A stretch of DNA of 64,000 nucleotides from an uncultured Pseudomonadales bacterium. Its GTDB lineage: Bacteria; Patescibacteriota; Microgenomatia; UBA1400; UBA12028. The stretch is taken from positions 32,907 to 96,906 of the forward strand of contig CAZDWN010000004.1 of NCBI GenBank assembly GCA_964509365.1, in the 5' to 3' direction. Positions within the stretch are counted from its first letter, which is position 1. The number at the start of each line of letters is the position of its first letter. Positions 1 to 64,000 of this stretch are shown here, piece after piece. The notes beneath the pieces are model-generated. The model saw only the letters and a list, made by a program, of their open reading frames with translations, had not been told where the DNA came from and searched no databases. The position numbers were made by a program, and so were the translations under genes.

Positions 1-1840
1 GACCAAGGACCTCGGTGTTTTTCGTGGCGTTTTCATTGAGTACGGACGCTTGGAGGGACGCAATCGAGTTTGAATCAACGAACAGGATAGTATCTGCATC
101 GACATGCAGTTGTTTGCTTATAAACCAAGCAATTTGGCGTGCGGCGGTTGGCCCATCGACACTCCAAGCCCCATCGGAAAGATTCCAGTTAGCTGTCGCC
201 ACATATTTTTGCATCTCCTGAGGTGCTTCAACTTTCCCCTTCAGCATCGAGTCAAGTTCTGAGACTGTATATGTCTTTGAAGTTTGAAGGCCGCCATGAT
301 CAAACGTGAGAACAGAGACCTCGACTGGTATTCCAAATAATGGCCGTGATGACGAGGAGTCCATAGAGACGAGTAAGAGATTTGAAACAGGCTTTTCACG
401 AAGTGATTCGATGAGCGATACGAACGCTTTCTCTTGTGTGACAGACTCTCGAAGTGATGCGGTGGACGCGACGAGTTGTGTAGATAGTCCATCTATCCCA
501 AATAACGAATCAAATATTGGGTTTCCTTGCGAAATATCTGCTTGAATTGCTGAAAGATCTTTATAACTTTCGTCAAGGTTTGTATTCATTTCTGCAGTAG
601 ACACTTCGCTATGTCCAAATGCCTTGCCAAGTTGCTCGGTTGCCAACTGATATGACTGAATCCCGGAAGTGAACTGCAAAACACTTCGAAGTCCAGCCAC
701 AACTCCCTCTCGTGGAAGAGTGATCCCTACTAATTCATATGGGAATGGGACATGGGTTGCGACGCGTTCTAAGATTTGCACTCGCCTTGCTAACGCATTG
801 ACTGTTCGCACCGACCACTGCCCTGACTGTGAGGATTGCGACCAAGCTGTCATTTGTGAGCGAATGTAACTCAACTGAGCGAAGAAAATAATGCCGGTAG
901 CTACATAGAAACAAATCGCCACAATAGCTGCTACTGCGAGAGTTCGTCCAATTTTCCTCGATATTCGCCGTCTCTTTTGTATTTTGGGGCTGTGTTTCTT
1001 TTGCGCGAACACCGTCTTCACAATCTCTTTTTGTAGCACTGGAGTATCAGATGGATGCGGCACAACCAATGAAATTTCTTCGATTATCGTGTGCATTCCC
1101 ACTTCCCCAATAGGAGTACCTTGAGGGAAAACAAACGGAAAATCGTGGAGTGGACCGGATAATGCTCGAGAATGCGAACTCGAACGAAGTTGACTCTCAA
1201 ATACTTCGGTGGGAATTTGCACTTTGCCAGTAAAACATCCACCCGACAGTTGTAGGTCATAGAGAGAGGAAACAATATGACTAATAACATCGGAGTACCA
1301 GAGAGGACTCCACTCACCACCAAGAGGATTTGTGGTGCTCTGCCCTATTTTTTCAAGAATGTAGCGAAGTGTAATTGATACACCACCATCGTACGGATAC
1401 ATGACATGCATGTAATTAAAAACCACTGCCGATTGAAATGCCTTTGTAGCGACTGAAATAAGTTCTGAAGATGCAGACGTTGGTTGCGAGCCTTCTCTAC
1501 CGTTTTTACGGCTGTACACTGCGTCAAAGGTTATTATGTGGAGCGGCGCTGTGAGCTCATTCTTCATTATTTGCAGAGCTCGCTCGTTGATATCCCCTTT
1601 TGCTCGTTGAGGCACAAAGATTGGAACGTCGATCCACAAACATACATACGCCGATCGAAAGAGTGAGCGAACTTTTTCCTGTACCATTCGCCGTGGTAAT
1701 TCCTCTGGAGAAAAACGTTCGACGTGAAGATGTACAGCTCGAATTGCTGACTCAAGTTGTTCTGAGAACACGCAAGGTGGAGCGATCACAATGACCGTCG
1801 TCGCAGCAGAATCAATGGTAGTGAGAACGTGGGTGTTCAT
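1..1840 (-). CDS. Large hypothetical membrane protein, 3'-truncated by the window edge (at least 613 aa). Roughly 300 aa cytoplasmic N-terminal domain, one TM helix (TLAVAAIVAICFYVATGIIFFAQL), then an extracytoplasmic domain.
   Basis: My own reverse-strand translation from ATG at 1838-1840 runs stop-free to position 1. The other two minus frames are fragmented. The ORF track omits edge-running ORFs. No family recognised. Confidence 0.5.
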   Translation of the reverse strand, partial: MNTHVLTTIDSAATTVIVIAPPCVFSEQLESAIRAVHLHVERFSPEELPRRMVQEKVRSLFRSAYVCLWIDVPIFVPQRAKGDINERALQIMKNELTAPLHIITFDAVYSRKNGREGSQPTSASSELISVATKAFQSAVVFNYMHVMYPYDGGVSITLRYILEKIGQSTTNPLGGEWSPLWYSDVISHIVSSLYDLQLSGGCFTGKVQIPTEVFESQLRSSSHSRALSGPLHDFPFVFPQGTPIGEVGMHTIIEEISLVVPHPSDTPVLQKEIVKTVFAQKKHSPKIQKRRRISRKIGRTLAVAAIVAICFYVATGIIFFAQLSYIRSQMTAWSQSSQSGQWSVRTVNALARRVQILERVATHVPFPYELVGITLPREGVVAGLRSVLQFTSGIQSYQLATEQLGKAFGHSEVSTAEMNTNLDESYKDLSAIQADISQGNPIFDSLFGIDGLSTQLVASTASLRESVTQEKAFVSLIESLREKPVSNLLLVSMDSSSSRPLFGIPVEVSVLTFDHGGLQTSKTYTVSELDSMLKGKVEAPQEMQKYVATANWNLSDGAWSVDGPTAARQIAWFISKQLHVDADTILFVDSNSIASLQASVLNENATKNTEVLG

Positions 1841-1894
1841 TACCTTGTTAGCGTACAACGGAACATCTTGGGTAAACAACTCAATCAAAAAACA

Positions 1895-2299
1895 TCAAAG
1901 AGCATCGAGTGCCTGGTTTACTAACAAATCGGCCTGTGCGTTTTTGTGGCGAAGCACATGGGTGAAGTGAACAGGGCAGGCGAGTTGTTCAATTAAGGAC
2001 CAGGCCTTCTGCGCTAACTCACGGAGTGCTTCGTTGTTTATTTTATAGCGATGTGAGAGTTGTTGCACTACCAAAAGTGAGTCTAAATAAAATTCAATCG
2101 ACCCAGGAGCAGGGAAGAGCTGCAAAGCTTGGGTAAGGGCCGTGGTAACTGCGGTGTACTCAGCTACATTATTCGTAGTGATTCCTAATGCTTTGGAACA
2201 TTCCCAGACGGTTTTTCCTTCTGCTTCTATCACAACTCCAATGGCCGCCTCGCCTGGATTTCCTCTCGAACCACCGTCCGTATGAATGACATATTTCAT
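1895..2299 (-). CDS. rnhA: Ribonuclease HI
   Basis: 134 aa with motifs HTDGGSRGNPG, NNVAEY, DSLLVV and HKNAQADLL typical of the RNase H fold. Confidence 0.88.
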   Translation of the reverse strand: MKYVIHTDGGSRGNPGEAAIGVVIEAEGKTVWECSKALGITTNNVAEYTAVTTALTQALQLFPAPGSIEFYLDSLLVVQQLSHRYKINNEALRELAQKAWSLIEQLACPVHFTHVLRHKNAQADLLVNQALDAL

Positions 2300-2308
2300 A
2301 ACGAATAA

Positions 2309-2749
2309 TTATTCAGTCTTGAGCACGATTTGGAGTACACGGTAGGGTCCTTCACCTTCAGACTGTGTGGTGACTTGCGTATTTTCTGCAAGTGCCATGT
2401 GCACGAGTCGTCGTTCATGAGCAGGGAGGTGCAATACTTGAGGGTGCCCCGTTTCAACTACTCGCTCGGCCATCCTGTTAGCGAGGTCACGAATATATTC
2501 TTCACGAGACTCTCTAAAGTCATTTATATTGAGGACAATCGGTTTTTCATACTCTTTTTGGTACAACAGGCGCAACACGTGCTGCATCGCGTCGAGTGTT
2601 TCTGCGTGTCTCCCGATGAGCAATCCACTTTCTGTTTCTTCACAATGGATCGAAACGACTACGGCATCATCAATTTCACTGATGTCTACCGTCGAAGATT
2701 CTATTCCCATGTGAGCCAAGAGGCCTGATAAAAAATCTTGAATTGTCAT
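2309..2749 (-). CDS. khpB: Jag/KhpB-like RNA-binding protein (KH + R3H domains)
   Basis: 146 aa; C-terminal R3H-like segment (GHPQVLHLPAHERRLVHMAL). Conserved position immediately downstream of yidC. Confidence 0.75.
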   Translation of the reverse strand: MTIQDFLSGLLAHMGIESSTVDISEIDDAVVVSIHCEETESGLLIGRHAETLDAMQHVLRLLYQKEYEKPIVLNINDFRESREEYIRDLANRMAERVVETGHPQVLHLPAHERRLVHMALAENTQVTTQSEGEGPYRVLQIVLKTE

Positions 2750-2760
2750 ACAAACACTCC

Positions 2761-3534
2761 TTACTTTTTAAGCGATTTAATTTTGTTGAGAATGTCTTGG
2801 AGACCTCCTGGTCCCGAGACAAACCACTGTTGTACGATACTAAACACCGTTGTTGAGATCCAATAGAGTCCCAGGCCAGCAGGGAATTGATATGCAAAGA
2901 CTCCCGTCATGATTGGCATCATAAAAACCATCTGCTTTTGCATGGTTTCAGACATTTCTTGCGCATTTGTTTCTTTTACGTTTTCCTTTTGGACTTTTTT
3001 ATTTTTACTCGAGTCGGGGATTAAATCATGTTTTTCGGCACCTGGAAGTATCATGAGGGAAAGCACAAGCTGTGATAAAGCTGCGACCACCGGAATGACC
3101 AGTGAGTGGTCTGGTTTCGAGAGATCAAACATCAGAAACGCAGTGTTTACTGAAATTCCATTTTGAGCTGCAGTCGCGACAAAATTTCGCAGGACATTGT
3201 AGAGCGCAATCAATATGACAAACTGGGCAATATAGGGGATGCAACCTGCGAGTGGATTGATATTGTTTTCTTTAAACAGATCCATTTGAGCCTGCTGAAG
3301 CTTTTTGGAGTCATTTTTATGCTTTGCTTTGAGCGCATCAATTTGAGGTTTCAAAAGTTTCATTTTTTGCTGTGAACGAAGGGTGGGAAGTGTTAATGGG
3401 ACGAGCGCTGTCCGAATGATAATCGTTAATAAGATTATTCCTATTCCAAAATTTCCAGTCTGAATTGACAAGAATTTGAGAAATTCAAAGATTGGTCCGA
3501 GAAGAATGGTGTGAATTATTGCAGTTGCATTCAT
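2761..3534 (-). CDS. yidC: Membrane protein insertase YidC (short Gram-positive/CPR type)
   Basis: 257 aa polytopic protein with conserved C-terminal YidC/Oxa1 core (GLGLYWISTTVFSIVQQW). Synteny with rnpA and yidD. Confidence 0.9.
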   Translation of the reverse strand: MNATAIIHTILLGPIFEFLKFLSIQTGNFGIGIILLTIIIRTALVPLTLPTLRSQQKMKLLKPQIDALKAKHKNDSKKLQQAQMDLFKENNINPLAGCIPYIAQFVILIALYNVLRNFVATAAQNGISVNTAFLMFDLSKPDHSLVIPVVAALSQLVLSLMILPGAEKHDLIPDSSKNKKVQKENVKETNAQEMSETMQKQMVFMMPIMTGVFAYQFPAGLGLYWISTTVFSIVQQWFVSGPGGLQDILNKIKSLKK

Positions 3535-3543
3535 AAGTTTCAG

Positions 3544-3789
3544 TTACCAACAGGTAAGAATACGCCGAAATCCCTTGAAAAGTCCTCTGATTGTACCATG
3601 CTTTTGTATCTGCTGGATCGTATATTCACTACACGTCGGGGAGTGTTTACAAGATATGGAGATACCAAATGCACTTACGAGGACGGAATCAGAGACCACT
3701 CTGAATCGCTTATATTTTTGAATGAGCCAAATGCAAAGCTGACTCGATTTCAGAGATAAATTCTTGATGTGAGAGTGTGCGTATTCCAT
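3544..3789 (-). CDS. yidD: Membrane protein insertion efficiency factor YidD
   Basis: Motifs LIQKYKRF and [10 protein letters not shown]...HG..RG..K typical of the YidD/DUF37 family. Start taken at the internal Met (MEYAHSH). Overlaps the rnpA 3' end by about 80 nt. Confidence 0.7.
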
Positions 3790-4054
3790 GTTTGACTCGA
3801 AATACAATATCCATTCCGGCTGTATTTTTTACGACTCCTGTTGTCAGTAGTGCTTGCGACTTGATCACTCTTTTCATGTGATTACGGGACGTTGCTAGTG
3901 GAAAAATGTGTTTTGGAACCACTACTCCCAGACGCACTCTGCCGAGTGAGTTTTTCATACAAAAGACTTGAAAAGAATTCGATCGTACTTGCACTGATTT
4001 TGTAAAAAAATCTGGAATTGACCGAAGCGGTAACCGAAATTTGGCCGGTATCAT
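3710..4054 (-). CDS. rnpA: Ribonuclease P protein component
   Basis: 114 aa, basic, RnpA-like N-terminus ([12 protein letters not shown]). Located between rpmH and yidD. Confidence 0.85.
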
Positions 4055-4067
4055 GAGTTTTTAAACC

Positions 4068-4211
4068 CTACAAACTGATTTTCTTGCGACCGACTGCTCG
4101 ACGTCTTTTAAGCACATCTCGACCAGTTTTGGTCTCCATGCGAGCACGAAAACCGTGAGTTCGGATTCTTTTTTTCTTTTTTGGTTGCCAGGTTCTGCGT
4201 GTTTTAGCCAT
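4068..4211 (-). CDS. rpmH: 50S ribosomal protein L34
   Basis: My own translation gives [47 protein letters not shown], 47 aa, the canonical L34. It is below the 60-aa cutoff of the ORF track. Confidence 0.88.
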
Positions 4212-4320
4212 AGATATCCTTGTACTACGTACTGCAAGTGAAGGTTGTATTGTATCAAATGGAGATGAAGGTTCCTAGGGGATACCTTGATTTGTGGATA
4301 AAATGACCGATTCCTAGAGT

Positions 4321-4410
4321 AAAAAGCAAGGTTTTCCACCACTTATTCACTTAAAATGTCTTGGCGGTTGTACACATTTCCACAAATTATCCACAGAATA
4401 TGTGAATAAG
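4321..4410. promoter_or_regulatory. DnaA-box cluster upstream of dnaA (putative oriC part 1). Perfect TTATCCACA at 4387-4395, one-mismatch box at 4401-4409 (reverse), weaker box near 4343-4351.
   Basis: Direct sequence match to the DnaA box consensus in the rpmH-dnaA intergenic region. Confidence 0.6.
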
Positions 4411-4497
4411 TGAGTTCCATTTCATCACACTACTTGCATCATGTGGAAAACTGTGATTAAACTTGCTTGCAGTTCACTCTATTTTCTCGCATTTTGT

Positions 4498-5931
4498 ATG
4501 GATACTCAGCCACAGGACATCTGGAAAAAATCACTTGCTGACCTCGAAGTCACTATGTCAGGTCAGCATTTTCACATGTGGATTGAGAAAGCAAATCTCA
4601 TTGAGCTGCGACCGGTAGGTGAGACTCATGCAATTGCAATACTATCGGCACCGACGGCAATGCATGCGCAAATGATCGAAGGGCGCTTTTATGCCACGGT
4701 AAAGGAATCGTTGGATAGAGTCAGTGGTCGCCAAGTCGATTTGCAGTTTAAAGTCACGACGACTCAGCCAGTTCCGACTTCTCCACCGGAAACTCCCAGA
4801 CAATCCACAAGTTCCCCACAGTTTGAAGAACAAAGAACTACTCAAGTAACACCTCTTTTTTCCACAATTCCCACAGTTGATTCATTGAAACTCGCATTGC
4901 AAAAAGCGAAACTCCGACCAGATTTTACGTTCGAAAATTTTGCTGTTTCAACGACGAATGAGATGGCATACGCGGCGGCACAAGCCGTCTCAAGAAGCCC
5001 AGGGACCGCATATAACCCACTTTTCTTATATGGAGGAGTTGGAGTGGGAAAAACGCACTTAATGCAGTCAGTTGGGCAGAATATCTTAAAAAACAACCCA
5101 CAGATGACACTTTTGTATTGTGCTGGAGAAGAATTTACCAACGAGATTGTCGCCGCTATCCAGATGAAGAAGACCATGCAGTTTAAGGAAAAGTATCGGA
5201 AGATCAATGTTCTTCTCATTGATGATATTCAGTTTATTGCAGGGAAAGAAGCTGTTCAGCAGGAGTTTTTTCACACATTTAATGCGGTCACGCAATCAGG
5301 TGGTCAAGTCATCATCACGTCAGACAGGCCACCTCATGAAATTACGCTTCTCGAGGATAGACTACGATCTCGATTTGAAGCTGGGCTCATCATCGATATT
5401 CAGCAACCGACGTTTGAACTTCGAAGTGCCATCGTCCTCATCAAGTCCGAAGCCAAGGGGATTGAGCTTCCTATGGATTGTGCGCAACAAATCGCATCAT
5501 ACGTCGATAACGCTCGCAAGATCGAAGGTGTCATCTCACAACTTCACAGTCTGAAGAACTTAATGAACAAAGAGATCACTCTTGAGCTAGTGAAATCCAT
5601 TCTTGCCAAGGAAGAGACGCCAAACATCGCAAAGCTCTCAGTCAAGCCAAAAGAAGTGATCAAGACTGTTGCAGCTCATTTCAAAGTCACAACGAGTCAA
5701 CTGACCGGCCCTCGTCGCTCAAGGCCGCTTGTCGATTATCGTCATCTTGCCATGTTTATTCTCCACGTTGACCTTGGAATACCGCTAGTGCAGGTTGGTA
5801 TGGAATTCGGAGGCAAAGATCATACAAGCATTATGCATGCGGTGAAGAAAATGCGGGGACTCTTGGAGACATCGACAGAAGTGCAGTCTAATTTATCAGC
5901 TATTCGCGCCAGCATATCTGGTGGCAAATGA
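4498..5931 (+). CDS. dnaA: Chromosomal replication initiator DnaA
   Basis: Walker A GGVGVGKTHLMQSVG, box VII/sensor segments and C-terminal DNA-binding helix-turn-helix (LTGPRRSRPLVDYRHLAMFIL...GGKDHTSIMHAVKKM). Likely start is the Met at 4498 (MDTQPQDIWKKSL), not the tool's 4441. Confidence 0.92.
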   Translation: MDTQPQDIWKKSLADLEVTMSGQHFHMWIEKANLIELRPVGETHAIAILSAPTAMHAQMIEGRFYATVKESLDRVSGRQVDLQFKVTTTQPVPTSPPETPRQSTSSPQFEEQRTTQVTPLFSTIPTVDSLKLALQKAKLRPDFTFENFAVSTTNEMAYAAAQAVSRSPGTAYNPLFLYGGVGVGKTHLMQSVGQNILKNNPQMTLLYCAGEEFTNEIVAAIQMKKTMQFKEKYRKINVLLIDDIQFIAGKEAVQQEFFHTFNAVTQSGGQVIITSDRPPHEITLLEDRLRSRFEAGLIIDIQQPTFELRSAIVLIKSEAKGIELPMDCAQQIASYVDNARKIEGVISQLHSLKNLMNKEITLELVKSILAKEETPNIAKLSVKPKEVIKTVAAHFKVTTSQLTGPRRSRPLVDYRHLAMFILHVDLGIPLVQVGMEFGGKDHTSIMHAVKKMRGLLETSTEVQSNLSAIRASISGGK

Positions 5932-5994
5932 CTTACGCACTAAGTTATTGACAGTGTGTAAAACAATAGTTGAGGAGAATACACAGATTTCAGG

Positions 5995-6195
5995 GAATTG
6001 TGGATAACTAGGGGGGGATAAGGTGTGAGTCATTCTACACAAACTCGCGTACTGACAGCTGACTGCGAAAAAGATATCCACTCTTTACACACGATTTAAT
6101 CTCGGTTATACATGGATCACCCACATGCTACACACACAAAATAAGCCAGAAGGTAGATCAAGAGTCGCGTTTAGCTCTCCACATATCCACAGACC
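5995..6195. promoter_or_regulatory. DnaA-box cluster between dnaA and dnaN (putative oriC part 2). Perfect box at 5999-6007 (reverse), one-mismatch box ATATCCACA at 6183-6191, a G7 homopolymer at 6011-6017, and an AT-rich stretch at 6220-6240 adjacent to the dnaN start.
   Basis: Direct consensus matches. The bipartite arrangement resembles Bacillus-type origins. Confidence 0.55.
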
Positions 6196-6240
6196 TACTA
6201 CTACTGCTACTAGTCTGTACTTAATAAAAATACACTACCT

Positions 6241-7344
6241 ATGATCATCACAGTACTTCAAGAAAACTTACTCCCTAAATTGCAAGACGCTAGTAAGTTT
6301 GTAGCATCCAAACCTCAATTGCCGATTCTTTCAGGAGTCTATCTCTCTTGTGAAGACAAGAATCTCATTATTCGATCTACTGATCTCAAAGTTGGTTTCC
6401 AGACTACCATAGGCGGAAAGATCGAAAAGGAAGGCACATGCGTCGTACCCATTCGATATTTTGTAGAACTAATTGCTTCACTGCATGCAGGGCCATTGAC
6501 ACTATCTATGCAAAAAGACTCCTTAGTAATTTCTCAAGGGAAAGTTCAGTCAACCCTGAGCACGTTTCCAATACTGGATTTTCCACCATTCCCCATTTTG
6601 GAAGAGAAAGACGGACAACTCACTTCAAAGATTTTTGCAAACGCGGTCGATCATGTTTTTTATGCAGCCTCCCTAGATGAAACTCGACCAGTCATCGCCT
6701 CTATTCTCCTTCATTTTGAAGACGATCATTGTACGTTTGCAGCAACCGATGGGTATAGATTGGCGGTTGAAGAAATAGAATCCAAAATTGTAGAGAAAAA
6801 CCAAAAAGTCTTGGTTCAAGCTAAAATGCTCGCCGAAATATCCAGAATTGTCGGCAAATATCCAGAAAAAGAAGTTTTTATTCGAATCTCAGAAGAGCTG
6901 GCAACGGTACAGTTTTCGATTGACGATACCGTGATGATGGTGAGAACCACAGAAGGGACGTTCCCAAACTTCCAAGCCATTATTCCTCCACAGTTTTCCA
7001 TTTCGACACTCATTGACAGAGATTCACTCGTCCATGCTCTCAAGACTGCGCTCGTAGTGGCAAAAGAAAGTTCTTCGATCATTACTATGGAAATAACGAA
7101 GAAAACAGTGAGAGTTTCAGGTATGAGTCAAAGCGTGGGGGAAAATAGTACAGAACTTGAATCCTCATATGCTGGAGACGAAACACGCACACTTTCATGT
7201 AATGCAAAATTCCTGATGGATTGTCTGACGAGGATTGAGTCGAGCTCAGTTGAGTTGTCTATGAATGAAGAGCTGAAGCCTATTCGATTACGGCCTGAAG
7301 GAAGCGAAAAGTTCACCTATATCGTTATGCCCTTCAAGAAGTAG
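6241..7344 (+). CDS. dnaN: DNA polymerase III beta subunit (sliding clamp)
   Basis: 367 aa with a three-domain clamp-like sequence. Immediately downstream of dnaA. Confidence 0.9.
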   Translation: MIITVLQENLLPKLQDASKFVASKPQLPILSGVYLSCEDKNLIIRSTDLKVGFQTTIGGKIEKEGTCVVPIRYFVELIASLHAGPLTLSMQKDSLVISQGKVQSTLSTFPILDFPPFPILEEKDGQLTSKIFANAVDHVFYAASLDETRPVIASILLHFEDDHCTFAATDGYRLAVEEIESKIVEKNQKVLVQAKMLAEISRIVGKYPEKEVFIRISEELATVQFSIDDTVMMVRTTEGTFPNFQAIIPPQFSISTLIDRDSLVHALKTALVVAKESSSIITMEITKKTVRVSGMSQSVGENSTELESSYAGDETRTLSCNAKFLMDCLTRIESSSVELSMNEELKPIRLRPEGSEKFTYIVMPFKK

Positions 7345-7359
7345 CAACGTTTTGCACTT

Positions 7360-7436
7360 TTCTTATCCACATATCCCCACAAATGTGAATAAATATCCTT
7401 GAGTAGTCTCCACAAAAATGTGATAATGTGGAAAAC
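7360..7436. promoter_or_regulatory. Third DnaA-box cluster downstream of dnaN. Perfect TTATCCACA at 7363-7371, one-mismatch boxes at 7385-7393 and 7427-7435.
   Basis: Direct consensus matches in the dnaN-tRNA spacer. Confidence 0.45.
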
Positions 7437-7440
7437 AATT

Positions 7441-7512
7441 GCTCCCGTAGTCTAATGGATCGAACATTGGCCTCCGAAGCTGAAGATGCAGGTTCGATTC
7501 CTGCCGGGAGCA
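7441..7512 (+). tRNA. tRNA-Arg, anticodon CCG
   Basis: Acceptor GCTCCCG pairs with CGGGAGC. Anticodon loop CUCCGAA. T-arm GCAGG-TTCGATTC-CCTGC. Discriminator A. Confidence 0.8.
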
Positions 7513-7533
7513 CAGTAGCGTACAATCAGACGT

Positions 7534-7914
7534 ATGACCGATACAAATACAAAACCTTCAAAGAAAAAACAACCATTTTATAAATCTCCTTTTAGCGAGT
7601 ATTTCAACGCACTCTCTGATATCGATAAAGGTCAACGATACACTCAAGAATATGGCTCGATCATGATCTTGGGCTTAGTTGAGGAAGTCGGGGAAATGGC
7701 TCGAGCATATCTGGCCGAGCACGGAAAAAAGAAACTCAATCTTGCGGCTCAAAATGACGAGACGTATATCGAAGAGCTTGGAGATCTCATGGTGACTATA
7801 ATGAGGTTTGCACGCATGAAGAATATTAACCTACATGAACGTATTACGTATAGTCTCGAGAAAATCAAAAAACGTAAAACCCAACCAAAGGGAATGGTAA
7901 ATCCAATACAGTAA
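7534..7914 (+). CDS. MazG-like nucleotide pyrophosphohydrolase domain protein
   Basis: 126 aa with segments LGLVEEVGEMA and EELGDLMVTIMRFA, typical of the all-alpha NTP-PPase/MazG family. Confidence 0.55.
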   Translation: MTDTNTKPSKKKQPFYKSPFSEYFNALSDIDKGQRYTQEYGSIMILGLVEEVGEMARAYLAEHGKKKLNLAAQNDETYIEELGDLMVTIMRFARMKNINLHERITYSLEKIKKRKTQPKGMVNPIQ

Positions 7915-7916
7915 GG

Positions 7917-8003
7917 CGGAGAGAGAGGGATTCGAACCCTCGTGGGTATTACTACCCCAGCCGCTTTCCAAGCGGAGGCACTAGGCCACTATGCGACCTC
8001 TCC
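7917..8003 (-). tRNA. tRNA-Ser, anticodon GGA (long variable arm)
   Basis: 5' GGAGAGG acceptor. Anticodon loop UUGGAAA. Long variable arm. T-arm GAGGG-TTCGAAT-CCCTC. Discriminator G plus encoded CC. Confidence 0.78.
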
Positions 8004-8066
8004 AATCAAGAGTGTAGTATAACAACTAATTTCCTCATAATCGACGCACAATCTCTGCATTCATAA

Positions 8067-8462
8067 ATGTGGTACCATTGGACTATGAAAGCTTCATTTT
8101 TGGTTACGTTGTACTATACGTTGGCGAGCATCATTGGATTGAGTCTGAGTGTCGTTGGCGCTGCGCTGTTCGTAAATCTAATCTTGAGAAACTATATCCT
8201 GAAGATTCCTCGATATCCGTCGATGCCTCCTCAGCCATACGAGTCTACTCCACTTGATGCAAAATCAACTCTTTCGACTGATGACAAAGCGACCTATGAG
8301 TCGTGGAAACAATCGTATGCACAATGGCAAACTGAACAGAAAAATTATGACCAAGCAAACGTAGATCTCAAGAACCAGTTTGCAACTTCTGTCTCAATGC
8401 TCGTTGTGGGACTTCCTGTCTTGTACTTTCATCAAAGAGAACTTCGAAAAAAACTTTCATAG
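8067..8462 (+). CDS. Hypothetical small membrane protein (2 TM)
   Basis: Hydrophobic N- and C-terminal helices. No family recognised. Confidence 0.45.
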   Translation: MWYHWTMKASFLVTLYYTLASIIGLSLSVVGAALFVNLILRNYILKIPRYPSMPPQPYESTPLDAKSTLSTDDKATYESWKQSYAQWQTEQKNYDQANVDLKNQFATSVSMLVVGLPVLYFHQRELRKKLS

Positions 8463-8465
8463 ACT

Positions 8466-8903
8466 ATGGTATATCTTGGCGCCGATCACGGTGGATTCAC
8501 CCTCAAAGAAAAAATGAAGACCTGGCTCACCGAATGGAAAATCCCATACACTGATCTCGGTGCGTCTACAGTAGTTCCAGATGATGACTATCCAGAATTT
8601 GCGAAGCTCGTGGCACGAGAAGTGGCAAAAAACCCAAGCGAAGACAAAGGGATATTGGTTTGCCGCTCCGGTGGAGGTATGACAATCGTCGCCAATCGTC
8701 ATCCATCAATTCGAGCTGTGTATGTCTTTGATGAAGTCAGTGCTCGGCATGCCCGTGAACATAATGACGCCAACGTCGCAACATTTGCCGCAGATTGGAT
8801 CGAAGTGAATCTCGCCAAACAAGCCCTTTCCCAATTTTTGCAAACATCATTTCAACATGAATCACGACATGAACGCCGGATCGCTATGATGGGAACTGTA
8901 TGA
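8466..8903 (+). CDS. rpiB: Ribose-5-phosphate isomerase B
   Basis: GADHGG, CRSGGGM and ANRHPSIRA motifs of the RpiB/LacAB family. Confidence 0.85.
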   Translation: MVYLGADHGGFTLKEKMKTWLTEWKIPYTDLGASTVVPDDDYPEFAKLVAREVAKNPSEDKGILVCRSGGGMTIVANRHPSIRAVYVFDEVSARHAREHNDANVATFAADWIEVNLAKQALSQFLQTSFQHESRHERRIAMMGTV

Positions 8904-9547
8904 TTATTGTTCCTTCGATCCTTTCAGACTCAATTCCCGATATTCGTCATATGGTGGAACGTCTGATGTCGGAAACCAATCTCAGGCGAGTTCAGATAGA
9001 TATTGTCGATCCTGAATATTCTGAAGATCTGACGATTCACCCAATTGATTTGACGGAAGTTGATTTGAAAGCAGTGGTCGTTGATTTTCATTTGATGACA
9101 AATGATCCTATCAATGACGTCATCGAGTGTTCACAGATATCTGGGGCTCGCACAATTATCGCTCAAATTGAACACATGCCAAGTCAACAAGCCTATATCG
9201 AGCATGTGCAGAGCCTAAAGTTGCTTCCTGGACTCTCACTAGATCTGTATACCCCCGTTGAATCAATTGAAACGAATGTGATTCCACATCTAGAGATAAT
9301 TCAAGTGATGGGCAACAAAGCCGGAAAACAAGGTCAATCTTTTCTTGCTCCACAAGCGATTGAGAAGATTACCGAGCTTGTCGCTCTACGCAAAGAAATG
9401 AGTTCATCATTTCAAATTGCTGTCGACATTGGTATGACTCCAGAAAATGCCAAAATTGTGGCTCAGGCCGGTGCCGACATGGTGACTCCTGGCAGCTATC
9501 TGTGGAATTCATCGGATCTTCATATTGCCATTGAGGCGTACTCATAA
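8900..9547 (+). CDS. rpe: Ribulose-phosphate 3-epimerase-like
   Basis: PSILS start, HLM motif, VDIGMTPENA...AGAD...PGSYLW C-terminus consistent with an RPE TIM barrel. 4-nt overlap with rpiB. Confidence 0.7.
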   Translation: MIIVPSILSDSIPDIRHMVERLMSETNLRRVQIDIVDPEYSEDLTIHPIDLTEVDLKAVVVDFHLMTNDPINDVIECSQISGARTIIAQIEHMPSQQAYIEHVQSLKLLPGLSLDLYTPVESIETNVIPHLEIIQVMGNKAGKQGQSFLAPQAIEKITELVALRKEMSSSFQIAVDIGMTPENAKIVAQAGADMVTPGSYLWNSSDLHIAIEAYS

Positions 9548-9573
9548 AAACTGTAAGCTAGAGTCTTGCCAGT

Positions 9574-10185
9574 ATGATGCACGTCTCTTCAAACATTCCA
9601 ACTCCGAAATACTCACCGTATATTAAGCGTGTCGCATTTTTTGGTTCAGCTGATATCGACGAAGATCATCCTGTATTTACTCAAGCGTATGAAGCGGCAG
9701 AGCTGCTAGCCAAAGAAGGTAAAATTATCGTTGACGGTGGTGGACCAGGTGTCATGCTCGCTGCGACGCAAGGTGCGCGTGCAGGAGGAGGGCACTCATT
9801 GGCGGTGACTTTCTATCCTCAAGATCTTCCAAATTTCGAAGGGAGAGCAAAAGGAAATATCGTGGACAAAGAAATTATCACAAAAAATTACATTGAGAGA
9901 ATGTTTACTCTCATGGACAATGCTGATGCATTTGTCATTTTTTATGGTGGTACAGGCACATTATCAGAATGGGCTACGACTTGGCTTCTGGCGCATCTGT
10001 ACTACGGACATCACAAACCATTTATACTCTACGGAGATTGGTGGAAAGAAGTGGTCGATGTCATACAAAAAAACTTTATTCTAGAGGGTCCTGAAATGAA
10101 AGTATTTAAAATTGTCAATTCAGCGCAACAACTATTGTATGCTATGGATGAGTTTGAAGTAGAAATGCGAGAAAGGGCAGTGTAA
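9574..10185 (+). CDS. LOG family protein (TIGR00730 Rossmann-fold nucleotide-binding, cytokinin riboside 5'-monophosphate phosphoribohydrolase-like)
   Basis: Signature motifs GGGPGVM and GGTGTLSE. Confidence 0.75.
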   Translation: MMHVSSNIPTPKYSPYIKRVAFFGSADIDEDHPVFTQAYEAAELLAKEGKIIVDGGGPGVMLAATQGARAGGGHSLAVTFYPQDLPNFEGRAKGNIVDKEIITKNYIERMFTLMDNADAFVIFYGGTGTLSEWATTWLLAHLYYGHHKPFILYGDWWKEVVDVIQKNFILEGPEMKVFKIVNSAQQLLYAMDEFEVEMRERAV

Positions 10186-11096
10186 TGAACACTCCTATCG
10201 ATATTGTTTCCATCGGAAGCGCCGTTGTCGACGTTATTTTAAAATCTTCACAATTTAAACCCCACTCAGTTGATGGTGATGTCGTGCTCTGTGAGATCTA
10301 TGGCGGAAAAGAGGATGTTGAAGAAGCTGCTTTTGTATCTGGAGGAGCAGGCACAAACACGGCGGTTGCGTTTGCCAGGCAAGGCTTGGACTCTGCTGTT
10401 GTAGCCGAAGTAGGCCAAGACACCATGGCTCAGATTATCATCGATGAGTTGGAATCTGAAAAAGTGAGTACTTCATTACTCATTGAGGAACCAAGTGAAC
10501 AAACCGGTATCTCAGCAATCCTGGTCTCTTCGGAGGGTGCCAGGTCTGCTATGACTTTTCGAGGCGCATCAAAAATGCTCACTCCAAGCGATATACCGTT
10601 TGACACCCTGAAAACAGTTCCATGGATACACTTGTCGAGCATTGGAAATCCCGAATTAATTCGACAAATTTTTCTTTTTTGTAGAGAAAATACAATTTCA
10701 CTCTCGTGGAATCCTGGAGTGAATGAAGCTATCGATATTGTGAAAAACTCCGTAGGTGATTTTGAGCGATGCTGTAAAGTTGTTTTCTTAAATGAACTAG
10801 AATTTGCAGCAGTGGAGGATTACAAAGAATTCCTTTTTTCCTTAAGTGAAGTTGTGGTCGTCACTCGAGGCAAAAAAGGTGGGGAAATTTACCACGCAGG
10901 AAAGAAAACAGAGTATCAAGGAAAAACCGTTCCAGTTGTGTGTGAACTTGGTGCTGGGGATGCATTTGCGAGTGGGTTCGTCGGTGCGCTGTATAAAAAT
11001 CTCCCTTTGGATCGAGCTATTACTCAAGGATTGGAAAACGGAGCGAGCGTCGTCGGCCATATGAGTGCCAAAAAAGGATTACTCTCATTTTCGTAA
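10185..11096 (+). CDS. PfkB-family carbohydrate kinase (ribokinase-like)
   Basis: N-terminal GGAGTNTAVAFARQG and C-terminal GAGDAFASGFVG motifs. Confidence 0.8.
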   Translation: MNTPIDIVSIGSAVVDVILKSSQFKPHSVDGDVVLCEIYGGKEDVEEAAFVSGGAGTNTAVAFARQGLDSAVVAEVGQDTMAQIIIDELESEKVSTSLLIEEPSEQTGISAILVSSEGARSAMTFRGASKMLTPSDIPFDTLKTVPWIHLSSIGNPELIRQIFLFCRENTISLSWNPGVNEAIDIVKNSVGDFERCCKVVFLNELEFAAVEDYKEFLFSLSEVVVVTRGKKGGEIYHAGKKTEYQGKTVPVVCELGAGDAFASGFVGALYKNLPLDRAITQGLENGASVVGHMSAKKGLLSFS

Positions 11097-11124
11097 TTTT
11101 CTGGTAGGATACCTGAAGTTCACT

Positions 11125-11820
11125 ATGTCAGATACTCAATCTTTTCAAATCGCAATTGACGGACCGGTGGCAGCGGGCAAAGGGACCGTTTCTCGTCTGA
11201 TCGCAAAACGACTTCATTTCTTGTATGTAGATACCGGAGCTATGTATCGCGTGTCCGCTTATCTTGCCTACACTCATCACGTCCCGTTCGAGGATGCTCC
11301 GAAAGTGCTTGAACTGGTTCAATCACACACAATCTCTATGCGACCTCCTTCTCAAGACGAAAATGACGGTCGTCAATGTACCGTGCTTCTTGATAACGAA
11401 GATGTCTCATGGAAAATCAGGACTGAGACAATCAGCCAAGGTGCGTCAGTCGTCGCTTCCCATAAAGTATTGCGAGCCGAGCTTGTCAGACAACAACAGC
11501 TGATTGCAGCATCTCAAAGCGTCGTTATGGAAGGAAGAGATATTACATTTCGCGTGCTTCCTGATGCACAGCTCAAAATATTCCTCACCGCCAGTGATCA
11601 TGAGCGTGCTCGTCGTCGACATATGGAACTTCTGGAAAAAGGTCAAGATGTGACCTTTGAAGCCGTACATGCTGATTTATTGACTCGTGATAGACGAGAT
11701 ATGGAGCGAGATGTCGATCCACTACACGTGGTCCCTGGCGCATGGGTGATTGACACCAGCACTCTTTCGATAGAGGAAGTAGTCACAATGGTCGTCTCCA
11801 AAGTAGAATCAATGCTATGA
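11125..11820 (+). CDS. cmk: Cytidylate kinase
   Basis: IAIDGPVAAGKGTVSRL P-loop and DTGAMYR motif. Start placed at the internal Met (MSDTQSF) rather than the tool's 11065. Confidence 0.85.
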   Translation: MSDTQSFQIAIDGPVAAGKGTVSRLIAKRLHFLYVDTGAMYRVSAYLAYTHHVPFEDAPKVLELVQSHTISMRPPSQDENDGRQCTVLLDNEDVSWKIRTETISQGASVVASHKVLRAELVRQQQLIAASQSVVMEGRDITFRVLPDAQLKIFLTASDHERARRRHMELLEKGQDVTFEAVHADLLTRDRRDMERDVDPLHVVPGAWVIDTSTLSIEEVVTMVVSKVESML

Positions 11821-11980
11821 ACCTGCTTCGAAAAAAAAAGAAAAATGAAAAAGAGATTGAAGAAAAGGAATCTCAACCAAAATTGAGGAATAAGAAGTCT
11901 CAACTGCCGGATGTAGAAAAACCACGCGATCCAACTCGATGGTTGTCACTGCTCTTCTTACTCATCTTTCTCTTCTTGTC

Positions 11981-14269
11981 TTATCTGTCTTGGGTAGCAT
12001 ACGGTGGCTGAACTCCTGAAATCATACTCGGAGTACTCAGAGGGCTCGGTACCTCACAGGCCGTTGGCTCCGTACCTGGGACAAAATATTCAGTGAGATT
12101 CGTCGAGCAATGGCCGCAAGCAAGTCGACCTGTCGTACGACAGACTTCAATTGCTTGAATATCACCAGGAATGGGAAAAACATGTGGAGGCAAACCATTT
12201 AAAGTGAGGCTAATTATCTTGTTCCAAATTGGACTCGCCCCGACAATGCCTGAAGTTATTTGGCTCATTCTTGAGTTGTCATTGTTTCCCACCCAAACGA
12301 TTACTACTTTTTGCGTCGTATATCCATCCGTCCAATTGTCACGGAGAAGGTTTGTCGTCCCTGTTTTTACAGCCACTTGATGGTCCGGTATGTATAGTAC
12401 TGAATGAGTGCCAAACGCTGGTGATCTGGCGGTGTTATCCATCAAAATATTAGTGATCTGATACGCTATTCTCGGATCCATTGAACGATGCCCGCCACAA
12501 GGAATGAGTGTCTCTTTGCAAGGATTCTCAAAAAGTACCTTTCCGTTCGCGGACTTTATTTCAAGTATTGATTGGAGTGGAACGGTAATACCTTGATTGG
12601 CGAAAGTGCCATAGACCGTGGCCATATCCGTCATTTTCACTTCAGCTCCTCCTAATGTGAGGGATAATCCATACCGAGACGTCGAGTCCCAAGTACTAAT
12701 TCCAAGTTGTCTTCCTTTCTCAATAACTGACTGAAGTCCAATGGATGCTTCCGTTTTGACTGCGGGAATATTATACGAACTAGCAAGCGCGGTACGCATA
12801 GTCACGTTGCCATGAAATCGTCCGTCATAATTTTTTGGAGCATATGGCGGTGATCCTGCAGCTTCGTAGGAGATTGGTGAGTCTTCAATCAACGTCGCTG
12901 GAGTAAATCCTCTTTCAAGTGCAGCTGCATAGGTGACTGGTTTTATGGAGCTGCCTGGTTGACGTTCGCGTATGGTGACATTCACTTGGCCGTCATGCGC
13001 AGTGTCAAAGAAGTTTGTGCTTCCAACCATAGCGAGTATTTCGCCGGTTTTTGGATTGGTGACGAGAGCTGCTCCATTACCAACTTTCAAGCGAGCAAGC
13101 GACGCCACTTCTTTGGTGACGATATCTTGCACTTTATTTTGTAAATCTAAATCTAGCGTGGTTGTAATCTCAAGTCCACCTTGGGCAAGCGTCTCTTCTC
13201 CGTATTCTTTGGCGAGTTGCTCTCGAATATACATCACAAAGTGAGGAGAGAGTATTTGTTGAGTGTTTTTTGCGAACACCAGCTTTTCATTCTTTGCCTG
13301 TTCCATTTGCAGAGGACTTATTTTCCCATCTTCTAGCATGCGCCGTAGCACCTCTACTTGGCGTTCCTTCCCACGTTCCGGATACGACCCAAAGGGATTG
13401 TAGAGACTTGGTGCCGCAGGTAAGCCAGCTAGAAATGCAGCTTGAGCTACTGTGAGATCTCGAGAAGAAATTCCAAAATATGCGCGTGAGGCTTCTTCAA
13501 TTCCATAGATTGAACCACCATACGAAACTTCATTCAAATACATCTGTAAGATTTCCGCTTTCGAAAAATGTCGTTCTACTCGGAGGGCGATAAAAGCTTC
13601 CTTTAGTTTTCGCGTTATCGTGCGCTCTGAGGTGAGTAGTACCGTCTTAACGAGCTGTTGAGTGATGGTTGAGCCTCCTTGTACACCTTGACCCGATAGA
13701 ATAGCGCGAGTGGCTCGGACGATACCTACAGGGGATACACCTTTGTGTGTGAAAAAATCTTTGTCTTCAATCGAAACAGTAGCCGCAATTGCATAGGACG
13801 GGAGATCTGATAAGCGTACGAGAGTGCGATTCTCGTCTTGAAACATTTTATAGAGCAGTGTGCCGTGCCGATCCAATATTTTTGTCGTCAAATGGGGAAT
13901 GTGCGTGCGTAAGGCTTCAGGGCTCGGAAGAGTATAAAACAAATACACATAGGTTTTCACTGAGAAATGAAGGATTGTGAGGGTAATCAACACAAATGCG
14001 CTCACCGGCAACCAGTATCGATGGAGACGATACAATGGATCGGCTTTCGGAGAGTAGTAGACGATGGTGCGCTTGCTGTTCTTTTGCTTTAAGAAAGATA
14101 ACTTCGAGCGAGTCTTGGTATGCGATACGTGATAATGAAAGAAAAAATCATTTCTCTCTTGTTCAAGCCAACGTCGAAGCGGGGAAAAGCATCGCAATGA
14201 AAAAAGAACCGCCCAGTAGAGCGGTTTTCCAAGTACTTCAAAAATTTGGAAGATCTTTCGTCGTTTCAT
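11981..14269 (-). CDS. Class A penicillin-binding protein (bifunctional GT51 transglycosylase / transpeptidase)
   Basis: GT51 motifs EDKDFFTHKG and GGSTITQQL. Transpeptidase motifs SSIKP (SxxK) and KTGTT. Confidence 0.9.
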   Translation of the reverse strand: MKRRKIFQIFEVLGKPLYWAVLFSLRCFSPLRRWLEQERNDFFFHYHVSHTKTRSKLSFLKQKNSKRTIVYYSPKADPLYRLHRYWLPVSAFVLITLTILHFSVKTYVYLFYTLPSPEALRTHIPHLTTKILDRHGTLLYKMFQDENRTLVRLSDLPSYAIAATVSIEDKDFFTHKGVSPVGIVRATRAILSGQGVQGGSTITQQLVKTVLLTSERTITRKLKEAFIALRVERHFSKAEILQMYLNEVSYGGSIYGIEEASRAYFGISSRDLTVAQAAFLAGLPAAPSLYNPFGSYPERGKERQVEVLRRMLEDGKISPLQMEQAKNEKLVFAKNTQQILSPHFVMYIREQLAKEYGEETLAQGGLEITTTLDLDLQNKVQDIVTKEVASLARLKVGNGAALVTNPKTGEILAMVGSTNFFDTAHDGQVNVTIRERQPGSSIKPVTYAAALERGFTPATLIEDSPISYEAAGSPPYAPKNYDGRFHGNVTMRTALASSYNIPAVKTEASIGLQSVIEKGRQLGISTWDSTSRYGLSLTLGGAEVKMTDMATVYGTFANQGITVPLQSILEIKSANGKVLFENPCKETLIPCGGHRSMDPRIAYQITNILMDNTARSPAFGTHSVLYIPDHQVAVKTGTTNLLRDNWTDGYTTQKVVIVWVGNNDNSRMSQITSGIVGASPIWNKIISLTLNGLPPHVFPIPGDIQAIEVCRTTGRLACGHCSTNLTEYFVPGTEPTACEVPSPLSTPSMISGVQPPYATQDR

Positions 14270-14341
14270 TTGATTTCAGATACTAGCAGGGGGAAAAAAG
14301 AAAAAAAAGGAGGAACTTATTGCAGGAACTGTCCAAATCTT

Positions 14342-15508
14342 TTAGCGAATGCTTTGCCAAAGCTTCGTATCACCCTCATCGTAACCCAGTGCCCAAATAG
14401 CAATGCCTCCCAACTTTGCTTGTCTGACAAGCATCATCTTGTATCGAAGTGACTGTGGATCATCGTAATACAGTATTTTCGTGGTTTTTCCGATAGTGTA
14501 CTGAAGATAGGGGGAGAGAGCATCTTGATCCCAATATCTCCGTACATCCGGTCTCGAGAGTAGTTTGAGGATATTTGCATATGGCACACTTTCTCCTGTT
14601 TTCGGAAGTGTGAACGAGTTGGGATTCTTTTCATCTGTCACTGACCATGCGTAGCCATAAAAAGGTATGCCGAGAAGAATCTTATTTGAGGGAACAAATT
14701 GAGTATATTGTTGGAGGTCACTCATGATGTCTTCAGCCCAACGCCCGTTTGATTTTCCATACAGCGGAGCATTTGGTCCAGCATTTGGTGATTTTGAGCG
14801 ATGAAAATCATAGGCCATCATAATAATATGATCAACCTCTGGAGCAATTTTTTGAAGGTGAGTTAATCGTTGAAGACTACCAGCATCAGAATACGTTGCA
14901 ATCGAAAGCGAGAGGGGAGGATTTTGTGACTGTAACAGTACTCGGAGACGGTGAAGAAGTGTAACTAAATTATCTTGAAGCTGCTCGTCGACGAGACCGT
15001 TGTATTCTATATCAATATTTATTCCGCTCACTTGATTTGACGCGAGGATTGTTTGAACATCATGTATGAAAACGTCTTGAGCCGATTGGTCTCGCAAAAA
15101 GACTGGTATGGCATCTTGATCCATCATGGTCAACGTGAGCTCCACTTTTTGTCCAGCGCCTATTTTTGATTGTAGGTCTGTAAGTGCTCCATTTTGATAG
15201 GCACGATATCCTGCTTCCTGATTTTGTTTCGGAAGATTGAGTACTTGGCCATTTTGTTGAATGCCTAGTGAAAAAAATGACACGTGAGTGAGCGGGGTCG
15301 GGAAAACCGCTTTCGTTCGTGTCCAGTAGGGAAGGTACCCATAGACGATGAGCGGTTCGGTCGTTTGTGTCGACGGAAATGTCTGGACGGCAGTGTCTTG
15401 TACAAAAAAATCTTGCGTTGCTCCTCGTCGAAGTGAAAGAAGACCAATGCAAATGCAGGTGACGACAATGATCACCGCCACACTTCTGTATATTTTTTTG
15501 TTCGTCAT
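14342..15508 (-). CDS. Glycoside hydrolase family 18 (chitinase/YaaH-like) membrane-anchored protein
   Basis: GH18 catalytic motif GINIDIEY (DxDxE). MAYDFH and GIAIWALGYD segments. N-terminal TM anchor. Confidence 0.8.
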   Translation of the reverse strand: MTNKKIYRSVAVIIVVTCICIGLLSLRRGATQDFFVQDTAVQTFPSTQTTEPLIVYGYLPYWTRTKAVFPTPLTHVSFFSLGIQQNGQVLNLPKQNQEAGYRAYQNGALTDLQSKIGAGQKVELTLTMMDQDAIPVFLRDQSAQDVFIHDVQTILASNQVSGINIDIEYNGLVDEQLQDNLVTLLHRLRVLLQSQNPPLSLSIATYSDAGSLQRLTHLQKIAPEVDHIIMMAYDFHRSKSPNAGPNAPLYGKSNGRWAEDIMSDLQQYTQFVPSNKILLGIPFYGYAWSVTDEKNPNSFTLPKTGESVPYANILKLLSRPDVRRYWDQDALSPYLQYTIGKTTKILYYDDPQSLRYKMMLVRQAKLGGIAIWALGYDEGDTKLWQSIR

Positions 15509-15509
15509 G

Positions 15510-17861
15510 TTACTTATCGATTATTCGTCGACGCCCGTACGGTACGGTGAATGTCTCGAAAATCGATTGCCCTTTATCATCGAGTGGGCGCTTGCAGTCA
15601 ACACAATAATCGGTAGTGAACGGATCGGACAACAGGAGGTGTTTTTCGAGTACGAGTCCGTCGAGGGGGTCTCCTTCTTTTGGTGGGACGCCAACGGCAG
15701 GATTGATCCATGTGTCTCGTGGTTGGGGATCGAGCTGCGTCGGTTCACTCCCTACTCGGAAAAATTCTGATCGAGTTGCGCATGGGGCTGCAGGGTCAGA
15801 CAGCAATCCACTAACCGTACACACGTCTTTGCCAATGACATCATTTGGTTTCTCCGGCCACATTTCTTTCCGACCAGCAAGTATTTTTTTCATGATTCCA
15901 TTCCAAATGGGTGCAGCACCGGTGACGCCTGACACGAGTGATCGATTCATAGCAGAATTGTCATTGTTGCCAACCCAGACTGCAGTCAAGTACTCTGGCG
16001 TATACCCGACTGTCCAGTTATCTCGTAGGTCATTGGTTGTTCCCGTTTTCACGGAGACTACTTGTTTTGGAATTACTAGCTGAGATGAAGGGCCAAATGC
16101 GCCAGTTCTGGCGTTGTTATCAAGGAGAATGTGCGAGATCAAATACGCCGAAGAGCGATGCAATACTCGTTCCGCGGGCAAGGTGATATCGAAATCTCCA
16201 GATGGAGATGCATTCTGCTGAGTGAGATCATCCACTTGAGATGCAATATCATCAATCTTGCGGTCTTCAATAATTTTGCCAGTATAATCCTGAATTCGTA
16301 TGATCGGATTTAAGTTGACGCGCACTCCTTCATTTGCAAGCGTCCCATAGGCAGTAGCCAGATCGAGCATCGTGACTTCGCCACCTCCTAATGTCAGTGA
16401 TAATCCATAGCGTGATGGGTCTGTCCACGTTCGGATTCCCATGGCTGATGCAGTAGCGATAAAACTATCCATAGTGTTGAGCGCCAGTGTTTTGACTGCT
16501 CCAATGTTGTTCGAGTTGCCGAGGAGAAAACGCACTTGGGTTGGACCCTTGAATGTTCCATCGTAGTTTTTCGGACAGTAATTTGGTTGACCGTCGACTT
16601 GAAAACAAGTGGGGATGTCAAGAAGCATACTCGCAGGTGTCAGCTTGAGCAGTTCAAATGCGGTGACGTAATTGAGTGGCTTGATAGAAGAACCTGGTTG
16701 TCGTTCTCGTAGGATGACGTTTACTTGACCGTCATGAGTCGCATCATAATAGTCTCGACTCCCAACCATCGCAAGAATTTCTCCAGTCTTTGGCTTGGTC
16801 ACGAGAGCTGCTCCATTTCCGACGTTGCTGCGAGTGAGTTTAGTGATTTCTGCTGAGACAGTGGCTTGCGTCACTTCTTGAATGTTTTCATCAAGCGTCG
16901 TGTAGATGTGATATCCACCAGATGACAGATCGAGGTCGGGATAGTGCTGGTCCATCCAATCTCGAATATAAAAAACAAAATGGGGAGCCTTAATATCTAT
17001 CTTATTGGTTGCAAACCGAAGTGTCTCTTTGTCTGCGGCGTCTGCTTGATCTTGCGTGATGTACTTTTCTTCGACCATTCTACGTAAGACTTCTTTTTGA
17101 CGATTTTTCCCGAGTTCAGGCTTGGAGCCAAACGGGGAATATGCTGATGGTGCCTGTGGCAACCCAGCGAGGTATGACGCTTCCGCTATATCCAAATCCT
17201 TTGCGTGCTTATCAAAAAATACTCCGGCAGCCGCATCAATACCCCATGTCGTGCCTCCGTAGGGAATATGGTTCATATACATTTGTAAAATCTCATTCTT
17301 GCTGTAGCGAATCTCAGTCAATACTGTTAACGCAGCTTCTTGCACCTTGCGCTTCACAGTTTTTTCTCGACTTAAGAGCACCGTCTTCACCAATTGTTGC
17401 GTTATAGTGGATCCACCTTGGATCTTTTGTTTGAAGATGATGTTTCGCATGGCTCGAATCATTCCTTCAAAATCAAATCCAAAATGGGAGTAAAAATGCT
17501 GGTCTTCGATCGCAATCGAAGCTTGGTAGACATATGGAGGCAGATCTTTGATCTCGACAGGAGTGCGATTCTTATCGCCATAGAACTCATAGAGCAGTAC
17601 ACCATTGCGATCAAAGACCTTCGAACTGACTGGAAACTGGTTTTCCTCCAACTTATCTAGTGAAGGGAGACTTCGTACAAAAATCACGATTGGAAGCGAA
17701 ATAAAAAGTAACGCGATGATTGCAGCCACCAAGAATTTTCGAGTGCTCACTGTGCTCCGCAACTTGGCTAACGTACGCTTTTTTTTCATTGCCTTATTGT
17801 ACCATCTTGAGCCGTCGTATGTTTTAATAGCCTTACGATGCAGATCAAAGATTTCGCTCAC
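15510..17861 (-). CDS. Class A penicillin-binding protein (second paralog)
   Basis: EDQHFYSHFG, GGSTITQQL, SSIKP and KTGTTNDLRDNW motifs. Confidence 0.9.
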   Translation of the reverse strand: MSEIFDLHRKAIKTYDGSRWYNKAMKKKRTLAKLRSTVSTRKFLVAAIIALLFISLPIVIFVRSLPSLDKLEENQFPVSSKVFDRNGVLLYEFYGDKNRTPVEIKDLPPYVYQASIAIEDQHFYSHFGFDFEGMIRAMRNIIFKQKIQGGSTITQQLVKTVLLSREKTVKRKVQEAALTVLTEIRYSKNEILQMYMNHIPYGGTTWGIDAAAGVFFDKHAKDLDIAEASYLAGLPQAPSAYSPFGSKPELGKNRQKEVLRRMVEEKYITQDQADAADKETLRFATNKIDIKAPHFVFYIRDWMDQHYPDLDLSSGGYHIYTTLDENIQEVTQATVSAEITKLTRSNVGNGAALVTKPKTGEILAMVGSRDYYDATHDGQVNVILRERQPGSSIKPLNYVTAFELLKLTPASMLLDIPTCFQVDGQPNYCPKNYDGTFKGPTQVRFLLGNSNNIGAVKTLALNTMDSFIATASAMGIRTWTDPSRYGLSLTLGGGEVTMLDLATAYGTLANEGVRVNLNPIIRIQDYTGKIIEDRKIDDIASQVDDLTQQNASPSGDFDITLPAERVLHRSSAYLISHILLDNNARTGAFGPSSQLVIPKQVVSVKTGTTNDLRDNWTVGYTPEYLTAVWVGNNDNSAMNRSLVSGVTGAAPIWNGIMKKILAGRKEMWPEKPNDVIGKDVCTVSGLLSDPAAPCATRSEFFRVGSEPTQLDPQPRDTWINPAVGVPPKEGDPLDGLVLEKHLLLSDPFTTDYCVDCKRPLDDKGQSIFETFTVPYGRRRIIDK

Positions 17862-18332
17862 ACAAATTGGTTTCTTTTACTCGATGAAAATGGAAAAAGA
17901 CTCGTGTTGCTCTCGGTCACCTTATATGAGCGAGAGTTGCGGATGAAATCAACTCTCCAAGGATATTCTTTTTTAGTGTTTCCAATGGCAAAAGCGTTTG
18001 AAGGATTTATCAAACTCTATCTCAAACAAATGGGTCTCCTGAATCGACCAGATTATAATGATAGTAAGTTTCGGATCGGACGCGCCCTCAATCCTGATAT
18101 TTCTGAACAACATAAAGATGAGTGGTGGCTCTATGATGACGTCGTCAGGTCATGTGGAGAAAAAGTTGCCCGAGATTTGTGGGATGCCTGGGTCCAGTGT
18201 CGTAATCGAGTGTTTCATTACTATTTTAATCAAGAAACAGAAATGAATTTTGACCAAGCCACAAAAAAATTGGAACAGATGGCTCTAGCTATGGAGTCTG
18301 CGACACTGTGCCAAAAGCCTCAAATCAAGTGA
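17838..18332 (+). CDS. Hypothetical protein
   Basis: 164-aa ORF; alternative start at 17943. No family recognised. Confidence 0.4.
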   Translation: MQIKDFAHTNWFLLLDENGKRLVLLSVTLYERELRMKSTLQGYSFLVFPMAKAFEGFIKLYLKQMGLLNRPDYNDSKFRIGRALNPDISEQHKDEWWLYDDVVRSCGEKVARDLWDAWVQCRNRVFHYYFNQETEMNFDQATKKLEQMALAMESATLCQKPQIK

Positions 18333-18349
18333 TATGATAACCACTTCTA

Positions 18350-18967
18350 TTGTACAAGGATTGTATGAACCATAAAAACATTACAATTTCTGGACTCCCC
18401 GGCGGAGGATCGACCACATTGCTCAAACTCTTACGTGAACACTTAGAATTTGATGGATGGCGAGGCTTCTCTGGCGGTGAGTTTATGCGAGCATACGCAT
18501 TGGAGAAAGGATTGTTCAAGGAAGATGGAGGTCTACACCATAGTGCAGCTGACTACGAGGAAGAGTTTGATCGGAAAATAGATATGGGCATGCGAGAGAA
18601 GTTAGGCAATGAAGAGAAATGGATTCTTGAATCCTGGCTCTCAGGATTTATGGGGCAGGGTGTACCGGGGACACTGAAAGTGCTTGTGTATTGTAGTGAT
18701 GATGCGGTCCGTGTCGATCGTATTGTAAATCGCGATCGTGTCACCGCAGATCAAGCTCTAGAGAATATGCGGAAACGCACCAATGCAAATGTGACAAAAT
18801 GGACACGGATGTATGCGACAGAATGGAAAGACTGGGTTGTACAAACCGGAAAAGCTTCGCAAAAAGAAAAGATAAACTTCTGGAAACCAGAGTTGTACGA
18901 TCTAGTGATCGATACCTATTCGATGAACCAGGAACAAACGCTTCACAAAGTTCTAGAGAATCTCTAA
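18350..18967 (+). CDS. P-loop NTPase, cytidylate-kinase-like family protein
   Basis: Walker A ISGLPGGGSTT near the N-terminus. Resembles the archaeal-type CMP kinase-like family. Confidence 0.55.
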   Translation: MYKDCMNHKNITISGLPGGGSTTLLKLLREHLEFDGWRGFSGGEFMRAYALEKGLFKEDGGLHHSAADYEEEFDRKIDMGMREKLGNEEKWILESWLSGFMGQGVPGTLKVLVYCSDDAVRVDRIVNRDRVTADQALENMRKRTNANVTKWTRMYATEWKDWVVQTGKASQKEKINFWKPELYDLVIDTYSMNQEQTLHKVLENL

Positions 18968-18993
18968 AAAATCTGCTACGCTTACCTGTACCT

Positions 18994-19653
18994 ATGCAGA
19001 GACCGAAGCTTTCGACGTATTCCAATTCATTTCACGTGTTCTGGTTGGTGGTCTTGGCTTCCTTTTGTTCATTGGTGCTGTATCGCCTCTCTATCCACGC
19101 CCCAGTTTGGTTTGATGAAATCTTCGCGAAGGCTCTAATCTTCGGAGCTCCGTTGTGGTTCTACGCGAGAGTGAGCAAGCAGCCCCATTCTTTTTTTGGA
19201 CTTGAGTGTAAACGTTTTTGGGTGGGAGCATTCAATGGACTTGCACTTGGAGGACTCTTTGGCTTCGTCGCGACATTGGCGTCTTCCTATCGCAAAGCCA
19301 CAGTGTTTATTCCTGGACTGTTTCAGTCAAATGCATTTTGGTGGGAGTTTAGTTTGGCATTTGCGACAGCATGGTGGGAATCACTCTTCTTCTATGGATT
19401 TATTCTTCCGATTTTGACAAAAAAAGTGAAAAATGAGATGAACGCATTGGGCTACACGACCGTATTGTTTCTGCTGTTTCACTTTCCAAATCTTATCCTC
19501 AAGGTAGGGCTTGCGGCATCACTGCAACCAATGTTGTTGTTGGCGGTGTTTGCGTTTGGGCAAGGAATTCTCTTTTTACGCACTCGAAGCATTGCGACAG
19601 TCGTCATCAGCCATGCGTTCTGGGGTATGGCACTCCTCGTCTACGGGCGATAG
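18994..19653 (+). CDS. CPBP family intramembrane metalloprotease (CAAX protease/Abi-like)
   Basis: Polytopic. Motifs WWESLFFYGF (EExxxR-like), LFHF and ISHAFWGMALL (HxxxN/D-like). Start at the internal Met 18994 rather than the tool's 18799. Confidence 0.72.
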   Translation: MQRPKLSTYSNSFHVFWLVVLASFCSLVLYRLSIHAPVWFDEIFAKALIFGAPLWFYARVSKQPHSFFGLECKRFWVGAFNGLALGGLFGFVATLASSYRKATVFIPGLFQSNAFWWEFSLAFATAWWESLFFYGFILPILTKKVKNEMNALGYTTVLFLLFHFPNLILKVGLAASLQPMLLLAVFAFGQGILFLRTRSIATVVISHAFWGMALLVYGR

Positions 19654-19755
19654 ATATATTCACTTCTACTGATTTTGATCCATCTAGAGTAAAATAAGCC
19701 AAATAGATTTTGATTTGTCTCCGTTGAGGCGGAGACACCCAAAGAAAGGTTTGTT

Positions 19756-21405
19756 ATGAGTAATTTGCGAATAATCCCACTCGGTGGAATGGGAAATGTC
19801 ACCAAGAATATGTTTGCCTATGAGTATGGCGATGAGATCTTGCTCGTCGATTGCGGGATCGGGTTCCCAGAATCATCAATGCTCGGCGTCGACGTCTTGA
19901 TCCCTGATATTAGCTATGTCCAAAAGCGAATTGAGCAGGGAGCTCACATCGTCGGTATGTGCATCACGCACGGTCACGACGACCATATCGGGGCATTGCC
20001 GTACGTCATCCCGGAGTTGCCTGACTTCCCGATCTATGCCTCTGAGCTGACTGCTGCATTCGCGATGTCGAGACTCAAAGATGGTGGTACAGAAAAAGAA
20101 GTCTTTGTCGCTCCGTATCGACGAATTATCTCGATCGGATCTTTTGGAGTCGAATTTATTCACTTGACTCACTCAGTGCCCCATACCACGCATTTGGCAA
20201 TCGATACGCCTGAAGGGCTTATCTATCATGGCAGTGATTTCAAACTCGATCTCACTCCAGTCGATGGGAAACTGCCAGATTTTGGAGCGATTGCTGCCGT
20301 CGGAGAACGAGGAGTGTTGTGTGCGTTGATCGACTGTTTGCGAGTCGAGCGCTCTGGATGGTCACCGTCTGAACACGTCCTCAAAGAGACATTTGAGCGT
20401 GAACTGTCTGAGTGTGAAGGAAAATTTGTCGTCACTCTTATGTCGAGTAACTTACATCGCATTCAGCTGCTCGCAGACGCACTTGCTCCCACTGGAAGAA
20501 AACTCGTGTTTGTAGGGAGGTCAGTTGAGCAAAACGTCGAGATTGCACAGCGAATTGGGGTGCTTACGATCCCAAAGAATATGATCGTCCACAAGAAGAA
20601 GATGGATGAGTATCGAGACAGCCAACTGTGCGTCGTTGTCGCCGGGAGCCAAGGTCAGCCAGGCAGTTCGCTCGTGCGAGCGATCTATGGCGAGCATCAC
20701 TCACTTTCCATAGGTGCCAAAGATAAGGTCATCTTTGCGACCGAACCAATCCCAGGGAATGAACAAAATGTGTTCGAGGCAATCGATGAACTGTCGCGCA
20801 ATTGTATTGATATTGCGTACTCGGATATCGCACCCGGACTTCACGTCTCCGGTCACGCCAGTAGTACCGAGCAGTTACTCATGATCTCACTGTTGAAACC
20901 GAAATATCTTTTACCGATTGGTGGGAGTGATCGACATCGAGTGGAGTTTGCAAAGGTAGTCTCCCCAATGGGCTATCAAAATAAGGATGTGCTCCTTCCG
21001 AAAGAAGGGGAGATCATCGCCTTTGATCGCGGTGAATATCGTCGAGCGGAGACGATTGCTCTCAAATCGATGATGGTGGATGGTCTAGGTGTCGGTGATG
21101 TGGGCGCGGTGGTGTTATCGGATCGCAAGCGAATGGCCGAAGAAGGCATGGTAGTCGTCATTATCCCTAAGGCCAGTGGTGCGTATGATGCATCAAATAT
21201 TCAGATCGTGTCTCGAGGATTTGTATTCATGAGACAAGCTGATGAAATCGTACAAGCTATAAAAGAAGAAACCGCCAAAGTATTGTCTGAGAATGCTGAG
21301 CTTGATGAAGGAGAACTGAAGCATTTGATCGAGAAGAAAATCTCCAAACGCATGGGTGAAATGATCGGGCGAACGCCTCTAGTCATCCCGGTGTTTAGGT
21401 CTTGA
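19756..21405 (+). CDS. rnj: Ribonuclease J (metallo-beta-lactamase/beta-CASP)
   Basis: HGHDDHIGALPY MBL motif, beta-CASP region and GHAS motif. 549 aa. Confidence 0.9.
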   Translation: MSNLRIIPLGGMGNVTKNMFAYEYGDEILLVDCGIGFPESSMLGVDVLIPDISYVQKRIEQGAHIVGMCITHGHDDHIGALPYVIPELPDFPIYASELTAAFAMSRLKDGGTEKEVFVAPYRRIISIGSFGVEFIHLTHSVPHTTHLAIDTPEGLIYHGSDFKLDLTPVDGKLPDFGAIAAVGERGVLCALIDCLRVERSGWSPSEHVLKETFERELSECEGKFVVTLMSSNLHRIQLLADALAPTGRKLVFVGRSVEQNVEIAQRIGVLTIPKNMIVHKKKMDEYRDSQLCVVVAGSQGQPGSSLVRAIYGEHHSLSIGAKDKVIFATEPIPGNEQNVFEAIDELSRNCIDIAYSDIAPGLHVSGHASSTEQLLMISLLKPKYLLPIGGSDRHRVEFAKVVSPMGYQNKDVLLPKEGEIIAFDRGEYRRAETIALKSMMVDGLGVGDVGAVVLSDRKRMAEEGMVVVIIPKASGAYDASNIQIVSRGFVFMRQADEIVQAIKEETAKVLSENAELDEGELKHLIEKKISKRMGEMIGRTPLVIPVFRS

Positions 21406-21498
21406 CTCTCTACTCTAGACTGGATATAGTGAAGCTCATTGTCGCCTGGTACCTCTGGTTTTAGGCGAATAGTACACACTATATCTAAAGGAGGCCTC

Positions 21499-21708
21499 AT
21501 GGCAGCCACACTCCCGTACACAAACAGTAAAGGTCAGATATACTACCTTCACACTCGTGAAGTGAAGTTGAAAAACGGACGTGTTCAACGTATTTATTAC
21601 TTCGCTCGCGATAAACGAGATGGTCTCTTGGAAGAAGTTCCAGCAGGATACCAAGTCGTCGAAACCAAGCGAACAGGTATGCCAGTCTTAAAGAGAGCTG
21701 ACAAATAG
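21499..21708 (+). CDS. Hypothetical small basic protein (69 aa)
   Basis: AAGGAGG ribosome-binding site 6 nt upstream of ATG 21499. Followed by a strong terminator. Confidence 0.45.
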   Translation: MAATLPYTNSKGQIYYLHTREVKLKNGRVQRIYYFARDKRDGLLEEVPAGYQVVETKRTGMPVLKRADK

Positions 21709-21736
21709 TTTGGTTGTACCTTTCAATGTATAATAG

Positions 21737-21763
21737 AGCCCCGGTGTCCACCGGGGCTTTTTG
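21737..21763 (+). terminator. Rho-independent terminator (GC hairpin AGCCCCGG...CCGGGGCT plus a T-run)
   Basis: Perfect 7-8 bp GC stem followed by TTTTT, directly after the 21499..21708 gene. Confidence 0.7.
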
Positions 21764-21767
21764 GAAT

Positions 21768-22100
21768 ATGGCAGAAAAAATTACCATCAACACTATCTAC
21801 GAGGGCTTAAAAAAAGTCATTGATCCCGAGCTCAATATCAATATTGTGGATTTGGGCCTCGTGTATAAAGTAGAACTTCTCCCAGAAAAGAAGGGAAGTG
21901 AGCCTTGGGTAGTCATTACGATGACGCTCACGACTCCTGGCTGCCCAATGGCCAGCGTCTTTGATCGGATGACGAAAGATGCGCTTTGGGATACTCCAGG
22001 GCTAGAAGTAGACAAGGATATCAAGATTATTTTGACGTTTGACCCACCTTGGGTCACGGACATGATGTCTGACGAAGCCAAAGCGGAATTGGGACTGTAG
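21768..22100 (+). CDS. DUF59/MIP18-family protein (SufT/PaaD-like, Fe-S cluster assembly)
   Basis: 110 aa from MAEKITIN... Conserved TLTTPGCP motif of the DUF59 family. Confidence 0.72.
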   Translation: MAEKITINTIYEGLKKVIDPELNINIVDLGLVYKVELLPEKKGSEPWVVITMTLTTPGCPMASVFDRMTKDALWDTPGLEVDKDIKIILTFDPPWVTDMMSDEAKAELGL

Positions 22101-22106
22101 TTTGTG

Positions 22107-22190
22107 CGGAGGGTACAGGACTCGAACCTGTGAATCCCTTACGGGAGATGGTTTTCGAAACCATTGCTGTAGCCGCTGAGCCAACCCTCC
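22107..22190 (-). tRNA. tRNA-Ser, anticodon CGA
   Basis: Acceptor GGAGGGT pairs with ACCCTCC. Anticodon stem ATGGT/ACCAT with loop UUCGAAA. Long variable arm. T-arm ACAGG-TTCGAGT-CCTGT. Confidence 0.75.
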
Positions 22191-22222
22191 TCGAAAAAGT
22201 GCTCGCACTGAGCTTGTCGAAG

Positions 22223-22294
22223 TGCACCCACCTGGAATCGAACCAGGATTTCCCACTTCGCAGGCGGGTGTTCTATCCGTTGGACTATGGGTGC
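22223..22294 (-). tRNA. tRNA-Arg, anticodon read as GCG
   Basis: Acceptor GCACCCA pairs with TGGGTGC. Anticodon loop CUGCGAA. T-arm CCTGG-TTCGATT-CCAGG. Confidence 0.65.
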
Positions 22295-22435
22295 AATTCT
22301 TGCTTCTTGTTGGACTACCTGCCCGCAATCGCTGAAGCGATAGCTTCTGCAGGCGGGTGGGTGCAAGAAAGACTATTTTATCACGAAACATTGATTTGGT
22401 TGTCAGAGGCCCATCTTTTGAGATACACTATAGCT

Positions 22436-23035
22436 ATGGACACGAACCAATCAACCCAACCCACGCAAAATTCCCAAGATGGAAGCGCCACGGCCGAACA
22501 CTTTGCAAATGCGCAGCGCCGAGTCGACGAAGAACGCCGCCGCGAACGAAACGAAGAAAAGATACTCGCCAAATGGGATGCACCAAGTCGGCCATATCGC
22601 AAGCGAGATAAGGAGTTTTATACCACGATTGGGATCATCGTCTTTTTGGTCTCATTGATACTGTTTTTTGCTGGTCAGTTCCTCTTTATTGCAGTGGTGG
22701 TAAGTCTCGCGTTTGTCGCGTATGTGCTCAACACAGTGCCTCCTGACCACGTGCACAATGCAGTGACGACTTTTGGTATCCACACTGGAGATAGTCTGTT
22801 TTACTGGGAAGAATTGGGAAGATTTTGGTTTACTGAAGCCAACAAGACCAAGCTGCTTCATGTCGAGACCTCACGCGCTTTCCCAGGGGTTCTGATTCTC
22901 CTGCTTGAAAATATTGATCAAGAAGAACTTAAAAAAGTCATGATCAAATACGCAGTCTTTGAGAAGCCAAAGGATACTTGGCTCGACAACGCAGGGAAGT
23001 GGCTCCAAGAAAAATTCCCATTAGAGAAAGAATAG
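22436..23035 (+). CDS. Hypothetical membrane protein (2 TM)
   Basis: Start at Met 22436 downstream of the tRNAs; the tool's 22130 start would overlap two tRNA genes. Confidence 0.5.
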   Translation: MDTNQSTQPTQNSQDGSATAEHFANAQRRVDEERRRERNEEKILAKWDAPSRPYRKRDKEFYTTIGIIVFLVSLILFFAGQFLFIAVVVSLAFVAYVLNTVPPDHVHNAVTTFGIHTGDSLFYWEELGRFWFTEANKTKLLHVETSRAFPGVLILLLENIDQEELKKVMIKYAVFEKPKDTWLDNAGKWLQEKFPLEKE

Positions 23036-23037
23036 TC

Positions 23038-24966
23038 CTACTGAGTTGGTAATGTTGGCGGGGTCAACCCTGCAACTTCGTTTGCTTTGGCTTCGCGTGC
23101 GATCGCTTCTTTTTCCTGTGGCTGCACCAGTTGTGACGCTTGGCGCTTGCGCTCGAGCTCCATTGGGTTCGTGGTGATCAAATCGTGTTCTTTTTCACTC
23201 GCGATTACACGGATAGCCACGTGGTTTTGACCAGCAAAGAACAGGCCTTCTCCCACGTCCGCAGCCATGAGGAGACGTCGCTCACCTTCAGACAGGAAAA
23301 AGACATCAGTTAGTACAGGAATCGACGCCGATGACTGCTTCATGAGCAGCTGGATCGAAGAGTTCGTCACGACGGCTTTCCCGTAATCAGTATGCAAGAA
23401 ATCCTCGACGTCTTGAGTGATCATGGTGATACCAAGATAATACTTGCGGGCACGCTTCACCAGCGAGTGAAGGAATGAGGCGCTGTCTTTGTGCTTCATG
23501 AAGTACCACGCCTCGTCGATGATGAGCAATCGTCGTCTCACATCTTTCTTCACACGAGTCCAAATAAAGTCCAAGATCATAAACATGGCGATTGGACGCA
23601 GTTCATCTTCGAGTTCTTTGACCGAAAAGACCGTGAAGTGATTGGTGATATCAAAGTTGGACTTTTGGTCAAAGATGCCACGGAAACTTCCTTTGACGAA
23701 TTTCTCAAGCCTTGCAGCGAGGTTATTGGATTCGGTCGTCTCCATACCCACCAATGCCTTGTATAAATCCTCAAGCAATGGAGGTTCATTGCTCTGAGTG
23801 GCAGGGTCTGGAGTAATACCTTTGGCTTTGTATGCGGCGACAATGGCTCGATCGAGAGTTGCGTCTTCCGTCGGGGAGAGCTCACCCATCATGACTCGCA
23901 AGAGGGAATGCAGTGAGATGATCTTCATTCCAAGTTCGTTTTGGCCTTCTTCATAGACATTTGAGAGGTCAAATGGGTTGATCTTTACTTTGCTATCAAA
24001 TCCAAATGAGACATACTCGCCATCGACTGCCTTGGCCAAGTCTTCATACTCATGCTCAGGATCGAGGATGATCACATCAGTATCAAACATGAGGTGACGA
24101 TAGGCTTCGAGCTTTATCGTATACGACTTTCCAGCACCTGATTTGGCAAAGACGACCATGTTTGCATTCTCCATAGAGAACCGGTCAAAAATGACCAATG
24201 AATCATTGTGCTCATTGATTCCATAGACGATCCCTTGCTCCATCGTCAGTTCAGATGAAGTAAATGGAAACGTTGTAGCAAGTGAAGTCGTGTCCATGTT
24301 ACGGACGTAGGAAAGTTTGTCGACGCCTGTGGGAAGAGTGGTTTTAAATCCTTCTTCCATTTGCAACGTCGCATTCTTACTGATGATCAAAAGTGAGCCG
24401 AGTGTGGACTGGATCTGTTTGGTGACGCGATCGAGCTCTTCAAGAGTCTCACCATGGATGGTAATGTAGAGACCAAACTGGAAGAATCTCTCAGCTCCTT
24501 TGGCCAACTGCTCCTGGATCAAGCGTGCATCCTCAAGTTTGATCTCAGTATCAATATTTCCAATTTTGCCTTGCTTGAGATCGGATGAGAGCTCCGCTTC
24601 CATTTCAGTGATCTTTCGTCGTAAATCCTGAAGGATCTTTGCGCTATCGACAGGGAAGATGTACATCGAGATATCCATCTGGTGGGGGAATGTGATCAGT
24701 GGTGAGAGCCAGTTTGCCGGAACGGAACGAGGGTATCCAGAGATAAACAGCGTGCGAGTGTAATTGCCATTAATGCGTTGGTACGTAAAATCAACCTCGA
24801 TGGCTTCTGGAGCAATGATATCAAGAATGCTGACGAGGCCCGAGGAAAATTTTGTGATCTCTTCATCGAGCTTTTGACGAGTTACTTCTTCAGGAGTCAG
24901 TGGAGTACCGGCAGCCGGTGCGGCGGCTTTATTTTTGTTGAGCATTGTAAAAAGATTGAGAGCCAT
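23038..24966 (-). CDS. virB4: T4SS ATPase VirB4/TrbE/TraE family (conjugal-transfer-type)
   Basis: Walker A FAKSGAGKSY. Walker B LLIIDEAWYF. 642 aa, the size of Gram-positive VirB4 homologues. Confidence 0.9.
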   Translation of the reverse strand: MALNLFTMLNKNKAAAPAAGTPLTPEEVTRQKLDEEITKFSSGLVSILDIIAPEAIEVDFTYQRINGNYTRTLFISGYPRSVPANWLSPLITFPHQMDISMYIFPVDSAKILQDLRRKITEMEAELSSDLKQGKIGNIDTEIKLEDARLIQEQLAKGAERFFQFGLYITIHGETLEELDRVTKQIQSTLGSLLIISKNATLQMEEGFKTTLPTGVDKLSYVRNMDTTSLATTFPFTSSELTMEQGIVYGINEHNDSLVIFDRFSMENANMVVFAKSGAGKSYTIKLEAYRHLMFDTDVIILDPEHEYEDLAKAVDGEYVSFGFDSKVKINPFDLSNVYEEGQNELGMKIISLHSLLRVMMGELSPTEDATLDRAIVAAYKAKGITPDPATQSNEPPLLEDLYKALVGMETTESNNLAARLEKFVKGSFRGIFDQKSNFDITNHFTVFSVKELEDELRPIAMFMILDFIWTRVKKDVRRRLLIIDEAWYFMKHKDSASFLHSLVKRARKYYLGITMITQDVEDFLHTDYGKAVVTNSSIQLLMKQSSASIPVLTDVFFLSEGERRLLMAADVGEGLFFAGQNHVAIRVIASEKEHDLITTNPMELERKRQASQLVQPQEKEAIAREAKANEVAGLTPPTLPTQ

Positions 24967-24978
24967 AAAAAACTTTCG

Positions 24979-25905
24979 CTAACTGCTTACAGGTGCTGGT
25001 GGTACTGGCGGTTTTAGGTCAGACTGAATCGATCCAACTTCCTCTGCAATGCTTGCTGGAGCACTCGTCGTCTTTGAATCAAATATCATTTGTGACGCGG
25101 GTTGTGGCGAAATCTGTGGTGTTGCTGCTGGCACAGCGGAAACAGTTGGCGTTGGAGCAGCTATCGGAGTCGGAGTTACTTGTGCTCGTGGTACTGTTGC
25201 GGTCACCATTTCTTGAGGAGGCAACTCTGCATTGACCAGAGGTGAAGAGTACTCTGCAGCTTCTCCGACTCTGATCCCTTTGGCCCCATCAGGATTGTAA
25301 ATGGTATAAAACAACTGAATCAGTTCCTGCGTCTTTACTTGTCGTAAGAATAGCCCGATGCGGGCGAACTGATGCATGAGATGCTCTCGTCGTGGCGCGA
25401 GATTGGTGAGAGCCTTTTCGACAATTGCCGCTTTATCAAGCGGAGCTTGGTTTTTTTTACTCATCCCAGGAATCAGTGTGGATCCCGAAAGAATTCCAGC
25501 TTCAAGGGCAGTATAGGTGATCACAATAAAGAATTTTTTGTCGAGGACGTTTCGTTCTTGCACGAGTTCTTCGACAAATTGTCGATAATCTTTAATATTT
25601 TTTTTGTTGATAGGATTATATGCTTTGATTTCAGCAGTCTTGAGAAGATCTAGATATGAAGTCACATCTTTTCGGACAGACCTAATCACGATTTCAATTG
25701 AAAATGAAAGAGAATTGAGGAGCGCAGCGTAGGCGTAAATTGCTGCATCTTGCTCTTGCTCGGAGTAAAGATCGAAGTTAATCGCACTTGATTGCATCAC
25801 CATTGATACCGAGCCATCTTGCAAGATAATACAATCATTACTGATATCAAAAAGCTCAAGATATTTTTGAGTCGTCGACTGGAGGGCATTCGTTTGATTG
25901 ATCAT
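24979..25905 (-). CDS. T4SS-associated hypothetical protein with Pro/Thr/Ala-rich C-terminal tail
   Basis: 308 aa, no TM. Sits between the PrgI-like and VirB4 genes with 4-nt and 12-nt spacing. Confidence 0.5.
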   Translation of the reverse strand: MINQTNALQSTTQKYLELFDISNDCIILQDGSVSMVMQSSAINFDLYSEQEQDAAIYAYAALLNSLSFSIEIVIRSVRKDVTSYLDLLKTAEIKAYNPINKKNIKDYRQFVEELVQERNVLDKKFFIVITYTALEAGILSGSTLIPGMSKKNQAPLDKAAIVEKALTNLAPRREHLMHQFARIGLFLRQVKTQELIQLFYTIYNPDGAKGIRVGEAAEYSSPLVNAELPPQEMVTATVPRAQVTPTPIAAPTPTVSAVPAATPQISPQPASQMIFDSKTTSAPASIAEEVGSIQSDLKPPVPPAPVSS

Positions 25906-26975
25906 AAACTCTTTATCAAGATTGGCTCGACTACTTGATTATTCAGGACCAGTGAGTACTTGTCAAAACGCAGTCCATCTTTTTCAGTCAAAATTGAATA
26001 CGCTCCACTTTCCAGAGGTGTCACGACAGCAAACTGTCCCAGCGTATTCGTTTTCATTGCGCGCACTGGATTGTTATCTGACTGTCTCGTGATCGTGATG
26101 ATTGCGCCCTCGACTATTTTATCATCATTCGTGACGACCATCCCTGCCAACATATTGGGATTCGTCGGCTTGTTTGGAAATGGAAATCCATTGAGGACGA
26201 TCACCGGTTTTATGACATCGGACTGCTGAAAAATTTGATGAGAGACGACCGTATGAAGCGTATCAGTGATTGCAGGGGTCACTGCTTGTTGTTTCTGGGC
26301 CATCAAATCACTTGTAATGCCAACTTTGTCTTGAGCGGGGATCGATGCAGTCGGCGCTATCTGACCCGTAGCTTCTGGGAGTATGGTGGGCTTCTTTTCC
26401 TCAACCTTCACGGGAGTTTCTGCAATGGTCGGTGTGATAGTCATCTCAGTGATATGTCCAACTTGTGTTGGGGAAGTGGTTTTGGCCTTTGTCGGCGCTT
26501 GAATTGTTTCATTAAAGAGTTTGAGGAGTTCATCAGCAGCTTTTGCTTCCTCATCTTTTTCAACTGGTTCACTGTTTACAGTGTGAACATACTCTTGTAG
26601 GCGTGACTGTCGAATAGGAGTGTAATCAATTTTTGGACTCGTATCCATGTCTTTCGGTGGAGCATAAGTGAAGACGCCAGGAGTGAGGTTTGTCTTTTTC
26701 CAGAAAAACATGGTTGGTTGATAAATTGACTTTACAAACGCAAAAAACCATCGATCAAGTGGGCGTCCTTCAAGGGGAATGAACGCAGCAGCGACGCCCA
26801 TGAGTCCAACGATCGCCATGAGAGGATATTTAAAAATTTGTGGGAGGTTCGTCCAGTAAATAAGTACTGCCGCGATGACACCAGCGGCGACTTCCATAAA
26901 CTGCTTGAGCGTCATTTGCCCAATGAGATGGAATTCATAGCCGGTGACATTTTGCGGGACTGGATGTTCTTGCAT
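25902..26975 (-). CDS. PrgI/VirB3-like T4SS membrane protein with extended C-terminal domain
   Basis: N-terminus with two TM helices (VTGYEFHLIGQMTLKQFMEVAAGVIAAVLIY, MAIVGLMGVAAAF) resembling the PrgI family. Immediately upstream of VirB4 as in Gram-positive systems. Confidence 0.6.
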   Translation of the reverse strand: MQEHPVPQNVTGYEFHLIGQMTLKQFMEVAAGVIAAVLIYWTNLPQIFKYPLMAIVGLMGVAAAFIPLEGRPLDRWFFAFVKSIYQPTMFFWKKTNLTPGVFTYAPPKDMDTSPKIDYTPIRQSRLQEYVHTVNSEPVEKDEEAKAADELLKLFNETIQAPTKAKTTSPTQVGHITEMTITPTIAETPVKVEEKKPTILPEATGQIAPTASIPAQDKVGITSDLMAQKQQAVTPAITDTLHTVVSHQIFQQSDVIKPVIVLNGFPFPNKPTNPNMLAGMVVTNDDKIVEGAIITITRQSDNNPVRAMKTNTLGQFAVVTPLESGAYSILTEKDGLRFDKYSLVLNNQVVEPILIKSL

Positions 26976-27036
26976 GAGATATGTATATGATACCTGATAG
27001 GACCAGAATGGTGAACTTGAGTTTTAGATAGGGATA

Positions 27037-27597
27037 CTAATAGGTCTCTTCGGCTGTTTGCGAGAGATCTTTTCCAATAGTGCTGAAAAAATCGGCTACC
27101 GTCATCGGCGTAAATCTCCAAATCTCAAACGTTGTTCCGTCATCATTTCTCGCAAAGGCAATCCCTTGCGTTGCAAATATTCTCAGCGGAAAGACGTGAC
27201 CTTGTTGCTTGGTATATCCCGTGGCCTCAGGTGCTCCGAGAGACGTGTACAGCTCTTCGTATTTCTTTGGCTGATTGATGTCAACTCGCTCGATCGAGTA
27301 GGAAAGCGTATCTCCATTGAGGACAAATTGAGTGGGGAATGTCTTGTAATCTGAAGGGTAGTCGAGAGTCTTCGTCGTCCCATTCACGTCTGTCTTTATT
27401 GGACTTCCAAATGCATTGGTAATGTCGGTCTCCATGGATTTTCCAGGTGTTACACCTTGAACGACGTTTGGTGCAGGTGTCGCCGCAGGCGCCTGATCCG
27501 TCTGAAGTTTCGGGGTGAAGTATCGCAGGACTATTGTCCCGATTAAAATCAAGATAAGGAGCAGGATATACCAGTATTTCAGCAATATTTTTCTCAT
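27037..27597 (-). CDS. Membrane-anchored hypothetical protein
   Basis: Start at MRKILLKYWYILLLILILIG (27597). Single N-terminal TM. Confidence 0.45.
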   Translation of the reverse strand: MRKILLKYWYILLLILILIGTIVLRYFTPKLQTDQAPAATPAPNVVQGVTPGKSMETDITNAFGSPIKTDVNGTTKTLDYPSDYKTFPTQFVLNGDTLSYSIERVDINQPKKYEELYTSLGAPEATGYTKQQGHVFPLRIFATQGIAFARNDDGTTFEIWRFTPMTVADFFSTIGKDLSQTAEETY

Positions 27598-27608
27598 AAC
27601 ACTTACTC

Positions 27609-30600
27609 CTAGTAACGTTGTGGAGCACAAGTAGATCCATCGGTAGGCCCACTCGGTTTTCCGTTGTCTTCAGGGAACATATGCACTTGCTCCCAAGCAA
27701 AGTGACTTGGATACGCACTGGCCATATTCATGCATTGACCGCCTAATCCGGGATAAGCTCGATTCATGTACGTCATATACACCGCGATCGATTCGGGAAA
27801 ATCCTCGACTACAGTTCCAGCTCCACCAAATGTATACGTTCGAAGATATCCCTCACTAAATGGACCACGGGTGAAATCTTGTACAAGGCTAGCATGGTTA
27901 TCTTCAATGACGTGTCCTGTCTCGTGAATGAGTGTAAAACGAATGTTGAGTATTGAGCTCGTAGCTGAGAACGTATTATCGAAAAGCGCAACAGTATTAT
28001 TCCCGAGGTATTGACCATACCATCTTGAGTCGGGCCCCACACTGCGACGAGTTAGTGTAACTGATCCGTGATCACATAAAATGTTTCGGTATGTGGGATA
28101 AGCTGCTGTGATGGCAAAGGCTTGGGTTAATTTTTGTTTCTCAATTTCAGACCATGATCCGTCTAGAACTAAGCAAGCGAGGTCATCTGGTGGATTTCCA
28201 AAGGAGACAGTAGCGCTTGTTGAAAATGTTTCACCTTGGGCTTGAGTTGCTCCAGATGAATTTTTGACATCAAATGTGACTGTAAGTACGTTTGATACTC
28301 GTGTGTCAGCGAAACTTGGATCGTACTTTATGGTGTATTCTTGAGTTGCAGTGGACTTAAACACGTCAAGTGGAGGAATCGTCGGAGCGACCGGGTGACC
28401 CTTTGAAGATATACTCACTGTATCAGTGGCATTGGTTATCGTGATCTGGTACGGTTGACCTTTTTCATCAACTTTCGGAGTGAGCTTTAAAGTGTATTTG
28501 ATAGATTTACTTGGAGTGAGGACGCTATTATCAGGATAGGAAGACTCACTCGGCTCCATGATTTTTGTGAGTTCGACATATCTTGAAGAGCCGATATCTT
28601 GTCCATCATTCGGAGTAATAAAAGAACCCGTCATTGCTGATGTGGCAATGAGAGCAGTTGCAGTCACGGTTGTAATGGTCCCGATGATCGTAGTAGCCAC
28701 AGGGAAAGATGCTGTGGTTCCTGGGAGAGCTCCAAGAAATGCATTTGTCCCACCTAATACATTTAGTCCGACTTTGCTCGCAGCAGCTTGCGTACCACTG
28801 AAGATATTCGCACCACTTTTTGCGGCAGCTGAGACCGTCTCAGGTCCGAGCTTGCTCATTGCAGTAAGTCCCTCTTTACCGAGGGTTGCAGTCGATCGAA
28901 TTCCTTCTAACGCTTTCGCTCCGTCTCCAATCCCATAGACGTTGGTCCCGATCATGTGAGCGACACTGGATCCACCAACTGGAATCAAAGATCCGATCGT
29001 CGTAACTCCGGCTCCAATAAATCCTCCTACCACAGTACCGACACCAGGGAAGATGTACGTTCCGATCAAAGCGCCTCCTGCAAATCCACCTGCGGCGCTC
29101 GTGAGTGCTCCGGCTCCAGTGGCTGCGCCTTGTGTAAATGCGTAGACAAGGCCGGCTCCAGTGGCGGCTCCTCCAGCTATGCCAGCTAGAGCCAGAGGAT
29201 TGGAGAGAATGCTCCGGGCGAGTTGGGCAGTCCGCTGCAGTCGACCGGAATTACTATTGATCTGGTTTACGCGGCTGTACGCCTCTCGTTGAGTCTGTGC
29301 TCGATCGGAGTCGTCTAACTGCGGTAGCTCTTGCGCATCGCCGCTACCAGCGAGTTCTATGGCTCCCAAAAGTTCGGCGATATTCTGATCTGCATTGAGC
29401 GGAACATTTTGTTCACCGAAGAGACTGAAAAATTGTCGCTTTTGCTGGCGCTGCTCTGCGTCACGACCAAGCGCAATATTTTCATAAAATTGCTCTTGCA
29501 GCGCGACTATGGTCGCCGCTTCTATGTATTGAGCTTGGAGCAACTCATCTTGCTTCCGTTGTTCCGCAAGTATTTCGACCGCTTCTTCTCGCACTTCACT
29601 AATTGTTTTGCGCTTTTTAATTTCTTGGGCGATTCCATCTCTTTCTTTGCGAGTTTGCTCAAGGGGAGTGGTCAACAGCTTATGATACGTCTCATCCTTT
29701 GGTACAGATGTCTTCAGCTCTGCCATTTGCTCGATGAGTTGTGCTTTGGCTTTTCTGATCTCGCTAGAAAGTTTGCTATTTCCAAAGTCATTGAGATCTT
29801 CAAAAACAGGAATTTTACCTGATTTTTTGAGCAAACTCTTCCGGGCTCGTAGTCGTAAAGCTTCGAAATAGGTGGGGAATGTGATCGCGAATTGAGGATT
29901 TGCGAGCGCCACCTCTTTGGTCAATTGAGCCAGCAATTGAGGAGGCACAGACTCAAAATATGCCGTAACGGTGGCGTACGTCTCGATGTATTCAAGTCGC
30001 CTAGGGTCAGACTCAAAGAACTTCTCTAATGTGGCTGGAGTACTGGAAGTAGCAACGGATTCTTGATTTTGTGATGACGCACGAGTCTTCGCGACTGCTT
30101 GGGAGGCGATATACAGTTCACTGAGTAGAGCTTCTGGAAGTCTCCTGACTGATCGAGAAAGTATTTTATCGATCTCTGCGGGGGTGAGAGATGTCCCTCG
30201 TTTCTCCGTCTCTTCTTCAATCAAATTCTTTGCGACGAGAAACTCGACATCCTCATTGGTGATTGTCCGTTCATCCGCCCCATTGCGCCTGCGCAGCGAG
30301 TTTATGATCGCTGCGCGCATGTCATATGCTTGCTTCAACTGCGCTTTTACGGCTTCATACTCTTTCTTGTCCATCGACTCAAGGTCAAGTTTATTCAAGC
30401 TACGAAATAACGTTTCAAAATCTGGGACAGGTGCGTTGATATCCATGCCATACATGAGAAGCAATCCATCATTGATGGCTTCGGCACGGGCCTTGTTGAT
30501 CTTTTCTCGACGTTCTTCATATGACCCAAACCCAGAAGTGTCTCCGTCTTTGTGTTCACTTGAACTGGTACGGCTTCCAGAGGGAAGAAAAGGCAAGGTT

Positions 30601-40351: not shown

Positions 40352-42280
40352 TCAGTTGCCCCAATCATCATCACTGAATGGTAAAGGATTTGAATTTGAA
40401 CTGCTGCTGCCTTTTCCGCCTGAACCGCCTTTGTTCTGAGCTTCCGTGACTTTAGTAAGCTTATCAAGTTGCTTCGACACGTTATCTGGATCGAACAGCT
40501 GCCCATCACGAAGTCTATCAATAGTCTTAGAGACGGTAAGTCCTTTACTCCAACCAGAAGGAATATTTCTTCGCAGACCGCCTCGATCATTTCCGCGTGC
40601 ATCTTTGGCACCACTCCATATTCCGGAGAGCACTCCTTCTCCTGAACGTCGGCCATAATATGCACCCAGGGCTGCTCCAGAAATTGCTCCACCAGCAACG
40701 CCGATTGCTGGAGCTGCATATTCATTTCCGGCCGCCAATTTATTCACGAGATCTTTCGGTGAGACATCGATCTTGCCTTTCATTATGCCCTTGGTGAGCT
40801 TAAGCACTTCCGGCATTGCCAATATAGCGCCTAGCGCCAAGAGATCCTGATAATAGGCAAATCCGCCCCCTTGGTTACTGCCAAGCTGCGGAGCAGAGAA
40901 ACCGCCACTATTTGCGACTTGTCCACCTCTGGCTATGTAGTAAGCAATAAAAATAAGCAGAACTAACACTGGGAACACCATTAAGTTTTCAAGAAGTCCT
41001 TTTAGCCATGATCCAAAAGTATTCTGACCAGGTAGTGCTCCAAGCAGAAGTTGGATAGGAGCAAAAATTACTGAGAAGAAAATACCCAAGTATGCTTGGA
41101 GTAATGCAAAGAACACTCGGAACAGGGAAACTATAATTGCCACAATCAAGATCAACATAAAAATTAAACTAGCTCCAAAAGTCACCACACCTGCGACCGT
41201 AGTATTCCATCCAAGATTAACGAGAATATTGGCTACAATTCTCCCCATGCTTTCAGAAATATTACTTGAAAGACTGGTCAACTTAATACCATTGGTAAAG
41301 ATGTCATTTCTAAATGCTACGTCCGAAAGTGACTGAGGCACACCTCCTGAGTTAATTTGTCCTCCGGGGAAGAGGCCGGTAAAGATCCCGATGATCAAAT
41401 ACATGACAAGGTACATAATGTCGATCAGTAGTCCTGCTATGGCATAGGAGAATGTCACAAGCAAAAGAGAGACGATGATCTTCGGGAGGGCCTGCTGCAC
41501 CGTAACTGCCGCCTGGCCACCGATCTTACTACGGAACATGATAAGAAAACCAATGACTAAGAAAATGATGACGAAGAAAAAGTAAGCTAAATTACGAAAC
41601 AATTTCCAGAGCTCAAGAACTGGGCTGAGCGCTGAGAACCCGAGACCCTGAGCGTACGCTGGTTGTGCTCCAAATGGGTTTTGGATGCTTTGGGCCACGT
41701 ACTGCATATATTCTCCAGTACTGGCTGGCTTATTGTATAGCTTGGCAACATATCCGATGGTTGCGTCAGTCACACCTCCGACTTGGACATAATAGTTCTC
41801 AGGTTTGCCTTCCGCGTTGAGTGCGGTCATTTGAGTTTTTATACCCCCAAGAGATACAATAAAATGAGCCTCCGCAGAGCAAAACATTGATGAACATGCT
41901 TTCTCCTCTGCATTTACAGTCATCGGTACGCCTCCTTCAAACGCTTGGGAGCTTTGTTTGCCACTAGTGGCTTGCTGGAGCGTGGCATTGAGCATTTGAA
42001 TGATGGTCGGTGGTGCTTTGGCAAATGCGCCAGGTGTATACGCTGATTGGCAGGTAGCTTGTTGACACTGAGCTAAGTTACCGTAGAAGGCTCCGGCGCC
42101 ACCTTGGGTACAAGAAACATACACCGGATACAAAGGGTCAGGCTGTCCGTTCGGTCCGGTTGGGTTACTGTGTGGCACGCAGTTTGCAGGGACCTGAGCC
42201 AACGCTTGAGTATGGATGCCAAAAGCAAAGAAGAAAATGAAGAGGCTTGCGATGAGGAAACGTGTCAGTCTCATACTCAT
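40352..42280 (-). CDS. VirB6/TrbL-like polytopic T4SS membrane protein
   Basis: Signal peptide. Cys-containing periplasmic N-domain. At least 6 TM helices in the middle. Gly-rich cytoplasmic C-terminal tail. Positioned in the T4SS locus. Confidence 0.68.
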   Translation of the reverse strand: MSMRLTRFLIASLFIFFFAFGIHTQALAQVPANCVPHSNPTGPNGQPDPLYPVYVSCTQGGAGAFYGNLAQCQQATCQSAYTPGAFAKAPPTIIQMLNATLQQATSGKQSSQAFEGGVPMTVNAEEKACSSMFCSAEAHFIVSLGGIKTQMTALNAEGKPENYYVQVGGVTDATIGYVAKLYNKPASTGEYMQYVAQSIQNPFGAQPAYAQGLGFSALSPVLELWKLFRNLAYFFFVIIFLVIGFLIMFRSKIGGQAAVTVQQALPKIIVSLLLVTFSYAIAGLLIDIMYLVMYLIIGIFTGLFPGGQINSGGVPQSLSDVAFRNDIFTNGIKLTSLSSNISESMGRIVANILVNLGWNTTVAGVVTFGASLIFMLILIVAIIVSLFRVFFALLQAYLGIFFSVIFAPIQLLLGALPGQNTFGSWLKGLLENLMVFPVLVLLIFIAYYIARGGQVANSGGFSAPQLGSNQGGGFAYYQDLLALGAILAMPEVLKLTKGIMKGKIDVSPKDLVNKLAAGNEYAAPAIGVAGGAISGAALGAYYGRRSGEGVLSGIWSGAKDARGNDRGGLRRNIPSGWSKGLTVSKTIDRLRDGQLFDPDNVSKQLDKLTKVTEAQNKGGSGGKGSSSSNSNPLPFSDDDWGN

Positions 42281-42322
42281 ATATTCTACACTAAATAATT
42301 CTCTAAAAAACAAGTGGAATAT

Positions 42323-45300
42323 TTAATACGTCGGTGCATAGAGTTCAATCGCGCATTCGCCATAGGTGAGGTTTACACCTGAAGCATTTGTACAGTTTGC
42401 ACTCGCATTCAAGATCTCACAGCTCCCATAATATGCGCCGGCTGCATTCATCCATTTCTTTTCTTCAGCGCTCGCATTCGGGTAGTTTGGAGAACAATTT
42501 GGATGAGCTTGCGCAGCGTAGTTGAATTTGAGCATTTGCGCACCGACTTTCAGAGACGCCAGCAAGTCACAAGGTGTTGATCCGGCGACTCCCGCCTGTG
42601 GCGAGTATGTACCCCAGTTGTCGTACGGTGCGCCGCACGCTTTTACCAAAACTTGCATTGCGCCGACAGCTCCGACACTGTTGGCTGTGCAGGCTACAGT
42701 AGTTTGATTATTTCTGTATGCTCGTAACGTGCTTCCACCTTCTATTTGGAGGACTCCCCAAAGATAATTGGCGGGGATACCGACACTTTGCGCTGCTTGC
42801 GCGACCAATGCTTTTAGAGGTCCCCAATCTCCGTCAGCGTGAGCTGGTAAGATTGTCGTCCCACTACAGAGAGAAGCGACAGGTGCACCAGGTGAAGAAG
42901 GCGTCCCGACTGCTCCTTGGGTACAAGCGGCAAGACCTTGCTGCAAGAATTTCTCAAATCCCGGATATTGGATCGTGGCTTTGCCGTTGTACGGTCGTGT
43001 CACATTGCAGACGACTTCCCATAGTGCTCGAGCGATTTTCCCTCCCGGGACTTGCGGATCGACGGTGACAGTTTTCTCAAGATTGAGTTGCCCTGAGAGC
43101 TTGCCATCGACAGTCTTTGTCCCTTGAGTGACTGTCCCATCAGGAAGAACGACTGGCGGGGCATTTGGATCTGGGATCGTGTAGCTCAGATCAGCTCCAT
43201 CAAATTTGGGATTGATGATGGATGTCGAGGAGCCAGTGATCTGTAGATATTTATAAGCTGCTTTTGGATTTGCAGCTCGCTCTGACTCGTACGTGATGAA
43301 ATTAAACTCTGGATGCTTGGTAATGTCTTGATAATCATAGGGAAGGAACGTCTGAAGGAACGGAGTCTCGTAGTCTGTAATGTTGCGATACTCTTCAGGC
43401 AACAATAAAAAGGTCTTAATGGTCCGATTGTCACTTCCGGGCTTGGTGGCGACCAAAGTCGCAGTCACTGGAATCTTTGCCAACTTCACAGGATCAAGCG
43501 TCCCCGCTGGGTTGATGGTGTGCACTCGTTCGGTCGCAGTCTCGCCGACCAAATCATCATGCGTACAAGCGTCTTGTCCACTCGTCGCGAACTCCGCATT
43601 GATGCGACGAACGATGGTAACTCTGGGAAGATACTCAGGGTTACTTTCCAAGATAGAGCAGCTCTCACATTTGATGCCGAGACCACTAGTTGCATTTGGC
43701 ATCGCTTTGATGAGTTTGTCGATCACAAGCGCACGTGTCTTGGCTATTTGAGTCTGGACGCTCATCGGCATGATGGAAGTGATCGTCTGCATGAATCCAC
43801 CAGTATAGGTGGGGAAGAACGTCGGCTGCTTTTCTTTTGGTTCCAGATCAGGATTGTTGTTCACTGCGTTGATATTGACCTCCGCAAATCCAGCAGGGAC
43901 ATAGACTTTGACGACTTTGATGCGATCAGTAAGGTTACGAGGATCACCGATGCCGCCATTTGCATCTTCTCCGGGAGCCAACCATACGACTCGTTTGTCG
44001 AGGTTGGTTTGCGGCGTCTCTGGTCGATCTACATAGTGGACTAAATATGCAGGTTTGAATCCTTTTGGTGTCGTCAACTCAACTTTTGAAAACGATCGAT
44101 ACCACGCCATCTCATTTTGAGTAAGCGTATCGACATTTCTGCAGCTAAAACTTTGCGGCATCTGCTCGAGGACTTTCTTATAAGTGTCGTACCTGGCATC
44201 GGCACCTGGAATTTGAGAGTAGAGTGCGCACTCTCCAGGGATCGGGGTAGGCTTTGGCGTTGCAGGGATATTTGCTGCAGCTTTCAATGCGTCGGCGTCG
44301 AGCTTGTCGTTGTAGGTGTATCCACTTCGATTGTTTTCGGTATCACACAGTTGCTTGATCGTCTGTAGATACGTAATCGTTGCTTGACACTGCTCTTGTG
44401 TCCCGATGACTTTTCTAGACACACCGTTTGCAAGCGGAGTAATCAGTGAGGAGCTCAGCGTATTTGCAGCTCCGACCAACTCTTCTTTGGTGTAGTTGGC
44501 ACTAAAAAATCCCTCAAGGTCGTCTAACCGTCTTTTTGGTTGATCGGGATTGGGGACTTGAGCGCCTTGAAAGCGAAACAGAGGAATGACGGCTTTGGTA
44601 CTATCGATGATGACATTGGCCCACACTCCAGGAATAGTGCATCTCCCATCAGGAGGATTTCCCGAGCAGTCAATCTCATACCCGGGTGGTCGATTGTTAA
44701 GTGCACTCTCATTTGAAATATCACCTTTTATTTTGAATTGATTACCACAAGTCAGCGTGTAGCCGGCCGCCATTTGACGCATTTTGTCGACATCTGGAGC
44801 CATATCTTCGATACCAGGGTAGACAAAGACCTGTCGTTTTCCTCCTCCACATTTCTCGGGTTTTTCGACTGCGAGATCGCCTTGGTGCCAATACTCACAG
44901 ATGGCAGGGACGGTATGATACCAATCGCTGTTGCCAGGGTCTGGGCTCGTTGGATTTCGCAAAAAACCCACCTTGGCGACGGCAGGCTGATCATTATTTT
45001 GAACGTAAAAGTCTTGGACACAATCAAAGTCCTTACAAGTCGTGATCCCGAACTCGGTGATATAGAGTTGGGCAGTGGATAAATTGCGTCCAGCGAGGCT
45101 ATTTATTTTACTTAAGACCCACTGACCACTGTTGACTGTGCATCGGGTCGCTTCATACGCGCCACATCCGCCGGTTTGATAAACGTTTGCAAATACGGCG
45201 CTAATCGCTGCTTTGTTTATTCCGGATGAAAAAATTTGATTGAGTGTTGTCGCGGCGTCATAATCGTCATTGATCGTATCCATGGTCGAGATGCCAAGTG

Positions 45301-45793
45301 GGCCTTTGCCATTCCAAGCAGAAGCAAATGTGTTAAAAAGCTGGGCATACTTTGTATAGTCACAATTCTTCCATTCACCATTGACTGGGTTTTGGTTATT
45401 TATTTCGTTACCGATGGTCACCGGTGTGCCGGCGGGGATTGCTCCAGCGAGCGTCGTCATGTCTTGTGTACTTGTATTGCAGTCAATATTGATACGAGCG
45501 ATCGCCAAGTATCCGCTTGAGAGGAGACTGACACCGGATCCATTCGGATAGACCATCACCACGACGGGGTAGGTGGGGCTTTTTAATCCTGAAGAAGTTA
45601 ACTTGTCTAAGACCTTTTTTTGAGCACCCTCATCACCTTGAATGAGGTGAGTACCGACTTTATCGACTTGAGTAGTTCCTTGGGCCCTGGTCGCAGTTGA
45701 GTCAAATAAAAACAGCCCTACGGCGAGGAGCAAAATGGGGAAGAAAAAGGCAAACGCACGGCAGAGTCGTCGCATGAATATAGTATACAACAC
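42323..45793 (-). CDS. Giant (1156 aa) secreted cell-wall hydrolase. N-terminal clan GH-A glycosidase-like domain plus C-terminal lysozyme-like/lytic transglycosylase (VirB1-like) domain.
   Basis: Signal peptide. IGNEIN (acid/base NE) and LYITEFG (nucleophile TE) about 110 aa apart. C-terminal LQIEGG...GAVGAMQV resembling SLT motifs (ES...GLMQ). Confidence 0.65.
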   Translation of the reverse strand: MLYTIFMRRLCRAFAFFFPILLLAVGLFLFDSTATRAQGTTQVDKVGTHLIQGDEGAQKKVLDKLTSSGLKSPTYPVVVMVYPNGSGVSLLSSGYLAIARINIDCNTSTQDMTTLAGAIPAGTPVTIGNEINNQNPVNGEWKNCDYTKYAQLFNTFASAWNGKGPLGISTMDTINDDYDAATTLNQIFSSGINKAAISAVFANVYQTGGCGAYEATRCTVNSGQWVLSKINSLAGRNLSTAQLYITEFGITTCKDFDCVQDFYVQNNDQPAVAKVGFLRNPTSPDPGNSDWYHTVPAICEYWHQGDLAVEKPEKCGGGKRQVFVYPGIEDMAPDVDKMRQMAAGYTLTCGNQFKIKGDISNESALNNRPPGYEIDCSGNPPDGRCTIPGVWANVIIDSTKAVIPLFRFQGAQVPNPDQPKRRLDDLEGFFSANYTKEELVGAANTLSSSLITPLANGVSRKVIGTQEQCQATITYLQTIKQLCDTENNRSGYTYNDKLDADALKAAANIPATPKPTPIPGECALYSQIPGADARYDTYKKVLEQMPQSFSCRNVDTLTQNEMAWYRSFSKVELTTPKGFKPAYLVHYVDRPETPQTNLDKRVVWLAPGEDANGGIGDPRNLTDRIKVVKVYVPAGFAEVNINAVNNNPDLEPKEKQPTFFPTYTGGFMQTITSIMPMSVQTQIAKTRALVIDKLIKAMPNATSGLGIKCESCSILESNPEYLPRVTIVRRINAEFATSGQDACTHDDLVGETATERVHTINPAGTLDPVKLAKIPVTATLVATKPGSDNRTIKTFLLLPEEYRNITDYETPFLQTFLPYDYQDITKHPEFNFITYESERAANPKAAYKYLQITGSSTSIINPKFDGADLSYTIPDPNAPPVVLPDGTVTQGTKTVDGKLSGQLNLEKTVTVDPQVPGGKIARALWEVVCNVTRPYNGKATIQYPGFEKFLQQGLAACTQGAVGTPSSPGAPVASLCSGTTILPAHADGDWGPLKALVAQAAQSVGIPANYLWGVLQIEGGSTLRAYRNNQTTVACTANSVGAVGAMQVLVKACGAPYDNWGTYSPQAGVAGSTPCDLLASLKVGAQMLKFNYAAQAHPNCSPNYPNASAEEKKWMNAAGAYYGSCEILNASANCTNASGVNLTYGECAIELYAPTY

Positions 45794-45799
45794 CTCACC

Positions 45800-46213
45800 T
45801 TAGAGGGAGATCTTAAACTGAGTAAGCGCGGTGATGCCAGTGAAATCGGAGATGAATCGCAAGATGACATAGGAAGCCAAGGCGACCACAATTCCAATGA
45901 TCGCATACGTAATCGCGTTTTTCCCAGCGTCGATCCCTTTGCTATTGGATCCTGCAGTCATGTATTGAAAAGAACCCATGAGGAACATAATAAATGCCGC
46001 TATCCCGATGATCGTGATAAAGACAGCAAGCACGTTTGACACCAGACAGCCAATGCCCTGAATCGTGGCGACATCTGCTGCCGCCGTGGATGTACCGACA
46101 CACGCACCGGTCCACGCAGTTGTCTGTGCTTGAGCTCTCGGTACAATCGAAAGCACAAAAGCAATCAGTGACGAGAAGTAGGCGGTTTGGAATATTTTTC
46201 GATTTGTCATCAT
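45800..46213 (-). CDS. T4SS pilin-like protein (TrbC/VirB2-type, PF18895-like), paralog 1
   Basis: Signal peptide (MMTNRKIFQTAYFSSLIAFVLSIVPRAQA), then two hydrophobic helices flanking a short polar loop (YMTAGSNSKGIDAGKNAI). Confidence 0.7.
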   Translation of the reverse strand: MMTNRKIFQTAYFSSLIAFVLSIVPRAQAQTTAWTGACVGTSTAAADVATIQGIGCLVSNVLAVFITIIGIAAFIMFLMGSFQYMTAGSNSKGIDAGKNAITYAIIGIVVALASYVILRFISDFTGITALTQFKISL

Positions 46214-46250
46214 AGCAAGATTATAGCATTCCCGAGGTCGACTGCGTATC

Positions 46251-46278
46251 AAAAAAGCCCCCGGGGATACCGGGGGCC
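46251..46278 (-). terminator. Rho-independent terminator downstream of pilin paralog 2
   Basis: 8-bp GC stem (GCCCCCGG/CCGGGGGC) followed by a T6 run on the minus strand. Confidence 0.65.
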
Positions 46279-46300
46279 TTCTCATCACACCAATCAACAA

Positions 46301-46690
46301 TTAATATGCTGATGGGAGAGTGATGTTTGTTCCAATTGAAATTCCGAAGAAGTTCTGCAGCACAACTGAGATTGCCAATGCTGACGCAACAATCGCCAAA
46401 CCAATGATTGCATTGGTGATCTTTTGTCGAGCACTTTCAGTCTTACTCTTGTCTCCGCCAGCGGTCAGCCACTCAATACCACCCCAGATGAGGTAGATGA
46501 ACACCAACAAGCCGACGATACCGAGAGTGAACTTCAACAGCGAACTGATCAGTTTCCCGATGTCGTTGATCTTAAAGCCAGCTCCTGCGGCGTCGACGTT
46601 GATTGGAGTATCAACAGCGAATGCTGTTGAGGCTGCAAGTGCGAGAGTCGTGACACCTGTCGAAATCCCAGTGATTAATTTTTTGACCAT
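46301..46690 (-). CDS. T4SS pilin-like protein, paralog 2
   Basis: Signal peptide, then helix-WLTAGGDKSK-loop-helix (IYLIWGGIEWLTAGGDKSKTESARQKITNAIIGLAIV). Confidence 0.75.
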   Translation of the reverse strand: MVKKLITGISTGVTTLALAASTAFAVDTPINVDAAGAGFKINDIGKLISSLLKFTLGIVGLLVFIYLIWGGIEWLTAGGDKSKTESARQKITNAIIGLAIVASALAISVVLQNFFGISIGTNITLPSAY

Positions 46691-46776
46691 AGCATTCTCC
46701 TTTATAGAATATCGATATGCTACTAATGATATTCTATCATACTAGGGGAGGTAAAGGGGGGAATCAAGGGTGGATT

Positions 46777-47451
46777 TTACTGACAGCCTCGGATGTCCAC
46801 ACCAGGAAGTAGTGTCGTCCCGCCCAAACAGCCACATGGCTCAAGATGCGGATAGTTGAGGCCTCCCGCTCCAGCTGGCATACAGCGGACCGAGGCAGCT
46901 CCACTGTTTGAACAATAGCCGCCGGCACCGTTGTCACTGACAGTACTTCCAATAGCAATATTCCCGGCACACGTGTTCGCGACTGGCGTCGTCCCTGTAG
47001 TAGTGTTGCTTCCTCCTGGGGCAGGTTGCGTGGTGGTCGTCCCACCTCCTCCATTGCCTCCGCCGATGGTGACTTTGGTCGAAAGACCAAGGAAATTTAT
47101 GAGTATCGTATAGAACACGAATACGCATGCAAGGATGGCTAAGCCAATAATCGATTGCGTGATGCGACTGCGTCCTGCTTCGATCTTTGCTTTATCGCCC
47201 CCAGAGAGCAACCACTCTGCGCCGCCCCAAATAAGATAGACGAACAGAATAAAGCCACTGATGCCTGCGACCCACTTTGAGACGGAGCCAAGGAGTATTC
47301 CAAGATTTGAGACGAGATACCCAGACGTCGCCGGGGCAACGGTCACGGAATCATCATAGCCAGGAGGAAGTCCTTGCGCAGTGATCACACTTGGCAGAAA
47401 AATAGCACTGCCAATCAGAATTGCCAAAATAAGTGTGAACTTTTTTATCAT
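46777..47451 (-). CDS. T4SS pilin-like protein, paralog 3, with Gly/Thr- and Cys-rich C-terminal extension
   Basis: Pilin core VYLIWGGAEWLLSGGDKAKIEAGRSRITQSIIGLAIL plus about 100 aa G/T/C-rich tail. Confidence 0.72.
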   Translation of the reverse strand: MIKKFTLILAILIGSAIFLPSVITAQGLPPGYDDSVTVAPATSGYLVSNLGILLGSVSKWVAGISGFILFVYLIWGGAEWLLSGGDKAKIEAGRSRITQSIIGLAILACVFVFYTILINFLGLSTKVTIGGGNGGGGTTTTQPAPGGSNTTTGTTPVANTCAGNIAIGSTVSDNGAGGYCSNSGAASVRCMPAGAGGLNYPHLEPCGCLGGTTLLPGVDIRGCQ

Positions 47452-47456
47452 AGAGA

Positions 47457-47819
47457 CTAGGCTCTGTACTCATGCGTTGGAATACTTCCCATTCCGTAGT
47501 TGCCGATGTTAAATCGTGTGCGCAGACCAAGGAAATTGAGAACAAGCCCAAAGATCAAGAAGACGGATGCCAATATGACGAGTCCGATCACGCCCTGCGT
47601 CATCATACCTCGTGCTTCTTCGATCTTTCCTTTCTCTCCTCCAGCAGTAATCCAGCTAAATGCACCGTAGAGTAAGAAGTAGAGGACGGCGATCGTCCCA
47701 ACCGTGAGAATGGCGCTTGCGCCAATTTGTAACAATTGATCTAGAGTGCCAATAGGAGATATCAGCGCAGTTGATCCGCCAATGTTGAGTGGTTGAGTCT
47801 GGGCAAGCAGTATAAACAT
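47457..47819 (-). CDS. T4SS pilin-like protein, paralog 4
   Basis: Core LYGAFSWITAGGEKGKIEEARGMMTQGVIGLVIL. Confidence 0.72.
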   Translation of the reverse strand: MFILLAQTQPLNIGGSTALISPIGTLDQLLQIGASAILTVGTIAVLYFLLYGAFSWITAGGEKGKIEEARGMMTQGVIGLVILASVFLIFGLVLNFLGLRTRFNIGNYGMGSIPTHEYRA

Positions 47820-47830
47820 AAAACTACTTT

Positions 47831-48169
47831 CTATACATTATTCGCAAATTGTAGATTCAATAGATCGATTCCTAATACTTTGCCTACGAAGACGCTGATC
47901 GCAACGGTGCCCGCTAGGACGAGCATACCGATGACACTTTGAGTCATGCGATCTCTGGCTGCCTGTACTTTGCCTTTTTCACCACCCGCAGTGATCCATT
48001 CAAGTGCCCCAATGATCAACATAATAAGGAGTGCTAAGCCACCGAGAGTGATTGCCGTTCGCCAGAGCGTAATGATGATACTGGCCAGAGCCGTGCTCGG
48101 AGCGGCGGCAGCAGAACCAAAAACAGGAGCGACGGCCGGGTTGGTAATCTGTGCAATAAGTGTAAACAT
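47831..48169 (-). CDS. T4SS pilin-like protein, paralog 5
   Basis: Core IIGALEWITAGGEKGKVQAARDRMTQSVIGMLVL. Confidence 0.72.
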   Translation of the reverse strand: MFTLIAQITNPAVAPVFGSAAAAPSTALASIIITLWRTAITLGGLALLIMLIIGALEWITAGGEKGKVQAARDRMTQSVIGMLVLAGTVAISVFVGKVLGIDLLNLQFANNV

Positions 48170-48173
48170 ACAT

Positions 48174-48548
48174 TTACCTCGGTAAAATTGTTCCTATCAT
48201 TTTCACTGGGTCAAGTAAATCTATGCCAAGTACTCTGCCAACGACACCGGCAATACTATAAGCAGCGATCACTACGACAAGTCCAAGTGCGGCTTGAGTC
48301 ATCTGGTTGCGAGCCGCTTCGACTTTGCCTTTGTCCCCACCAGCTGTAATCCAGGACAGACCAGCAAAGATCAAGTAAATCAAAAACATGATACCGGCGA
48401 GACCAGTGACGAATCCAATGATATTACTGATGAAAAGGGCAATTGGCGTGCCCACACCAACTGCACCTGCGCCAGGAGAAAAAACCGCGGTAGGTGGATC
48501 TAGTTGACCAAGTTGAAGTGTGCCTGCGGCTGCAAGTAGTTGTGACAT
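48174..48548 (-). CDS. T4SS pilin-like protein, paralog 6
   Basis: Core IFAGLSWITAGGDKGKVEAARNQMTQAALGLVVV. Confidence 0.72.
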   Translation of the reverse strand: MSQLLAAAGTLQLGQLDPPTAVFSPGAGAVGVGTPIALFISNIIGFVTGLAGIMFLIYLIFAGLSWITAGGDKGKVEAARNQMTQAALGLVVVIAAYSIAGVVGRVLGIDLLDPVKMIGTILPR

Positions 48549-48551
48549 ACA

Positions 48552-48908
48552 TTATGGCAATGCCGTCGGGATTGTCGGCCTAAGAATAAACATAGAATCA
48601 CCAAACAAAAGCAAACTCACGAGCGCTGTTATTAAGAATGCACCCGCGATAATCACGAGACCAATCAAACTGTACGTCATCTGATTCATGGCCTGTTCAG
48701 TGGCTTTCGCATTCCCGCCTGAACTTAAATACGTGTAACCGGCCGAGATAATATTGAATAGTCCAAAAAGACCGGCGACTACGGTAACGAGTTTAATGAT
48801 ATTTGAGATAAAGACCAATAGTCCCGCCGGACCGGGTGTGAACTTATCTACTCCTGGCGGGGTAGTCACTGAGCCAAATATTTGAAAAACCATGAAGCTA
48901 AGCATCAT
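48552..48908 (-). CDS. T4SS pilin-like protein, paralog 7
   Basis: Core ISAGYTYLSSGGNAKATEQAMNQMTYSLIGLVII. Confidence 0.68.
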   Translation of the reverse strand: MMLSFMVFQIFGSVTTPPGVDKFTPGPAGLLVFISNIIKLVTVVAGLFGLFNIISAGYTYLSSGGNAKATEQAMNQMTYSLIGLVIIAGAFLITALVSLLLFGDSMFILRPTIPTALP

Positions 48909-48920
48909 ATGTATTTTGTA

Positions 48921-49274
48921 TTATAGCGTCGCATTCAATATTGGTACACCGGTGAATGCCTGAACGATCTGAATAATCCAATACGCAGCAAAAATAATGA
49001 TAAAACCGATGATCGCTCCCATGATCTGATTCTTGCCAGATTCCACGCTCTTGGCATTGCCTCCGGAGGCAACGATCGAAAAGCCGCCACCGATTATCAG
49101 GAAAAGCAGTACCAACCCGGAAATGACAAAGATGATGGGGATCAAGAGATTGAGAAACGATGCGACAGAAGGATATGAGCTGGCAATTGTGCCACCTTTT
49201 TCATTGATTTTGAGCATGGTCCCCAGGCTCTGTGCCGGTGCTCCATTTCCACTGCCTAAAGCAAGTAAACTCAT
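48921..49274 (-). CDS. T4SS pilin-like protein, paralog 8
   Basis: Core IIGGGFSIVASGGNAKSVESGKNQIMGAIIGFIII. Start at MSLLALGS (49274), avoiding overlap with the divergent sigma gene. Confidence 0.65.
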   Translation of the reverse strand: MSLLALGSGNGAPAQSLGTMLKINEKGGTIASSYPSVASFLNLLIPIIFVISGLVLLFLIIGGGFSIVASGGNAKSVESGKNQIMGAIIGFIIIFAAYWIIQIVQAFTGVPILNATL

Positions 49275-49290
49275 ACCAGTAGTATACAAT

Positions 49291-49854
49291 ATGTTCATGC
49301 AGTTTAGAAATGAGCAAGACCTCATCGTAAAGCTCAAGGCGGGCGAAAGTTCGAGCGTCAACATCTGGTATGCGACCTCAAAAGACGAGTTACTTGCATT
49401 TTTCCTCAAGAGAATGAGTAGTGAAGCTGATGCGCAGGAGCTCGTCCATGATACGTATCTGTCTTGTCTTTCTTCGCTTCCACTTTTTCGTGGTGATTCC
49501 GGATTATGGACATTTATGGTGTCGATTGCTCGTCACGAGCTCGCTGACTACTGGCGCAAACGATACGCCAAGAAAGCTATTGCGCTTTTACCGTTTGGGC
49601 AAGAACTTCTTGATTCCGTCGAGGGTGATGCTGATGAGCACTCCTGGGTACTCGATCACGGGCGGGAAATATCCCATATCCTGCATCAATTACCTGAGGA
49701 AATCTCAGAATTGCTGCAACTCAAATATGTCGACGGCTTGTCTGTAAAAGAGCTTGCGACTCACTACGGGTTGAGTTTTGCGGCGATGCAAAGTAAATTG
49801 CATCGAGCCAAAGCGGTATTTAAAGAACAGTATGAACGAACCACAATTTCTTGA
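49291..49854 (+). CDS. ECF-type RNA polymerase sigma factor (sigma-70 regions 2 and 4)
   Basis: Region 2 ELVHDTYLSCL...ARHELADYWRKRY. Region 4 LLQLKYVDGLSVKELATHYGLSFAAMQSKLHRAK. Start at Met 49291, not the tool's 49033. Confidence 0.8.
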   Translation: MFMQFRNEQDLIVKLKAGESSSVNIWYATSKDELLAFFLKRMSSEADAQELVHDTYLSCLSSLPLFRGDSGLWTFMVSIARHELADYWRKRYAKKAIALLPFGQELLDSVEGDADEHSWVLDHGREISHILHQLPEEISELLQLKYVDGLSVKELATHYGLSFAAMQSKLHRAKAVFKEQYERTTIS

Positions 49855-50044
49855 GGAACTACAACACAAGGCAAAAGTACAGGCAGCGATAGAACACAGT
49901 TCGCCACTTCCACAGTGGTCGAGGCCCTTTGTATCGATCGTAGGTCTTCACTATTGGCAGTTTTTGCTAGGCGTCTCATTTGTCGTCGCGATGATCATTT
50001 GTATTTGGTTCTTCCCAGGAGTCTATGCCCACAATTCTCTCTAA
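49832..50044 (+). CDS. Putative anti-sigma factor (small single-TM protein)
   Basis: 71 aa. Overlaps the sigma gene's 3' end by 23 nt. Cytoplasmic N-terminus then one TM (FVSIVGLHYWQFLLGVSFVVAMIICIWFF). Confidence 0.42.
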   Translation: MNEPQFLEELQHKAKVQAAIEHSSPLPQWSRPFVSIVGLHYWQFLLGVSFVVAMIICIWFFPGVYAHNSL

Positions 50045-50339
50045 AAGCACTGGCTTAGGATATGGAGTGATGGCTACGATCCTCGGGGTACTTACGCATC
50101 CATACCAAACCATGCAAAAAGTGGTTTCAAAAGATATCCCAATTGGATTTGTCTTTTTCCCAGCGGTTTTTTGCCTCATCGGTTGGCTTTTCGCTCATGA
50201 GTTATCGTCTCTACTGCTCGCCATTCTTCCTCTGATCGGATTTTGGTGGTTCCTCGAGTGTTGGTGGCTGTCTTTTTGGGGTCTTTGGCAAGTCACCCTC
50301 ATCTATCTCTTCTGGCGCTTTTCTTCGAGTTTGCATTGA
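50025..50339 (+). CDS. Hypothetical small membrane protein (3 TM)
   Basis: Hydrophobic ORF directly after the anti-sigma candidate. Confidence 0.35.
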   Translation: MPTILSKSTGLGYGVMATILGVLTHPYQTMQKVVSKDIPIGFVFFPAVFCLIGWLFAHELSSLLLAILPLIGFWWFLECWWLSFWGLWQVTLIYLFWRFSSSLH

Positions 50340-50606
50340 ATGAATCTTCAGTGAATGATTTTCAGCAAAAATTGCGACTATTGTCTTGTCTATGCAAATT
50401 TCACGCCATTGGCGACTGAACGCTGTGCGCTACCGTCTCCAAGGTGTCCGCTATGAAAATGGTGAGACTAGTCTACAAAATAGGCCCGGTGGTCCATCTG
50501 AGGCGGAAGTTGAGTGGGCAGTGACTGTTGCCCGAAATTTATCAAAATTGAATGATTTCAGAGATTTGAACCCTGAGGGCGCTCGTAATGGAAAAGAAAG
50601 TGCGGC

Positions 50607-51146
50607 ATGAATCTCGATCAAGTCATATTAGTCGACGAACTTGATCATGAAATTGGTGTGATGGATAAGCTTGAGGCACACAGGGGAGCAGGAAAATTAC
50701 ATCGAGCCAGTAGTGTGTTTTTATTCAACGCCGGAGGAAAGCTGTTGATCCAGCAGCGAAGCAGCAAAAAGATAGTCGGTGCGGGTCAATGGGCGAATAC
50801 GTGTTGCGGTAATGTACGGCCAGGTGAATCGTATCTTGAATGTGCACAACGTCGATTGCATGAAGAGTTAGGAATAAGTATTGGTAGAGACGAGTCTCTG
50901 ACTCGTCTCCAAGAAATCACCAAGTTCATGTATCAGACGCAATGTAACGACGAGTTTAGTGAGTATGAGATGGATACCGTTTTTGTCGGCAAATACGATG
51001 GAGAAGTCTATCCAAATCCAGATGAAGTTGCAGAGGTTAAGTGGATCGATTTAAAAGATTTATTACGACAGATTCCGCTTGCTCCTTGGGTACAAATTAT
51101 GGGAAATAAAAGTATTCTAGTAAAAATTCAGGAGAAAATATGTTGA
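50607..51146 (+). CDS. idi: Isopentenyl-diphosphate delta-isomerase, type 1 (Nudix)
   Basis: VILVDELDHEIG, HRASSVFLFN, WANTCCGN and Nudix box RRLHEELGI. Confidence 0.8.
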   Translation: MNLDQVILVDELDHEIGVMDKLEAHRGAGKLHRASSVFLFNAGGKLLIQQRSSKKIVGAGQWANTCCGNVRPGESYLECAQRRLHEELGISIGRDESLTRLQEITKFMYQTQCNDEFSEYEMDTVFVGKYDGEVYPNPDEVAEVKWIDLKDLLRQIPLAPWVQIMGNKSILVKIQEKIC

Positions 51147-51337
51147 ACGAAAGAATAGTCACTAGAGTTGACGGAACAGATATTGTTACAGTCGAACCCA
51201 TCTCAGCGGAGATGGCAATAATTGTCGCAAATTCACAACTGTATGCAATGGCTTTGAACGGTGAAGTTCCTGAAATTGAAGGTATGGATATTGAAGAAAT
51301 GAGGAAATCGGTTAAGAGTATCGAAGCAATGGACTGA
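51140..51337 (+). CDS. Hypothetical small protein (65 aa)
   Basis: Fills the gap exactly between idi and the kinase gene. Confidence 0.35.
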   Translation: MLNERIVTRVDGTDIVTVEPISAEMAIIVANSQLYAMALNGEVPEIEGMDIEEMRKSVKSIEAMD

Positions 51338-51338
51338 T

Positions 51339-52142
51339 ATGAAATCACTCACACTTCTCAAACTCGGTGGTGCGGTCATCACCAACAAAGAAATTCCAGA
51401 ATCGGTCAGAGAAGATGTCCTTTCTCGGCTCGTTGATGAGATTGCAAAAGCATGGGCGAAGAGACCAGGCACATTTATCTTGGGCAATGGCGCAGGTAGC
51501 TTTGCGCATGTCCCTGCGAGTCGCTATAAGACAATCAATGGCTTTATCCATGAGGAGAGCGCTATTGGCATGGCGATCACACAAGATGCAGCAGCAAGAC
51601 TCAATCGCATGGTCGTCAGGTCACTCATTGAAGCTGGAGTGCCTGCCGTCTCTGTCGCTCCTTCAAGCATCATTCTCGCTGATCAGACACATCCGAAAAC
51701 CTGGTATGGAGACGTCCTCATCAATCATCTCAAGCGAGGGCTCTTACCGGTGGTCTTCGGGGATGTGATCGCAGATGCTTCGCAAGGTTGCACGATCTGG
51801 TCTACCGACACCGTTTTTTCTTTCTTGAGTAGAGAGTTGCCGGCACTTGGATACAATGTGCGAGACATCATCCATGTGACTGAGGCCGGAGGAGTCTGGA
51901 AGGATTCTCAGACAAAAGAAATTTTCCCGATGATTACACTCTCTATGAGAGAAGAAGTGCGAGGTTCAATGACGGACGTCAAAGGGTTTGATGTCACTGG
52001 TGGGATGTGGCATAAGATTCAAGAAGCATTGAGTCTAGCGGAGATGGGGATACAAACACGAATTGTGAGCGGAACCGAGCAAAAAGTCGTATACAATACA
52101 CTTCTTGGTGATGTCTCTTTTGGTACTGTCATTACAAAGTAA
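51339..52142 (+). CDS. Isopentenyl phosphate kinase (amino-acid-kinase fold)
   Basis: LKLGGAVITNK N-terminus and VTGGM motif. Operon context with idi and uppS. Confidence 0.65.
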   Translation: MKSLTLLKLGGAVITNKEIPESVREDVLSRLVDEIAKAWAKRPGTFILGNGAGSFAHVPASRYKTINGFIHEESAIGMAITQDAAARLNRMVVRSLIEAGVPAVSVAPSSIILADQTHPKTWYGDVLINHLKRGLLPVVFGDVIADASQGCTIWSTDTVFSFLSRELPALGYNVRDIIHVTEAGGVWKDSQTKEIFPMITLSMREEVRGSMTDVKGFDVTGGMWHKIQEALSLAEMGIQTRIVSGTEQKVVYNTLLGDVSFGTVITK

Positions 52143-52152
52143 AGTCTCTCCT

Positions 52153-52830
52153 ATGTCACTTCCACAACACGTCGCGATCATCATGGACGGAAATCGTCGC
52201 TGGGCAAAGCAAAATAAAATGAAAGCCCTGCAAGGGCACTCCTATGTGGTGGATCACTGTATCGAACCATTGGTTGATCGCTGTATCGCACTCGGCATCC
52301 CATATCTGACTCTCTGGGCATTCAGCTCGGAAAACTGGCATCGCGACAAAGAAGAAGTCGCTGGCCTGATGCAGATCTTTCGCAGAGCGTTTTCAAAGAA
52401 AGTGGAAGACTTGCACAAAAAAGGAGTCAAATTGGGAATTATTGGCGATATTGATGCATTTCCAAAAGATATCGCTGACAACGCGAAAGAGTGGGTAGCT
52501 ATCAGCCAAAAGAATACGAAAATAACGGTAAATTTTGCACTAAACTATGGAGGAAGATCAGAGATACTACGCGCCGTTGCCAAACTATCAATGAATAACG
52601 AACAAGTAACAACGGAGAATTTTGAAAAGCATTTATACACGGCAGGAATGCCAGATCCAGATTTATTGATTCGCCCAGGAGGAGAGAAGCGAATGTCTGG
52701 TTTTATGCCTTGGCAAACGGTGTATACAGAGCTGTACTTCACTGACACACTCATGCCGGACTTTGGTCCGGAAGAGCTTGATCTTGCGATAGAAGAATAC
52801 CAGTCTCGACAACGACGATTTGGAAAATGA
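52153..52830 (+). CDS. uppS: Undecaprenyl diphosphate synthase (cis-prenyltransferase)
   Basis: HVAIIMDGNRRWA, WAFSSENWHR, IRPGGEKRMSGFMPWQ. Confidence 0.9.
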   Translation: MSLPQHVAIIMDGNRRWAKQNKMKALQGHSYVVDHCIEPLVDRCIALGIPYLTLWAFSSENWHRDKEEVAGLMQIFRRAFSKKVEDLHKKGVKLGIIGDIDAFPKDIADNAKEWVAISQKNTKITVNFALNYGGRSEILRAVAKLSMNNEQVTTENFEKHLYTAGMPDPDLLIRPGGEKRMSGFMPWQTVYTELYFTDTLMPDFGPEELDLAIEEYQSRQRRFGK

Positions 52831-52831
52831 G

Positions 52832-53416
52832 CTACAAGATGCTGATTCCAAAAATAGTTTGCACCAGTTGTGCGATCCAATAGGAGGAGAAGAGCAAAAT
52901 AAAGCCGATGATCGCTGCATTGATGCGCTGTTTCCCCGCTTCTTGAGATTTCGGATTCGCTGCTCCAGTCAACATCTCAAATCCTCCCCATATCAACATA
53001 ATAAACAGGATCAACCCTCCAAATGTCATCAAATAGGGAAGCAATCGGCTGAGAATTCCACGAGGAGTGGTCAAATCTGCATTTGGCGTCCCTCCAAAAA
53101 TTGATGCATTTAAACTGTCCAATGTCGCCGCATTAAGACCAACGCCTCCTCCTCCAGGTGCTTGACCAAATTGTTGGCAAAGCTGAGATGGTGTGGGTGG
53201 GCCGCAATAATACGCAGTGGTTCCGTCGGGGCACGTAGTCGTTTGAAGCGTACAAGTCGCTGGAATTGGATTACCGTTTGGACCAGTAATCGTCTGCAGG
53301 CAGGTAATTGGAGCAGTTGACCAGCTACCACAATTTCCTGCTGCGGCGCTGACTCGTTGAGTAGTTGAAAGAAGGACGAGTAAGGCAAGTACGCAGCTAA
53401 TACAGAATCTTCTCAT
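52832..53416 (-). CDS. T4SS pilin-like protein, paralog 9, with Cys-rich N-terminal extension
   Basis: Signal peptide, about 100 aa Cys/Pro-rich region, then pilin core LIWGGFEMLTGAANPKSQEAGKQRINAAIIGFILL. Confidence 0.7.
   Translation of the reverse strand: MRRFCISCVLALLVLLSTTQRVSAAAGNCGSWSTAPITCLQTITGPNGNPIPATCTLQTTTCPDGTTAYYCGPPTPSQLCQQFGQAPGGGGVGLNAATLDSLNASIFGGTPNADLTTPRGILSRLLPYLMTFGGLILFIMLIWGGFEMLTGAANPKSQEAGKQRINAAIIGFILLFSSYWIAQLVQTIFGISIL
52971..53039. repeat. Near-identical 69-bp segment (66/69) shared with 53596..53664
   Basis: caacatctcaaatcctccccatatcaacataataaacaggatcaaccctccaaatgtcatcaaataggg compared with copy 2. Flanks diverge but stay protein-similar. Confidence 0.8.
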
Positions 53417-53457
53417 ACCTGTAGCGTACAGGATTTTGCGTGCCTTGAAAAGCCGAT

Positions 53458-53799
53458 TTATAGAATAGAAATGCCGAAGATCGTTTGCACCAGTTGTGCC
53501 AACCAGTAAGACGAGAAGAGTAAGATAAAGCCAATGAGTGCCGACGTGATCCTCGATTTGCCTGCTTGTTGGGCTTTTGGGTCGGCAGCTCCTCCCAACA
53601 TCTCAAACCCTCCCCAGATCAACATGATAAACAGGATCAACCCTCCAAATGTCATCAAATAGGGGAGTAGTTCTGAGAGGATGCCTCTTGGCGTGCTAAA
53701 AGTAGTCGCCTTGGCTGCATCAGGTACGAGCTCAGTATTGAGAGCATCCAGACACCCCTTCGTCAACGTGTCACAGGCAGCTGCTATGAGATTTGGCAT
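53458..53799 (-). CDS. T4SS pilin-like protein, paralog 10 (recent duplicate of paralog 9 core)
   Basis: C-terminal 77 aa about 85 percent identical to paralog 9 (PRGILSELLPYLMTFGGLILFIMLIWGGFEML...). Confidence 0.7.
   Translation of the reverse strand: MPNLIAAACDTLTKGCLDALNTELVPDAAKATTFSTPRGILSELLPYLMTFGGLILFIMLIWGGFEMLGGAADPKAQQAGKSRITSALIGFILLFSSYWLAQLVQTIFGISIL
53596..53664. repeat. Second copy of the 69-bp near-identical segment
   Basis: See 52971..53039. Confidence 0.8.
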
Positions 53800-53822
53800 A
53801 TATAAGGGTATTTTACCATTCT

Positions 53823-54992
53823 TTATGTCCCAAAGCCTGGAATCTGGAGAATTGTCACTCCGATGAAGCGCAGAATGATGATCGAGAAAATGACAAACAA
53901 GAGACCCATGATCGCACTCGTGATCATTTCTTGCCCCTCTTTGACTCGCGTCGGATCGCCACTACTTGTCGTCAGTAGGAATGCGCCGTACAGGATTGAG
54001 AGAAGCACGAAGCCTCCGGAGATCCCCATGCCAATGCGAATGAAAGACGTGACAATGCCTTCCTTTGTTGTTCCCACACATCCAAACGCAGTCCAGTACT
54101 CCCCATTGTTAAAACAATTTTGGCATAGAGTCTTATCGTTACCGGTTGCCTGATCACACAAAACGAAAGGAGCCGCAGTCGTCCCTGTTCCTGAATTACC
54201 GTTTCCTGGATTTGTAGGGACTGTTGTCCCACTATTTGGATCATAGGCAAGATTAATTGAGCAGTATCCTTGGATTCCTCCAGCTTGAATTATCGAGATT
54301 GTTGTCGTTTTCAAAGGATCAATAGCGAACGATTTTGAGACAGTTCCGGAACTGCTTGTGAAATTACTAGAAAACTGGTACGTCGCACCCGTCTGTGCAA
54401 GACGAATCTGGTATGACTTGGAGTCTTTTATGCCGCTGGCGTTGTATGTCGTCGTAACCGAAGTTGTACTAGCAAGGATTGGATTTGGTGAATAGGCTAA
54501 ACTGCTGCAATCAGGAGTAATCACTGTGCTAGATATATCACTGATGCTGAACGCATTCTCAAACTTGCACAAATCTTGAGCTGTAGAGCCAATTGTTCCT
54601 CGCAGGACCAGGTAGTAGTCTGCAGACGTTCCGGCATTTGCAGGCTTTATCGTATCTATTGGCACTGGAGCTGTAACGGTCTTTCCATCAGTCGAAAGTG
54701 TGGCTGTTCTCTTTGAACAATAGCCGAATGTATCGCCATTCAAACATGCCCAAATTTCAAAATTAGACGCGGTTGACTGCCAATTTGGCGTTGTTGGGGT
54801 AAAAGTGAATTGAACGTTTGAACCCGGCCCGTAGTCTGCAGGTACTGTTGAATCGGAAGAATAAGTCTTTGTCGTCCCAGCAGCTGGACTCAAAGAACAG
54901 TTAAAAACCTGAGCAGAAACAATGTAATCGGAGTGCAAGAAAACAAGAGACAGAATCAAGACTACAAAGATAGCTTTTATTTTGGCCCCCAT
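53823..54992 (-). CDS. Large pilin-like protein (389 aa). Signal peptide, about 280-aa Ser/Thr/Cys-rich extracellular domain (adhesin-like), C-terminal T4SS-pilin module.
   Basis: C-terminus LLSILYGAFLLTTSSGDPTRVKEGQEMITSAIMGLLFVIF matches the pilin core pattern. Eight-plus Cys in the N-domain. Confidence 0.62.
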   Translation of the reverse strand: MGAKIKAIFVVLILSLVFLHSDYIVSAQVFNCSLSPAAGTTKTYSSDSTVPADYGPGSNVQFTFTPTTPNWQSTASNFEIWACLNGDTFGYCSKRTATLSTDGKTVTAPVPIDTIKPANAGTSADYYLVLRGTIGSTAQDLCKFENAFSISDISSTVITPDCSSLAYSPNPILASTTSVTTTYNASGIKDSKSYQIRLAQTGATYQFSSNFTSSSGTVSKSFAIDPLKTTTISIIQAGGIQGYCSINLAYDPNSGTTVPTNPGNGNSGTGTTAAPFVLCDQATGNDKTLCQNCFNNGEYWTAFGCVGTTKEGIVTSFIRIGMGISGGFVLLSILYGAFLLTTSSGDPTRVKEGQEMITSAIMGLLFVIFSIIILRFIGVTILQIPGFGT

Positions 54993-55093
54993 ACCCTCTA
55001 ATTTTACCTCCTAATGCTCAATGAGCCAAGGGTGTAACTTTGATCACGCATTTTCGGGTGGGAATGCACTCTCAACTACGCTAGAATGGCTAC

Positions 55094-56887
55094 GTGACTG
55101 CCAAACGACTTTCCCGAGTACTTCTGACTGTAACCCTCTTATTCTTGGGTATTTTTTGGGGCAAGTTGCAGAACTCGGAGATCGGGTTTGATACCGCATT
55201 TTCGCTGTTCCATTTTGCATACCATGTGCCGATCGTGCGAGCTGACGAAATTGACGATCTCCAACATCAAATTGATGAACTCGCGAAACTTAAAAAACTC
55301 TCTGAGGATGCGACCACTCCACTTGAGAAGCAAGTCTCAGATCTCAACTCCAAGATCATCAATGCGCAGCGGGGGATAGCCTCAGCGCAGAAGCAGTCTG
55401 AAGATGCGGGGAAGCAGATTGAGAGCCGAGAAAAAACGATCGGGAGTGTGTACAGCATTTTTTCTGCTCGTGTCGCTGAGAAATATCGTACCAAAGGGAA
55501 AATCGATCCTTTCGTGGTTTTTCTCTCGAGTAAAGATCTCTCAACGCTGACAAACACACTCACCTACCAATTTAAAGCTGCGCAACAAGACTCGCAAGAA
55601 TTGACTCGTCTCGCCACAGAAATTCAGTCGCTGGAATCTGACAAGAAAAAGTATGAGGAGACGAAATTGCGACTCGCGGTCCTCCAAAAAAGTCTTGATA
55701 GTAGTGCCTCATTCTTTAAGGGTGAGATCGCAAAAGCAAAAGCGTATCAAAAAGATTTGGCTGGAAAAATGGCAGCACTTTCAGCCAAGCAGCAGCAAAT
55801 CTTAGCGGAACGAAGTGGGACGGCGACGACAGCAGTAGGTGACGTCCCGTTGGCGGACGATCCTGCGAGTCAACCCGGATACAATCCAGGGTTCTCTCCA
55901 GCGTTCGCTGTATTTTCATTTGGAGCTCCTCACTTTAAAGGACTCTCGCAATATGGAGCATTTGGACGCGCAAAAAGTGGACAAAATGCTGAGACAATTC
56001 TGCGAGCATATTATGGGAGCGGAGTTGATCTCAAGAAAGATTATTCGACGGGGATTCAGATCAAAGTGACTGGATACGGTACTGTCGACATCGAGACATA
56101 CGTCAAGCGAATCTATGAGATGCCATCATCCTGGGGAGATCAAGGAGGGCTAGAAGCTCTCAAAGCGCAGGCAGTCGCAGCGAGGTCGTATGTCTTGGCT
56201 GTGACAAACAATGGCGCTAGCAGTATCTGTGCGACAGAGGCATGTCAGGTGTACAAACCAAGCAACAAGGGAGGGAAGTGGGACCAAGCGGTCGACGAGA
56301 CTCGTGGATGGGTGCTGCAGGCGGGAGGGAAACCAATGGTGGCGTACTATGCCTCAACCTCAGGTGGATACCAACAGTCATACACGACCAATGGATATAC
56401 CACTCCTGGATTTTGGGATACAACCAGCGATTGGTCACATTGGGCTGACGGTGCGTATGAAGGAGTCGGAAAGGGAAGTAGTCCATGGTTTTACAAGGCG
56501 TGGTATCGCAGTCGAGGAGGAGACAGTTGTGGGAGATCACATCCTTGGCTCACGCAATCAGAATTTGCAGACATTCTCAATGCTTGGCAAGTCTTGACGA
56601 ATGGTGGCGACTCGTCGAGGGTCACTCCGATGGGGTCGTGTAATGGAGGCAATCCATTTTCAATGGACGAGCTTAAATCGCAGGCAGATTCTCATGGAGG
56701 TTCATTTACGAGCGTTTCCTCGATACGTGTCGAGCACGGGAGTAATGGATTTACAAAGTCTGTCGTGGTGCAGACAAATCGAGGCGAGATCAGGATACCC
56801 GGCGATCAGTTTAAGACGGCGTTCAATTTGCGAGCACCAGGACGAATCTCAGTCAAAGGGAACTTGTTTAGCGTGGAAAAGAAATAA
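55094..56887 (+). CDS. SpoIID/LytB-domain protein with N-terminal anchor and coiled-coil region
   Basis: Hallmark EALKAQAVAARSYVLA and YYASTSGGYQQS motifs of PF08486. 200-aa coiled-coil N-terminal half. Confidence 0.78.
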   Translation: MTAKRLSRVLLTVTLLFLGIFWGKLQNSEIGFDTAFSLFHFAYHVPIVRADEIDDLQHQIDELAKLKKLSEDATTPLEKQVSDLNSKIINAQRGIASAQKQSEDAGKQIESREKTIGSVYSIFSARVAEKYRTKGKIDPFVVFLSSKDLSTLTNTLTYQFKAAQQDSQELTRLATEIQSLESDKKKYEETKLRLAVLQKSLDSSASFFKGEIAKAKAYQKDLAGKMAALSAKQQQILAERSGTATTAVGDVPLADDPASQPGYNPGFSPAFAVFSFGAPHFKGLSQYGAFGRAKSGQNAETILRAYYGSGVDLKKDYSTGIQIKVTGYGTVDIETYVKRIYEMPSSWGDQGGLEALKAQAVAARSYVLAVTNNGASSICATEACQVYKPSNKGGKWDQAVDETRGWVLQAGGKPMVAYYASTSGGYQQSYTTNGYTTPGFWDTTSDWSHWADGAYEGVGKGSSPWFYKAWYRSRGGDSCGRSHPWLTQSEFADILNAWQVLTNGGDSSRVTPMGSCNGGNPFSMDELKSQADSHGGSFTSVSSIRVEHGSNGFTKSVVVQTNRGEIRIPGDQFKTAFNLRAPGRISVKGNLFSVEKK

Positions 56888-57001
56888 GCTTGCAATCAGT
56901 TTTGCAGTACTCGTGTCGTCCAGTGAGGACATACCTGCGTGCTGAAAACTTGGATTGCTTCGCTTGTTTTTAATGAAGTCTAGTTGGGGTATAATAGTCA
57001 A

Positions 57002-57688
57002 ATGCCAGATATTTTTGACGCATCCAAGTCAGTGAAATCCATGAGTACTCTTCCAAAGAAGTCTGCAGCCCAACAAGTTAGCGAGGCGGAACAGTACAGC
57101 AGCGTCCTTCGTGATTCTCCATCCTCAAACAGCCCGTTGGCCTCATACTGTCCCAAACCGCTTGGTGTCGGTTTTGATATCCAACATGATGACGAGCCAG
57201 TACTTCTCATGCTGAGACAGCATCCGATTGTAAATATTACTTGGATATTGCTCACTATACTTTTGCTGATTGCCCCAGTTGTCATCCTCCCGTTTGCTCC
57301 ATTTTTAGACTTTCTGCCGGGTAACTATCAGTTTATTGCCATCCTCGGATGGTACATCATGGTGTTTGGATACGCACTTGAACAGTTCCTCATCTGGTTT
57401 TTCAATATTTACATCGTAACTGACGAGCGCGTGATTGATTTTGATTTTTATAACTTACTGTTTAAAAAAGTGAGTGAAGCAAAGATTGAAAACATCGAAG
57501 ATATTACCACTTCAAACAATGGCCTATTACAGTCAATCGTCGATTTTGGGGATATCCGGATTCAGACTGCTGCCGAGATACCAGAAATCGAATTTGAACG
57601 CGTCCCACACCCAGATATGGTAGCCAAATTCTTGAGCGAGATGATCGTTCAGGAAGAGCAGGAACGACTGGAAGGGAGAGTGCGCTAA
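57002..57688 (+). CDS. Bacterial PH-domain (bPH_2/YdbS-like) membrane protein
   Basis: Two TM helices followed by IVTDERVIDFDF...GDIRIQTAAEIPEIEFERVPHP, typical of bPH_2. Confidence 0.6.
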   Translation: MPDIFDASKSVKSMSTLPKKSAAQQVSEAEQYSSVLRDSPSSNSPLASYCPKPLGVGFDIQHDDEPVLLMLRQHPIVNITWILLTILLLIAPVVILPFAPFLDFLPGNYQFIAILGWYIMVFGYALEQFLIWFFNIYIVTDERVIDFDFYNLLFKKVSEAKIENIEDITTSNNGLLQSIVDFGDIRIQTAAEIPEIEFERVPHPDMVAKFLSEMIVQEEQERLEGRVR

Positions 57689-57689
57689 T

Positions 57690-57959
57690 ATGAATTCCCC
57701 TATGCCTCAATTTTTCAATACAATTTTTGACCCTACGAGTCCAGTCCTTATTTCAGGGAATTTCCTGTTGATGATCCTCAAAGGAATGTTTCTGATTGGC
57801 TTTGGCCTCTATGTCATCTTTGCTTTCGCAGTCCTCCGTCAAAGTGCTTTGATGACTCGGAGTGTCCAGACTGGTTACAATTTATTGCTCACTCTTTTTG
57901 GTTGGCTTCATCTTGCTGCCGCAATTGCTGTGTGGCTATTTGCATTCTTCACACTCTAA
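57690..57959 (+). CDS. Hypothetical small membrane protein (2 TM)
   Basis: 89-aa hydrophobic ORF. 1-nt spacing from the upstream gene. Confidence 0.45.
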   Translation: MNSPMPQFFNTIFDPTSPVLISGNFLLMILKGMFLIGFGLYVIFAFAVLRQSALMTRSVQTGYNLLLTLFGWLHLAAAIAVWLFAFFTL

Positions 57960-57996
57960 CTAGCACTTTTTTGATCTCCTTTGCTATGATGAACGC

Positions 57997-64000: not shown

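Follow-up and report, generated by a model that had tools for sequence, protein, structure and literature searches.

A 64-kb stretch of DNA (the window) from an ultra-small Microgenomates bacterium of the candidate phyla radiation carries genes of a type IV secretion system (T4SS), which raises the question of whether this system serves plasmid conjugation or contact with a host cell. The genes form a real, chromosomal T4SS gene set of the Patescibacteria type. A sequence-only reading had placed them in a single locus at 23.0–55.0 kb, but they fall into three separate clusters, split by genes that profile searches assigned to FtsH, a 5′-3′ exonuclease, an LTD protein, a NUDIX protein, a protein with an amino-acid-kinase fold and UppS. 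Cluster 1 (32233 to 23038, minus strand) encodes VirB4, a TrsD-like protein, PrgI/VirB3, a bitopic protein and a 1209-aa protein, cluster 2 (49409 to 40352) contains the genes of eight pilins of the VirB2 type, a secreted 1156-aa enzyme and a VirB6-like polytopic protein, and cluster 3 encodes three further pilins. The ORF list contained all three giant ORFs reported earlier (1209, 1206 and 1156 aa).

Chromosomal setting and conjugation genes

The T4SS genes are ~17 kb from dnaA, and the flanking genes were yidC, rnpA, dnaA, dnaN, two class A PBPs, RNase J, SpoIID, SmpB/tmRNA and NusA. GC content was even, with no step or island boundary, and a repeat search returned no att-like direct repeats. 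The closest relatives were Woesebacteria and Cerribacteria of the Microgenomates group, rather than the Saccharibacteria first chosen for comparison. In a set of 80 related loci, the genes located no more than 10 kb from VirB4 included TrsD in 75, PrgI in 72, DnaA in 58 and DnaN in 56, and most of these genomes share the arrangement of VirB4-TrsD-PrgI beside dnaA/dnaN. Around the VirB6-like gene, locus L081 and a JGI contig had the same gene order, including the FtsH/exonuclease insertion.

For conjugation genes, every non-nested ORF of ≥80 aa in the 64 kb that was taken as a gene candidate was scanned. Profile searches matched none of them to a family of T4CP/VirD4, VirB11, relaxase or integrase, as the sequence-only reading had proposed. 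An ordinary integrated conjugative element with its relaxase, coupling protein and integrase just beyond the window would fit two tRNA genes (Ser, Arg) located 750 bp past the 3′ end of virB4, as tRNA genes are common integration sites, and the fact that the best family of VirB4 was defined on a Clostridioides conjugative transposon. Such an element is nevertheless hardly credible, given that T4SS genes are interleaved with FtsH, the 5′-3′ exonuclease and UppS, that dnaA/dnaN and other core genes flank them without an att-like repeat or GC step, and that most of the 80 related genomes share the neighbourhood; these same features support the earlier view of a chromosomal, monoderm-type system outside any conjugative element. 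In a survey of Patescibacteria T4SSs, a relaxase was near virB4 in only 15 cases (PMC12102498). VirD4 homologues were present in most of the surveyed genomes but distant from virB4 (PMC12102498), so a window without them reveals little of the genome as a whole; a VirD4 homologue may well be encoded elsewhere, and transfer of DNA or coupled substrates may be possible.

The VirB4 cluster

Cluster 1 is the energy and membrane core of the T4SS. The VirB4-type ATPase (23038..24966, minus strand, 642 aa), whose coordinates had been given correctly, scored above Pfam and NCBIfam cut-offs: P-loop_TraG at 94.8 bits, CagE_TrbE_VirB at 21.4 bits (cut-off 21) and NF045971, "VirB4-like conjugal transfer ATPase, CD1110 family", at 382.9 bits (cut-off 325), with further matches to AAA_10 and DUF87. 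Its second-best NCBIfam family was the Mycoplasma ICE ATPase (258 bits). Identity to named Woesebacteria, Pacebacteria, Cerribacteria and Saccharimonadia records was 70–95%, which across Patescibacteria points to strong purifying selection.

VirB4 lacks its usual N-terminal domain, since it aligned only to positions 177–734 of the 752-position CD1110 profile. A TrsD-like ORF overlooked earlier (24979..25905, minus strand, 308 aa) matched N-terminal parts of VirB4 profiles, namely VirB4_plasma at positions 111–235 (E=1.4e-6) and CD1110 at positions 11–121, both under cut-offs, as well as TrsD NF041427 (E=4.1e-5, under cut-off), and is the split-off, separately encoded N-terminal domain. It adjoined VirB4 in 75 of the 80 related loci, as did the PrgI gene in 72. 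PrgI/VirB3 itself (25902..26975, minus strand, 357 aa) was correctly identified in the sequence-only reading (Pfam PrgI, 37.4 bits, cut-off 27) but is not directly upstream of VirB4, as the TrsD-like ORF intervenes. The protein has two N-terminal TM helices (21–39 and 47–65) and a C-terminal beta-sandwich-like extension, with a weak CarboxypepD_reg match at 276–336.

VirB4 also bears on DNA uptake. A machine such as Helicobacter ComB or archaeal Ced, supplying nucleotides or DNA to an organism unable to make them, would operate without a relaxase, as T4SS-derived import systems do; VirB4 matched CedB weakly (60.6 bits, far under the cut-off of 700), a ComF-like gene lies at 60669-61361, and in another class, ABY1, T4SS genes adjoin competence genes (PMC12102498). 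The CedB match, however, is generic P-loop similarity, and no ComEC or DprA-type gene lies inside the clusters. In S. epibionticum, comEC is required for competence but dispensable for viability, whereas the T4SS is essential (PMC12857230), so the known uptake route is not what makes the T4SS essential. DNA import is thus quite unlikely.

Giant protein 1 (27609..31238, minus strand, 1209 aa) was described from its domain layout, a family alignment and a family profile run against PDB. A cytoplasmic, charged/coiled N-terminal region of ~700 aa is followed by a glycine-zipper membrane region (~715–870) and an outside domain (~880–1209). The last ends in what appears, from conserved residues, to be an outward-facing HExxH...E zincin peptidase-like module resembling ImmA/IrrE: HETGH is at residues 1105–1109, TLxHExGH...EDFAE is conserved and C1022/C1055 are invariant. 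The motif reported earlier was therefore present, but its assignment to the metzincins was rejected, as the third His varies in the family while the EDFAE Glu is kept. Profile matches in PDB were CapP toxin (E=0.0028), IrrE (E=0.27) and the SlyB glycine zipper (E=0.085). By jackhmmer, the family was found in 47 related loci, and two homologues carry Peptidase_M23 in place of the zincin module.

Three small proteins complete the cluster (all minus strand). A 197-aa bitopic protein (27037..27630), described from TM prediction and position, has one N-terminal TM helix (15–33) and an outside domain of ~160 aa; it always comes after the 1209-aa family, with homologues directly behind the giant gene in L004, L006, L029, L049 and L055. 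It is a candidate VirB8 equivalent, likened by analogy alone to NTF2-like SEML1_0012, and a profile search gave no PDB match. A putative lipoprotein of 112 aa (31279..31617) carries a lipobox-like LAGC. Its ORF shares 20 nt with the one upstream and is separated from the giant 1209-aa gene by 40 nt; by position only it belongs to the first operon, and no homologues were found in related loci. Judged by position, the VirB4 cluster begins with the gene of a secreted helical protein of 211 aa (31598..32233), which has an N-terminal hydrophobic segment and a homologue solely in the closest locus, L004.

Pilins, VirB6-like protein and giant proteins 2 and 3

Exactly 11 VirB2-type pilin ORFs were present, as had been counted, all on the minus strand and all matching PF18895, seven of them above the gathering score (26.6 bits). 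A two-helix hairpin with a TAGG-x-K loop was aligned in every one, and an HMM built from the 11 recovered only those 11 in the window. The array in cluster 2 opens with a 162-aa ORF (48921..49409, 25.3 bits, under cut-off, included by alignment) whose true start is probably further inside. It is followed by pilins of 118 aa (48552..48908, 29.0 bits), 124 aa (48174..48548, 38.4 bits; TrbC 24.5 bits), 112 aa (47831..48169, 22.7 bits, under cut-off, included by alignment) and 120 aa (47457..47819, 25.6 bits, under cut-off, with hairpin and loop motif; E=1.7e-28 with the own-family HMM, which was trained on these same ORFs), then by 224 aa with a Gly/Thr/Cys-rich C-terminal tail by alignment (46777..47451, 34.7 bits), 129 aa (46301..46690, 42.9 bits) and 166 aa (45800..46300, 31.8 bits). 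Cluster 3 contains a 194-aa pilin whose N-terminal outside domain is Cys-rich (52832..53416, 38.5 bits; 84% core identity to the next pilin; 231-nt direct repeat of 77% identity), a 113-aa pilin (53458..53799, 39.8 bits) and a 389-aa ORF (53823..54992, 17.3 bits, E=0.0053) in which a pilin-like hairpin, which aligns, follows an N-terminal secreted domain of ~300 aa; this is the weakest pilin call.

Divergent from the array is an ECF-type sigma factor gene (49291..49854, plus strand; Sigma70_ECF 37.3, Sigma70_r2 34.1 and Sigma70_r4_2 34.4 bits). Its ORF opens at 49033, and the start is likely M87 or M89; the profiles match from residue 97. The gene holds the same position in L081 and the 834-kb JGI contig.

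The VirB6-like protein (40352..42313, minus strand, 653 aa; database copy starting at 42274, 640 aa) has a signal peptide and at least 6 TM helices, in agreement with the polytopic protein described earlier. The VirB6/TrbL family could not be assigned by HMM: there were zero Pfam/NCBIfam matches even at E<=10, and no Pfam domains among 120 listed homologues. An AlphaFold (AF2) model (pLDDT 76.7, TM core above 90) had as its five best PDB matches TrwI/VirB6 of R388 in every case (E=0.036–0.12, probability 0.57–0.99, TM-score 0.25–0.40), so the protein is VirB6-like by predicted fold only, with weak individual E-values. Its gene was ≤10 kb from VirB4 in 21 of the 80 related loci. Among 23 loci with full flanks around it, pilins and a giant ORF were upstream in 23, a convergent giant ORF (720–1374 aa) was present in 22 and an ECF sigma gene in 13.

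Whether the VirB2-like proteins form a pilus at all must be considered. In Mycoplasma conjugative elements, pilin-like proteins are presumed to stay in the membrane and line a short channel, and VirB2-like proteins are not known to form a pilus in any monoderm. The 11 paralogues could likewise be structural variants lining a membrane-retained short channel: the 129-aa and 389-aa ORFs weakly match the Mycoplasma ICE pilin-like family NF045849 (E=2.9e-6 and 0.0049, both under cut-off), the second-best family of VirB4 comes from the same elements, no VirB5-like tip protein was found, and Gram-positive T4SSs generally lack pili (PMC10633639). This is doubtful but carries some weight. On the other side, the paralogues are divergent (mean core identity 30%), and several have large or Cys-rich outside domains, resembling surface diversification; in the one solved system to which the 653-aa protein bears a resemblance, VirB6 serves as the platform for pilus assembly, and reviews regard pilus formation as an open possibility.

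Giant protein 3 (42323..45793, minus strand, 1156 aa) has 29 Cys, an N-terminal anchor or signal and a Cys-rich middle. In its AF2 model (pLDDT 87), residues ~46–300 are predicted to form a clan GH-A (beta/alpha)8 glycosidase domain with candidate catalytic residues E130 and E247, and ~985–1156 may form a lysozyme/lytic-transglycosylase-like domain (candidate E1018), seen only at fold level. Foldseek against PDB returned GH128 6uax_A (E=2.7e-4), then GH79, GH5 and GH10; against BFVD, ~20 of the top 50 were LT_GEWL, SLT or lysozyme proteins over ~165 columns, at E 0.02–0.5 and from output that does not give the matched part of the 1156-aa model. Homologues bear Cellulase, Glyco_hydro_cc and SLT_3 domains, and the family is rare (47 clusters among 1.84 billion proteins). 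The VirB1-like domain claimed earlier thus stands as a fold resemblance from Foldseek, but HMM searches matched no SLT model on the protein itself.

Giant protein 2 (36637..40257, plus strand, 1206 aa) is convergent with the VirB6-like gene. It has no TM helix, in accordance with its earlier description as soluble, no Cys and no Walker A motif, and gave no Pfam, NCBIfam or PDB match singly or as a family profile; it is cytoplasmic and belongs to an orphan family. Its positional counterpart in L081 is 23% identical over 1147 aa (E=3e-61), and such convergent homologues were found in 10 loci.

A host-contact role

These results agree with published chromosomal T4SSs of Patescibacteria, which are related to the conjugation machinery of monoderms, occur close to dnaA, usually have no relaxase and carry arrays of 2–11 pilins (PMC10633639, PMC12102498, PMC12857230). 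According to the survey, they share ancestry with the conjugation systems of monoderms (MPF-FATA), possess TrsD, lie near dnaA and have 2–11 pilin genes per array, with the highest abundance in Microgenomatia and Saccharimonadia (PMC12102498). The composition, called notable at first, is less unusual, as the pilin count is within this range and giant wall-hydrolase proteins were already listed in the Saccharibacteria T4SS locus. The same kind of system was described for this bacterial group in 2023–2025, and the locus thus illustrates it well but is not a discovery; added here is that all three giant proteins and the ECF sigma factor hold their position in related loci.

The best reading, given a probability of about 0.8, is a Patescibacteria-typical chromosomal T4SS in a Woesebacteria-like Microgenomates genome, with host contact or transfer likelier than plasmid conjugation. 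In S. epibionticum, the one genetically tested relative and the source, within Saccharibacteria, of all essentiality data, neither the T4SS nor its pilin array is dispensable, and no recognisable relaxase or coupling protein is present (PMC10633639). As the locus studied here also lacks these proteins and that relative cannot grow as an epibiont without the system, its most likely function would be to form a pilus or conduit for host contact, as opposed to conjugation. On the model of R388/VirB and Gram-positive systems, VirB4, anchored to the membrane by VirB3/PrgI, would pull pilin hairpins out of the membrane and pass them to a VirB6 platform, from which a filament or conduit would be built. 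The two outward-facing hydrolases would breach the bacterium's own wall and perhaps the host envelope too, and the divergent pilin paralogues may diversify the surface presented to different hosts.

VirB4 cluster and VirB2-type pilins

The genes between 23038 and 54992 are read, with a probability of about 0.8, as a chromosomal type IV secretion system (T4SS) of the Patescibacteria type. VirB4 (23038-24966, - strand), named as such in the sequence-only reading, matched Pfam P-loop_TraG at 94.8 bits, CagE_TrbE_VirB at 21.4 bits (cut-off 21) and the NCBIfam equivalog NF045971, ‘VirB4-like conjugal transfer ATPase, CD1110 family’, at 382.9 bits (cut-off 325); the second-best family was the Mycoplasma ICE ATPase (258 bits, under the family cut-off). 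The best VirB4 matches in sequence searches, at 70-95% identity, were Patescibacteria records without exception. The closest VirB4 loci came from Woesebacteria, Cerribacteria and other Microgenomates-group MAGs (80-95% identity), against 56% for the sole locus labelled Saccharibacteria, and Saccharibacteria were rejected as the source. The titles under which public MAGs with Patescibacteria-type loci (L001-L080) are deposited are often wrong, among them ‘uncultured Pseudomonadales’, ‘Gammaproteobacteria’, ‘Bathyarchaeia archaeon’ and ‘Clostridia bacterium’.

The alignment of VirB4 to NF045971 was restricted to profile positions 177-734 (profile length 752), and a 308-aa ORF just upstream (24979-25905) matched the N-terminal portions of VirB4 profiles. 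VirB4 is therefore effectively split, an arrangement with ‘TrsD’ homologues that has been reported in a survey of Patescibacteria (PMC12102498). The match of the 308-aa ORF to TrsD itself was weak (E = 4.1e-5, under the NCBIfam cut-off). This ORF had been omitted from the earlier list of T4SS genes, in which VirB4 and PrgI were given at the right coordinates. PrgI/VirB3 (25902-26975) scored 37.4 bits against a Pfam cut-off of 27 and has two N-terminal TM helices, as expected. Among 80 related loci, a TrsD-like gene lay within 10 kb of VirB4 in 75 and PrgI in 72.

Eleven ORFs, the number of VirB2-type pilins previously proposed, matched PF18895 (T4SS_pilin), seven exceeding the gathering score and four missing it. 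A two-helix hairpin around a TAGG-x-K loop is common to all of them, and an HMM built from the 11, searched against the six-frame translation of the window, returned the same 11 ORFs and no others. They form one array of eight (49409 to 45800) and one of three (54992 to 52832). Core identity averaged 30%, compared with a published mean of 25% (PMC12102498), and ranged from 15 to 48% except in one pair at 84%; together with a direct repeat of 231 nt (52845-53075 and 53471-53701, 77% identity), this pair indicates the recent duplication of two pilin genes. The pilins at 46301-46690 and 53823-54992 (-) also matched NF045849, the ‘pilin-like conjugal transfer protein’ of Mycoplasma ICEs, below cut-off (E = 2.9e-6 and 0.0049), a sequence likeness that hints at VirB2-like hairpins in another monoderm T4SS lineage besides Patescibacteria. 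Between the two arrays (50607-52830, + strand) are genes for a NUDIX protein, an amino-acid-kinase-fold protein and undecaprenyl-diphosphate synthase (UppS), which may be an isoprenoid/lipid-carrier set; UppS also adjoins pilins near virB4 in three related loci (L010, L017 and L019).

VirB6-like protein and three very large proteins

The ORF at 40352-42313 (-) encodes a polytopic protein of 653 aa, with six or more TM helices after a signal peptide. Its product gave no Pfam or NCBIfam match even at E ≤ 10, VirB6/TrbL (PF04610) included, and no match to the PDB by sequence; no Pfam domain was found on any of its 120 listed homologues. An AlphaFold model made with an alignment of 117 sequences had pLDDT >90 in the membrane core and was compared by Foldseek with 350,542 PDB chains. 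The five top matches were all TrwI/VirB6 of the R388 T4SS, at weak scores (E = 0.036-0.12, probability 0.57-0.99, target TM-score 0.25-0.40, ~300 columns). The gene lies no more than 10 kb from virB4 in 21 of 80 related loci, and pilin genes were upstream of it in 23/23 loci. Of the VirB6/TrbL assignment made earlier, the polytopic character stood and gene context fits, the fold resemblance is weak, and the family HMM did not match; ‘VirB6-like’ is the best reading, and membership of the family is putative. VirB6 homologues were found to be scarce in Microgenomatia, where extreme divergence has been suspected (PMC12102498), and, judged by its predicted fold, the 653-aa family is a candidate for this scarcely detected component.

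The family of the 1156-aa protein (42323-45793, -) is rare, with 47 clusters among 1.84 billion representative proteins. The protein is located outside the cytoplasm, as indicated by an N-terminal anchor and 29 cysteines. It had no Pfam match and no PDB match by sequence, and the family profile likewise found nothing in the PDB. In the AlphaFold model (pLDDT 87), the top Foldseek match of the N-terminal domain (~46-300) was the GH128 endo-beta-1,3-glucanase 6uax_A (E = 2.7e-4, TM-score 0.53), ahead of GH79, GH5 and GH10 enzymes. GNE130 follows strand 4 (125-127) and TE247FG lies within strand 7 (243-250), placing E130 (acid/base, NE motif) and E247 (nucleophile) at the positions of the two catalytic glutamates of clan GH-A. 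The modeled domain thus has the features of a clan GH-A (beta/alpha)8 barrel and is a predicted glycosidase. Some homologues matched Pfam Cellulase or Glyco_hydro_cc.

Three homologues of the same architecture end in an SLT_3 lysozyme-like domain. The 1156-aa protein itself matched no SLT or lysozyme Pfam model, and hhalign and hmmsearch comparisons of its C-terminal family with the SLT_3-bearing relatives were not significant. Because TIM barrels filled the PDB Foldseek list, the model was also searched against a viral structure library (BFVD), in which ~20 of the 50 best matches were phage lytic transglycosylases (LT_GEWL, SLT), goose-type lysozyme-like proteins and lysozymes (~165 columns, probability up to 1.0, E = 0.02-0.5, with no query range in the output). 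These matches probably belong to the all-helical C-terminal domain of the model (~985-1156), in which E1018 ends helix 1008-1018 and is followed by GAVGAMQ. A VirB1-like lytic transglycosylase domain within a larger hydrolase, as proposed earlier, is tentatively supported by the predicted fold but by no SLT or lysozyme HMM.

The 1209-aa gene (27609-31238, -) heads the VirB4 cluster and overlaps the next gene. Its product begins with a charged stretch of ~700 aa that contains no signal peptide, followed by a hydrophobic, glycine-rich region at ~715-870 and a C-terminal part with HETGH and two invariant cysteines. As a single sequence the protein found no useful match in the PDB. A word-indexed homologue search returned the protein itself alone, and the family was assembled from translated related loci. 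Its alignment conserves TLxHExGH and a downstream EDFAE, in which E1149 is nearly invariant. The metzincin-like motif reported earlier does not hold for this family: the window sequence, HETGHVIEDNH, is without the Gly of HExxHxxGxxH, and the third His varies among homologues. The best PDB matches of the family profile were the ImmA/IrrE-type CapP (E = 0.0028) and IrrE (E = 0.27), with a weak match to the SlyB glycine zipper.

The C-terminal end was an ImmA/IrrE-like zincin in 8/10 aligned members and Peptidase_M23 in 2/10. This exchangeable enzyme domain occupies 27609-28601 (-) in the window, with counterparts at L018:2717-6538 and L023:2064-4085 in two related loci. The counterpart in the Saccharibacteria species Southlakia epibionticum, SEML1_0007, is an essential protein of 1113 aa with a DD-peptidase fold at its end (PMC10633639). 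From its sequence features, the 1209-aa family is read as T4SS proteins that span the membrane and carry, facing outward, an exchangeable predicted wall peptidase (zincin, M23 or DD-peptidase). Directly after the gene for this family there is always one for a bitopic protein (197 aa, 27037-27630, -), whose family profile had no match in the PDB. By analogy with SEML1_0012 of S. epibionticum, which is NTF2-like, it may serve as a VirB8 equivalent.

The third protein, of 1206 aa (36637-40257, +), lacks TM helices, cysteines and a Walker A motif. It had no match in Pfam, NCBIfam or the PDB, either alone or as a ten-member family; the family gave scattered single matches only against Pfam, and its profile none against the PDB. 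A metagenome scan with a pair of 1206-aa family sequences found nothing.

Chromosomal setting and gene order in relatives

The window is densely coding, with an even GC content of 0.42-0.51. Its left part carries yidC, rnpA, dnaA (4441-5931) and dnaN (6241-7344), then pentose-phosphate and nucleotide genes, two class A penicillin-binding proteins, a GH18 enzyme and RNase J, and its right part SpoIID, SmpB with tmRNA, a ComF-like protein and NusA. It is chromosome close to the replication origin. The two penicillin-binding protein genes flank the GH18 glycosidase (11981-17861, -) between the origin region and the T4SS genes, and form a wall-synthesis and remodelling cluster near the secretion genes. 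The T4SS genes do not make up one contiguous locus; they lie in three clusters split by interspersed housekeeping genes.

The alternative, that this is an integrated conjugative element, would call for a relaxase with VirD4/TcpA, and for an integrase, att repeats or a compositional island. As the sequence-only reading had stated, no VirD4, VirB11, relaxase or integrase was found in the scanned ORFs of ≥80 aa across the 64 kb, and no recombinase. A direct-repeat search of the window returned no att-like or tRNA-derived repeat, and GC showed no step (0.44-0.51 inside the locus, 0.42-0.48 outside). Genes for tRNA-Ser(cga) and tRNA-Arg(gcg) lie just beyond virB4 (22106-22294, -), with no other sign of integration there. 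The set of genes and boundaries that marks a conjugative element is absent from the 64-kb window; VirD4, a homologue of which is present in most such genomes (PMC12102498), may be encoded beyond it.

Several smaller features were recorded in the window. The tRNA genes overlap the start of a 301-aa ORF (22130-23035, +), so the real gene must begin after 22294; the product is a DUF4395-like membrane protein, and the gene is convergent to virB4 in the six closest loci. A motif starting GGAGAGTGA(A/T)GTT occurs three times near gene ends inside the T4SS clusters (31268-31292, 40285-40309 and 46315-46339; 76-80% identity over 25 nt), probably by chance. At 57690-59709 (+), the gene for a DUF5657 protein of 89 aa, whose family is characteristic of candidate phyla radiation genomes, precedes one for a single-TM protein of 570 aa without a family match. 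SmpB and a 403-nt tmRNA follow (59725-60616), with an unusually long predicted tag peptide of 28 residues, ATKVSNAVAFVKSLFDFSPVTSNVYATA.

In 80 genomes, DnaA was encoded within 10 kb of VirB4 in 58 and DnaN in 56. A metagenome scan with the VirB6-like alignment provided 23 loci with full flanks. Directly upstream of the VirB6-like gene, all 23 have an ORF of 750-1455 aa; directly downstream, 22 of the 23 have a convergent ORF of 720-1374 aa, usually followed by a third large ORF. By jackhmmer, the families of the 1156-aa, 1206-aa and 1209-aa proteins were linked to positional counterparts in 28, 10 and 47 loci, respectively, counts that are approximate because iterated coiled or low-complexity profiles may drift (the ORF at L038:11863-14181, in one related locus, was matched by two families). 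In two relatives, with 49% and 43% identity to the window in the VirB6-like protein, the gene order is exactly the same, including the insertion of FtsH and an exonuclease, and direct comparison confirmed homology of the 1206-aa (E = 3e-61) and 1156-aa (E = 1e-147) proteins.

A gene for an ECF sigma factor (+) lies in the 49033-50339 region, with a likely start at ~49291, and is transcribed divergently from the array of eight pilins. This arrangement, with the sigma factor beyond the pilins, recurs in two relatives used for gene-order comparison (L081 and a JGI 834-kb contig) and in 13/23 full-flank loci, and this recurrence suggests dedicated regulation of the pilin/VirB6 operon. Two small membrane ORFs after the sigma gene (49778-50044 and 50025-50339) are a possible anti-sigma partner. 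Promoter and terminator scans of the window gave nothing clearly over shuffled expectation. That the 1206-aa orphan is a new core part of the T4SS, as a substrate dock replacing the missing coupling protein or as the main translocated effector, and that the sigma factor switches the pilin/VirB6 operon on at host contact, is considered improbable.

The underlying order is ECF sigma factor, pilins, glycosidase/lysozyme-like protein, VirB6-like protein, convergent cytoplasmic protein, peptidase protein, bitopic protein, PrgI, TrsD and VirB4. The Microgenomates-type T4SS may be a larger conserved unit than published, extending from the ECF sigma factor through VirB4.

Comparison with described secretion systems

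In S. epibionticum ML1, epibiotic growth depends on the T4SS beside dnaA/dnaN (SEML1_0006-0019), which comprises an array of six pilins and large proteins with hydrolase ends, and in which no relaxase or coupling protein is recognisable (Wang et al., 2023, PMC10633639). A phylum-wide survey (Quinonero-Coronel et al., 2025, PMC12102498) placed VirB4 in a clade of its own with kinship to MPF-FATA systems, and reported TrsD and PrgI, sparse detection of VirB6, VirB8 and VirB1, a location close to dnaA, few relaxases, and pilin arrays numbering 441, with 2-11 genes each, most abundant in Microgenomatia and Saccharimonadia. Patescibacteria systems are listed as a recognised T4SS subgroup in a 2025 review (PMC12857230). 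The window locus agrees in having VirB4 beside a ~300-aa TrsD-like protein and PrgI, a VirB6-like polytopic protein, tandem divergent PF18895 pilins, large proteins with predicted wall-hydrolase domains at their ends and a position beside dnaA/dnaN, with relaxase and coupling protein absent from the locus. Because published descriptions cover these features, it is a member of an already described kind; its composition (number of pilins, very large proteins), earlier called notable, falls largely inside them.

Unlike the S. epibionticum system, the window locus belongs to the Microgenomates group and is parted into three clusters by housekeeping genes. Its VirB6-like protein, of 653 aa, is without the ARM-repeat extension of SEML1_0013 (1088 aa). 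Its predicted hydrolase domains comprise a clan GH-A barrel, joined to a lysozyme-like end, and a zincin of ImmA/IrrE type, whereas those of S. epibionticum comprise a cysteine proteinase accompanied by two lysozyme-like domains, and a DD-peptidase. The window locus differs further in its syntenic 1206-aa cytoplasmic orphan and ECF sigma factor. VirB6 was scarce in Microgenomatia in the survey, whereas the fold-level candidate family was present at every related locus examined here.

With MPF-FATA systems (CTn2 CD1110, pCF10 Prg/Pcf, pGO1 Trs and pIP501) the locus shares a CD1110-family VirB4, PrgI/VirB3, a TrsD-like protein, membrane-anchored putative wall hydrolases and the absence of outer-membrane core components. 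It differs in its chromosomal housekeeping setting, in that the window contains neither a relaxase nor a coupling protein, oriT or adhesin, and in its eleven VirB2-type pilins, which MPF-FATA conjugation systems are without. The likeness to VirB/Trw systems (MPF-T, e.g., R388) is at the level of fold only and comprises VirB2-type pilins (weak TrbC/VirB2 Pfam matches), the TrwI/VirB6-like fold and a lytic-transglycosylase-like enzyme of predicted fold in the VirB1 role; VirB5, VirB7, VirB9, VirB10, VirB11 and VirD4 are absent, and the cell is monoderm. VirB4 and pilin matches to the Mycoplasma ICE (Mbov_0397 ATPase and Mbov_0395 pilin-like protein) were all below family cut-offs and, unlike the window locus, Mycoplasma ICE systems are mobile elements that bring DNA-processing genes along.

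By analogy with these systems, PrgI would anchor VirB4, with its TrsD-like domain, at the membrane, VirB4 would pull pilins out onto the VirB6-like platform, two outward-facing hydrolases would open the wall and the paralogous pilins would vary the host-facing surface. The need for the T4SS in growth on a host comes from Tn-seq in S. epibionticum only (PMC10633639), and no cultivated Microgenomates relative is mentioned in the T4SS literature cited here.

No T4SS before that of Patescibacteria had been shown to be essential to the cell that carries it, and none in a monoderm had been a candidate for building a VirB2 pilus. Rather than a new kind of system, the window holds a clean and nearly complete example from Microgenomates, to which are added a fold-level VirB6 candidate for Microgenomates, a domain reading of the very large proteins, an exchangeable peptidase end and fixed positions for the cytoplasmic orphan and ECF sigma factor. 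The ECF sigma factor and the three very large proteins, which evolve fast, keep their positions across many related genomes and are candidates for wall-breaching, regulatory and substrate functions.

Follow-up and report, generated by a model that had tools for sequence, protein, structure and literature searches.

A stretch of 64,000 nucleotides, referred to here as the window, contains directly after a tandem array of VirB2-like pilin genes a gene for a large protein in which a clan GH-A-like barrel and a GH23/SLT-like lysozyme fold, both predicted, are separated by a long Cys-rich core. We consider it quite likely, if far from certain, that this protein is a Sec-exported modular envelope-breaching enzyme of the pilin operon of a Patescibacteria T4SS, analogous to the VirB1-type hydrolases of monoderms. 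The predicted folds, the conserved catalytic residues, the membership in the operon, the synteny and the shuffling of domains are the observations on which the proposal is built.

In the T4SSs of diderms the wall is opened by VirB1, and in those of monoderms this is the task of PrgK, TraG (pIP501) and TcpG. In a survey of 3,035 genomes, VirB1 was undetectable in most genomes with VirB2 pilins (PMC12102498). The function of the T4SS in Patescibacteria has been called 'completely unknown' (PMC11665869), and in the sole Patescibacterium tested it is essential for epibiotic growth (PMC10633639). In our view, the present family is a good candidate for the enzyme that opens the wall in this system and that has been missing so far. 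It combines a cryptic GH23 domain, invisible to current HMMs, with a second glycosidase-like domain, and it is encoded right after the pilin array in 7/7 loci. The family also offers two small domains that can be expressed separately and have clear predicted catalytic residues, a large conserved core of no known fold, and, in its domain swapping, a natural experiment that could be correlated with hosts. If the protein is host-directed, it would provide a direct molecular handle on host breaching by ultra-small epibionts.

Gene and Locus

The 1156-aa frame reported by the first-pass annotation exists as the longest frame, opened by a GTG (Table 1). Translation probably begins at the ATG at 45775, which yields a protein of 1150 aa that opens with MRRLCR. 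We favour this codon because the NCBI-derived protein P0001, with 100% identity to the window protein, has the same length, and because every homologue in the alignment opens with MRx. The N-terminus is the sole hydrophobic stretch of the protein; it is a helix at aa 2-28 in the AF2 model, and AxA-like sites are found at the equivalent place in the aligned homologues. Judging by its sequence, this segment would be either a Sec signal peptide, cleaved at the putative site given in Table 1, or a signal anchor.

Table 1. Features of the target protein and of the neighbouring genes (positions in the window; residues numbered from the GTG).
Feature	Position	Strand	Remarks
Whole ORF	42323..45793	-	1156 aa from GTG at 45793; stop codon 42323-42325
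N-terminal hydrophobic segment, aa 7-38, MRRLCRAFAFFFPILLLAVGLFLF...ATRA/QG (slash, putative cleavage site)	45680..45775	-	hydrophobicity, model, homologue sites
N-domain, predicted clan GH-A-like (beta/alpha)8 barrel, closest to GH128, aa 45-315	44849..45661	-	AF2 and Foldseek
N129-E130, putative Asn-Glu acid/base pair after strand beta-4 (aa 125-127)	45404..45409	-	conservation and model
E247, candidate nucleophile inside strand beta-7 (aa 243-250)	45053..45055	-	conservation and model
Family-defining core, aa 316-960, motifs LLPEEYRN, PGGxLARxLW, YxGFE	42914..44848	-	alignment A1
Low-complexity Pro/Ser/Gly/Ala-rich linker, roughly aa 959-974, GAVGTPSSPGAPVASL	42872..42913 (aa 961-974)	-	between core and C-domain
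C-domain, predicted GH23/SLT-like lysozyme fold, aa 975-1156	42326..42871	-	AF2, Foldseek, profile, Pfam on relatives
E1018, candidate catalytic Glu (LQIEGG, aa 1015-1020)	42740..42742	-	invariant; aligns to MltC Glu motif
GAMQ (aa 1044-1047), putative counterpart of SLT family-1 motif II (GLMQ)	42653..42664	-	alignment
Eight tandem VirB2-like pilin genes (PF18895)	45800..49409	-	directly upstream, same operon; gap to target 6-24 bp
653-aa polytopic membrane protein, candidate divergent VirB6 analogue	40352..42313	-	start codon 9 bp past target's stop
ECF sigma factor	49321..49854	+	divergent from pilin operon; same position in loci L001-L004

The adjacent pilin array, also claimed at first pass, is real and comprises eight tandem ORFs, five of which pass the PF18895 cut-off while the other three are just below it. 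The 653-aa neighbour on the other side has about six hydrophobic segments and no match in Pfam or NCBIfam, and the label 'VirB6' is unsupported by any family model. The target gene comes directly after a tandem VirB2-like pilin array in 7/7 related loci, with identities as low as 35%; the array has 7-8 genes wherever the related locus includes it whole. A gene for a protein of 584-667 aa follows the target homologue in four annotated loci, with very short gaps. The scan of the genome collection yielded 3 loci only, because it depended on two exact peptide patterns.

It is important to point out that the VirB4, TrsD-like and PrgI genes are 15-20 kb away from the target (virB4/PrgI about 17 kb), and that the lack of adjacency to virB4 counts against our proposal. 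None of the 47 larger window ORFs scanned encodes a canonical VirB1, SLT, CHAP, NlpC or M23 protein. The gene dnaA is located about 37 kb from the target, whose surroundings include chromosomal housekeeping genes. Two further very large ORFs in the window, of 1206 aa and 1209 aa, were compared with the target and ruled out as paralogues.

The synteny bears on the possibility that the protein is an exoenzyme for general wall remodelling or for the scavenging of polysaccharides, unconnected to a T4SS and found beside the pilins by coincidence. Patescibacteria do have numerous glycoside hydrolases with which they acquire nutrients (PMC11665869), and the window also contains GH18, SpoIID and PBP genes. 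A coincidence is, however, difficult to reconcile with an order of array and target that is kept in all seven loci to 35% identity, with the closely spaced next gene in the four annotated ones, and with a family of 136 clusters that holds the same architecture of 1.1-1.4 kaa. We therefore regard this explanation as very improbable.

Predicted Folds and Catalytic Residues

Searches of Pfam and NCBIfam with the whole window protein returned no relevant match to either domain, the only Pfam line (TNP-like_GBD, E=0.026) being noise, and phmmer against the PDB returned nothing. By sequence, the protein thus stands outside every described GH or SLT family, and the basis of both domain assignments is predicted structure, the conservation of motifs and transitive homology. 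The first-pass annotation had made its two-domain reading depend on family matches and folds; the curated match is missing in Pfam and NCBIfam, and the GH-A-like and lysozyme-like folds are predicted nonetheless. All four motifs that it listed (IGNEIN, LYITEFG, LQIEGG and GAMQV) were found where it had put them.

The AF2 model has a pLDDT of about 80-90 over the N-domain and displays eight beta/alpha repeats, from beta1-alpha1 to beta8. The top Foldseek neighbours are GH128, GH79, GH10, GH86, GH51 and GH5, with a modest E-value of 6e-5. IGNEIN corresponds to aa 127-132 and contains E130, and LYITEFG corresponds to aa 243-249 and contains E247. This pair had been described as about 110 residues apart; it is present, but the measured spacing is 117. 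Of the features of clan GH-A, whose members hydrolyse beta-glycosidic bonds with retention, the TIM-barrel fold, an Asn-Glu pair directly after strand 4 and a Glu in strand 7 are predicted here, and the GH-A-like call is thus borne out at the level of the fold, with both Glu placed at beta-4 and beta-7. E130 is invariant among the N-domain relatives (65/65) and N129 is kept in 61 of these. E247 is retained in 47/65 and absent in the remaining 18, and one subclade has HF[GEAQN]G[WL]G in place of the beta-7 Glu. Glycosidase activity is accordingly not universal across the family.

The N-domain resembles the GH128 beta-1,3-glucanases (PF11790 Glyco_hydro_cc) in its compact predicted (beta/alpha)8 barrel, which is about 250-270 aa long, in the NE pair that follows beta-4 and in the Glu of beta-7. 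In contrast, the identity is only 10-16%, and there is no family-level sequence match. The window protein does not match PF11790 even at E<=10, and a single one of 24 relatives matches it weakly, at an E-value of 0.005 that is below significance for membership. Profiles of the N-domain built from 9 and 24 sequences gave chance matches only against PDB sequences, and only one new protein came up in a word-indexed search for homologues with an N-domain profile. At the clan level, the substrate specificity of GH128 is not transferable.

For the C-domain, the AF2 model has a pLDDT of 97.1 and a pTM of 0.92. All 50 best PDB neighbours in Foldseek belong to GH23, i.e. lytic transglycosylases and g-type lysozymes, and they include phiKZ gp144, MltF, phi6 P5, MltE, MltC, Slt and the g-type lysozymes (probabilities mostly >=0.9, range 0.60-1.00; TM about 0.4-0.5; modest E-value, 0.016). 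E1018 is invariant in the 27 C-domain relatives (27/27). When the family profile of the C-domain was run with HMMER, MltC was the best PDB sequence (E=0.014), with its catalytic Glu and GLMQ aligned. The Pfam SLT model (PF01464) is touched by 14/27 relatives at E<=10, with a best value of 5e-5, and the window C-domain itself gives no match to it at the same threshold, which means that the homology to SLT is transitive and not direct. The VirB1/SLT-like character assigned to the C-terminus at first pass is upheld at the fold level by the confident model, the GH23 neighbours, the MltC profile match and the SLT touches of the relatives.

The motif GAMQV spans aa 1044-1048 and AYYG aa 1120-1123, and the family consensus reads GAxGPMQ ... 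YYG/YNG/YHG. In our reading of the alignment, GAMQ and AYYG would represent SLT motifs II (GLMQ) and III (AYNxG), the former also being aligned by HMMER. A GH23/SLT-like domain is thus predicted with its lysozyme-like helical fold, the Glu of motif I and both further motifs. The family-1 lytic transglycosylases and other GH23 members (VirB1, Slt70, MltC, MltE, MltF, goose-type lysozyme) resemble it in the predicted fold and in a single invariant Glu that ends a helix, preceded by a hydrophobic xPxxLLxGI and followed by GxMQ and then by (A/S)Y(Y/N/H)G. The differences are that motif I is Glu-Gly here, as opposed to Glu-Ser in the family-1 enzymes, and that a Cys-rich insertion is located between the Glu and GxMQ.

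Conserved Core and Exchanged Domains

The unassigned Cys-containing stretch of more than 500 aa noted earlier between the two domains is real. It amounts to about 645 aa, more than half of the protein, and has 12 Cys, all of them invariant in an 11-sequence alignment; in the close family it is the most conserved part (alignment A1). The core has no meaningful match in Pfam, NCBIfam or the PDB, and a profile of the whole alignment gave only chance matches in the PDB, none of them for the core. The AF2 model of the whole protein has a mean pLDDT of 52, with values mostly <50 in the core, and therefore says nothing about the fold of the latter. The core may carry the main function of the protein.

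The family consists of 136 clusters, mostly of proteins of 1.1-1.4 kaa, between which the N- and C-domains are exchanged. Relatives with 50-55% identical cores can have a different N-domain. One example is P0006 (52% identical over 72% of the query covered), in which another GH-A domain occupies the N-terminal slot; it is similar to GH5 mannanases, and ELANEP is aligned. The C-domains are of at least three types, and hhalign among three of them aligns only the helix-plus-Glu motif (P 0.004-0.08, probability <10%), so that homology between the types is not demonstrated. For types B and C, Pfam yielded no more than two sub-threshold SLT/SLT_2 touches. In P0009 an additional NAGPA domain is present.

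Such a core could also mean that the protein is chiefly structural and acts in the T4SS as a scaffold that spans the wall, as a stalk or as an adhesin associated with the pilus, with terminal domains that mainly bind glycans and are in some cases catalytically dead. The strong conservation of the core among close relatives, with its invariant disulfide-type Cys, is in line with this, and so are the 18/65 N-domains that lack the beta-7 Glu. However, every catalytic residue is intact in the window protein, and the invariance of E130 and E1018 in all relatives examined is hard to explain by binding alone. We consider a chiefly structural role to be unlikely.

Proposed Function

In the envelope-breaching enzyme that we favour, the core would carry two interchangeable glycan-cleaving heads and would, as we infer, be the module that places the whole at either the pilus or the apparatus. 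At the N-terminus, one head would act as a clan GH-A glycosidase by means of N129-E130 and E247, probably on a beta-linked non-peptidoglycan polysaccharide such as a wall-associated glycan or an exopolysaccharide. The C-terminal head, with E1018, GAMQ and AYYG, should cut peptidoglycan in its MurNAc-GlcNAc backbone, either as a transglycosylase that releases 1,6-anhydroMurNAc or as a lysozyme that releases reducing MurNAc. Acting together, the heads would create a local passage through the cell wall for the pilus or the T4SS.

The wall in question could be that of the producer. The protein would then be a self-directed assembly factor only, a strict, N-terminally anchored equivalent of VirB1/PrgK whose C-domain cuts the peptidoglycan of the producer itself and whose N-domain cuts the producer's secondary wall polymer or EPS, in order for pilus and channel to be built. 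This is consistent with the place that the gene occupies in the operon, flanked by the pilins and by the polytopic membrane protein, with the N-terminal hydrophobic segment, which is seen also in PrgK and TraG, and with the fact that the larger window ORFs scanned contain no further VirB1-like gene. Multi-domain wall hydrolases in monoderm T4SSs constitute a precedent (PMC12102498). On the other hand, the wall chemistry of the producer should be stable within a lineage, yet the N-domain differs among 50-55% identical cores, being GH5-like in P0006, and the C-terminal types and the extra NAGPA domain of P0009 add to this diversity. An exchange of heads is seen more typically in proteins whose target varies. 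An exclusively self-directed role is conceivable but doubtful.

The exchange of heads on a conserved core would be easier to understand for a lysin or depolymerase directed at a host. Located on the T4SS pilus or released near it, the protein would digest the capsule or wall glycan of the host as well as its peptidoglycan and give the presumed epibiont access to membrane or nutrients, in the manner of virion-associated phage lysins. Two such phage enzymes, phiKZ gp144 and phi6 P5, are among the closest GH23 structures, and the gene adjoins a hypervariable pilin array; the mean identity of pilins within such arrays is about 25% (PMC12102498). Patescibacterial lytic transglycosylases have, furthermore, been proposed to compromise host envelopes (PMC11665869). 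Against this, the epibiont lifestyle and the host of this organism are presumptions, the target has no recognisable binding or adhesin domain, and Sec export by itself would leave the protein in the wall of the producer. An exclusively host-directed role is to the same degree conceivable but doubtful. As to the target of the envelope-breaching enzyme, we lean slightly towards the wall of the host, or those of both host and producer, because the heads are swapped.

A more speculative extension, which we think has some chance of being correct but is on the whole improbable, is that the core is a new pilus- or channel-associated T4SS module that shows swappable 'drill heads' (GH-A-like, GH5-like, at least three C-terminal types, NAGPA) to the partner cell, and that together with the hypervariable pilin array it sets which host envelopes the epibiont can penetrate. 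If true, this would be a host-range device without a described counterpart in any T4SS.

Comparison with Known Systems

Among the exopolysaccharide hydrolases of clan GH-A that are encoded in secretion operons, PslG (GH39) is a single-domain protein from an EPS-synthesis operon, whereas the target has no EPS-synthesis genes at its flanks. The virion-associated phage lysins phiKZ gp144 and phi6 P5 are top structural neighbours of the C-domain and are similar to our proposal also in that they attack the wall of the target cell from outside, often as part of a large structural protein with several domains. The target has, however, no phage context, its neighbours being chromosomal housekeeping genes, and it is predicted to be exported by Sec instead of being built into a virion.

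A further close analogy is to the monoderm T4SS hydrolases PrgK (pCF10), TraG (pIP501) and TcpG (pCW3). The TrsG, CD419 and VirB1-type families give no sequence match within the coverage of Pfam and NCBIfam, and these two collections detect no peptidase domain in the target, so that the SLT plus peptidase combination of PrgK, TraG and TcpG is not found here. The second domain is instead clan GH-A glycosidase-like, where theirs is a CHAP/NlpC-P60 or LytM peptidase, and the protein is arranged as GH-A, an unrelated core of 645 aa, and GH23. The target is, moreover, encoded with the pilins and not beside virB4. What it shares with these proteins is that it is large, predicted to be exported and, as a member of the pilin operon, putatively part of a T4SS gene set, that it begins with an N-terminal hydrophobic segment, that an SLT/lysozyme-like domain is accompanied by a second wall-degrading domain, as predicted here, and that it presumably serves to open a thick wall locally.

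Results

The protein under study (the target, see table) combines a Sec-type N-terminus with a clan GH-A barrel that has an intact NE...E pair and a GH23 fold with an invariant glutamate and SLT-like motifs. Judged by curated sequence families it is a hypothetical protein: the whole sequence gave no relevant match in Pfam and NCBIfam, and phmmer found no match among all PDB chains.

Features of the window discussed in the text
Feature	Position	Strand	Remarks
dnaA and dnaN	4441-7344	+	window start near replication origin
Two class A PBPs (transglycosylase and transpeptidase)	11981-17861	-	either side of a GH18 chitinase-like gene
HEPN/RNase LS-like ORF	17838-18332
VirB4, TrsD-like protein, PrgI	23.0-27.0 kb
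308-aa ORF	24979-25905	-	directly upstream of VirB4; weak matches to TrsD/TraD and N-terminal VirB4 models
Giant ORF, 1209 aa	27609-31238	-
Giant ORF, 1206 aa	36637-40257	+
Target ORF	42323..45793	-	1156 aa, uninterrupted frame counted from GTG
VirB2-like pilin genes, eight in tandem	45800-49409		5 pass the PF18895 cut-off, 3 just below
ECF sigma factor	49321-49854	+	divergent from pilin array
Second pilin cluster	52832-54992	-	two small PF18895 pilins and a 389-aa protein
smpB	59725-60171	+
tmRNA gene	60214-60616	-	adjoins smpB

The ATG at 45775 (M7, MRRLCR) is more likely to be the start codon than the GTG, since P0001, the 100% identical NCBI-derived copy of the protein, has 1150 aa and every aligned close homologue begins with MRx. 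The only hydrophobic segment lies at the N-terminus and is followed by ATRA-QG, which is consistent with Sec export, either as a cleaved signal or as an anchor.

The motifs from which the first-pass annotation had proposed a fusion of a GH-A-like and a VirB1/SLT-like domain were all found, namely IGNEIN (aa 127-132) and LYITEFG (aa 243-249), with E130 and E247 117 residues apart, and LQIEGG (aa 1015-1020) and the SLT-type GAMQV (aa 1044-1048). The AlphaFold2 model of the whole protein is poor overall (mean pLDDT 52). The N-domain (aa 45-315) is modelled confidently, with block means of about 80-90, as eight beta/alpha units, in which strand 4 (aa 125-127) directly precedes N129-E130 and strand 7 (aa 243-250) contains E247. 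When this model was compared with the PDB using Foldseek, the top neighbours were clan GH-A enzymes only, including GH128 (6uax, E=6e-5), GH79, GH10 (with Kemp-eliminase derivatives), GH86, GH51 and GH5. The Glu of the GNE motif is present in all 65 relatives of the domain and the Asn in 61, and the strand-7 Glu (TEF/TEY) is kept in 47/65. One subclade (e.g. the homologues P0008, P0014, P0016, P0019 and P0021) retains GNE and has HF[G/E/A/Q/N]G[W/L]G in place of TEF/TEY; there the putative nucleophile is, judging from the alignment, lost or shifted elsewhere. A single N-domain relative matches the GH128 Pfam model, weakly (E=0.005). Because this family-level signal is weak and the domain shares 10-16% identity with GH128 structures, the assignment is made at the level of fold and layout: the N-domain is GH-A by predicted fold and catalytic arrangement, but its sequence does not place it in any described GH family.

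For the C-domain (aa 975-1156), an alignment of 27 relatives was used. It contains an invariant E1018, two invariant cysteines and the pattern ...P..LLWGI..IEG ... C..N..GA.GPMQ ... CD...L..AA ... Y.AA..YYG. The AlphaFold2 model based on it (pLDDT 97.1, pTM 0.92) is mainly helical, and its best 50 PDB neighbours are GH23 without exception (50/50), among them phiKZ gp144, MltF, the phi6 P5 lysin, MltE, MltC, Slt, goose-type lysozymes and a GH23 chitinase (E from 0.016, probabilities mostly >=0.9 with a range of 0.60-1.00, TM 0.4-0.5). Searched against PDB sequences, the family profile has two MltC proteins at the top (E=0.014 and 0.1), with IEG aligned over the catalytic (I/T)ES and GPMQ over GLMQ. 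At E<=10, 14/27 relatives match Pfam SLT (best 5e-5) and the target's own domain does not, so that the proposed link to SLT is transitive yet coherent. The first-pass observation is thus confirmed overall, with both domain interpretations holding at the level of fold and motif: the N-terminal one through the barrel model, the Foldseek neighbours and the conserved NE...E, the C-terminal one through the GH23 neighbours, E1018 and the MltC alignment.

We now consider the family. A word-indexed search returned only 11 relatives (35-100% identity), and an exhaustive profile search over 1.84 billion cluster representatives returned 136 clusters, 87 of them at E<=1e-10 and 35 at E<=1e-30, mostly 1.1-1.4 kaa long. 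Among named records, relatives were found in MAGs of Candidatus Woesebacteria and of the 'Patescibacteria group'; one further record, labelled Pseudomonadales, is probably mis-binned. A literature search found no paper describing the family, which is unannotated, has its named members in Patescibacteria, and leaves more than half of each protein without explanation. Among close relatives the conservation peaks in the middle (aa ~316-960), and this core has 12 invariant Cys and motifs including LLPEEYRN, PGGxLARxLW and YxGFE. Distant relatives align chiefly over about 290 N-terminal and about 190 C-terminal positions of the profile.

Both terminal domains are exchanged among relatives, and the N- and C-domain types combine freely across the family. 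The homologue P0006 covers 72% of the query at 52% identity, and another domain fills its N-terminal slot; the PDB sequences that match this domain best belong to three GH5 beta-mannanases (E=0.0025-0.027), in alignments that include ELANEP. That a second GH-A domain occurs at this position speaks for a glycosidase role of the slot. At the C-terminus, our seed HMMs distinguish type A (n=35, including the target), type B (n=37) and type C (n=8), and many others are without assignment. The motif '.P..L......E[SG]' is also seen in types B and C, and it was all that aligned, not significantly, in a profile-profile comparison of the three types; Pfam searches with types B and C gave two SLT touches only, both sub-threshold. 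That all C-termini of the family are lysozyme-like is unproven. The homologue P0009 (1450 aa; locus L002, 8001-12353) has an extra NAGPA phosphodiester-glycosidase domain (PF09992), followed by a further C-terminal region containing E-[TS]-G, and this NAGPA domain would give the core a third head directed at glycans. We also note that the N-terminal ~300 aa of the homologue P0018 are likewise another domain in place of the GH-A-like one. The swapping of heads beside a hypervariable pilin array, together with the structural kinship of the C-domain with virion-associated phage lysins, fits a protein that would open the wall of a partner.

The linkage to VirB2-like pilins is strict. A gap of 6-24 bp separates the last pilin gene of the array from the target gene downstream, and 9 bp past the target's stop is the start codon of a 653-aa neighbour, which matches no family and has some six hydrophobic segments. 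Four annotated homologue loci (L001-L004, 54% to 35% identity) share the order ECF sigma factor, 7-8 pilins, target homologue and a 584-667-aa protein, followed by a large, convergently encoded protein (about 880-1100 aa). When a pilin HMM derived from the window sequences was run on seven homologue loci, 7-8 tandem pilin genes ending just upstream of the target homologue were found in six; the other locus, L007, has one pilin gene 1 kb upstream of the target match, which there starts at query residue 322. This conserved operon placement fits the alternative that the protein would open the producer's own wall. The position of the ECF sigma factor, kept in L001-L004, suggests a regulator dedicated to the pilin/hydrolase operon. 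The 1206-aa ORF may be part of the same system, because a large convergent ORF occupies its place in 4/4 homologue loci examined; it and the 1209-aa ORF have no Pfam/NCBIfam match and no similarity to the target.

A TrsD-like component has been reported for the T4SSs of Patescibacteria, and the 308-aa ORF may encode it. In the second pilin cluster, the 389-aa protein resembles pilins only weakly and at its C-terminus (E=0.005, under the cut-off); the genes between this cluster and the main array are housekeeping genes (NUDIX, amino-acid kinase, undecaprenyl-diphosphate synthase). A scan of 47 larger ORFs of the window detected no SLT, CHAP, NlpC or M23 protein. The tag peptide predicted for the tmRNA is unusually long, with 28 residues (ATKVSNAVAFVKSLFDFSPVTSNVYATA).

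Discussion

The T4SS of Patescibacteria resembles the monoderm MPF-FATA type, is without relaxase and often without coupling protein, carries arrays of VirB2-like pilins, most notably in Microgenomatia and Saccharimonadia, and is frequently located near dnaA (PMC12102498). Since dnaA and dnaN are present at 4441-7344, the window begins close to the replication origin, and both the VirB4/PrgI genes (23-27 kb) and the pilin operon (40-49 kb) are found no more than about 45 kb from that origin, which matches the origin-proximal placement reported (PMC12102498). VirB1 homologues are rare near virB4; in Microgenomatia VirB6 is seldom found, a scarcity described as 'suggesting extreme sequence divergence' (PMC12102498). 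Epibiotic growth of Southlakia epibionticum requires the T4SS cluster with its pilin array (PMC10633639), and the role of the Patescibacteria T4SS has been termed 'completely unknown' (PMC11665869).

We propose that both heads would be active glycan-cleaving enzymes, the C-terminal one acting on peptidoglycan and the N-terminal one on another beta-linked polysaccharide of a cell envelope, and that the core would position both at the pilus or T4SS. With such activities and positioning, the target would be functionally analogous to VirB1 as well as to PrgK, TraG and TcpG. It has no sequence match to these families, however, and is not a member of them; its second domain and domain order differ, and it has a large unrelated core. 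The T4SS-associated multi-domain wall hydrolase is a known kind of protein, and what is new here is an unannotated family of 136 clusters.

Follow-up and report, generated by a model that had tools for sequence, protein, structure and literature searches.

Gene content and architecture of the pilin array

The analyzed 64-kb stretch of DNA (hereafter the window) is a chromosomal, replication-origin-proximal segment of the genome of a Microgenomatia-type CPR bacterium, with dnaA and dnaN at 4.4-7.3 kb and yidC at 2761-3534. Eight consecutive minus-strand ORFs encoding predicted pilins (pil1-pil8) were distinguished at 45800-49274, and three further minus-strand ORFs (pil9-pil11) at 52832-54992. 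A profile of their shared core, searched against the six-frame translation of the window, recovered exactly these 11 ORFs (E-values from 1e-22 to 2e-34; 0.7 for the next best ORF), in line with an earlier note on this sequence, which had counted eight plus three paralogs.

Hydropathy analysis revealed, in every paralog, a pair of hydrophobic segments with a loop of approximately 19 residues between them, so the helix-polar loop-helix architecture ascribed to the family is common to all 11. In the AlphaFold2 (AF2) model of the Pil6 protein, two helices (residues 29-68 and 73-106) are joined by a turn into a hairpin (pLDDT ~90). The interhelical loop carries 1-4 Lys/Arg residues per paralog. Its proposed consensus, W-[IL]-[TS]-A-G-G-[DE]-K-[GS]-K, is strict in pil2, pil4, pil5 and pil6 and nearly matched in pil3, but it is degenerate in the other six paralogs (e.g. 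YMTAGSNSKG, IVASGGNAKS and MLTGAANPKS). Core identity between paralogs is 15-48%, with the exception of pil9/pil10, which bears out the high pairwise divergence noted previously.

Sec-type signal peptides were predicted for five of the proteins (pil1, pil2, pil3, pil9 and pil11). The remaining six (pil4-pil8 and pil10) have none; their N-terminal tails are nearly uncharged and start with a short leader, M-x-x-L-[LI]-A-Q, which is kept in their orthologs. The unusual leader pattern reported earlier is thus genuine, but it is present in six paralogs rather than four.

In the main array (all genes on the minus strand; scores in bits refer to the Pfam family PF18895), pil1 (45800..46213, start codon at 46213) encodes a 137-aa protein with a signal peptide ending in AQA, followed by QT (31.1 bits), and has orthologs in all compared loci. 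The 129-aa product of pil2 (46301..46690) has the highest score of the set (42.9 bits) and shares 91% identity (dN 0.06) with its ortholog in locus L006. The pil3 gene (46777..47451; 224 aa, 34.7 bits), which among the close loci is limited to the window, L005 and L006, encodes a Gly/Thr/Cys-rich C-terminal tail of about 100 aa, homologous to a tail on the pil4 ortholog of L001. The pil4 product (47457..47819; 120 aa, MFILLAQTQP…, 25.6 bits) has a 30-aa N-tail with zero Lys/Arg residues, and its orthologs are 78-80% identical. The pil5 gene (47831..48169) encodes 112 aa (MFTLIAQITNP…, 22.7 bits); in L007, the ortholog carries a complete signal peptide that ends in VHA and precedes QITNTAVP, which matches the pil5 N-terminus. 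The products of pil6 (48174..48548; 124 aa, MSQLLAAAG…, 38.4 bits), pil7 (48552..48908; 118 aa, MMLSFMVFQIFG…, 29.0 bits) and pil8 (48921..49274; 117 aa, 26.2 bits) follow the same signal-less plan; pil7 orthologs share 58-78% identity in L001 and L004-L006 and 41% in the distant L007. Ortholog-backed starts give corrected sizes of 137 aa for pil1 and 117 aa for pil8. The longest ORFs for these genes (166 and 162 aa, respectively), starting with TTG, found no such support.

The three outlying genes, also on the minus strand, are pil9 (52832..53416; 194 aa, 38.5 bits), pil10 (53458..53799; 113 aa, 39.8 bits) and pil11 (53823..54992; 389 aa, 17.3 bits, E 0.005; family profile E 1e-22). The Pil9 protein carries a Cys-rich domain of some 95 aa at its N-terminus; this domain is 66% identical to that of the L001 ortholog, and pil9 is missing from L005 and L006. 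The cores of Pil9 and Pil10 are 85% identical as proteins, while their DNA is only 75% identical. This value, together with the presence of pil9, with its Cys-rich domain, in the distant relative L001, indicates that the duplication, previously taken for a recent one, is old, and sequence comparison marks this subfamily as slowly evolving. In Pil11 the N-terminal extension amounts to roughly 290 aa. Behind its signal peptide the protein has a variable Ser/Thr-rich N-domain (~240 aa) and a Cys-rich linker, and it ends in a pilin hairpin. Over the C-terminal 119 residues, which cover the linker and the hairpin, Pil11 shares 71-76% identity with its orthologs in L001 and L005; no similarity was detected between the N-domains of these three proteins. 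All three idiosyncratic extensions described before, those of pil3, pil9 and pil11, are real.

Family assignment

All 11 paralogs matched PF18895 (T4SS_pilin), seven of them above its gathering score of 26.6 bits; pil4, pil5 and pil8 scored 22.7-26.2 bits and pil11 17.3 bits. Matches to NF045849 (pilin-like conjugal transfer protein), all sub-threshold, were obtained for nine of the 11 (best E-value 1.2e-6, pil6). Nearly all of the 94 homologs of pil6, from Woesebacteria, Cerribacteria and Microgenomates, are annotated as PF18895. The paralogs showed no detectable similarity to solved pilin structures. The PF18895, PF04956 and NF045849 matches, together with the hairpin model of Pil6 and a T4SS core in the same window, support the assignment of the eleven genes to VirB2-like (PF18895) hairpin pilins and agree with the TrbC/VirB2-type, PF18895-like identity first suggested for them.

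Scores against PF04956 (TrbC/VirB2; cut-off 27.9 bits) stayed below threshold for all paralogs, with matches for pil6, pil9 and pil10 (24.5 bits at best, pil6).

The helical hairpin is a very simple fold and four paralogs lie under the PF18895 cut-off, so the similarity might in principle reflect hydrophobic composition alone, the proteins being small membrane proteins of a generic type, either holin-like or unrelated ones with two TM segments. The earlier note had linked this outcome to a missing hairpin or a missing profile match; a hairpin was predicted for pil6 and PF18895 matches were found. Moreover, the conserved polar loop and its flanks separate the family from every other ORF of the window by the E-values given above, seven paralogs pass a curated Pfam cut-off, and a conjugation-type membrane protein ends the operon in a window that also carries a T4SS core. 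A tblastn search against 72,556 plasmids returned two weak matches only, both within conjugation loci. We regard the generic explanation as hardly credible.

Predicted promoters, terminator and transcription units

A -10 box, TATACT (49281..49286, minus strand), lies 6 nt upstream of the pil8 ATG and overlaps a divergent TACAAT box of a gene encoding an ECF-type sigma factor (49291..49854, plus strand; PF07638, PF04542 and PF08281). The sequence attgTATACTac is kept at this promoter in the window, L001, L005 and L006, and in L004 and L007 the corresponding position is taken by TATAAT; the box is predicted to be a leaderless promoter of the array. The sigma-factor gene, whose start codon is 16-22 bp from that of pil8, adjoins the array in all six compared loci. 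The pil8 gene is the first of a packed pil8-pil3 unit with intergenic gaps of 3-12 nt.

A motif search identified an extended -10 element, TGCTATAAT (46220..46228, minus strand), 6 nt upstream of the pil1 ATG. The motif TGnTATAAT is kept 6-9 nt before this codon in L001, L004, L005, L006 and L007, and the pil1 transcript is predicted to be leaderless. Both elements, the one before pil1 and the one before pil8, are predicted to act as promoters. Two downstream genes, encoding proteins of 1156 aa and 640 aa, are predicted to form one transcription unit with pil1, in which pil1 is the first gene and the 640-aa gene the last. A further motif, TGGTAAAAT (53810-53818), is located 10 nt upstream of the pil10 ATG and is kept in L005 and L006.

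The pil2 gene is preceded by a promoter and 5′UTR region (46691..46739, minus strand) comprising TGATAGAAT (46731-46739) and a 5′UTR of ~35 nt, with the palindrome ATATCGATAT (46709-46718) and a Shine-Dalgarno sequence, AAGGAG (46697-46702). The window, L005 and L006 do not differ at any of the 40 nt before the pil2 ATG, despite saturated synonymous sites between these genomes. The gene is followed by an intrinsic terminator (46251..46283, minus strand), a GC-rich hairpin and a T run with a fold energy of -37.7 kcal/mol (z-score -7.3); L001, L005 and L006 have retained it, with compensatory changes. Judged by these signals, pil2 is a monocistronic unit. With a promoter, Shine-Dalgarno site and terminator of its own and the strongest conservation among the paralogs, pil2 is a candidate major pilin; judged from expression signals and conservation only, it is the likeliest major subunit of the set.

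Orthology, gene order and selection

Conservation of the array was surveyed in 45 species-representative genomes. Each of them carries 6-12 pilin genes per locus, with a main array of seven or eight in 36 of the 45, and the paralog class order 8-7-6-5-(4/3/2-like)-2-1 is common to all. Positional 1:1 orthologs in five other genomes share 58-91% identity in the four closer ones and 36-55% in the distant L007. Non-synonymous divergence is low (pN 0.06-0.34 against a saturated pS of 0.6-0.85) and near that of neighbouring housekeeping genes. The 1:1 collinear orthology across the 45 species strongly supports the long-standing diversification postulated earlier, and argues for ancient, non-redundant subunits rather than interchangeable variants. 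Since the classes are ancient and collinear, have their own orthologs and evolve under purifying selection, non-redundant parts of one assembly would be the most likely interpretation.

Alternatively, the paralogs could be alternative major pilins whose diversity serves antigenic variation or adaptation to host strains. Several tandem, divergent virB2 copies beside or in a T4SS locus are known from Bartonella and Anaplasma phagocytophilum; according to PMC12102498, they have been interpreted in terms of antigenic or host-range variation, and that survey suggests the same for Patescibacteria. The low core identity between paralogs, the pil11 ectodomain, unrecognisable between orthologs, and the variable presence of pil3 and pil9 among relatives would also fit. 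However, unlike what is proposed for Bartonella and Anaplasma, the array described here has a fixed order, orthology across species and signs of purifying selection: every class has a same-position 1:1 ortholog, ortholog similarity is far above paralog similarity, and non-synonymous change is comparable to that of housekeeping genes. The short pil8-pil3 gaps probably point to co-expression rather than switching, and no silent truncated copies or recombination repeats were noticed by inspection. Variation, one of the functions proposed for the array before, is therefore disfavoured and appears rather improbable; the other, distinct major, minor and tip subunits, is favoured as a hypothesis.

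T4SS genes and other neighbours

A T4SS core of monoderm type is encoded at 23038..26975 (minus strand; PF19044, PF12846, PF03135 and PF12666; NF041427 TrsD and NF045975). It comprises a VirB4-like ATPase (23038-24966), a TrsD-like protein (24979-25905), which matches NF045975, and a PrgI/VirB3-like protein (25902-26975). This cluster lies ~21 kb from the pilin array, in a separate operon. The scanned ORFs of the window included no coupling protein, relaxase, VirB5, VirB7, VirB9 or VirB10.

The larger partner of pil1 (42323..45793, minus strand) encodes a secreted protein of 1150-1156 aa, whose position is kept in L001, L004, L005 and L006, and which has no sequence match in Pfam, NCBIfam or PDB. 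In its AF2 model, residues 45-315 have a pLDDT of ~80-90, with two 10-residue blocks below 70, and the remainder is poor. The top Foldseek matches were GH128 (E 6e-5), GH79 (2e-4), GH10 and GH5; the modelled N-terminal domain thus resembles the (β/α)8 glycoside hydrolases of clan GH-A.

The 640-aa gene (40352..42280, minus strand) encodes a polytopic membrane protein with a signal peptide, an ectodomain, ~6 TM segments and a tail, as judged from hydropathy. Its family has 462 CPR members and no Pfam annotation. Among 30 members tested, 10 matched NF045848, nine NF045889 (Mbov_0396 ICE TM protein) and three NF045890 (pLS20_p028), which makes this protein a candidate VirB6 analogue.

Proposed role of the array

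We consider it probable that the 11 VirB2-like hairpin pilins are components of a chromosomal monoderm-type T4SS of Microgenomatia (CPR/Patescibacteria), acting as non-redundant parts of one assembly. Inserted into the cytoplasmic membrane, each would form a hairpin of two helices whose termini both face outwards, while the basic loop faces the cytoplasm. For insertion, five pilins would rely on a Sec signal peptide, and the short, almost uncharged N-tails of the other six would be compatible with a YidC-type route. The T4SS, represented by VirB4/TrsD, the PrgI/VirB3-like protein and the 640-aa polytopic protein, may then recruit the hairpins into an envelope-spanning or extracellular structure for contact with host cells, as suggested by VirB2 homology and by the essentiality of the Southlakia array. 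Pil2 would be the likeliest major subunit and the pil8-pil3 unit a source of accessory (minor) pilins; pil3, pil9 and pil11 may expose their extra domains on the outside, and pil1 is probably co-expressed with two genes, one for the large glycosidase-like secreted protein and one for the candidate channel subunit. Points against this reading are the sub-threshold PF04956 scores, the ~21 kb between the VirB4 cluster and the array, and the lack of a coupling protein or relaxase among the scanned ORFs of the window.

The same hairpins could instead assemble into a ring or bundle of different subunits within the cytoplasmic membrane, serving as part of the T4SS channel or of its assembly platform, with no pilus. 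A T4SS pilus is not reported from any Patescibacterium, and monoderm (Gram-positive-type) T4SSs normally lack pili. The constant size and order of 7-8 classes would suit a defined stoichiometry, and fold searches gave no specific pilus-subunit match. On the other hand, all annotated relatives belong to pilin families (PF18895, PF04956 and NF045849), the big ectodomains of pil3, pil9 and pil11 suggest surface display, and the monocistronic, strongly signalled pil2 resembles the gene of an abundant structural subunit. We find a purely membrane-embedded structure unlikely, though less so than variation, and retain the T4SS pilin assembly as the preferred interpretation.

Family members with 2-17 fused hairpins per polypeptide exist (e.g. 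17 modules in 1775 aa). They recall fused hairpin rings and fit an assembly embedded in the membrane no less well than a filament; as the termini of a hairpin are on one side, a filament with linkers exposed on its surface could also accommodate fused modules.

Comparison with known systems

TraA and VirB2 form a membrane pool with both termini outside. Like the diderm VirB2/TrbC/TraA proteins (PF04956; T-pilus, F-pilus and RP4), the pilins described here are small hairpins with a short loop that is polar and basic, and they are genetically associated with a VirB4 ATPase. They differ in their sub-threshold PF04956 score (24.5 vs 27.9 bits), the lack of similarity to solved pilins, six paralogs without a long cleavable leader, a set of 11 paralogs instead of one, a monoderm envelope and the absence of VirB5, VirB7, VirB9 and VirB10 from the scanned ORFs of the window. 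Pili built of subunits with an N-terminal helix and a globular head likewise have an abundant subunit gene with its own signals, an operon of divergent accessory pilins and some extra domains, whereas our array has the hairpin fold, no prepilin-peptidase motif and another assembly machine.

The Mycoplasma ICE pilin-like protein (Mbov_0395/MMCAP2_0565) defines NF045849, matched by nine of the paralogs, and its neighbours Mbov_0396 (TM protein) and Mbov_0397 (VirB4) have counterparts here: the 640-aa protein family matches NF045889 and NF045848, and the TrsD-like protein NF045975. All are monoderm conjugation-type systems. However, scores are far below the equivalog cut-offs (e.g. 28 vs 40 bits). 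The ICE is a mobile element with just one pilin-like gene, whereas the system described here is located on the chromosome and no relaxase was detected in the window.

Pilin arrays of Patescibacteria have already been described, and the one presented here is ordinary for the published kind. An array is essential in Southlakia epibionticum ML1 (Wang et al. 2023; PMC10633639), and 441 arrays of 2-11 VirB2-like genes have been reported, especially in Microgenomatia (Quiñonero-Coronel et al. 2025; PMC12102498); patescibacterial T4SSs are also reported close to dnaA. These arrays agree with ours in PF18895 membership, phylum, the class with the most frequent arrays (Microgenomatia), tandem genes with ~25% mean identity, size, chromosomal location near dnaA and association with VirB4/TrsD/PrgI-VirB3 (no relaxase having been detected in our window), with no categorical difference. 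The Southlakia array lies inside the T4SS cluster, while ours is ~21 kb from virB4. Additional to the consulted passages of these papers are the collinear 1:1 orthology of paralog classes across species, the three predicted transcription units with a monocistronic pil2, the signal-peptide-less paralogs and the conserved genes for the 1156-aa and 640-aa proteins at the array end.

Identification of the pilin-like paralogs

Eight consecutive small ORFs on the minus strand at 45800-49274 (pil1-pil8, pil1 having the lowest coordinate) and three more at 52832-54992 (pil9-pil11) encode proteins that align over a common core of about 85 residues, i.e. a hydrophobic helix, a polar loop and a second hydrophobic helix. 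The cores of different paralogs share 15-48% identity, with the exception of pil9 and pil10 (83-85%). A profile of the core recovered exactly these 11 ORFs from the six-frame translation of the whole window (E 1e-22 to 2e-34; next-ranking ORF, E 0.7), which bears out the eight plus three pilin-like paralogs reported in the earlier note.

The TrbC/VirB2-type, PF18895-like identity proposed there is also supported. All 11 proteins match PF18895 (T4SS_pilin), seven of them above the gathering cut-off of 26.6 bits (pil1 31.1, pil2 42.9, pil3 34.7, pil6 38.4, pil7 29.0, pil9 38.5 and pil10 39.8). The remaining four score below it (pil8 26.2, pil4 25.6, pil5 22.7 and pil11 17.3) and were assigned to the family because they match the paralog profile at E ≤ 1e-22; orthologs of pil5, pil8 and pil11 carry precomputed PF18895 matches, mostly weak or faint. 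The gathering cut-off of PF04956 (TrbC/VirB2; 27.9 bits) was reached by none of the paralogs: pil6 scored 24.5 bits (E 3e-5), pil9 20.4 and pil10 15.9, and the other eight gave no match in this search. A precomputed PF04956 match is present in some pil6 orthologs. The NCBIfam equivalog NF045849 (Mbov_0395), a "pilin-like conjugal transfer protein" of Mycoplasma ICEs, has a curated cut-off of 40 bits and was matched only below this threshold (9 of the 11 paralogs at E ≤ 1; top score, pil6 with 28.1 bits); the paralogs are distant relatives of this family and not members of it.

A protein identical to pil6 is present in the protein database (record P0001); an exact look-up in the contig index returned nothing, and the genomic context was drawn from relatives. 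Its nearest homologs are encoded by metagenome-assembled genomes (MAGs) of Woesebacteria, Cerribacteria and Microgenomates. A tblastn search of 72,556 plasmids with pil6 produced two weak matches, each inside a conjugation locus. The first is a "pilin" gene of a haloarchaeal plasmid, neighboured by a "conjugal transfer protein" gene and a TraM-recognition-domain (coupling-protein-like) gene, and the second is a small ORF of a Lacticaseibacillus plasmid, located upstream of VirD4-like and pLS20_p028-family genes. The family is huge: of the 50%-identity clusters in a library of 1.84 billion proteins, 88,968 are matched by the eleven-paralog profile. Beside these matches, the alternative that the ORFs encode generic small membrane proteins is effectively excluded.

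Predicted fold, topology and membrane insertion

A hydropathy scan detected two hydrophobic segments of transmembrane length in each of the 11 paralogs, and the AlphaFold2 model of pil6, built from a 38-sequence alignment, is a helical hairpin (helices 29-68 and 73-106, turn at AGGD, pLDDT about 90), so that the expected two-helix topology was found by hydropathy in all paralogs and by modelling in pil6. Comparison of the pil6-family profile with PDB sequences gave no pilin or other relevant match. In a Foldseek search of the PDB with the pil6 model, whose fold is too simple to discriminate, there was no match at E ≤ 0.001 (top E 0.8), and a conjugation pilin of the archaeon Aeropyrum (8dfu) ranked 27th with E 4.8.

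VirB2- and TraA-type pilins reside in the membrane with a cytoplasmic loop and both termini outside. The same orientation is predicted for the window paralogs by the positive-inside rule, since each loop contains 1-4 Lys/Arg residues and the N-terminal tails of the six paralogs devoid of a signal peptide are almost uncharged (no Lys/Arg in pil4, pil5 and pil6). Typical Sec signal peptides were recognized in the hydropathy scan only in pil1, pil2, pil3, pil9 and pil11. The other six, pil4 to pil8 and pil10 (47457-49274 and 53458-53799, minus strand), start with M-x-x-L-[LI]-A-Q, and their reading frames cannot extend further upstream because stop codons occur within a few codons. In the distant related locus L007, the pil5 ortholog (10376-10765) has a full signal peptide, and its end (…VHA|QITNTAVP) aligns with MFTLIAQITNPAVAP of the window. 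Judged from this alignment of the cleavage regions, the short leader looks like a vestigial C-region of a signal peptide.

The coat protein of phage Pf3 possesses a short uncharged N-terminal tail that is translocated by YidC-type insertion without a signal peptide. A yidC gene is present in the window, and the six signal-peptide-less pilins may enter the membrane in the same manner.

Genomic setting and relation to described VirB2 arrays

The window is chromosomal and origin-proximal. It contains dnaA (4441-5931, plus strand) and dnaN (6241-7344, plus strand), the latter located approximately 17 kb from the T4SS core and 40-48 kb from the pilin arrays. The core (23038-26975, minus strand) was identified by family matches and is of the monoderm type, with genes for a VirB4-like ATPase, a TrsD-like protein and a PrgI/VirB3-like protein; it lies on the same strand as the pilin genes, 21 kb away. 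The pilins are thus encoded together with a VirB4-type T4SS, and the pilin operon itself includes a gene for a conjugation-type polytopic membrane protein.

Three minus-strand genes near the PrgI/VirB3-like gene encode a 1209-aa protein without an N-terminal signal and with hydrophobic segments at residues 723-865 (27609-31238), and single-pass proteins of 197 and 211 aa (27037-27630 and 31598-32233, respectively). Searches of Pfam and NCBIfam gave no match for any of them; all three probably belong to the T4SS as additional components. At 35594-40257, a position between the T4SS core and the pilin operon, there is also a gene for a membrane-anchored lamin-tail-domain protein (35594-36571, minus strand), adjoining that of a 1206-aa protein (36637-40257, plus strand) with no family match and no hydrophobic segment. 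Farther away, a GH18 chitinase-like gene is placed between two genes for class A penicillin-binding proteins (transglycosylase plus transpeptidase) at 11981-17861 on the minus strand.

Such pilin arrays have been described before, by Wang et al. and by Quiñonero-Coronel et al. (2025), the latter from PF18895 and PF04956 searches of 3,035 Patescibacterial genomes (PMC12102498). The latter survey defines a VirB2 array as at least two VirB2-like genes, in tandem or one non-pilin gene apart, in a genome with VirB4; the window, with eight plus three contiguous genes and VirB4, falls under this definition. The origin of the homologs and the monoderm-type T4SS core fit the description of Patescibacterial T4SSs given in that survey, and the origin-proximal place matches the position that it reports (PMC12102498). 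The finding in the window is correct, but it is one more case of a published phenomenon: the array is of an already-described kind, standard for the lineage, and does not change the published picture.

In a 2025 review, Patescibacterial arrays are discussed as a first indication that a Gram-positive-type T4SS might build a pilus, which would be unprecedented (PMC12857230). No extracellular T4SS pilus has been reported for Patescibacteria (PMC12857230, PMC11665869). The one Patescibacterium that is genetically tractable cannot live epibiotically without its T4SS and pilin array, whose function is called "completely unknown" (PMC11665869). What the present analysis adds is comparative detail that narrows the hypotheses: the fixed order and 1:1 orthology of the paralog classes, their transcription units, pil2 as a candidate for the major pilin, and a candidate VirB6 analogue in the membrane protein encoded at the array end.

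Conservation and divergence of the paralogs

The whole arrangement is common to six related loci: one each from MAGs of Woesebacteria and Cerribacteria, three from metagenome contigs with nucleotide sequence and one from a JGI contig without it. On one side, a divergent ECF sigma factor gene is followed by 7-8 pilin genes, the gene of a large protein (approximately 1200 aa, but about 950-1640 aa in the two loci that are most distant) and that of a membrane protein of some 600 aa. On the other side, uppS comes first, then two or three pilin genes with N-terminal extensions and then a SpoIID-domain gene. The closest homologs and syntenic loci derive from Woesebacteria, Cerribacteria, Pacebacteria, Microgenomates and Collierbacteria MAGs (taxa as given in the database records), labels which identify the host as a Patescibacterium.

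A scan of GTDB species representatives revealed 80 loci, all from CPR genomes, and array sizes were counted in the 45 with complete 10-kb flanks. All of these 45 contain between 6 and 12 pilin ORFs, the median being 8. Seven genes make up the main same-strand array in 23 loci, eight in 13 and nine in four; six genes were found in three loci, and arrays of 10 and 11 genes in one locus each. The paralog classes follow the order 8-7-6-5-(4/3/2-like)-2-1 in nearly all of the 45 species loci, and the modal string 8-7-6-5-2-2-1 is exact in 15 of them. By BLAST assignment, each window paralog has a 1:1 positional ortholog in the related loci, pil3 and pil9 being absent from some. Identities to the orthologs in L006, one of the two closest loci, reach 91% for pil2, 83% for pil10 and 78% for pil4, against 30-45% for the second-best (paralogous) matches. 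The fixed order and 1:1 orthology speak for non-redundant subunits.

These ancient collinear classes, shared in one order across 45 species, agree with the long-standing diversification suggested in the earlier note. Its "one recent duplication" (pil9/pil10) proved not to be recent, because the two genes share 85% protein and 75% DNA identity and pil9, with its Cys-rich domain, is present in the distant locus L001. Selection was gauged by comparing pN with pS and with neighbouring genes. When the window is compared with its two closest relatives, saturation of the synonymous sites (pS 0.6-0.85) makes dN/dS not estimable; pN is 0.06-0.34, i.e. one to three times that of the neighbouring uppS, isopentenyl-phosphate-kinase-like and Nudix genes. 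With pN low against saturated pS and near the values of the neighbours, diversifying selection is not evident at the level of whole genes. A variation cassette, as suggested in the literature for Patescibacteria, and the antigenic variation considered in the earlier note are disfavoured by the collinear orthology of the paralog classes, by purifying selection and by operon packing, the gaps from pil8 to pil3 being 3-12 nt.

Predicted transcription units and regulatory elements

A generic scan of the region for sigma-70 promoters and terminators found no enrichment over shuffled sequences. Promoters and terminators were instead called from their conservation across genomes, from which the transcription architecture was inferred.

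The pil8 start (49274, minus strand) and that of the divergent ECF sigma factor gene (49291 or 49297, plus strand) are 16-22 bp apart. At 49272-49299 the -10-like boxes of pil8 (TATACT) and of the sigma gene (TACAAT) overlap back to back; attgtatactac from this region is conserved in four genomes, and a TATACT or TATAAT box precedes the pil8 ATG by 6-10 nt in all six loci. TATAAT boxes upstream of pil6 and pil7 were dropped as promoters, as they overlap the last codons and stop of the preceding gene. The sigma gene is followed by three small ORFs (49778-50610, plus strand) encoding proteins of 88 aa (one C-terminal transmembrane segment), 104 aa (several such segments) and 74 aa (soluble), and genes of similar size follow it in related loci. 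The 88-aa protein may be an anti-sigma factor.

The 86-nt spacer upstream of pil2 contains a conserved TGnTAGAAT element and a 5′UTR of approximately 35 nt. The 40 nt before the pil2 ATG (within 46691-46739, minus strand) are identical in the window and the two closest loci, L005 and L006, despite the saturated synonymous sites. A perfect palindrome in the 5′UTR, ATATCGATAT, could function as an operator or RNA element. The Shine-Dalgarno sequence of pil2 is the only strong one in the main eight-gene array, and the gene is followed by a terminator hairpin (-37.7 kcal/mol, z -7.3) conserved with compensatory changes. We propose pil2 as the major pilin, since a monocistronic, well-signalled and best-conserved gene fits an abundant structural subunit.

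The pil1 start lies 6 nt after TGCTATAAT (46220-46228, minus strand), conserved as TGnTATAAT in all loci; pil1 is followed by the genes of the 1156-aa and then the 640-aa protein. Extended -10 elements of the form TGnTAnAAT occur on the minus strand at 46220-46228, 53810-53818, 60626-60634, 61368-61376 and 61565-61573. For pil1, pil10 and the gene at 60669-61361, the element precedes the ATG by 6-10 nt; for tmRNA and tRNA-Ser, it precedes the mature 5′ end by 9-10 nt. The spacing before these RNA 5′ ends supports the element as a promoter and the idea of leaderless mRNAs, and the positions together suggest that such mRNAs are common in this genome. Only the positions of the motif are informative, as it is not over-represented in the window (12 found, 8.9 expected).

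Proteins encoded at the end of the array

The unit starting with pil1 is closed by a 640-aa polytopic membrane protein (40352-42280, minus strand), in which a signal peptide is followed by an ectodomain, some six transmembrane segments and a tail. Its relatives form a family (p653) of more than 460 CPR members without Pfam annotation. Among 30 members, 10 match NF045848 (MMCAP2_0566 conjugal transfer protein; best E 2e-6), nine NF045889 (Mbov_0396 ICE transmembrane protein) and three NF045890 (pLS20_p028 conjugation membrane protein); these sub-threshold NCBIfam matches are the sole link to conjugation membrane proteins, and hhalign detected no relationship when the family was compared directly with the pLS20_p028-family protein encoded on a Lacticaseibacillus plasmid (probability 0.7%). 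VirB6 homologs are described as "scarce" in Microgenomatia, "suggesting extreme sequence divergence", in the 2025 HMM survey (PMC12102498). The 640-aa protein may be the VirB6 analogue reported as scarce.

The gene directly after pil1 (42323-45793, minus strand) encodes a conserved secreted protein of 1156 aa, for which Pfam, NCBIfam and PDB sequence searches were all empty. Its AlphaFold2 model is confident only at residues 45-315, folded as a (beta/alpha)8 barrel. The Foldseek matches of the barrel are clan GH-A glycosidases (GH128, E 6e-5; GH79, E 2e-4; also GH10 and GH5). In a five-ortholog alignment the Gly-Asn-Glu and two Asn of its GNE.NN motif are invariant, and an ITEFG motif is found about 117 residues beyond. 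The model is compatible, with moderate confidence, with an accessory protein that would cleave envelope or host polysaccharide. One other assignment, a lytic-transglycosylase-like motif in the C-terminus, was rejected: it was not supported by the sequence searches (Pfam, NCBIfam, PDB), the model is C-terminally of only moderate quality, and no lysozyme-like protein occurs among the top 50 Foldseek matches.

Accessory domains and proposed assembly

Turnover is confined to accessory parts of the pilin set. The pil3 gene is found only in the window, L005 and L006, and a Cys-rich tail of the pil3 type sits on the pil4 ortholog of L001; pil9 is absent from L005 and L006. The last 119 residues of pil11 (53823-54992, minus strand), i.e. 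a Cys-rich linker and the hairpin, are 71-76% identical in L001 and L005, and its N-terminal domain of about 240 aa has no detectable similarity to those of the orthologs in L001, L004 and L005. The lengths of pil11 orthologs range from 265 to 480 aa. In L007, a 953-aa protein encoded after the array (11952-14813) matches pil11 by BLAST (33% over 134 aa) and may end in a pilin-like hairpin.

In the best-supported scheme, the hairpins would first be inserted into the membrane, and the VirB4/TrsD/VirB3-like machinery and the 640-aa membrane protein would then recruit them into one heteromeric cell-surface structure. Here pil2 would be the bulk subunit, the pil8-pil3 unit would supply accessory pilins, and pil3, pil9 and pil11 would turn their extra domains outward. 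A more detailed version, which we regard as tentative and somewhat doubtful, takes the array not as a set of variants but as the parts list of one heteromeric monoderm T4SS structure of fixed composition, with about seven ancient classes in invariant order. In this version pil2 would form the bulk and pil8-pil3 a priming or minor-pilin complex; pil11, pil9 and pil3 would expose rapidly changing, pilin-anchored ectodomains as host-specific adhesins, and the 640-aa protein would be the missing VirB6 of Microgenomatia.

That the hairpins instead form a membrane-embedded ring or bundle is less likely but has some support, as the top matches of the family profile (protein-database records P0244, P0360, P0344, P0233 and P0226) each carry 2-17 hairpin modules in tandem on one polypeptide, e.g. 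a protein of 1775 aa with 17 modules. Since a hairpin has its two termini on one and the same side, fused hairpins are also compatible with a filament. On either the ring or the filament reading, the fusions suggest that adjacent hairpins pack together, and if the parts-list version of the surface structure is true, up to 17 fused hairpins would be a Rosetta-stone sign of side-by-side packing. The linkers of the fusions look natural rather than the result of read-through, and one cluster of the fusion proteins includes a Candidatus Altiarchaeales protein.

Follow-up and report, generated by a model that had tools for sequence, protein, structure and literature searches.

The closest described counterpart of the locus considered here is sigM-yhdL-yhdK of Bacillus subtilis, which comprises an ECF sigma factor and a two-protein membrane anti-sigma complex and responds to undecaprenyl-phosphate levels; the SigM response recycles and liberates the carrier and raises the flux through peptidoglycan synthesis (PMC11081497). 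Promoters of the B. subtilis SigX/SigW type are characterized by a -35 element TGnAAC, a -35-proximal T-tract and a -10 element CGAC, CGTA or CGTC (PMC5758882). In Patescibacteria, VirB2-like pilin genes form arrays of 2-11 members that are abundant in Microgenomates; in addition, dnaA and dnaN are among the genes abundant in the neighborhood of virB4 in the majority of CPR phyla, Microgenomates included (bioRxiv 10.1101/2025.01.22.634366). The window (i.e. the 64-kb stretch of DNA analyzed here) contains a matching VirB2-like array of eight tandem genes for divergent PF18895 pilins (45800-49274, detected with an HMM derived from the pilins of the window); dnaA and dnaN are located within the window as well. 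Since the term "sigma" does not occur in the text of the aforementioned preprint, the sigma factor module adjoining the array is not described there, and literature searches on CPR ECF sigma factors, on sigma factors with Patescibacteria pilins and on extracytoplasmic function in Microgenomates revealed no prior description.

Compared with these systems, the locus resembles sigM-yhdL-yhdK in its gene order (ECF sigma factor, single-pass membrane protein, small multi-pass membrane protein), a likeness by analogy that concerns layout and theme only. With moderate probability, the three genes, which are conserved across the Microgenomates, constitute a minimal module of sigma factor, anti-sigma factor and membrane sensor by which synthesis of the isoprenoid lipid carrier is driven. 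The locus comprises the following features:

48921..49274, minus strand: pilin paralog 8, first gene of the array, divergent from the sigma factor gene (PF18895, T4SS_pilin)
49281..49289, both strands: two overlapping back-to-back -10 hexamers of housekeeping type (from the sequence and its recurrence in relatives)
49297..49854, plus strand: ECF sigma factor gene, 185 aa, MQF start (Pfam, NCBIfam and PDB profile matches; homolog alignment)
49832..50044, plus strand: 70-aa single-pass membrane protein, candidate minimal anti-sigma factor (hydropathy, AlphaFold2, conservation directly after the sigma factor gene)
50025..50339, plus strand: 104-aa multi-pass (3-TM) membrane protein, candidate co-anti-sigma factor or membrane sensor (motifs, AlphaFold2, profile search)
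50352..50380, plus strand: ECF-class promoter with -35 element TGAATG (50352-50357), T-tract (50359-50362), 17-nt spacer and -10 element CGACTA (50375-50380)
50392..52830, plus strand: predicted target operon (Pfam; same gene families behind the motif in relatives), consisting of the next five genes
50392-50610, plus strand: 72-aa degenerate DUF35/zf-ChsH2-like protein (alternative TTG start at 50386)
50607-51146, plus strand: IDI/NUDIX (Pfam)
51140-51337, plus strand: 65-aa ORF
51339-52142, plus strand: isopentenyl-phosphate kinase, IPK (Pfam)
52153-52830, plus strand: UppS, last gene of the operon (Pfam)

The open reading frame 49291-49854 had been assigned to an ECF sigma factor in an earlier note on this DNA, and the assignment was confirmed by three kinds of profile matches: the Pfam models Sigma70_ECF (1e-9, entire protein), Sigma70_r2 (1.2e-8, residues 31-91) and Sigma70_r4_2 (9.3e-9, residues 125-175) were recognized; NCBIfam TIGR02937 was matched with 61.9 bits (cut-off 42.9), while no equivalog or subfamily cut-off of NCBIfam was attained; and the profile of the sigma factor family matched the solved SigH, SigE, SigW and CnrH in the PDB (E-values of 9e-20 to 4e-9). 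The protein consists of domains 2 and 4 only and lies with its 185-187 aa inside the size range of ECF (group 4) factors (~170-220 aa). Judged from its sequence, its identity as an ECF factor is secure. Every homolog starts with MQF or MVF; thus, the likely start codon is the ATG at 49297 (185 aa) and not the one at 49291.

The single-TM ORF that had been noted to overlap the 3' end of the sigma factor gene is present, with 70 instead of 71 residues and an overlap of 23 nt, and its co-occurrence with the sigma factor gene is conserved. Hydropathy analysis indicated one hydrophobic span (about residues 33-68), and the AlphaFold2 model comprised a helix (residues 3-23), a loop with L26-P27 and a second, transmembrane helix (residues 28-69). 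In 96 unique sequences of this protein, the conserved positions lie mainly on a single face of the N-terminal helix (F6, L7, L10, Q11, A14, Q17 and L20), the short C-terminal tail being unconserved. Class I anti-sigma domains (zf-HC2/RskA-type) possess an N-terminal helical bundle of ~80-90 residues that is detectable by family models and often contains an HxxxCxxC zinc motif; the 70-aa protein has no Cys/His motif and a single helix in front of its TM segment, and comparisons with Pfam, NCBIfam and PDB revealed neither relatives nor similarity to any anti-sigma domain. Indeed, with one helix of ~21 residues on the predicted cytoplasmic side, it falls below the length of known anti-sigma domains. 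CnrY and NepR are examples of short (class II-like) domains, with two helices and roughly 30-45 residues: as in these proteins, the sigma factor would have to be occluded by a very short stretch of helix on the cytoplasmic side, and as in CnrY this stretch belongs to a small single-pass protein; in contrast to both, a single helix is predicted here and homology was not detected. YhdL is several-fold larger than the candidate described here, with its 70 residues and one cytoplasmic helix. According to sequence and model, the position, topology and conserved N-terminal cytoplasmic helix would fit the anti-sigma role proposed in the earlier note, and we infer that the 70-aa protein acts as anti-sigma factor of the adjoining sigma factor.

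The small 3-TM protein reported to follow is likewise present (104 aa, 20-nt overlap with the preceding gene). Its AlphaFold2 model (pLDDT 88.8) revealed helices at residues 3-24, 26-35, 40-67 and 71-103, and the family is marked by the invariant motifs HPY(Q)T(M)Q and WQxxLLYLxxRF. An exhaustive profile search retrieved just 19 cluster representatives, nearly all of them stand-alone proteins of 82-148 aa, with no informative domain fusion among them; this tiny, nearly always stand-alone family is consistent with a dedicated partner. Neither Pfam nor NCBIfam nor PDB linked the protein to any family beyond its own narrow one, and its fold matches were generic helical hairpins with no anti-sigma family among them. 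A match of a 2175-aa protein to the 104-aa profile was judged spurious (best stretch covering ~30 residues only), and a weak SpaQ match (E = 0.07) as well as eL39 matches in the small-protein searches were dismissed. Word-indexed homolog searches yielded five close matches each for the 70-aa and the 104-aa protein. Different from SigM-YhdL-YhdK, the small proteins of this locus have no detectable homology outside a narrow CPR clade in database profile searches. Within the Microgenomates/CPR, both small ORFs were found downstream of the sigma factor gene in 71 of 74 loci of GTDB species with sufficient flanking DNA and, by this conservation, are genuine genes. The order of the trio is fixed and the reading frames overlap or closely abut; as a result of the overlap, the three genes are probably translationally coupled.

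The sigma factor gene and pilin paralog 8 are arranged back-to-back with a short gap, as had been stated: the distance from the pilin ATG at 49274 (minus strand) is 16 nt to position 49291 and 22 nt to the sigma factor ATG at 49297, and a gap of 22-28 nt was seen again in ~25 relatives. This region, formerly interpreted as a shared divergent promoter region, contains no shared promoter of ECF type but the two overlapping -10 hexamers of housekeeping type, i.e. plus-strand TACAAT (49284-49289), 7 nt ahead of the sigma factor ATG, and minus-strand TATACT (49286 to 49281), 6 nt ahead of the ATG of pilin paralog 8. The location of such TATAAT-type boxes 6-11 nt ahead of the start codons of pilin and sigma factor genes implies leaderless mRNAs. 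Among the relatives, TATAAT or TATACT precedes the first pilin gene in the equivalent position in 52 of 65 loci, and TAnAAT is present 5' of the sigma factor gene at leaderless distance in ~45 of 79. Many unrelated operons of the window begin with the same leaderless layout, and it was likewise seen in front of the giant genes and of pilins 1 and 7: it is the general promoter type of this genome. The overlap of the two -10 boxes was rejected as a conserved regulatory device, the spacing ranging from 4 to ~140 nt across the family.

A different type of promoter was revealed by a de novo bipartite search of the intergenic gaps: a motif of the consensus TG(A/C)(A/G)TG-ATTTT-N-CGACTA, with rigid spacing and single orientation, was present in 39 loci compared with a shuffled-control maximum of 17; no second conserved motif was obtained by this search. 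The copy located directly after the 3-TM gene (50352-50380) is the sole one and the sole exact match within the window; its PWM score was 30.5, while 19 of 20 window shuffles peaked at 13.4 or less and the remaining one at 18.7. A scan of 48.5-52.9 kb for Rfam families and terminators gave nothing relevant, and neither was found at the promoter site. With its bipartite structure, rigid spacing, closeness to consensus, CGAC in the -10 element and T run just after the -35 element, the motif resembles the SigX/SigW-type promoters (spacer of 17 nt, if the -35 element is taken as TG(A/C)(A/G)TG), and an ECF promoter of the CGxC class would be shared with the SigM system. In contrast to the SigX/SigW-type promoters, the -35 core is TG(A/C)(A/G)TG and the canonical, hallmark AAC is missing; furthermore, the motif is predicted to head near-leaderless mRNAs, the start codon following CGACTA after about 5-13 nt (mode 7 nt), the same geometry as in the TATAAT leaderless promoters.

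The genes behind the motif are mostly those of isoprenoid synthesis. Among 86 distinct motif instances, including 50 from loci of an unbiased metagenome scan, 76 had a recognized isoprenoid gene (mevalonate, IDI, IPK or UppS; labels checked with Pfam) within the next four ORFs, and in relatives the motif was also positioned ahead of HMG-CoA reductase/synthase/thiolase and mevalonate kinase operons.

The proposal of the earlier note that, upon an envelope signal, the sigma factor may control expression of the divergent pilins and of other T4SS genes, either from the shared intergenic region or by ECF promoters elsewhere, has to be weighed against these promoter data. ECF sigma factors often regulate neighboring genes, and the expected co-occurrence with pilin arrays in relatives was indeed found: a divergent pilin gene adjoins the sigma factor gene in 59 of 69 loci and at least four pilin genes are located upstream in 65 of 69, the adjacency holding down to 35% sigma factor identity and persisting where the downstream genes differ (locus L004). 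In locus L080, the trio alone is inverted, with the result that the pilin genes follow it on the same strand, and the ECF-class motif remains with the isoprenoid genes. However, the ECF-class motif was found in none of 538 pilin upstream regions (score of at least 14), nor is it present ahead of the VirB4-like gene (23038-24966) or the giant genes of the window, and the de novo search of the gaps offered no other candidate motif. The generic ECF pattern GAAC-N15-18-CGT, suggested earlier as a check, is under-represented in the window (15 occurrences versus 29.5 expected) and absent near the T4SS genes. Given also the general-type boxes in front of the first pilin gene, control of the pilins by this sigma factor is very improbable; as far as can be read from the DNA, the array appears to be expressed from its own TATAAT-type leaderless promoter. 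The best reading of the adjacency to the sigma factor module would be conserved synteny and not a shared ECF promoter, an explanation in which synteny alone has to account for its very strong conservation.

A further alternative concerns the reader of the motif: TGNNTG-ATTTT-N-CGACTA might be an isoprenoid-regulon promoter recognized by a different alternative sigma factor or dependent on a further regulator, with the ECF sigma factor serving a regulon elsewhere in the genome and its gene merely sharing the syntenic block. This would agree with the motif tracking the isoprenoid genes and not the trio: it is present at HMGR operons without a sigma factor gene in the retrieved flanking DNA and is missing after the trio in loci where recF or SUF genes follow. 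It would also agree with the -35 element deviating from the usual AAC, and with the lack of an autoregulatory copy, as just one of 85 loci has the ECF-class motif 5' of the sigma factor gene (factors of this family commonly, though not universally, activate their own gene from an ECF promoter 5' of it; the absence of such a promoter here is a further difference from SigM-YhdL-YhdK). On the other side, 40 of the 81 sigma-anchored loci carry the motif no more than 300 nt behind the 3-TM gene, and the unbiased metagenome scan for the motif showed the sigma factor trio directly upstream in 27 of 50 loci; in the rare variants L086 and L067, the motif precedes the anti-sigma-candidate gene or the 3-TM gene, which would fit feedback within the same circuit. 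Together with the ECF-class architecture (CGAC, T-tract, fixed spacing) and the small CPR genomes, in which few sigma factors are to be expected, these data make another reader unlikely; from the ECF-like architecture and an adjacency seen in roughly half of the genomes, we infer that the sigma factor of the trio recognizes the motif. A covariation between sigma factor region 4.2 (AMQSK versus VESxL) and the -35 variant (TGAA versus TGCA/TGCG) was discarded as independent support because this split, with exceptions, tracks clades. As regards the small proteins, both could be merely co-transcribed membrane proteins, e.g. of envelope- or lipid-related function, the sigma factor being set by its expression level or another mechanism. 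Some ECF groups are devoid of anti-sigma factors, and neither protein resembles the anti-sigma families by sequence (nor the multi-pass protein by fold), the cytoplasmic segment of the 70-aa protein being very short. Their near-obligate co-occurrence with the sigma factor in fixed order and with overlapping frames, the clustering of conserved residues on a single face of the cytoplasmic helix with no conserved extracellular part, the tiny, nearly always stand-alone multi-pass family and the layout parallel to SigM-YhdL-YhdK argue against such a role, which is considered rather unlikely.

Starting from the established gene identities, conservation, promoter motifs with their positions and downstream gene content, the preferred reading of a sigma/anti-sigma/membrane-sensor module would proceed as follows. 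The module would be transcribed from an ordinary housekeeping leaderless promoter, with no autoregulation. The sigma factor is most likely tethered and inhibited by the 70-aa protein, by way of the conserved N-terminal cytoplasmic helix of the latter. With no extracellular portion conserved in this small protein, signal perception would have to take place within or at the membrane, probably jointly with the multi-pass partner. The freed sigma factor would direct RNA polymerase to the TG(A/C)(A/G)TG-ATTTT-N-CGACTA promoter, which in the window lies right behind the module and would drive the isoprenoid/lipid-carrier operon encoding the DUF35-like protein, IDI, IPK and UppS. Release of the sigma factor would thus switch on this operon and, in consequence, the system would adjust the supply of polyprenyl lipid carrier. 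Here, the likeness to SigM-YhdL-YhdK extends to the lipid-carrier tie, the predicted target operon ending in UppS and mevalonate, IDI and IPK genes being included; in contrast to the SigM regulon, the regulon predicted here is one of carrier synthesis, i.e. of the isoprenoid pathway. Sensing of the carrier pool (undecaprenyl-phosphate) by the module would be an analogy, and the one observation that speaks for it is the predicted isoprenoid/UppS regulon. More tentatively, a lineage-specific Microgenomates (CPR) circuit is conceivable that reads the intramembrane carrier pool and activates the entire pathway from mevalonate to undecaprenyl diphosphate, its position at the pilin array coupling carrier supply to the production of surface appendages. 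In this possible circuit, the sigma factor might be held by the 70-aa one-helix anti-sigma factor together with the Trp-rich 3-TM sensor with its invariant HPYQTMQ, and a single dedicated near-leaderless ECF promoter might serve the pathway.

Knowledge of how CPR/Patescibacteria, nearly all of them uncultured, regulate transcription is extremely scant. The locus provides a concrete proposal for a regulon, in which a single sigma factor and a single promoter motif are assigned to one pathway (isoprenoid/lipid-carrier synthesis) across a class-level lineage, and the anti-sigma arrangement proposed here would be the smallest so far suggested. It would extend the idea of ECF-based lipid-carrier homeostasis, which was recently established for B. 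subtilis SigM. The motif and its leaderless geometry are useful for the correction of gene starts and the definition of operons in CPR metagenome-assembled genomes. For the pilin arrays, in turn, the leaderless TATAAT promoters suggest constitutive transcription, which bears on the interpretation of their role in the epibiotic life of these organisms.

Between 49291 and 50339, three overlapping genes are encoded on the plus strand, the first of which codes for an ECF sigma factor: the Pfam models Sigma70_ECF, Sigma70_r2 and Sigma70_r4_2 and the NCBIfam model TIGR02937 (over cut-off) were matched, none of the narrower NCBIfam families reached threshold, and the family profile matched solved ECF sigma factors including SigH, SigE, SigW and CnrH. 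The sigma factor itself is an ordinary member of a known family. The ECF sigma gene of the earlier note stands, its start at 49291 probably does not; since all aligned homologs (33/33) begin with MQF or MVF, the true start is most likely ATG 49297, six bases downstream.

Features of the sigma factor region and its surroundings
4441-7344: dnaA and dnaN
23038-24966: VirB4-like ATPase
45800-49274, minus strand: array of eight VirB2-like pilin genes, then genes of 1156 aa and 640 aa
49274 (start), minus strand: pilin paralog 8 (PF18895), heading the array
49286 to 49281, minus strand: -10 box TATACT, six bases before the pilin ATG, overlapping TACAAT
49284-49289, plus strand: -10 box TACAAT, seven bases before the sigma ATG
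49297-49854, plus strand: ECF sigma factor gene, from its most likely start
49832-50044, plus strand: second gene of the trio, 70 aa, 23-nt overlap with the sigma 3' end
50025-50339, plus strand: third gene of the trio, 104 aa, 20-nt overlap with the second gene

Judged by its homologs, the window is from the genome of a CPR bacterium (Microgenomates/Woesebacteria-like). The window also encodes two class A PBPs and FtsH, and dnaA/dnaN lie approximately 17 kb away from the VirB4-like ATPase. The 640-aa gene after the pilin array had no Pfam match, nor had any of three genes of approximately 1200 aa (27609-31232, minus; 36637-40257, plus; 42323-45793, minus, the 1156-aa gene), two of which possess their own leaderless TATAAT/TAAAAT promoters, while the third, after the pilin array, keeps the same place in relatives. 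The 5'-3' exonuclease gene and a giant gene flank 35594-36571 (minus), which encodes 325 aa with a lamin tail domain (PF00932).

The 37 close relatives of the sigma factor were all from Patescibacteria. On eight contigs (sigma identity 41-78%), the sigma gene was always divergent from an array of 7-8 pilin genes and always followed by a 70-78-aa and then a 98-118-aa ORF (8/8 each), both of which align well. Sampling of one genome per GTDB species added 80 loci (sigma identity 35-76%), in which genes were called with HMMs derived from those of the window. Of the 74 loci whose flanks were long enough, 71 had both small genes after sigma; a pilin gene in divergent orientation immediately adjoined sigma in 59/69, and at least four pilin genes lay upstream in 65/69. 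The expectations that the small ORF is kept beside sigma in relatives and that the pair co-occurs with pilin arrays were hence both borne out. In six of the loci collected around sigma (L017, L018, L032, L061, L071, L081), 1-2 kb of extra minus-strand genes lie between sigma and the array; those of L017 (4200-6000) resemble pilus assembly proteins of the PilN/PilO type and show an "INLMP" motif. Two further loci (L022, L066) harbor sigma homologs without the 70-aa partner, the 3-TM partner or a nearby pilin array, which may represent a paralogous branch or rearranged contexts.

The spacer between sigma and the first pilin gene comprises 22 nt and was formerly regarded as a shared promoter region implying co-regulation; it holds two housekeeping-type -10 boxes. 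Across the family, the first pilin gene is preceded by TATAAT in 40 and TATACT in 12 of 65 loci (4-12 nt before the ATG), and TAnAAT is present at a similar distance upstream of sigma in approximately 45/79 loci, often with a preceding TG. As the same arrangement (TAnAAT, 6-8 nt, ATG) heads many unrelated transcription units of the window, e.g. a PBP gene, both giant genes, the 640-aa gene, pilin 1, pilin 7 and the gene at 54992, the boxes of the divergent region are ordinary housekeeping promoters for leaderless mRNAs and not an ECF promoter. Their overlap was rejected as a conserved device, because the start-codon spacing varies from 4 to approximately 140 nt across the family. Two internal pilin genes, pilin 7 and pilin 1, carry their own TATAAT at a distance of 7-11 nt from the ATG (at 48909-48935 and 46214-46240, respectively, both minus), so that the array may be divided into several short units of transcription and not form a single operon. 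Many unit-leading genes (7534, 17789 minus, 31232 minus, 36637, 42274 minus, 46213 minus, 54992 minus, 57002, 57997, 59725) show TAnAAT, often after GG or TG, 6-8 nt ahead of the ATG and lack a Shine-Dalgarno sequence; by default, the first genes of operons in this genome thus seem to be expressed from leaderless mRNAs, and the geometry is usable for correcting gene starts.

The generic ECF promoter pattern proposed in the earlier note was under-represented (15 observed versus 29.5 expected). A de novo search of all pairs of a 5-mer and a 4-mer separated by 14-19 nt in the intergenic gaps of 86 loci yielded one prominent non-trivial pair, TGATT-N14-CGAC, in 39 loci (shuffled-control maximum 17), with the full consensus tTG(C/A)(A/G)TGATTTt-N7-tTTTgCGACTAa and always oriented toward the downstream gene. 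The commonest distance from CGACTA to the next start codon, 7 nt, equals the TATAAT leaderless geometry, which argues that CGACTA is a -10 element. The motif shares the CGAC -10, the T-tract beside the -35, the close adherence to consensus and the fixed spacing with the ECF promoters of B. subtilis (PMC5758882), but has the -35 core TGNNTG in place of AAC.

The window contains exactly one copy (50352-50380), eleven bases past the 3-TM stop codon. No other exact match is present, two-mismatch matches are at chance level, and the PWM score of this copy, 30.5, compares with peaks of at most 13.4 in 19/20 window shuffles and 18.7 in the remaining one. Neither an Rfam family nor a terminator was found at this position. 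It precedes genes for a degenerate DUF35/zf-ChsH2-like small protein, IDI, a 65-aa ORF, isopentenyl-phosphate kinase (IPK) and UppS. The first of these (50392-50610; alternative TTG start 50386) encodes a protein beginning MQISRHWRLN..RYRL.G, whose homologs in some relatives (L050, L064, L104) show CxxC...CxxC and match zf-ChsH2, the DUF35 zinc ribbon that partners archaeal-type HMGS/thiolase; the window copy has lost the cysteines. A second -35 half, TTGAATGATTT, lies at 50548-50558 inside the 3' end of this 72-aa gene, approximately 50 nt before the IDI start; CGAC is absent at the right spacing, and this half-site is therefore probably vestigial or without function.

In the loci anchored on sigma, the motif occurred no more than 300 nt downstream of the 3-TM gene in 40/81 and upstream of sigma in 1/85; loci without it after the trio had recF, SUF or a TATAAT-driven UppS in that place. 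An unbiased, motif-only scan of metagenome contigs returned 50 loci, 27 of which had the sigma trio directly upstream. In the pooled set of 86 distinct instances, a recognised isoprenoid gene was present within the next four ORFs in 76 (labels checked with Pfam), and the ten others were mostly truncated. HMG-CoA reductase came first in 24 cases; the other genes were HMG-CoA synthase, thiolase, mevalonate kinase, MVD, IDI, IPK and UppS. In one relative (L080, 4800-8300), the trio alone is inverted with respect to its flanks and the motif remains with the isoprenoid genes; these lie divergently upstream with four motif copies, whereas the pilins come after the 3-TM gene and share its strand. In rare cases, the motif was located inside the sigma operon, just before the anti-sigma candidate in L086 (approximately +550 from the sigma start) and just before the 3-TM gene in L067 (approximately +646), where it may act as a negative-feedback promoter.

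Direct control of the pilin array by sigma, as formerly suggested from their divergent arrangement, is conceivable in principle; however, it finds no sequence support, the motif occurs in none of 538 pilin upstream regions, and the pilin genes carry canonical promoters of their own. The striking proximity of the array to sigma is best explained by an origin-proximal block whose synteny is conserved. Concerning the isoprenoid genes, no ECF sigma factor other than this one was seen in these loci; it directly precedes the motif in about half of the genomes and is therefore proposed as its reader: this ECF sigma, and not the housekeeping sigma, would recognize the motif. Covariation of sigma region 4.2 with the -35 variant was of clade level only, which is compatible with this proposal and no independent evidence for it.

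The 70-aa protein is predicted to form a helix (residues 3-23), an SPLP loop and a TM helix. In 96 unique sequences, conservation was highest on one face of the N-terminal helix (F6, L7, L10, Q11, A14, Q17, L20), followed by L26-P27, and the extracytoplasmic tail was unconserved. The 104-aa protein was modeled with four helices at high confidence (pLDDT 88.8) and contains an invariant HPY and a near-invariant WQxxLLYLxxRF. Neither protein matched a family in Pfam, NCBIfam or PDB; when 1.84 billion representatives were searched exhaustively by profile, the multi-pass protein had only 19 relatives, of which nearly all were stand-alone (82-148 aa), and fold comparison was uninformative. For the candidate anti-sigma ORF, position, overlapping coupling to sigma, topology and conservation pattern suggest an anti-sigma role; the 70-aa protein does not belong to the class I anti-sigma domains.

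According to the proposed mechanism, the 70-aa and 104-aa proteins would hold sigma at the membrane. In layout and theme, the trio resembles sigM-yhdL-yhdK of B. subtilis, a system with an anti-sigma complex responsive to undecaprenyl phosphate (PMC11081497); we infer the sigma-motif link, the anti-sigma function and the signal alike. VirB2 arrays in Microgenomates have already been described (bioRxiv 10.1101/2025.01.22.634366), in a text with zero occurrences of "sigma". In the literature searched, neither the conserved, minimal pair of partners nor the dedicated promoter nor the predicted isoprenoid regulon in CPR bacteria appears to have been described. The comparative sequence evidence defines a putative isoprenoid/lipid-carrier regulon under an ECF-class promoter in Microgenomates.

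Follow-up and report, generated by a model that had tools for sequence, protein, structure and literature searches.

The locus analysed here raises the question of which machine its three adjacent pilin-like genes serve, and what the folded domains predicted in two of their products might do. The genes lie in a 64,000-nucleotide stretch of DNA (the window) from a bacterium that homologues and synteny place in the Patescibacteria, class Microgenomatia, and whose named database relatives are mostly Candidatus Woesebacteria. A sequence-only reading had described them as a second pilin cluster made up of a recent duplicate pair and a tip adhesin or minor pilin.

Array membership and genomic setting

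The three open reading frames were confirmed on the minus strand, with products of 194, 113 and 389 amino acids (aa) (Table 1). The gaps among the 389-, 113- and 194-aa genes were just 23 and 41 nt, and the three genes therefore probably form one operon, as judged from this spacing. They do belong to the pilin family, but they are not a separate or small cluster, as eight further genes with the same C-terminal module were found elsewhere in the window. Using a local HMM, we found 11 module-bearing genes in two runs on one strand (45800-49409 and 52832-54992), between which lie approximately 3.4 kb of non-pilin genes (ECF sigma, IDI, IPK, UppS and small ORFs). This gap is larger than the single intervening gene permitted by the published array definition, and the runs are contiguous in other genomes. 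The array otherwise fits the definition of Quinonero-Coronel et al. 2025, and MAGs of Woesebacteria and Microgenomatia contained homologues and showed synteny. The comparison with the related genome L088 covered six of the eight pilins of the 45800-49409 run, and each of the six had a one-to-one orthologue there, in the same order and with 55-80% identity.

VirB2-like arrays of this type, published in 2023-2025, have 2-11 genes and occur in Microgenomatia and Saccharimonadia; in Southlakia epibionticum, the array has been shown to be essential (PMC12102498; PMC10633639; PMC12857230). The window also contains a VirB4-containing set of secretion genes, yet the pilin genes are 15-30 kb off and not adjacent to it. 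The genes dnaA and dnaN were located at 4441-7344, and a near-origin position has been reported for the T4SS of Patescibacteria (PMC12102498). The pilins presumably serve the VirB4/TrsD/PrgI block at 23038-31238. No relaxase was seen in the window.

The 389-aa protein represents a long form that recurs at the same place in other genomes. A profile search with this long form returned 1,453 cluster representatives at E <= 1e-30; in almost every one of about 78 genomes more pilin genes follow it directly, and in four of these it stands at the head of a contiguous array of 11-12 genes. The long form is thus a large family of VirB2-like proteins with a conserved position.

Table 1. Positions of the pilin array, its neighbouring secretion genes and the protein segments discussed in the text (nucleotides of the window, or residues where marked aa).
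Feature	Position	Strand	Evidence or remark
Type IV secretion block	23038..31238	-	Pfam and NCBIfam scans; also holds a 197-aa ORF and a 1209-aa ORF without family match
VirB4-like ATPase	23038-24966	-	
TrsD-like	24979-25905	-	
PrgI/VirB3-family	25902-26975	-	
Remaining array, 8 genes	45800..49409	-	local HMM 63-103 bits, PF18895 matches
Array gene (approximate limits)	45800-46213	-	
Array gene (approximate limits)	46301-46693	-	
Array gene (approximate limits)	46777-47451	-	
Array gene (approximate limits)	47457-47819	-	
Array gene (approximate limits)	47831-48169	-	
Array gene (approximate limits)	48174-48548	-	
Array gene (approximate limits)	48552-48908	-	
Array gene (approximate limits)	48921-49409	-	
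VirB2-like pilin, 194 aa	52832..53416	-	PF18895 38.5 bits, AF2 model, orthologues
194-aa protein, signal peptide	aa 1-24		
194-aa protein, small Cys-rich beta domain	aa 25-72		6 Cys within aa 25-95
194-aa protein, helix after Gly linker	aa 96-107		
194-aa protein, hairpin	aa 118-189, nt 52850-53065	-	AF2 helices 118-150/155-189
Gene-conversion tract, 194-aa copy	52970..53038	-	encodes first transmembrane helix; PYLMTFGGLILFIMLIWGGFEML
Bare VirB2-like pilin, 113 aa	53458..53799	-	PF18895 39.8 bits, orthologues, hydropathy
Gene-conversion tract, 113-aa copy	53596..53664	-	
Long-form VirB2-like pilin, 389 aa	53823..54992	-	local HMM, AF2 model
389-aa protein, signal peptide	aa 1-27		
389-aa protein, beta-sandwich domain 1	aa 30-152, nt 54537-54905	-	
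389-aa protein, beta-sandwich domain 2	aa 162-250, nt 54243-54509	-	
389-aa protein, disordered Gly/Asn/Thr/Pro linker	aa 256-276		
389-aa protein, invariant 4-Cys mini-domain (4-Cys knot)	aa 278-307		F.LC.Q..C..C..WTAFGC
389-aa protein, helical hairpin	aa 310-376, nt 53865-54065	-	AF2 helices 310-342/347-376
Promoter-like site TTGGCT-17-TAAAAT, upstream of 389-aa gene	55001..55029	-	consensus scan; regional count not above chance

Identity and history of the shared module

The module is the two-helix, VirB2/TrbC-like T4SS_pilin (PF18895) of Patescibacteria. Both the 194- and the 113-aa proteins scored above the Pfam gathering threshold of 26.6 bits, and the segment they share is not of low complexity. 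The 389-aa protein scored 17.3 bits (E 0.005), below this threshold. Its residues 310-389 reached 77.7 bits with the local HMM, a score that is partly circular because the HMM was built from the paralogues of the window, including this protein; many of its homologues have a precomputed PF18895 match, which supports the module independently. The earlier view of this gene as the same module placed behind about 280 extra residues was therefore borne out. Weaker matches to PF04956 (TrbC/VirB2) were present across the pilins of the window (E 3e-5 to 1.5e-2), none of which reached the gathering threshold of 27.9 bits; the gene at 48174-48548 scored 24.5 bits (E 3e-5), the 194-aa protein 20.4 and the 113-aa protein 15.9. 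The paralogues of the window show the hallmark of VirB2/TrbC, a pair of hydrophobic helices with a short basic loop between them. The small size of VirB2-type proteins (about 70-120 aa when mature, with no globular domain) was found only in the 113-aa gene, and the 194- and 389-aa proteins exceed it.

More remote comparisons were less informative. An hhalign comparison of 20 modules with six annotated plasmid VirB2/TrbC sequences gave an E of 0.033 over 60 colinear columns, which is too weak for a claim of homology. When the PDB was searched with a profile of 47 sequences, no pilin was returned and the only matches were chance-level ones to light-harvesting alpha chains; the best Foldseek match in the PDB had an E of 0.74, the two-helix hairpin being too simple to discriminate. 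All three genes had only sub-threshold NCBIfam matches (16-24 bits, cut-off 40) to the mycoplasma ICE pilin-like family NF045849. Searches of PHROGs with the 389-, 194- and 113-aa proteins gave zero matches, and hence no link to phage receptor-binding proteins.

The word "pilin" had been used earlier in the sense of a type IV pilus (T4P) or minor pilin, and this sense had to be abandoned. The conserved module is C-terminal and consists of two helices, whereas T4P pilins have a single N-terminal helix and a prepilin-peptidase site. The window proteins begin either with an ordinary signal peptide of the Sec type or with a short tail, neither of which has such a site, and no T4P pilin family was found in the Pfam scan at E <= 1, in which only PF18895 and PF04956 scored. 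As these are secretion pilins, the analogy with a tip adhesin must move to another machine.

The C-termini of the 194- and 113-aa proteins, given earlier as about 85% identical over 77 aa, were 67/77 (87%) or 68/79 identical as measured here, and the near-identity of a 69-bp stretch was confirmed at 66 of 69 positions. Outside this tract, only 111 of the remaining 168 module positions were identical, giving 177/237 (75%) for the whole module, with the differences distributed 15/7/38 over the three codon positions. Synonymous-codon identity was 16/19 within the tract versus 15/44 outside it (Fisher p = 3e-4; permutation p 0.03). Orthologues of the 194-aa gene (P0054, P0055 and P0056; 66-87% identity) and of the 113-aa gene (P0067, P0070, P0072 and the 119-aa gene of L088) were identified, and orthologue pairs of the two genes were found on L001, L002, L003 and L088. 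With the tract left out, a neighbor-joining (NJ) tree of the module grouped the sequences of five genomes by orthology, whereas with the tract only, the paralogues grouped by genome in three of the five.

The pair is thus not a recent duplicate: at least four further genomes carry orthologues of both genes, synonymous divergence outside the 69-nt stretch is heavy, and the orthology tree places the duplication before the split of at least four lineages. These trees and alignments show the three genes to be old and individually conserved paralogues. Between genomes the tract was only 46-58/69 identical, which excludes nucleotide-level constraint as the source of the near-identity, whereas paralogues within three genomes shared 66, 65 and 61 of the 69 positions. 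The same comparisons show the helix-1 stretch of the 113- and 194-aa genes to have been repeatedly homogenised by short-tract gene conversion, independently in three genomes.

Predicted ectodomains and their exchange

The N-terminal regions are unrelated, as had been proposed: the 71 residues after the signal peptide of the 194-aa protein contain 6 Cys, 13% Pro, 17% Gly and 17% Thr, while the 113-aa protein has only a tail of about 35 aa with 2 Cys and no signal peptide before its hairpin. The 389-aa ectodomain comprises 248 residues (16% Thr, 14% Ser, 6 Cys). The earlier suggestion to predict the structures of these regions yielded two Ig-like beta-sandwiches for the 389-aa protein and, for the 194-aa protein, a small beta domain rich in Cys; in both cases the prediction was a folded region and not a disordered one (pLDDT about 82-92). 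The AF2 model of the 194-aa protein had a pLDDT of 84.2, with values above 90 in the hairpin. The AF2 model of the 389-aa ectodomain rests on a shallow alignment with just one true ectodomain homologue, and Ig-like folds are generic and do not alone point to binding. The IPGFG C-terminus and the 4-Cys knot of the long form are both invariant. Read from the N-terminus, the long form has a signal peptide, a cassette-swappable Ig-like ectodomain, the 4-Cys knot, the VirB2-like hairpin and the IPGFG terminus.

Hydropathy analysis revealed hydrophobic segments at residues 121-153 and 167-186 of the 194-aa protein and comparable pairs in every paralogue. The loop between the helices (PKSQEAGKQR) is short and rich in Lys and Arg; it should therefore face the cytoplasm, which would leave the N- and C-termini outside. 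The positive-inside rule and the Cys-rich N-domains both point to this topology, and hydropathy, Cys counts and the AF2 models mutually agree on topology and fold. The models suggest that the 389- and 194-aa proteins carry disulfide-rich, folded extracellular domains on an outward N-terminus; the 113-aa protein is the bare module.

We compared the 389-aa gene with its counterparts in related genomes. In L088, most flanking genes were 86-97% identical to those of the window (SpoIID 90%), as were 22/27 residues of the signal peptide and 95/114 of the C-terminus, but the ectodomain was not alignable (z 1.3). At the P0004 locus, the corresponding values were 88% for SpoIID, 19/27 for the signal peptide and 76% for the C-terminus, and the ectodomain was again not alignable. 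The genomes closest to the window thus retain the signal peptide (81% identity in L088) and the C-terminus (83% in L088) but have an unrelated ectodomain. The more distant L092 (SpoIID 76%), in contrast, has an unrelated signal peptide and a C-terminus of 75% identity, but the same ectodomain as the window, with 50% identity (z 71). At the DNA level, similarity to L088 extended from upstream of the 389-aa gene to 54931 and resumed at 54098. The Cys domain of the 194-aa gene also seems different in L088, on a visual comparison of its length and Cys pattern. A search with the 389-aa ectodomain only found the query alone, which suggests that the ectodomain is rare, although the search was insensitive and missed P0002, which is 50% identical.

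The proposal of domain shuffling onto a conserved anchor was strongly supported by these related genomes. Their alignments show that ectodomains are swapped as cassettes between the conserved signal peptide and the conserved C-terminal module.

Possible function and comparison with known systems

On balance, we favour the reading that the three genes are the head of an 11-gene VirB2-like secretion-pilin array, in which old paralogues, gene conversion and swapped ectodomains are found on machine-assembled subunits that would bind the host. The hairpin would allow the VirB4/TrsD/PrgI machine to handle the long-form, 194- and 113-aa subunits, which would assemble together with the short pilins into a filament on the surface or a stalk spanning the wall. 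The variable ectodomains would point outward, and the position of the long form at the head of the array makes the distal end, or a site near it, their most plausible place; there they may bind the surface of the host bacterium, and cassette turnover may reflect a change in host range or an arms race. The minor-pilin half of the earlier "tip adhesin or minor pilin" is contradicted by the two-helix secretion module, while we infer an adhesin role for the 389-aa ectodomain. A published survey detected no adhesin with the Patescibacteria T4SS (PMC12102498). It is possible, although we advance this only tentatively, that the long form, at the head of pilin arrays across Microgenomatia, represents a hitherto unrecognised class of pilin-adhesin fusions that supplies the missing host-recognition part of this T4SS, in which the ectodomain type would set the host and recombination at the signal-peptide and C-terminal borders would switch it. 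Replacement of the outward domain between near-identical genomic backgrounds makes this domain a concrete candidate for a host-specificity determinant.

A less probable reading, which nevertheless deserves serious weight, is that these are membrane-anchored surface proteins whose hairpin is merely an anchor, the ectodomains being adhesins or wall-interacting domains on the monoderm surface that act without involvement of the secretion machine. A VirB2-type filament leaves little steric room for large ectodomains, the array is not beside virB4 in the window, the structural searches did not single out conjugative pilins, and a pilus has never been shown in Patescibacteria (PMC12857230), all of which suit such an anchor. 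However, the module falls into one family with the short pilins, which lie within T4SS clusters and have proved essential in S. epibionticum, and across 78 genomes the long form keeps synteny with short-pilin arrays and stands at their head. Moreover, the hairpin is 75-83% conserved while the ectodomain is replaced, a pattern that fits contacts with other subunits or the machine and would be needless for a simple anchor.

Distinct structural roles for the paralogues, as opposed to interchangeable copies, are suggested by the ordered one-to-one orthologues in L088 and by the invariant 4-Cys knot and IPGFG terminus; they could be parts of a channel or stalk, that is, a heteromeric wall-spanning conduit with one role per paralogue, whose ectodomains attach to the wall of the cell itself or serve as spacers or caps instead of recognising the host. 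We consider this improbable, as a self-binding or purely structural domain should be conserved, whereas the ectodomain is replaced even though neighbouring genes are about 90% identical. A T4P minor-pilin or tip-adhesin cluster with a recently duplicated pair is very improbable indeed: the high identity of the 194-/113-aa pair and the word "pilin" itself speak for it, as does the start M-F-T-L-I-A-Q of some paralogues without a signal peptide, which is loosely prepilin-like, but the module architecture and the orthology tree refute it.

We therefore return to the secretion-pilin array and its closest known counterparts, the SEML1_0006-0019 arrays of Southlakia epibionticum and those of Quinonero-Coronel et al. 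2025, which share PF18895, PF04956 and the tandem arrangement of 2-11 divergent pilins. The chromosomal, MPF_FATA-like VirB4/TrsD/PrgI machine near dnaA likewise resembles the published Patescibacteria T4SS, which is especially abundant in Microgenomatia. Three differences were found. The published pilins are small, whereas two members here have folded ectodomains of 50-250 residues; the maximum identity within published arrays is 54%, whereas one pair here reaches 87% in the module via gene conversion; and the ectodomains here are exchanged as cassettes. None of the three was found in the literature on these arrays that could be searched. Descriptions of such arrays therefore need correcting, in that the members are not all small and paralogues can be locally homogenised by gene conversion.

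The two-helix pilin with a charged loop and outward termini resembles VirB2 of Agrobacterium-type (MPF_T) systems, although sequence similarity is marginal (the hhalign result above) and the envelope here is monoderm. That these pilins polymerise is an assumption, since no Patescibacterium has been seen to carry a pilus. A VirB2-type filament could hardly accommodate a domain of 250 residues on each of its subunits, and the 389-aa protein must therefore be sub-stoichiometric or not polymerised; head-to-tail cyclisation is unlikely for it. In T4P and type II secretion systems, minor pilins and pseudopilins of the GspK type carry a bulky domain on the polymerisation module that only the filament tip accommodates, and these tip subunits are encoded with other minor subunits. 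The logic is alike, but the fold and machine are unrelated, and the T4P N-terminal helix and prepilin-peptidase site are absent here. VirB5 is the tip protein of the Agrobacterium-type T4SS pilus (PMC12857230), and work would similarly be split here between a polymerising subunit and a tip subunit for host contact, except that the domain proposed to make this contact is part of a fusion with a VirB2-like hairpin rather than being a separate VirB5-fold protein.

Among mycoplasma ICEs, the Mbov_0395/MMCAP2_0565 family (NF045849) is likewise a small two-helix pilin-like protein of a monoderm T4SS, but it has no ectodomain, functions in mobile-element conjugation and is matched by the window proteins far below its cut-off of 40 bits. 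Multi-copy virB2 genes of Bartonella and Anaplasma show tandem amplification and variation, for which interaction with host surfaces or antigenic variation has been proposed (cited in PMC12102498). Those small pilins vary in the pilin itself, whereas here the hairpin is conserved and the appended ectodomains vary. Additionally, unlike in Bartonella and Anaplasma, each of the six short pilins, out of eight, that the comparison with one close relative covered has a stable one-to-one orthologue there, and a heteromeric structure is therefore favoured over simple antigenic variation.

Three genes with a common pilin module

All three open reading frames (ORFs) proposed in the sequence-only reading were found on the minus strand; they encode proteins of 389, 113 and 194 residues (first, middle and third genes in transcription order). 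Because the gaps between them are short (23 nt first/middle, 41 nt middle/third) and a promoter-like site lies ahead, they probably form one operon. The C-terminal identity of the 194-aa and 113-aa proteins, put earlier at about 85% over 77 residues, was 67/77 (87%), and the reported identity of 66/69 in a 69-nt stretch of this gene pair was recovered. The same module, as claimed, was present at the C-terminus of the 389-aa protein with approximately 30% identity. It is a pair of hydrophobic helices with a short connecting loop that contains Lys/Arg. It is not of low complexity and belongs to PF18895 (T4SS_pilin), a VirB2/TrbC-like family, with scores of 38.5 bits (194 aa) and 39.8 bits (113 aa) against a threshold of 26.6. 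The earlier term "minor pilin" fits a different machine, because type IV pilus pilins carry an N-terminal single helix that this two-helix, C-terminal module lacks.

PF04956 (TrbC/VirB2) was matched with E-values of 3e-5 to 1.5e-2, yet under the gathering score, and a profile-profile comparison with six annotated VirB2/TrbC genes taken from plasmids gave a colinear 60-column alignment (E 0.033). A profile search of PDB sequences with the module gave no match. The link to VirB2 is of moderate strength, and the homology to classical VirB2 accepted in the literature is plausible.

AlphaFold2 predicted folded beta domains, rather than disordered linkers, in the N-terminal parts of the 389-aa (mean pLDDT 78.6) and 194-aa (84.2) proteins. 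In particular, the 389-aa model contained a signal helix, beta-sandwiches at residues 30-152 and 162-250 (pLDDT about 87-93), a disordered linker (256-276), a small 4-Cys domain (278-307) and the helical hairpin. The 194-aa model contained a small beta-rich Cys domain (25-72), a linker, a short helix and a hairpin with pLDDT above 90. The N-domains are presumably extracellular, with which the even Cys counts (10 in the 389-aa protein; 6 outside the signal peptide in the 194-aa protein) and the positive loop agree.

The pilin array and the secretion gene block

With an HMM trained on the modules of the window itself, eleven module-bearing genes were found, all on the minus strand: these three and a run of eight. 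The window is chromosomal, with YidC, dnaA and dnaN at 2.7-7.3 kb. A block of type IV secretion genes, some 17 kb away from dnaA/dnaN, also holds a 197-aa ORF and a 1209-aa ORF, the latter with no family match; no relaxase or coupling protein was found among the ORFs scanned in the window. [quoted passage not shown] Its VirB2-like pilin arrays comprise 2-11 genes and are commonest in Microgenomatia and Saccharimonadia (PMC12102498), and they are essential in Southlakia epibionticum (PMC10633639, PMC12857230). Homologues and syntenic loci were found in Woesebacteria and other Microgenomatia MAGs.

Features of the window and of the related locus L088
Feature	Position	Strand	Remark
YidC gene	2761-3534		
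Type IV secretion gene block	23038-31238	-	
VirB4-like ATPase	23038-24966	-	
TrsD-like protein	24979-25905	-	
PrgI/VirB3-family protein	25902-26975	-	
Lamin-tail protein, 325 aa	35594-36571	-	PF00932, 61.8 bits
Large ORF, 1206 aa	36637-40257	+	no match in Pfam or NCBIfam
Large ORF, 653 aa	40352-42313	-	no match in Pfam or NCBIfam
Large ORF, 1156 aa	42323-45793	-	no match in Pfam or NCBIfam
Eight module genes	45800-49409	-	local HMM
Paralogue of reversed layout	46777-47451	-	
Paralogue	47457-47819	-	no signal peptide
Paralogue	47831-48169	-	no signal peptide
Paralogue	48174-48548	-	no signal peptide
ECF sigma factor	49420-49854	+	
Third gene, 194 aa	52832-53416	-	ORF call
Middle gene, 113 aa	53458-53799	-	ORF call; no signal peptide
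First gene, 389 aa	53823-54992	-	ORF call
IPGFG motif	53826-53843	-	
Promoter-like site	55029-55001	-	ahead of the three genes
570-aa protein	57997-59709	+	no Pfam match
L088 apparent pilin, 174 aa	9867-10391 (L088)	+	CCGF-type Cys domain; 194-aa counterpart
L088 public call, 144 aa	9950-10384 (L088)		antisense ORF

One genome per species was scanned, which yielded 78 loci in Microgenomatia-type MAGs. Their long forms (389-aa-type proteins) had 200-700 residues with the module at the C-terminus, and nearly all loci had at least one pilin-module gene directly after the long form, often with its own N-extension. Since the long form comes first in contiguous runs of 11-12 pilin genes at L032, L038, L039 and L055, the "second cluster" of the window is the head of one single array, and this leading position is conserved. 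ECF sigma factor and isoprenoid genes separate the head from the remainder in the window and in the related loci L001 and L088. When 1.84 billion cluster representatives were searched with a long-form profile, 1,453 had E <= 1e-30, of which the best 150 were mostly 380-490 aa. In the eight-gene run, six of the eight short pilins had one-to-one orthologues, in the same order and with 55-80% identity, in the fetched part of L088, the other two being outside the comparison; such collinearity favours a heteromeric structure in which each paralogue has its own role over interchangeable variant copies. Many MAG records at loci L004-L081 are titled "uncultured Pseudomonadales" or "Gammaproteobacteria", and one "candidate division TM6", which look like placeholder or wrong taxonomy.

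The ECF sigma factor gene is divergent from the eight-gene run; L001 and L088 keep this arrangement, which makes the factor a possible regulator of the array. In the reversed paralogue, the module is close to the N-terminus and the C-terminal extension comprises approximately 100 residues rich in Gly, Thr and Cys; the protein shares 55% identity with its L088 orthologue versus 64-80% for neighbouring short pilins. The four paralogues without a signal peptide have similar start motifs (MFTLIAQ, MFILLAQ, MSQLLAA and MPNLIAA). The very large ORFs adjoining the array may encode surface or machine components; L001 has a 1204-aa gene immediately after its array. The lamin-tail gene is located between a 5'-3' exonuclease gene and these ORFs.

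Age of the middle and third genes

The middle and third genes had been taken for a recent duplicate pair. Their 237-nt modules are only 75% identical, with differences of 15/7/38 by codon position, and orthologues of both genes occur elsewhere: the 113 + 194 pair was found again at L002 and L003, and its counterparts are a 119 + 174 pair at L088 and a 310 + 197 pair at L001. The L088 third gene was overlooked by the gene caller; the true gene at that site appears to be the 174-aa pilin, not the antisense public call. When the 69-nt stretch was left out, a neighbour-joining tree of the module clustered third genes together and middle genes likewise, and these comparisons show that the paralogues are old, not a recent duplication. 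In the tree of the stretch, same-genome paralogues paired in 3/5 genomes, with identities of 66, 65 and 61 of 69 versus 46-58 for all between-genome pairs. Additionally, codons for the same residue were identical in 16/19 cases within the stretch versus 15/44 outside (Fisher p = 3e-4; permutation p = 0.03, allowing for the choice of stretch). Nucleotide-level constraint was excluded as the source of this identity because the stretch varies between genomes. The pattern shows recurrent short-tract gene conversion that homogenises the helix-1 coding stretch.

Ectodomain turnover

Among 22 aligned homologues of the 389-aa protein, conservation was confined to the first Cys past the signal peptide, the F.LC.Q..C..C..WTAFGC segment and the IPGFG-ended hairpin; the roughly 250 residues between the first Cys and the 4-Cys motif were unalignable. 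The invariant 4-Cys motif of the long form lies just ahead of the first helix and the invariant IPGFG after the second; the short paralogues have neither.

At L088, most neighbours are 86-97% identical to those of the window (SpoIID 90%, UppS 87%, IPK 89%, NusA 97%), and the long form matches in its signal peptide (22/27) and C-terminus (95/114), with undetectable ectodomain similarity (z 1.3). DNA similarity runs from upstream of the 389-aa gene through 54931 and resumes from 54098, and its loss between these positions brackets a cassette. L090/L091 (homologue P0004; SpoIID 88%) likewise matches in the signal peptide (19/27) and C-terminus (76%) and has no detectable ectodomain similarity. 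At L092 (homologue P0002; SpoIID 76%), the signal peptide is unrelated, the C-terminus 75% identical and the ectodomain 50% identical (z 71). Ectodomain phylogeny is decoupled from the backbone, through either cassette exchange or long-lived polymorphism. The comparisons show cassette replacement of ectodomains and support the idea of domain shuffling onto a conserved anchor. An ectodomain-only database search recovered the query alone and also missed P0002, so relatives are undercounted. The third gene shows similar behaviour: in L088 it has a Cys-rich domain of other length and Cys pattern, as compared by eye, and among its other relatives the number of CCGW-type Cys repeats ranges from one to four, on modules 70-80% identical. 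The middle gene encodes 113 residues in the window and 310 in L001.

The hairpin would let the VirB4 machine handle the ectodomain-bearing proteins, which may assemble together with short pilins into a filament or a stalk that spans the wall. Their variable ectodomains would then point outward and touch the host bacterium, and turnover of these domains could mirror a change of host range. In the main rival reading, the hairpin is a membrane anchor only and no polymer exists; no pilus has so far been observed in Patescibacteria (PMC12857230). A second rival, a purely structural role, fits poorly with ectodomain replacement between approximately 90%-identical genomes. The ectodomain pilins are a testable candidate host-recognition element of an essential, functionally unexplained secretion system, for which the survey paper detected no adhesin (PMC12102498).

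In the searchable literature, we found no report of VirB2-like proteins that lead an array and bear large folded ectodomains, of cassette-like swapping of such ectodomains or of local gene conversion between array paralogues. The module identity of the window pair (87%) exceeds the reported within-array maximum of 54%, a comparison that is not strict as the latter is presumably full-length. The 570-aa protein is 56% identical to its L088 orthologue, versus 81-97% for its neighbours, which makes it a second fast-evolving gene near the pilin locus.
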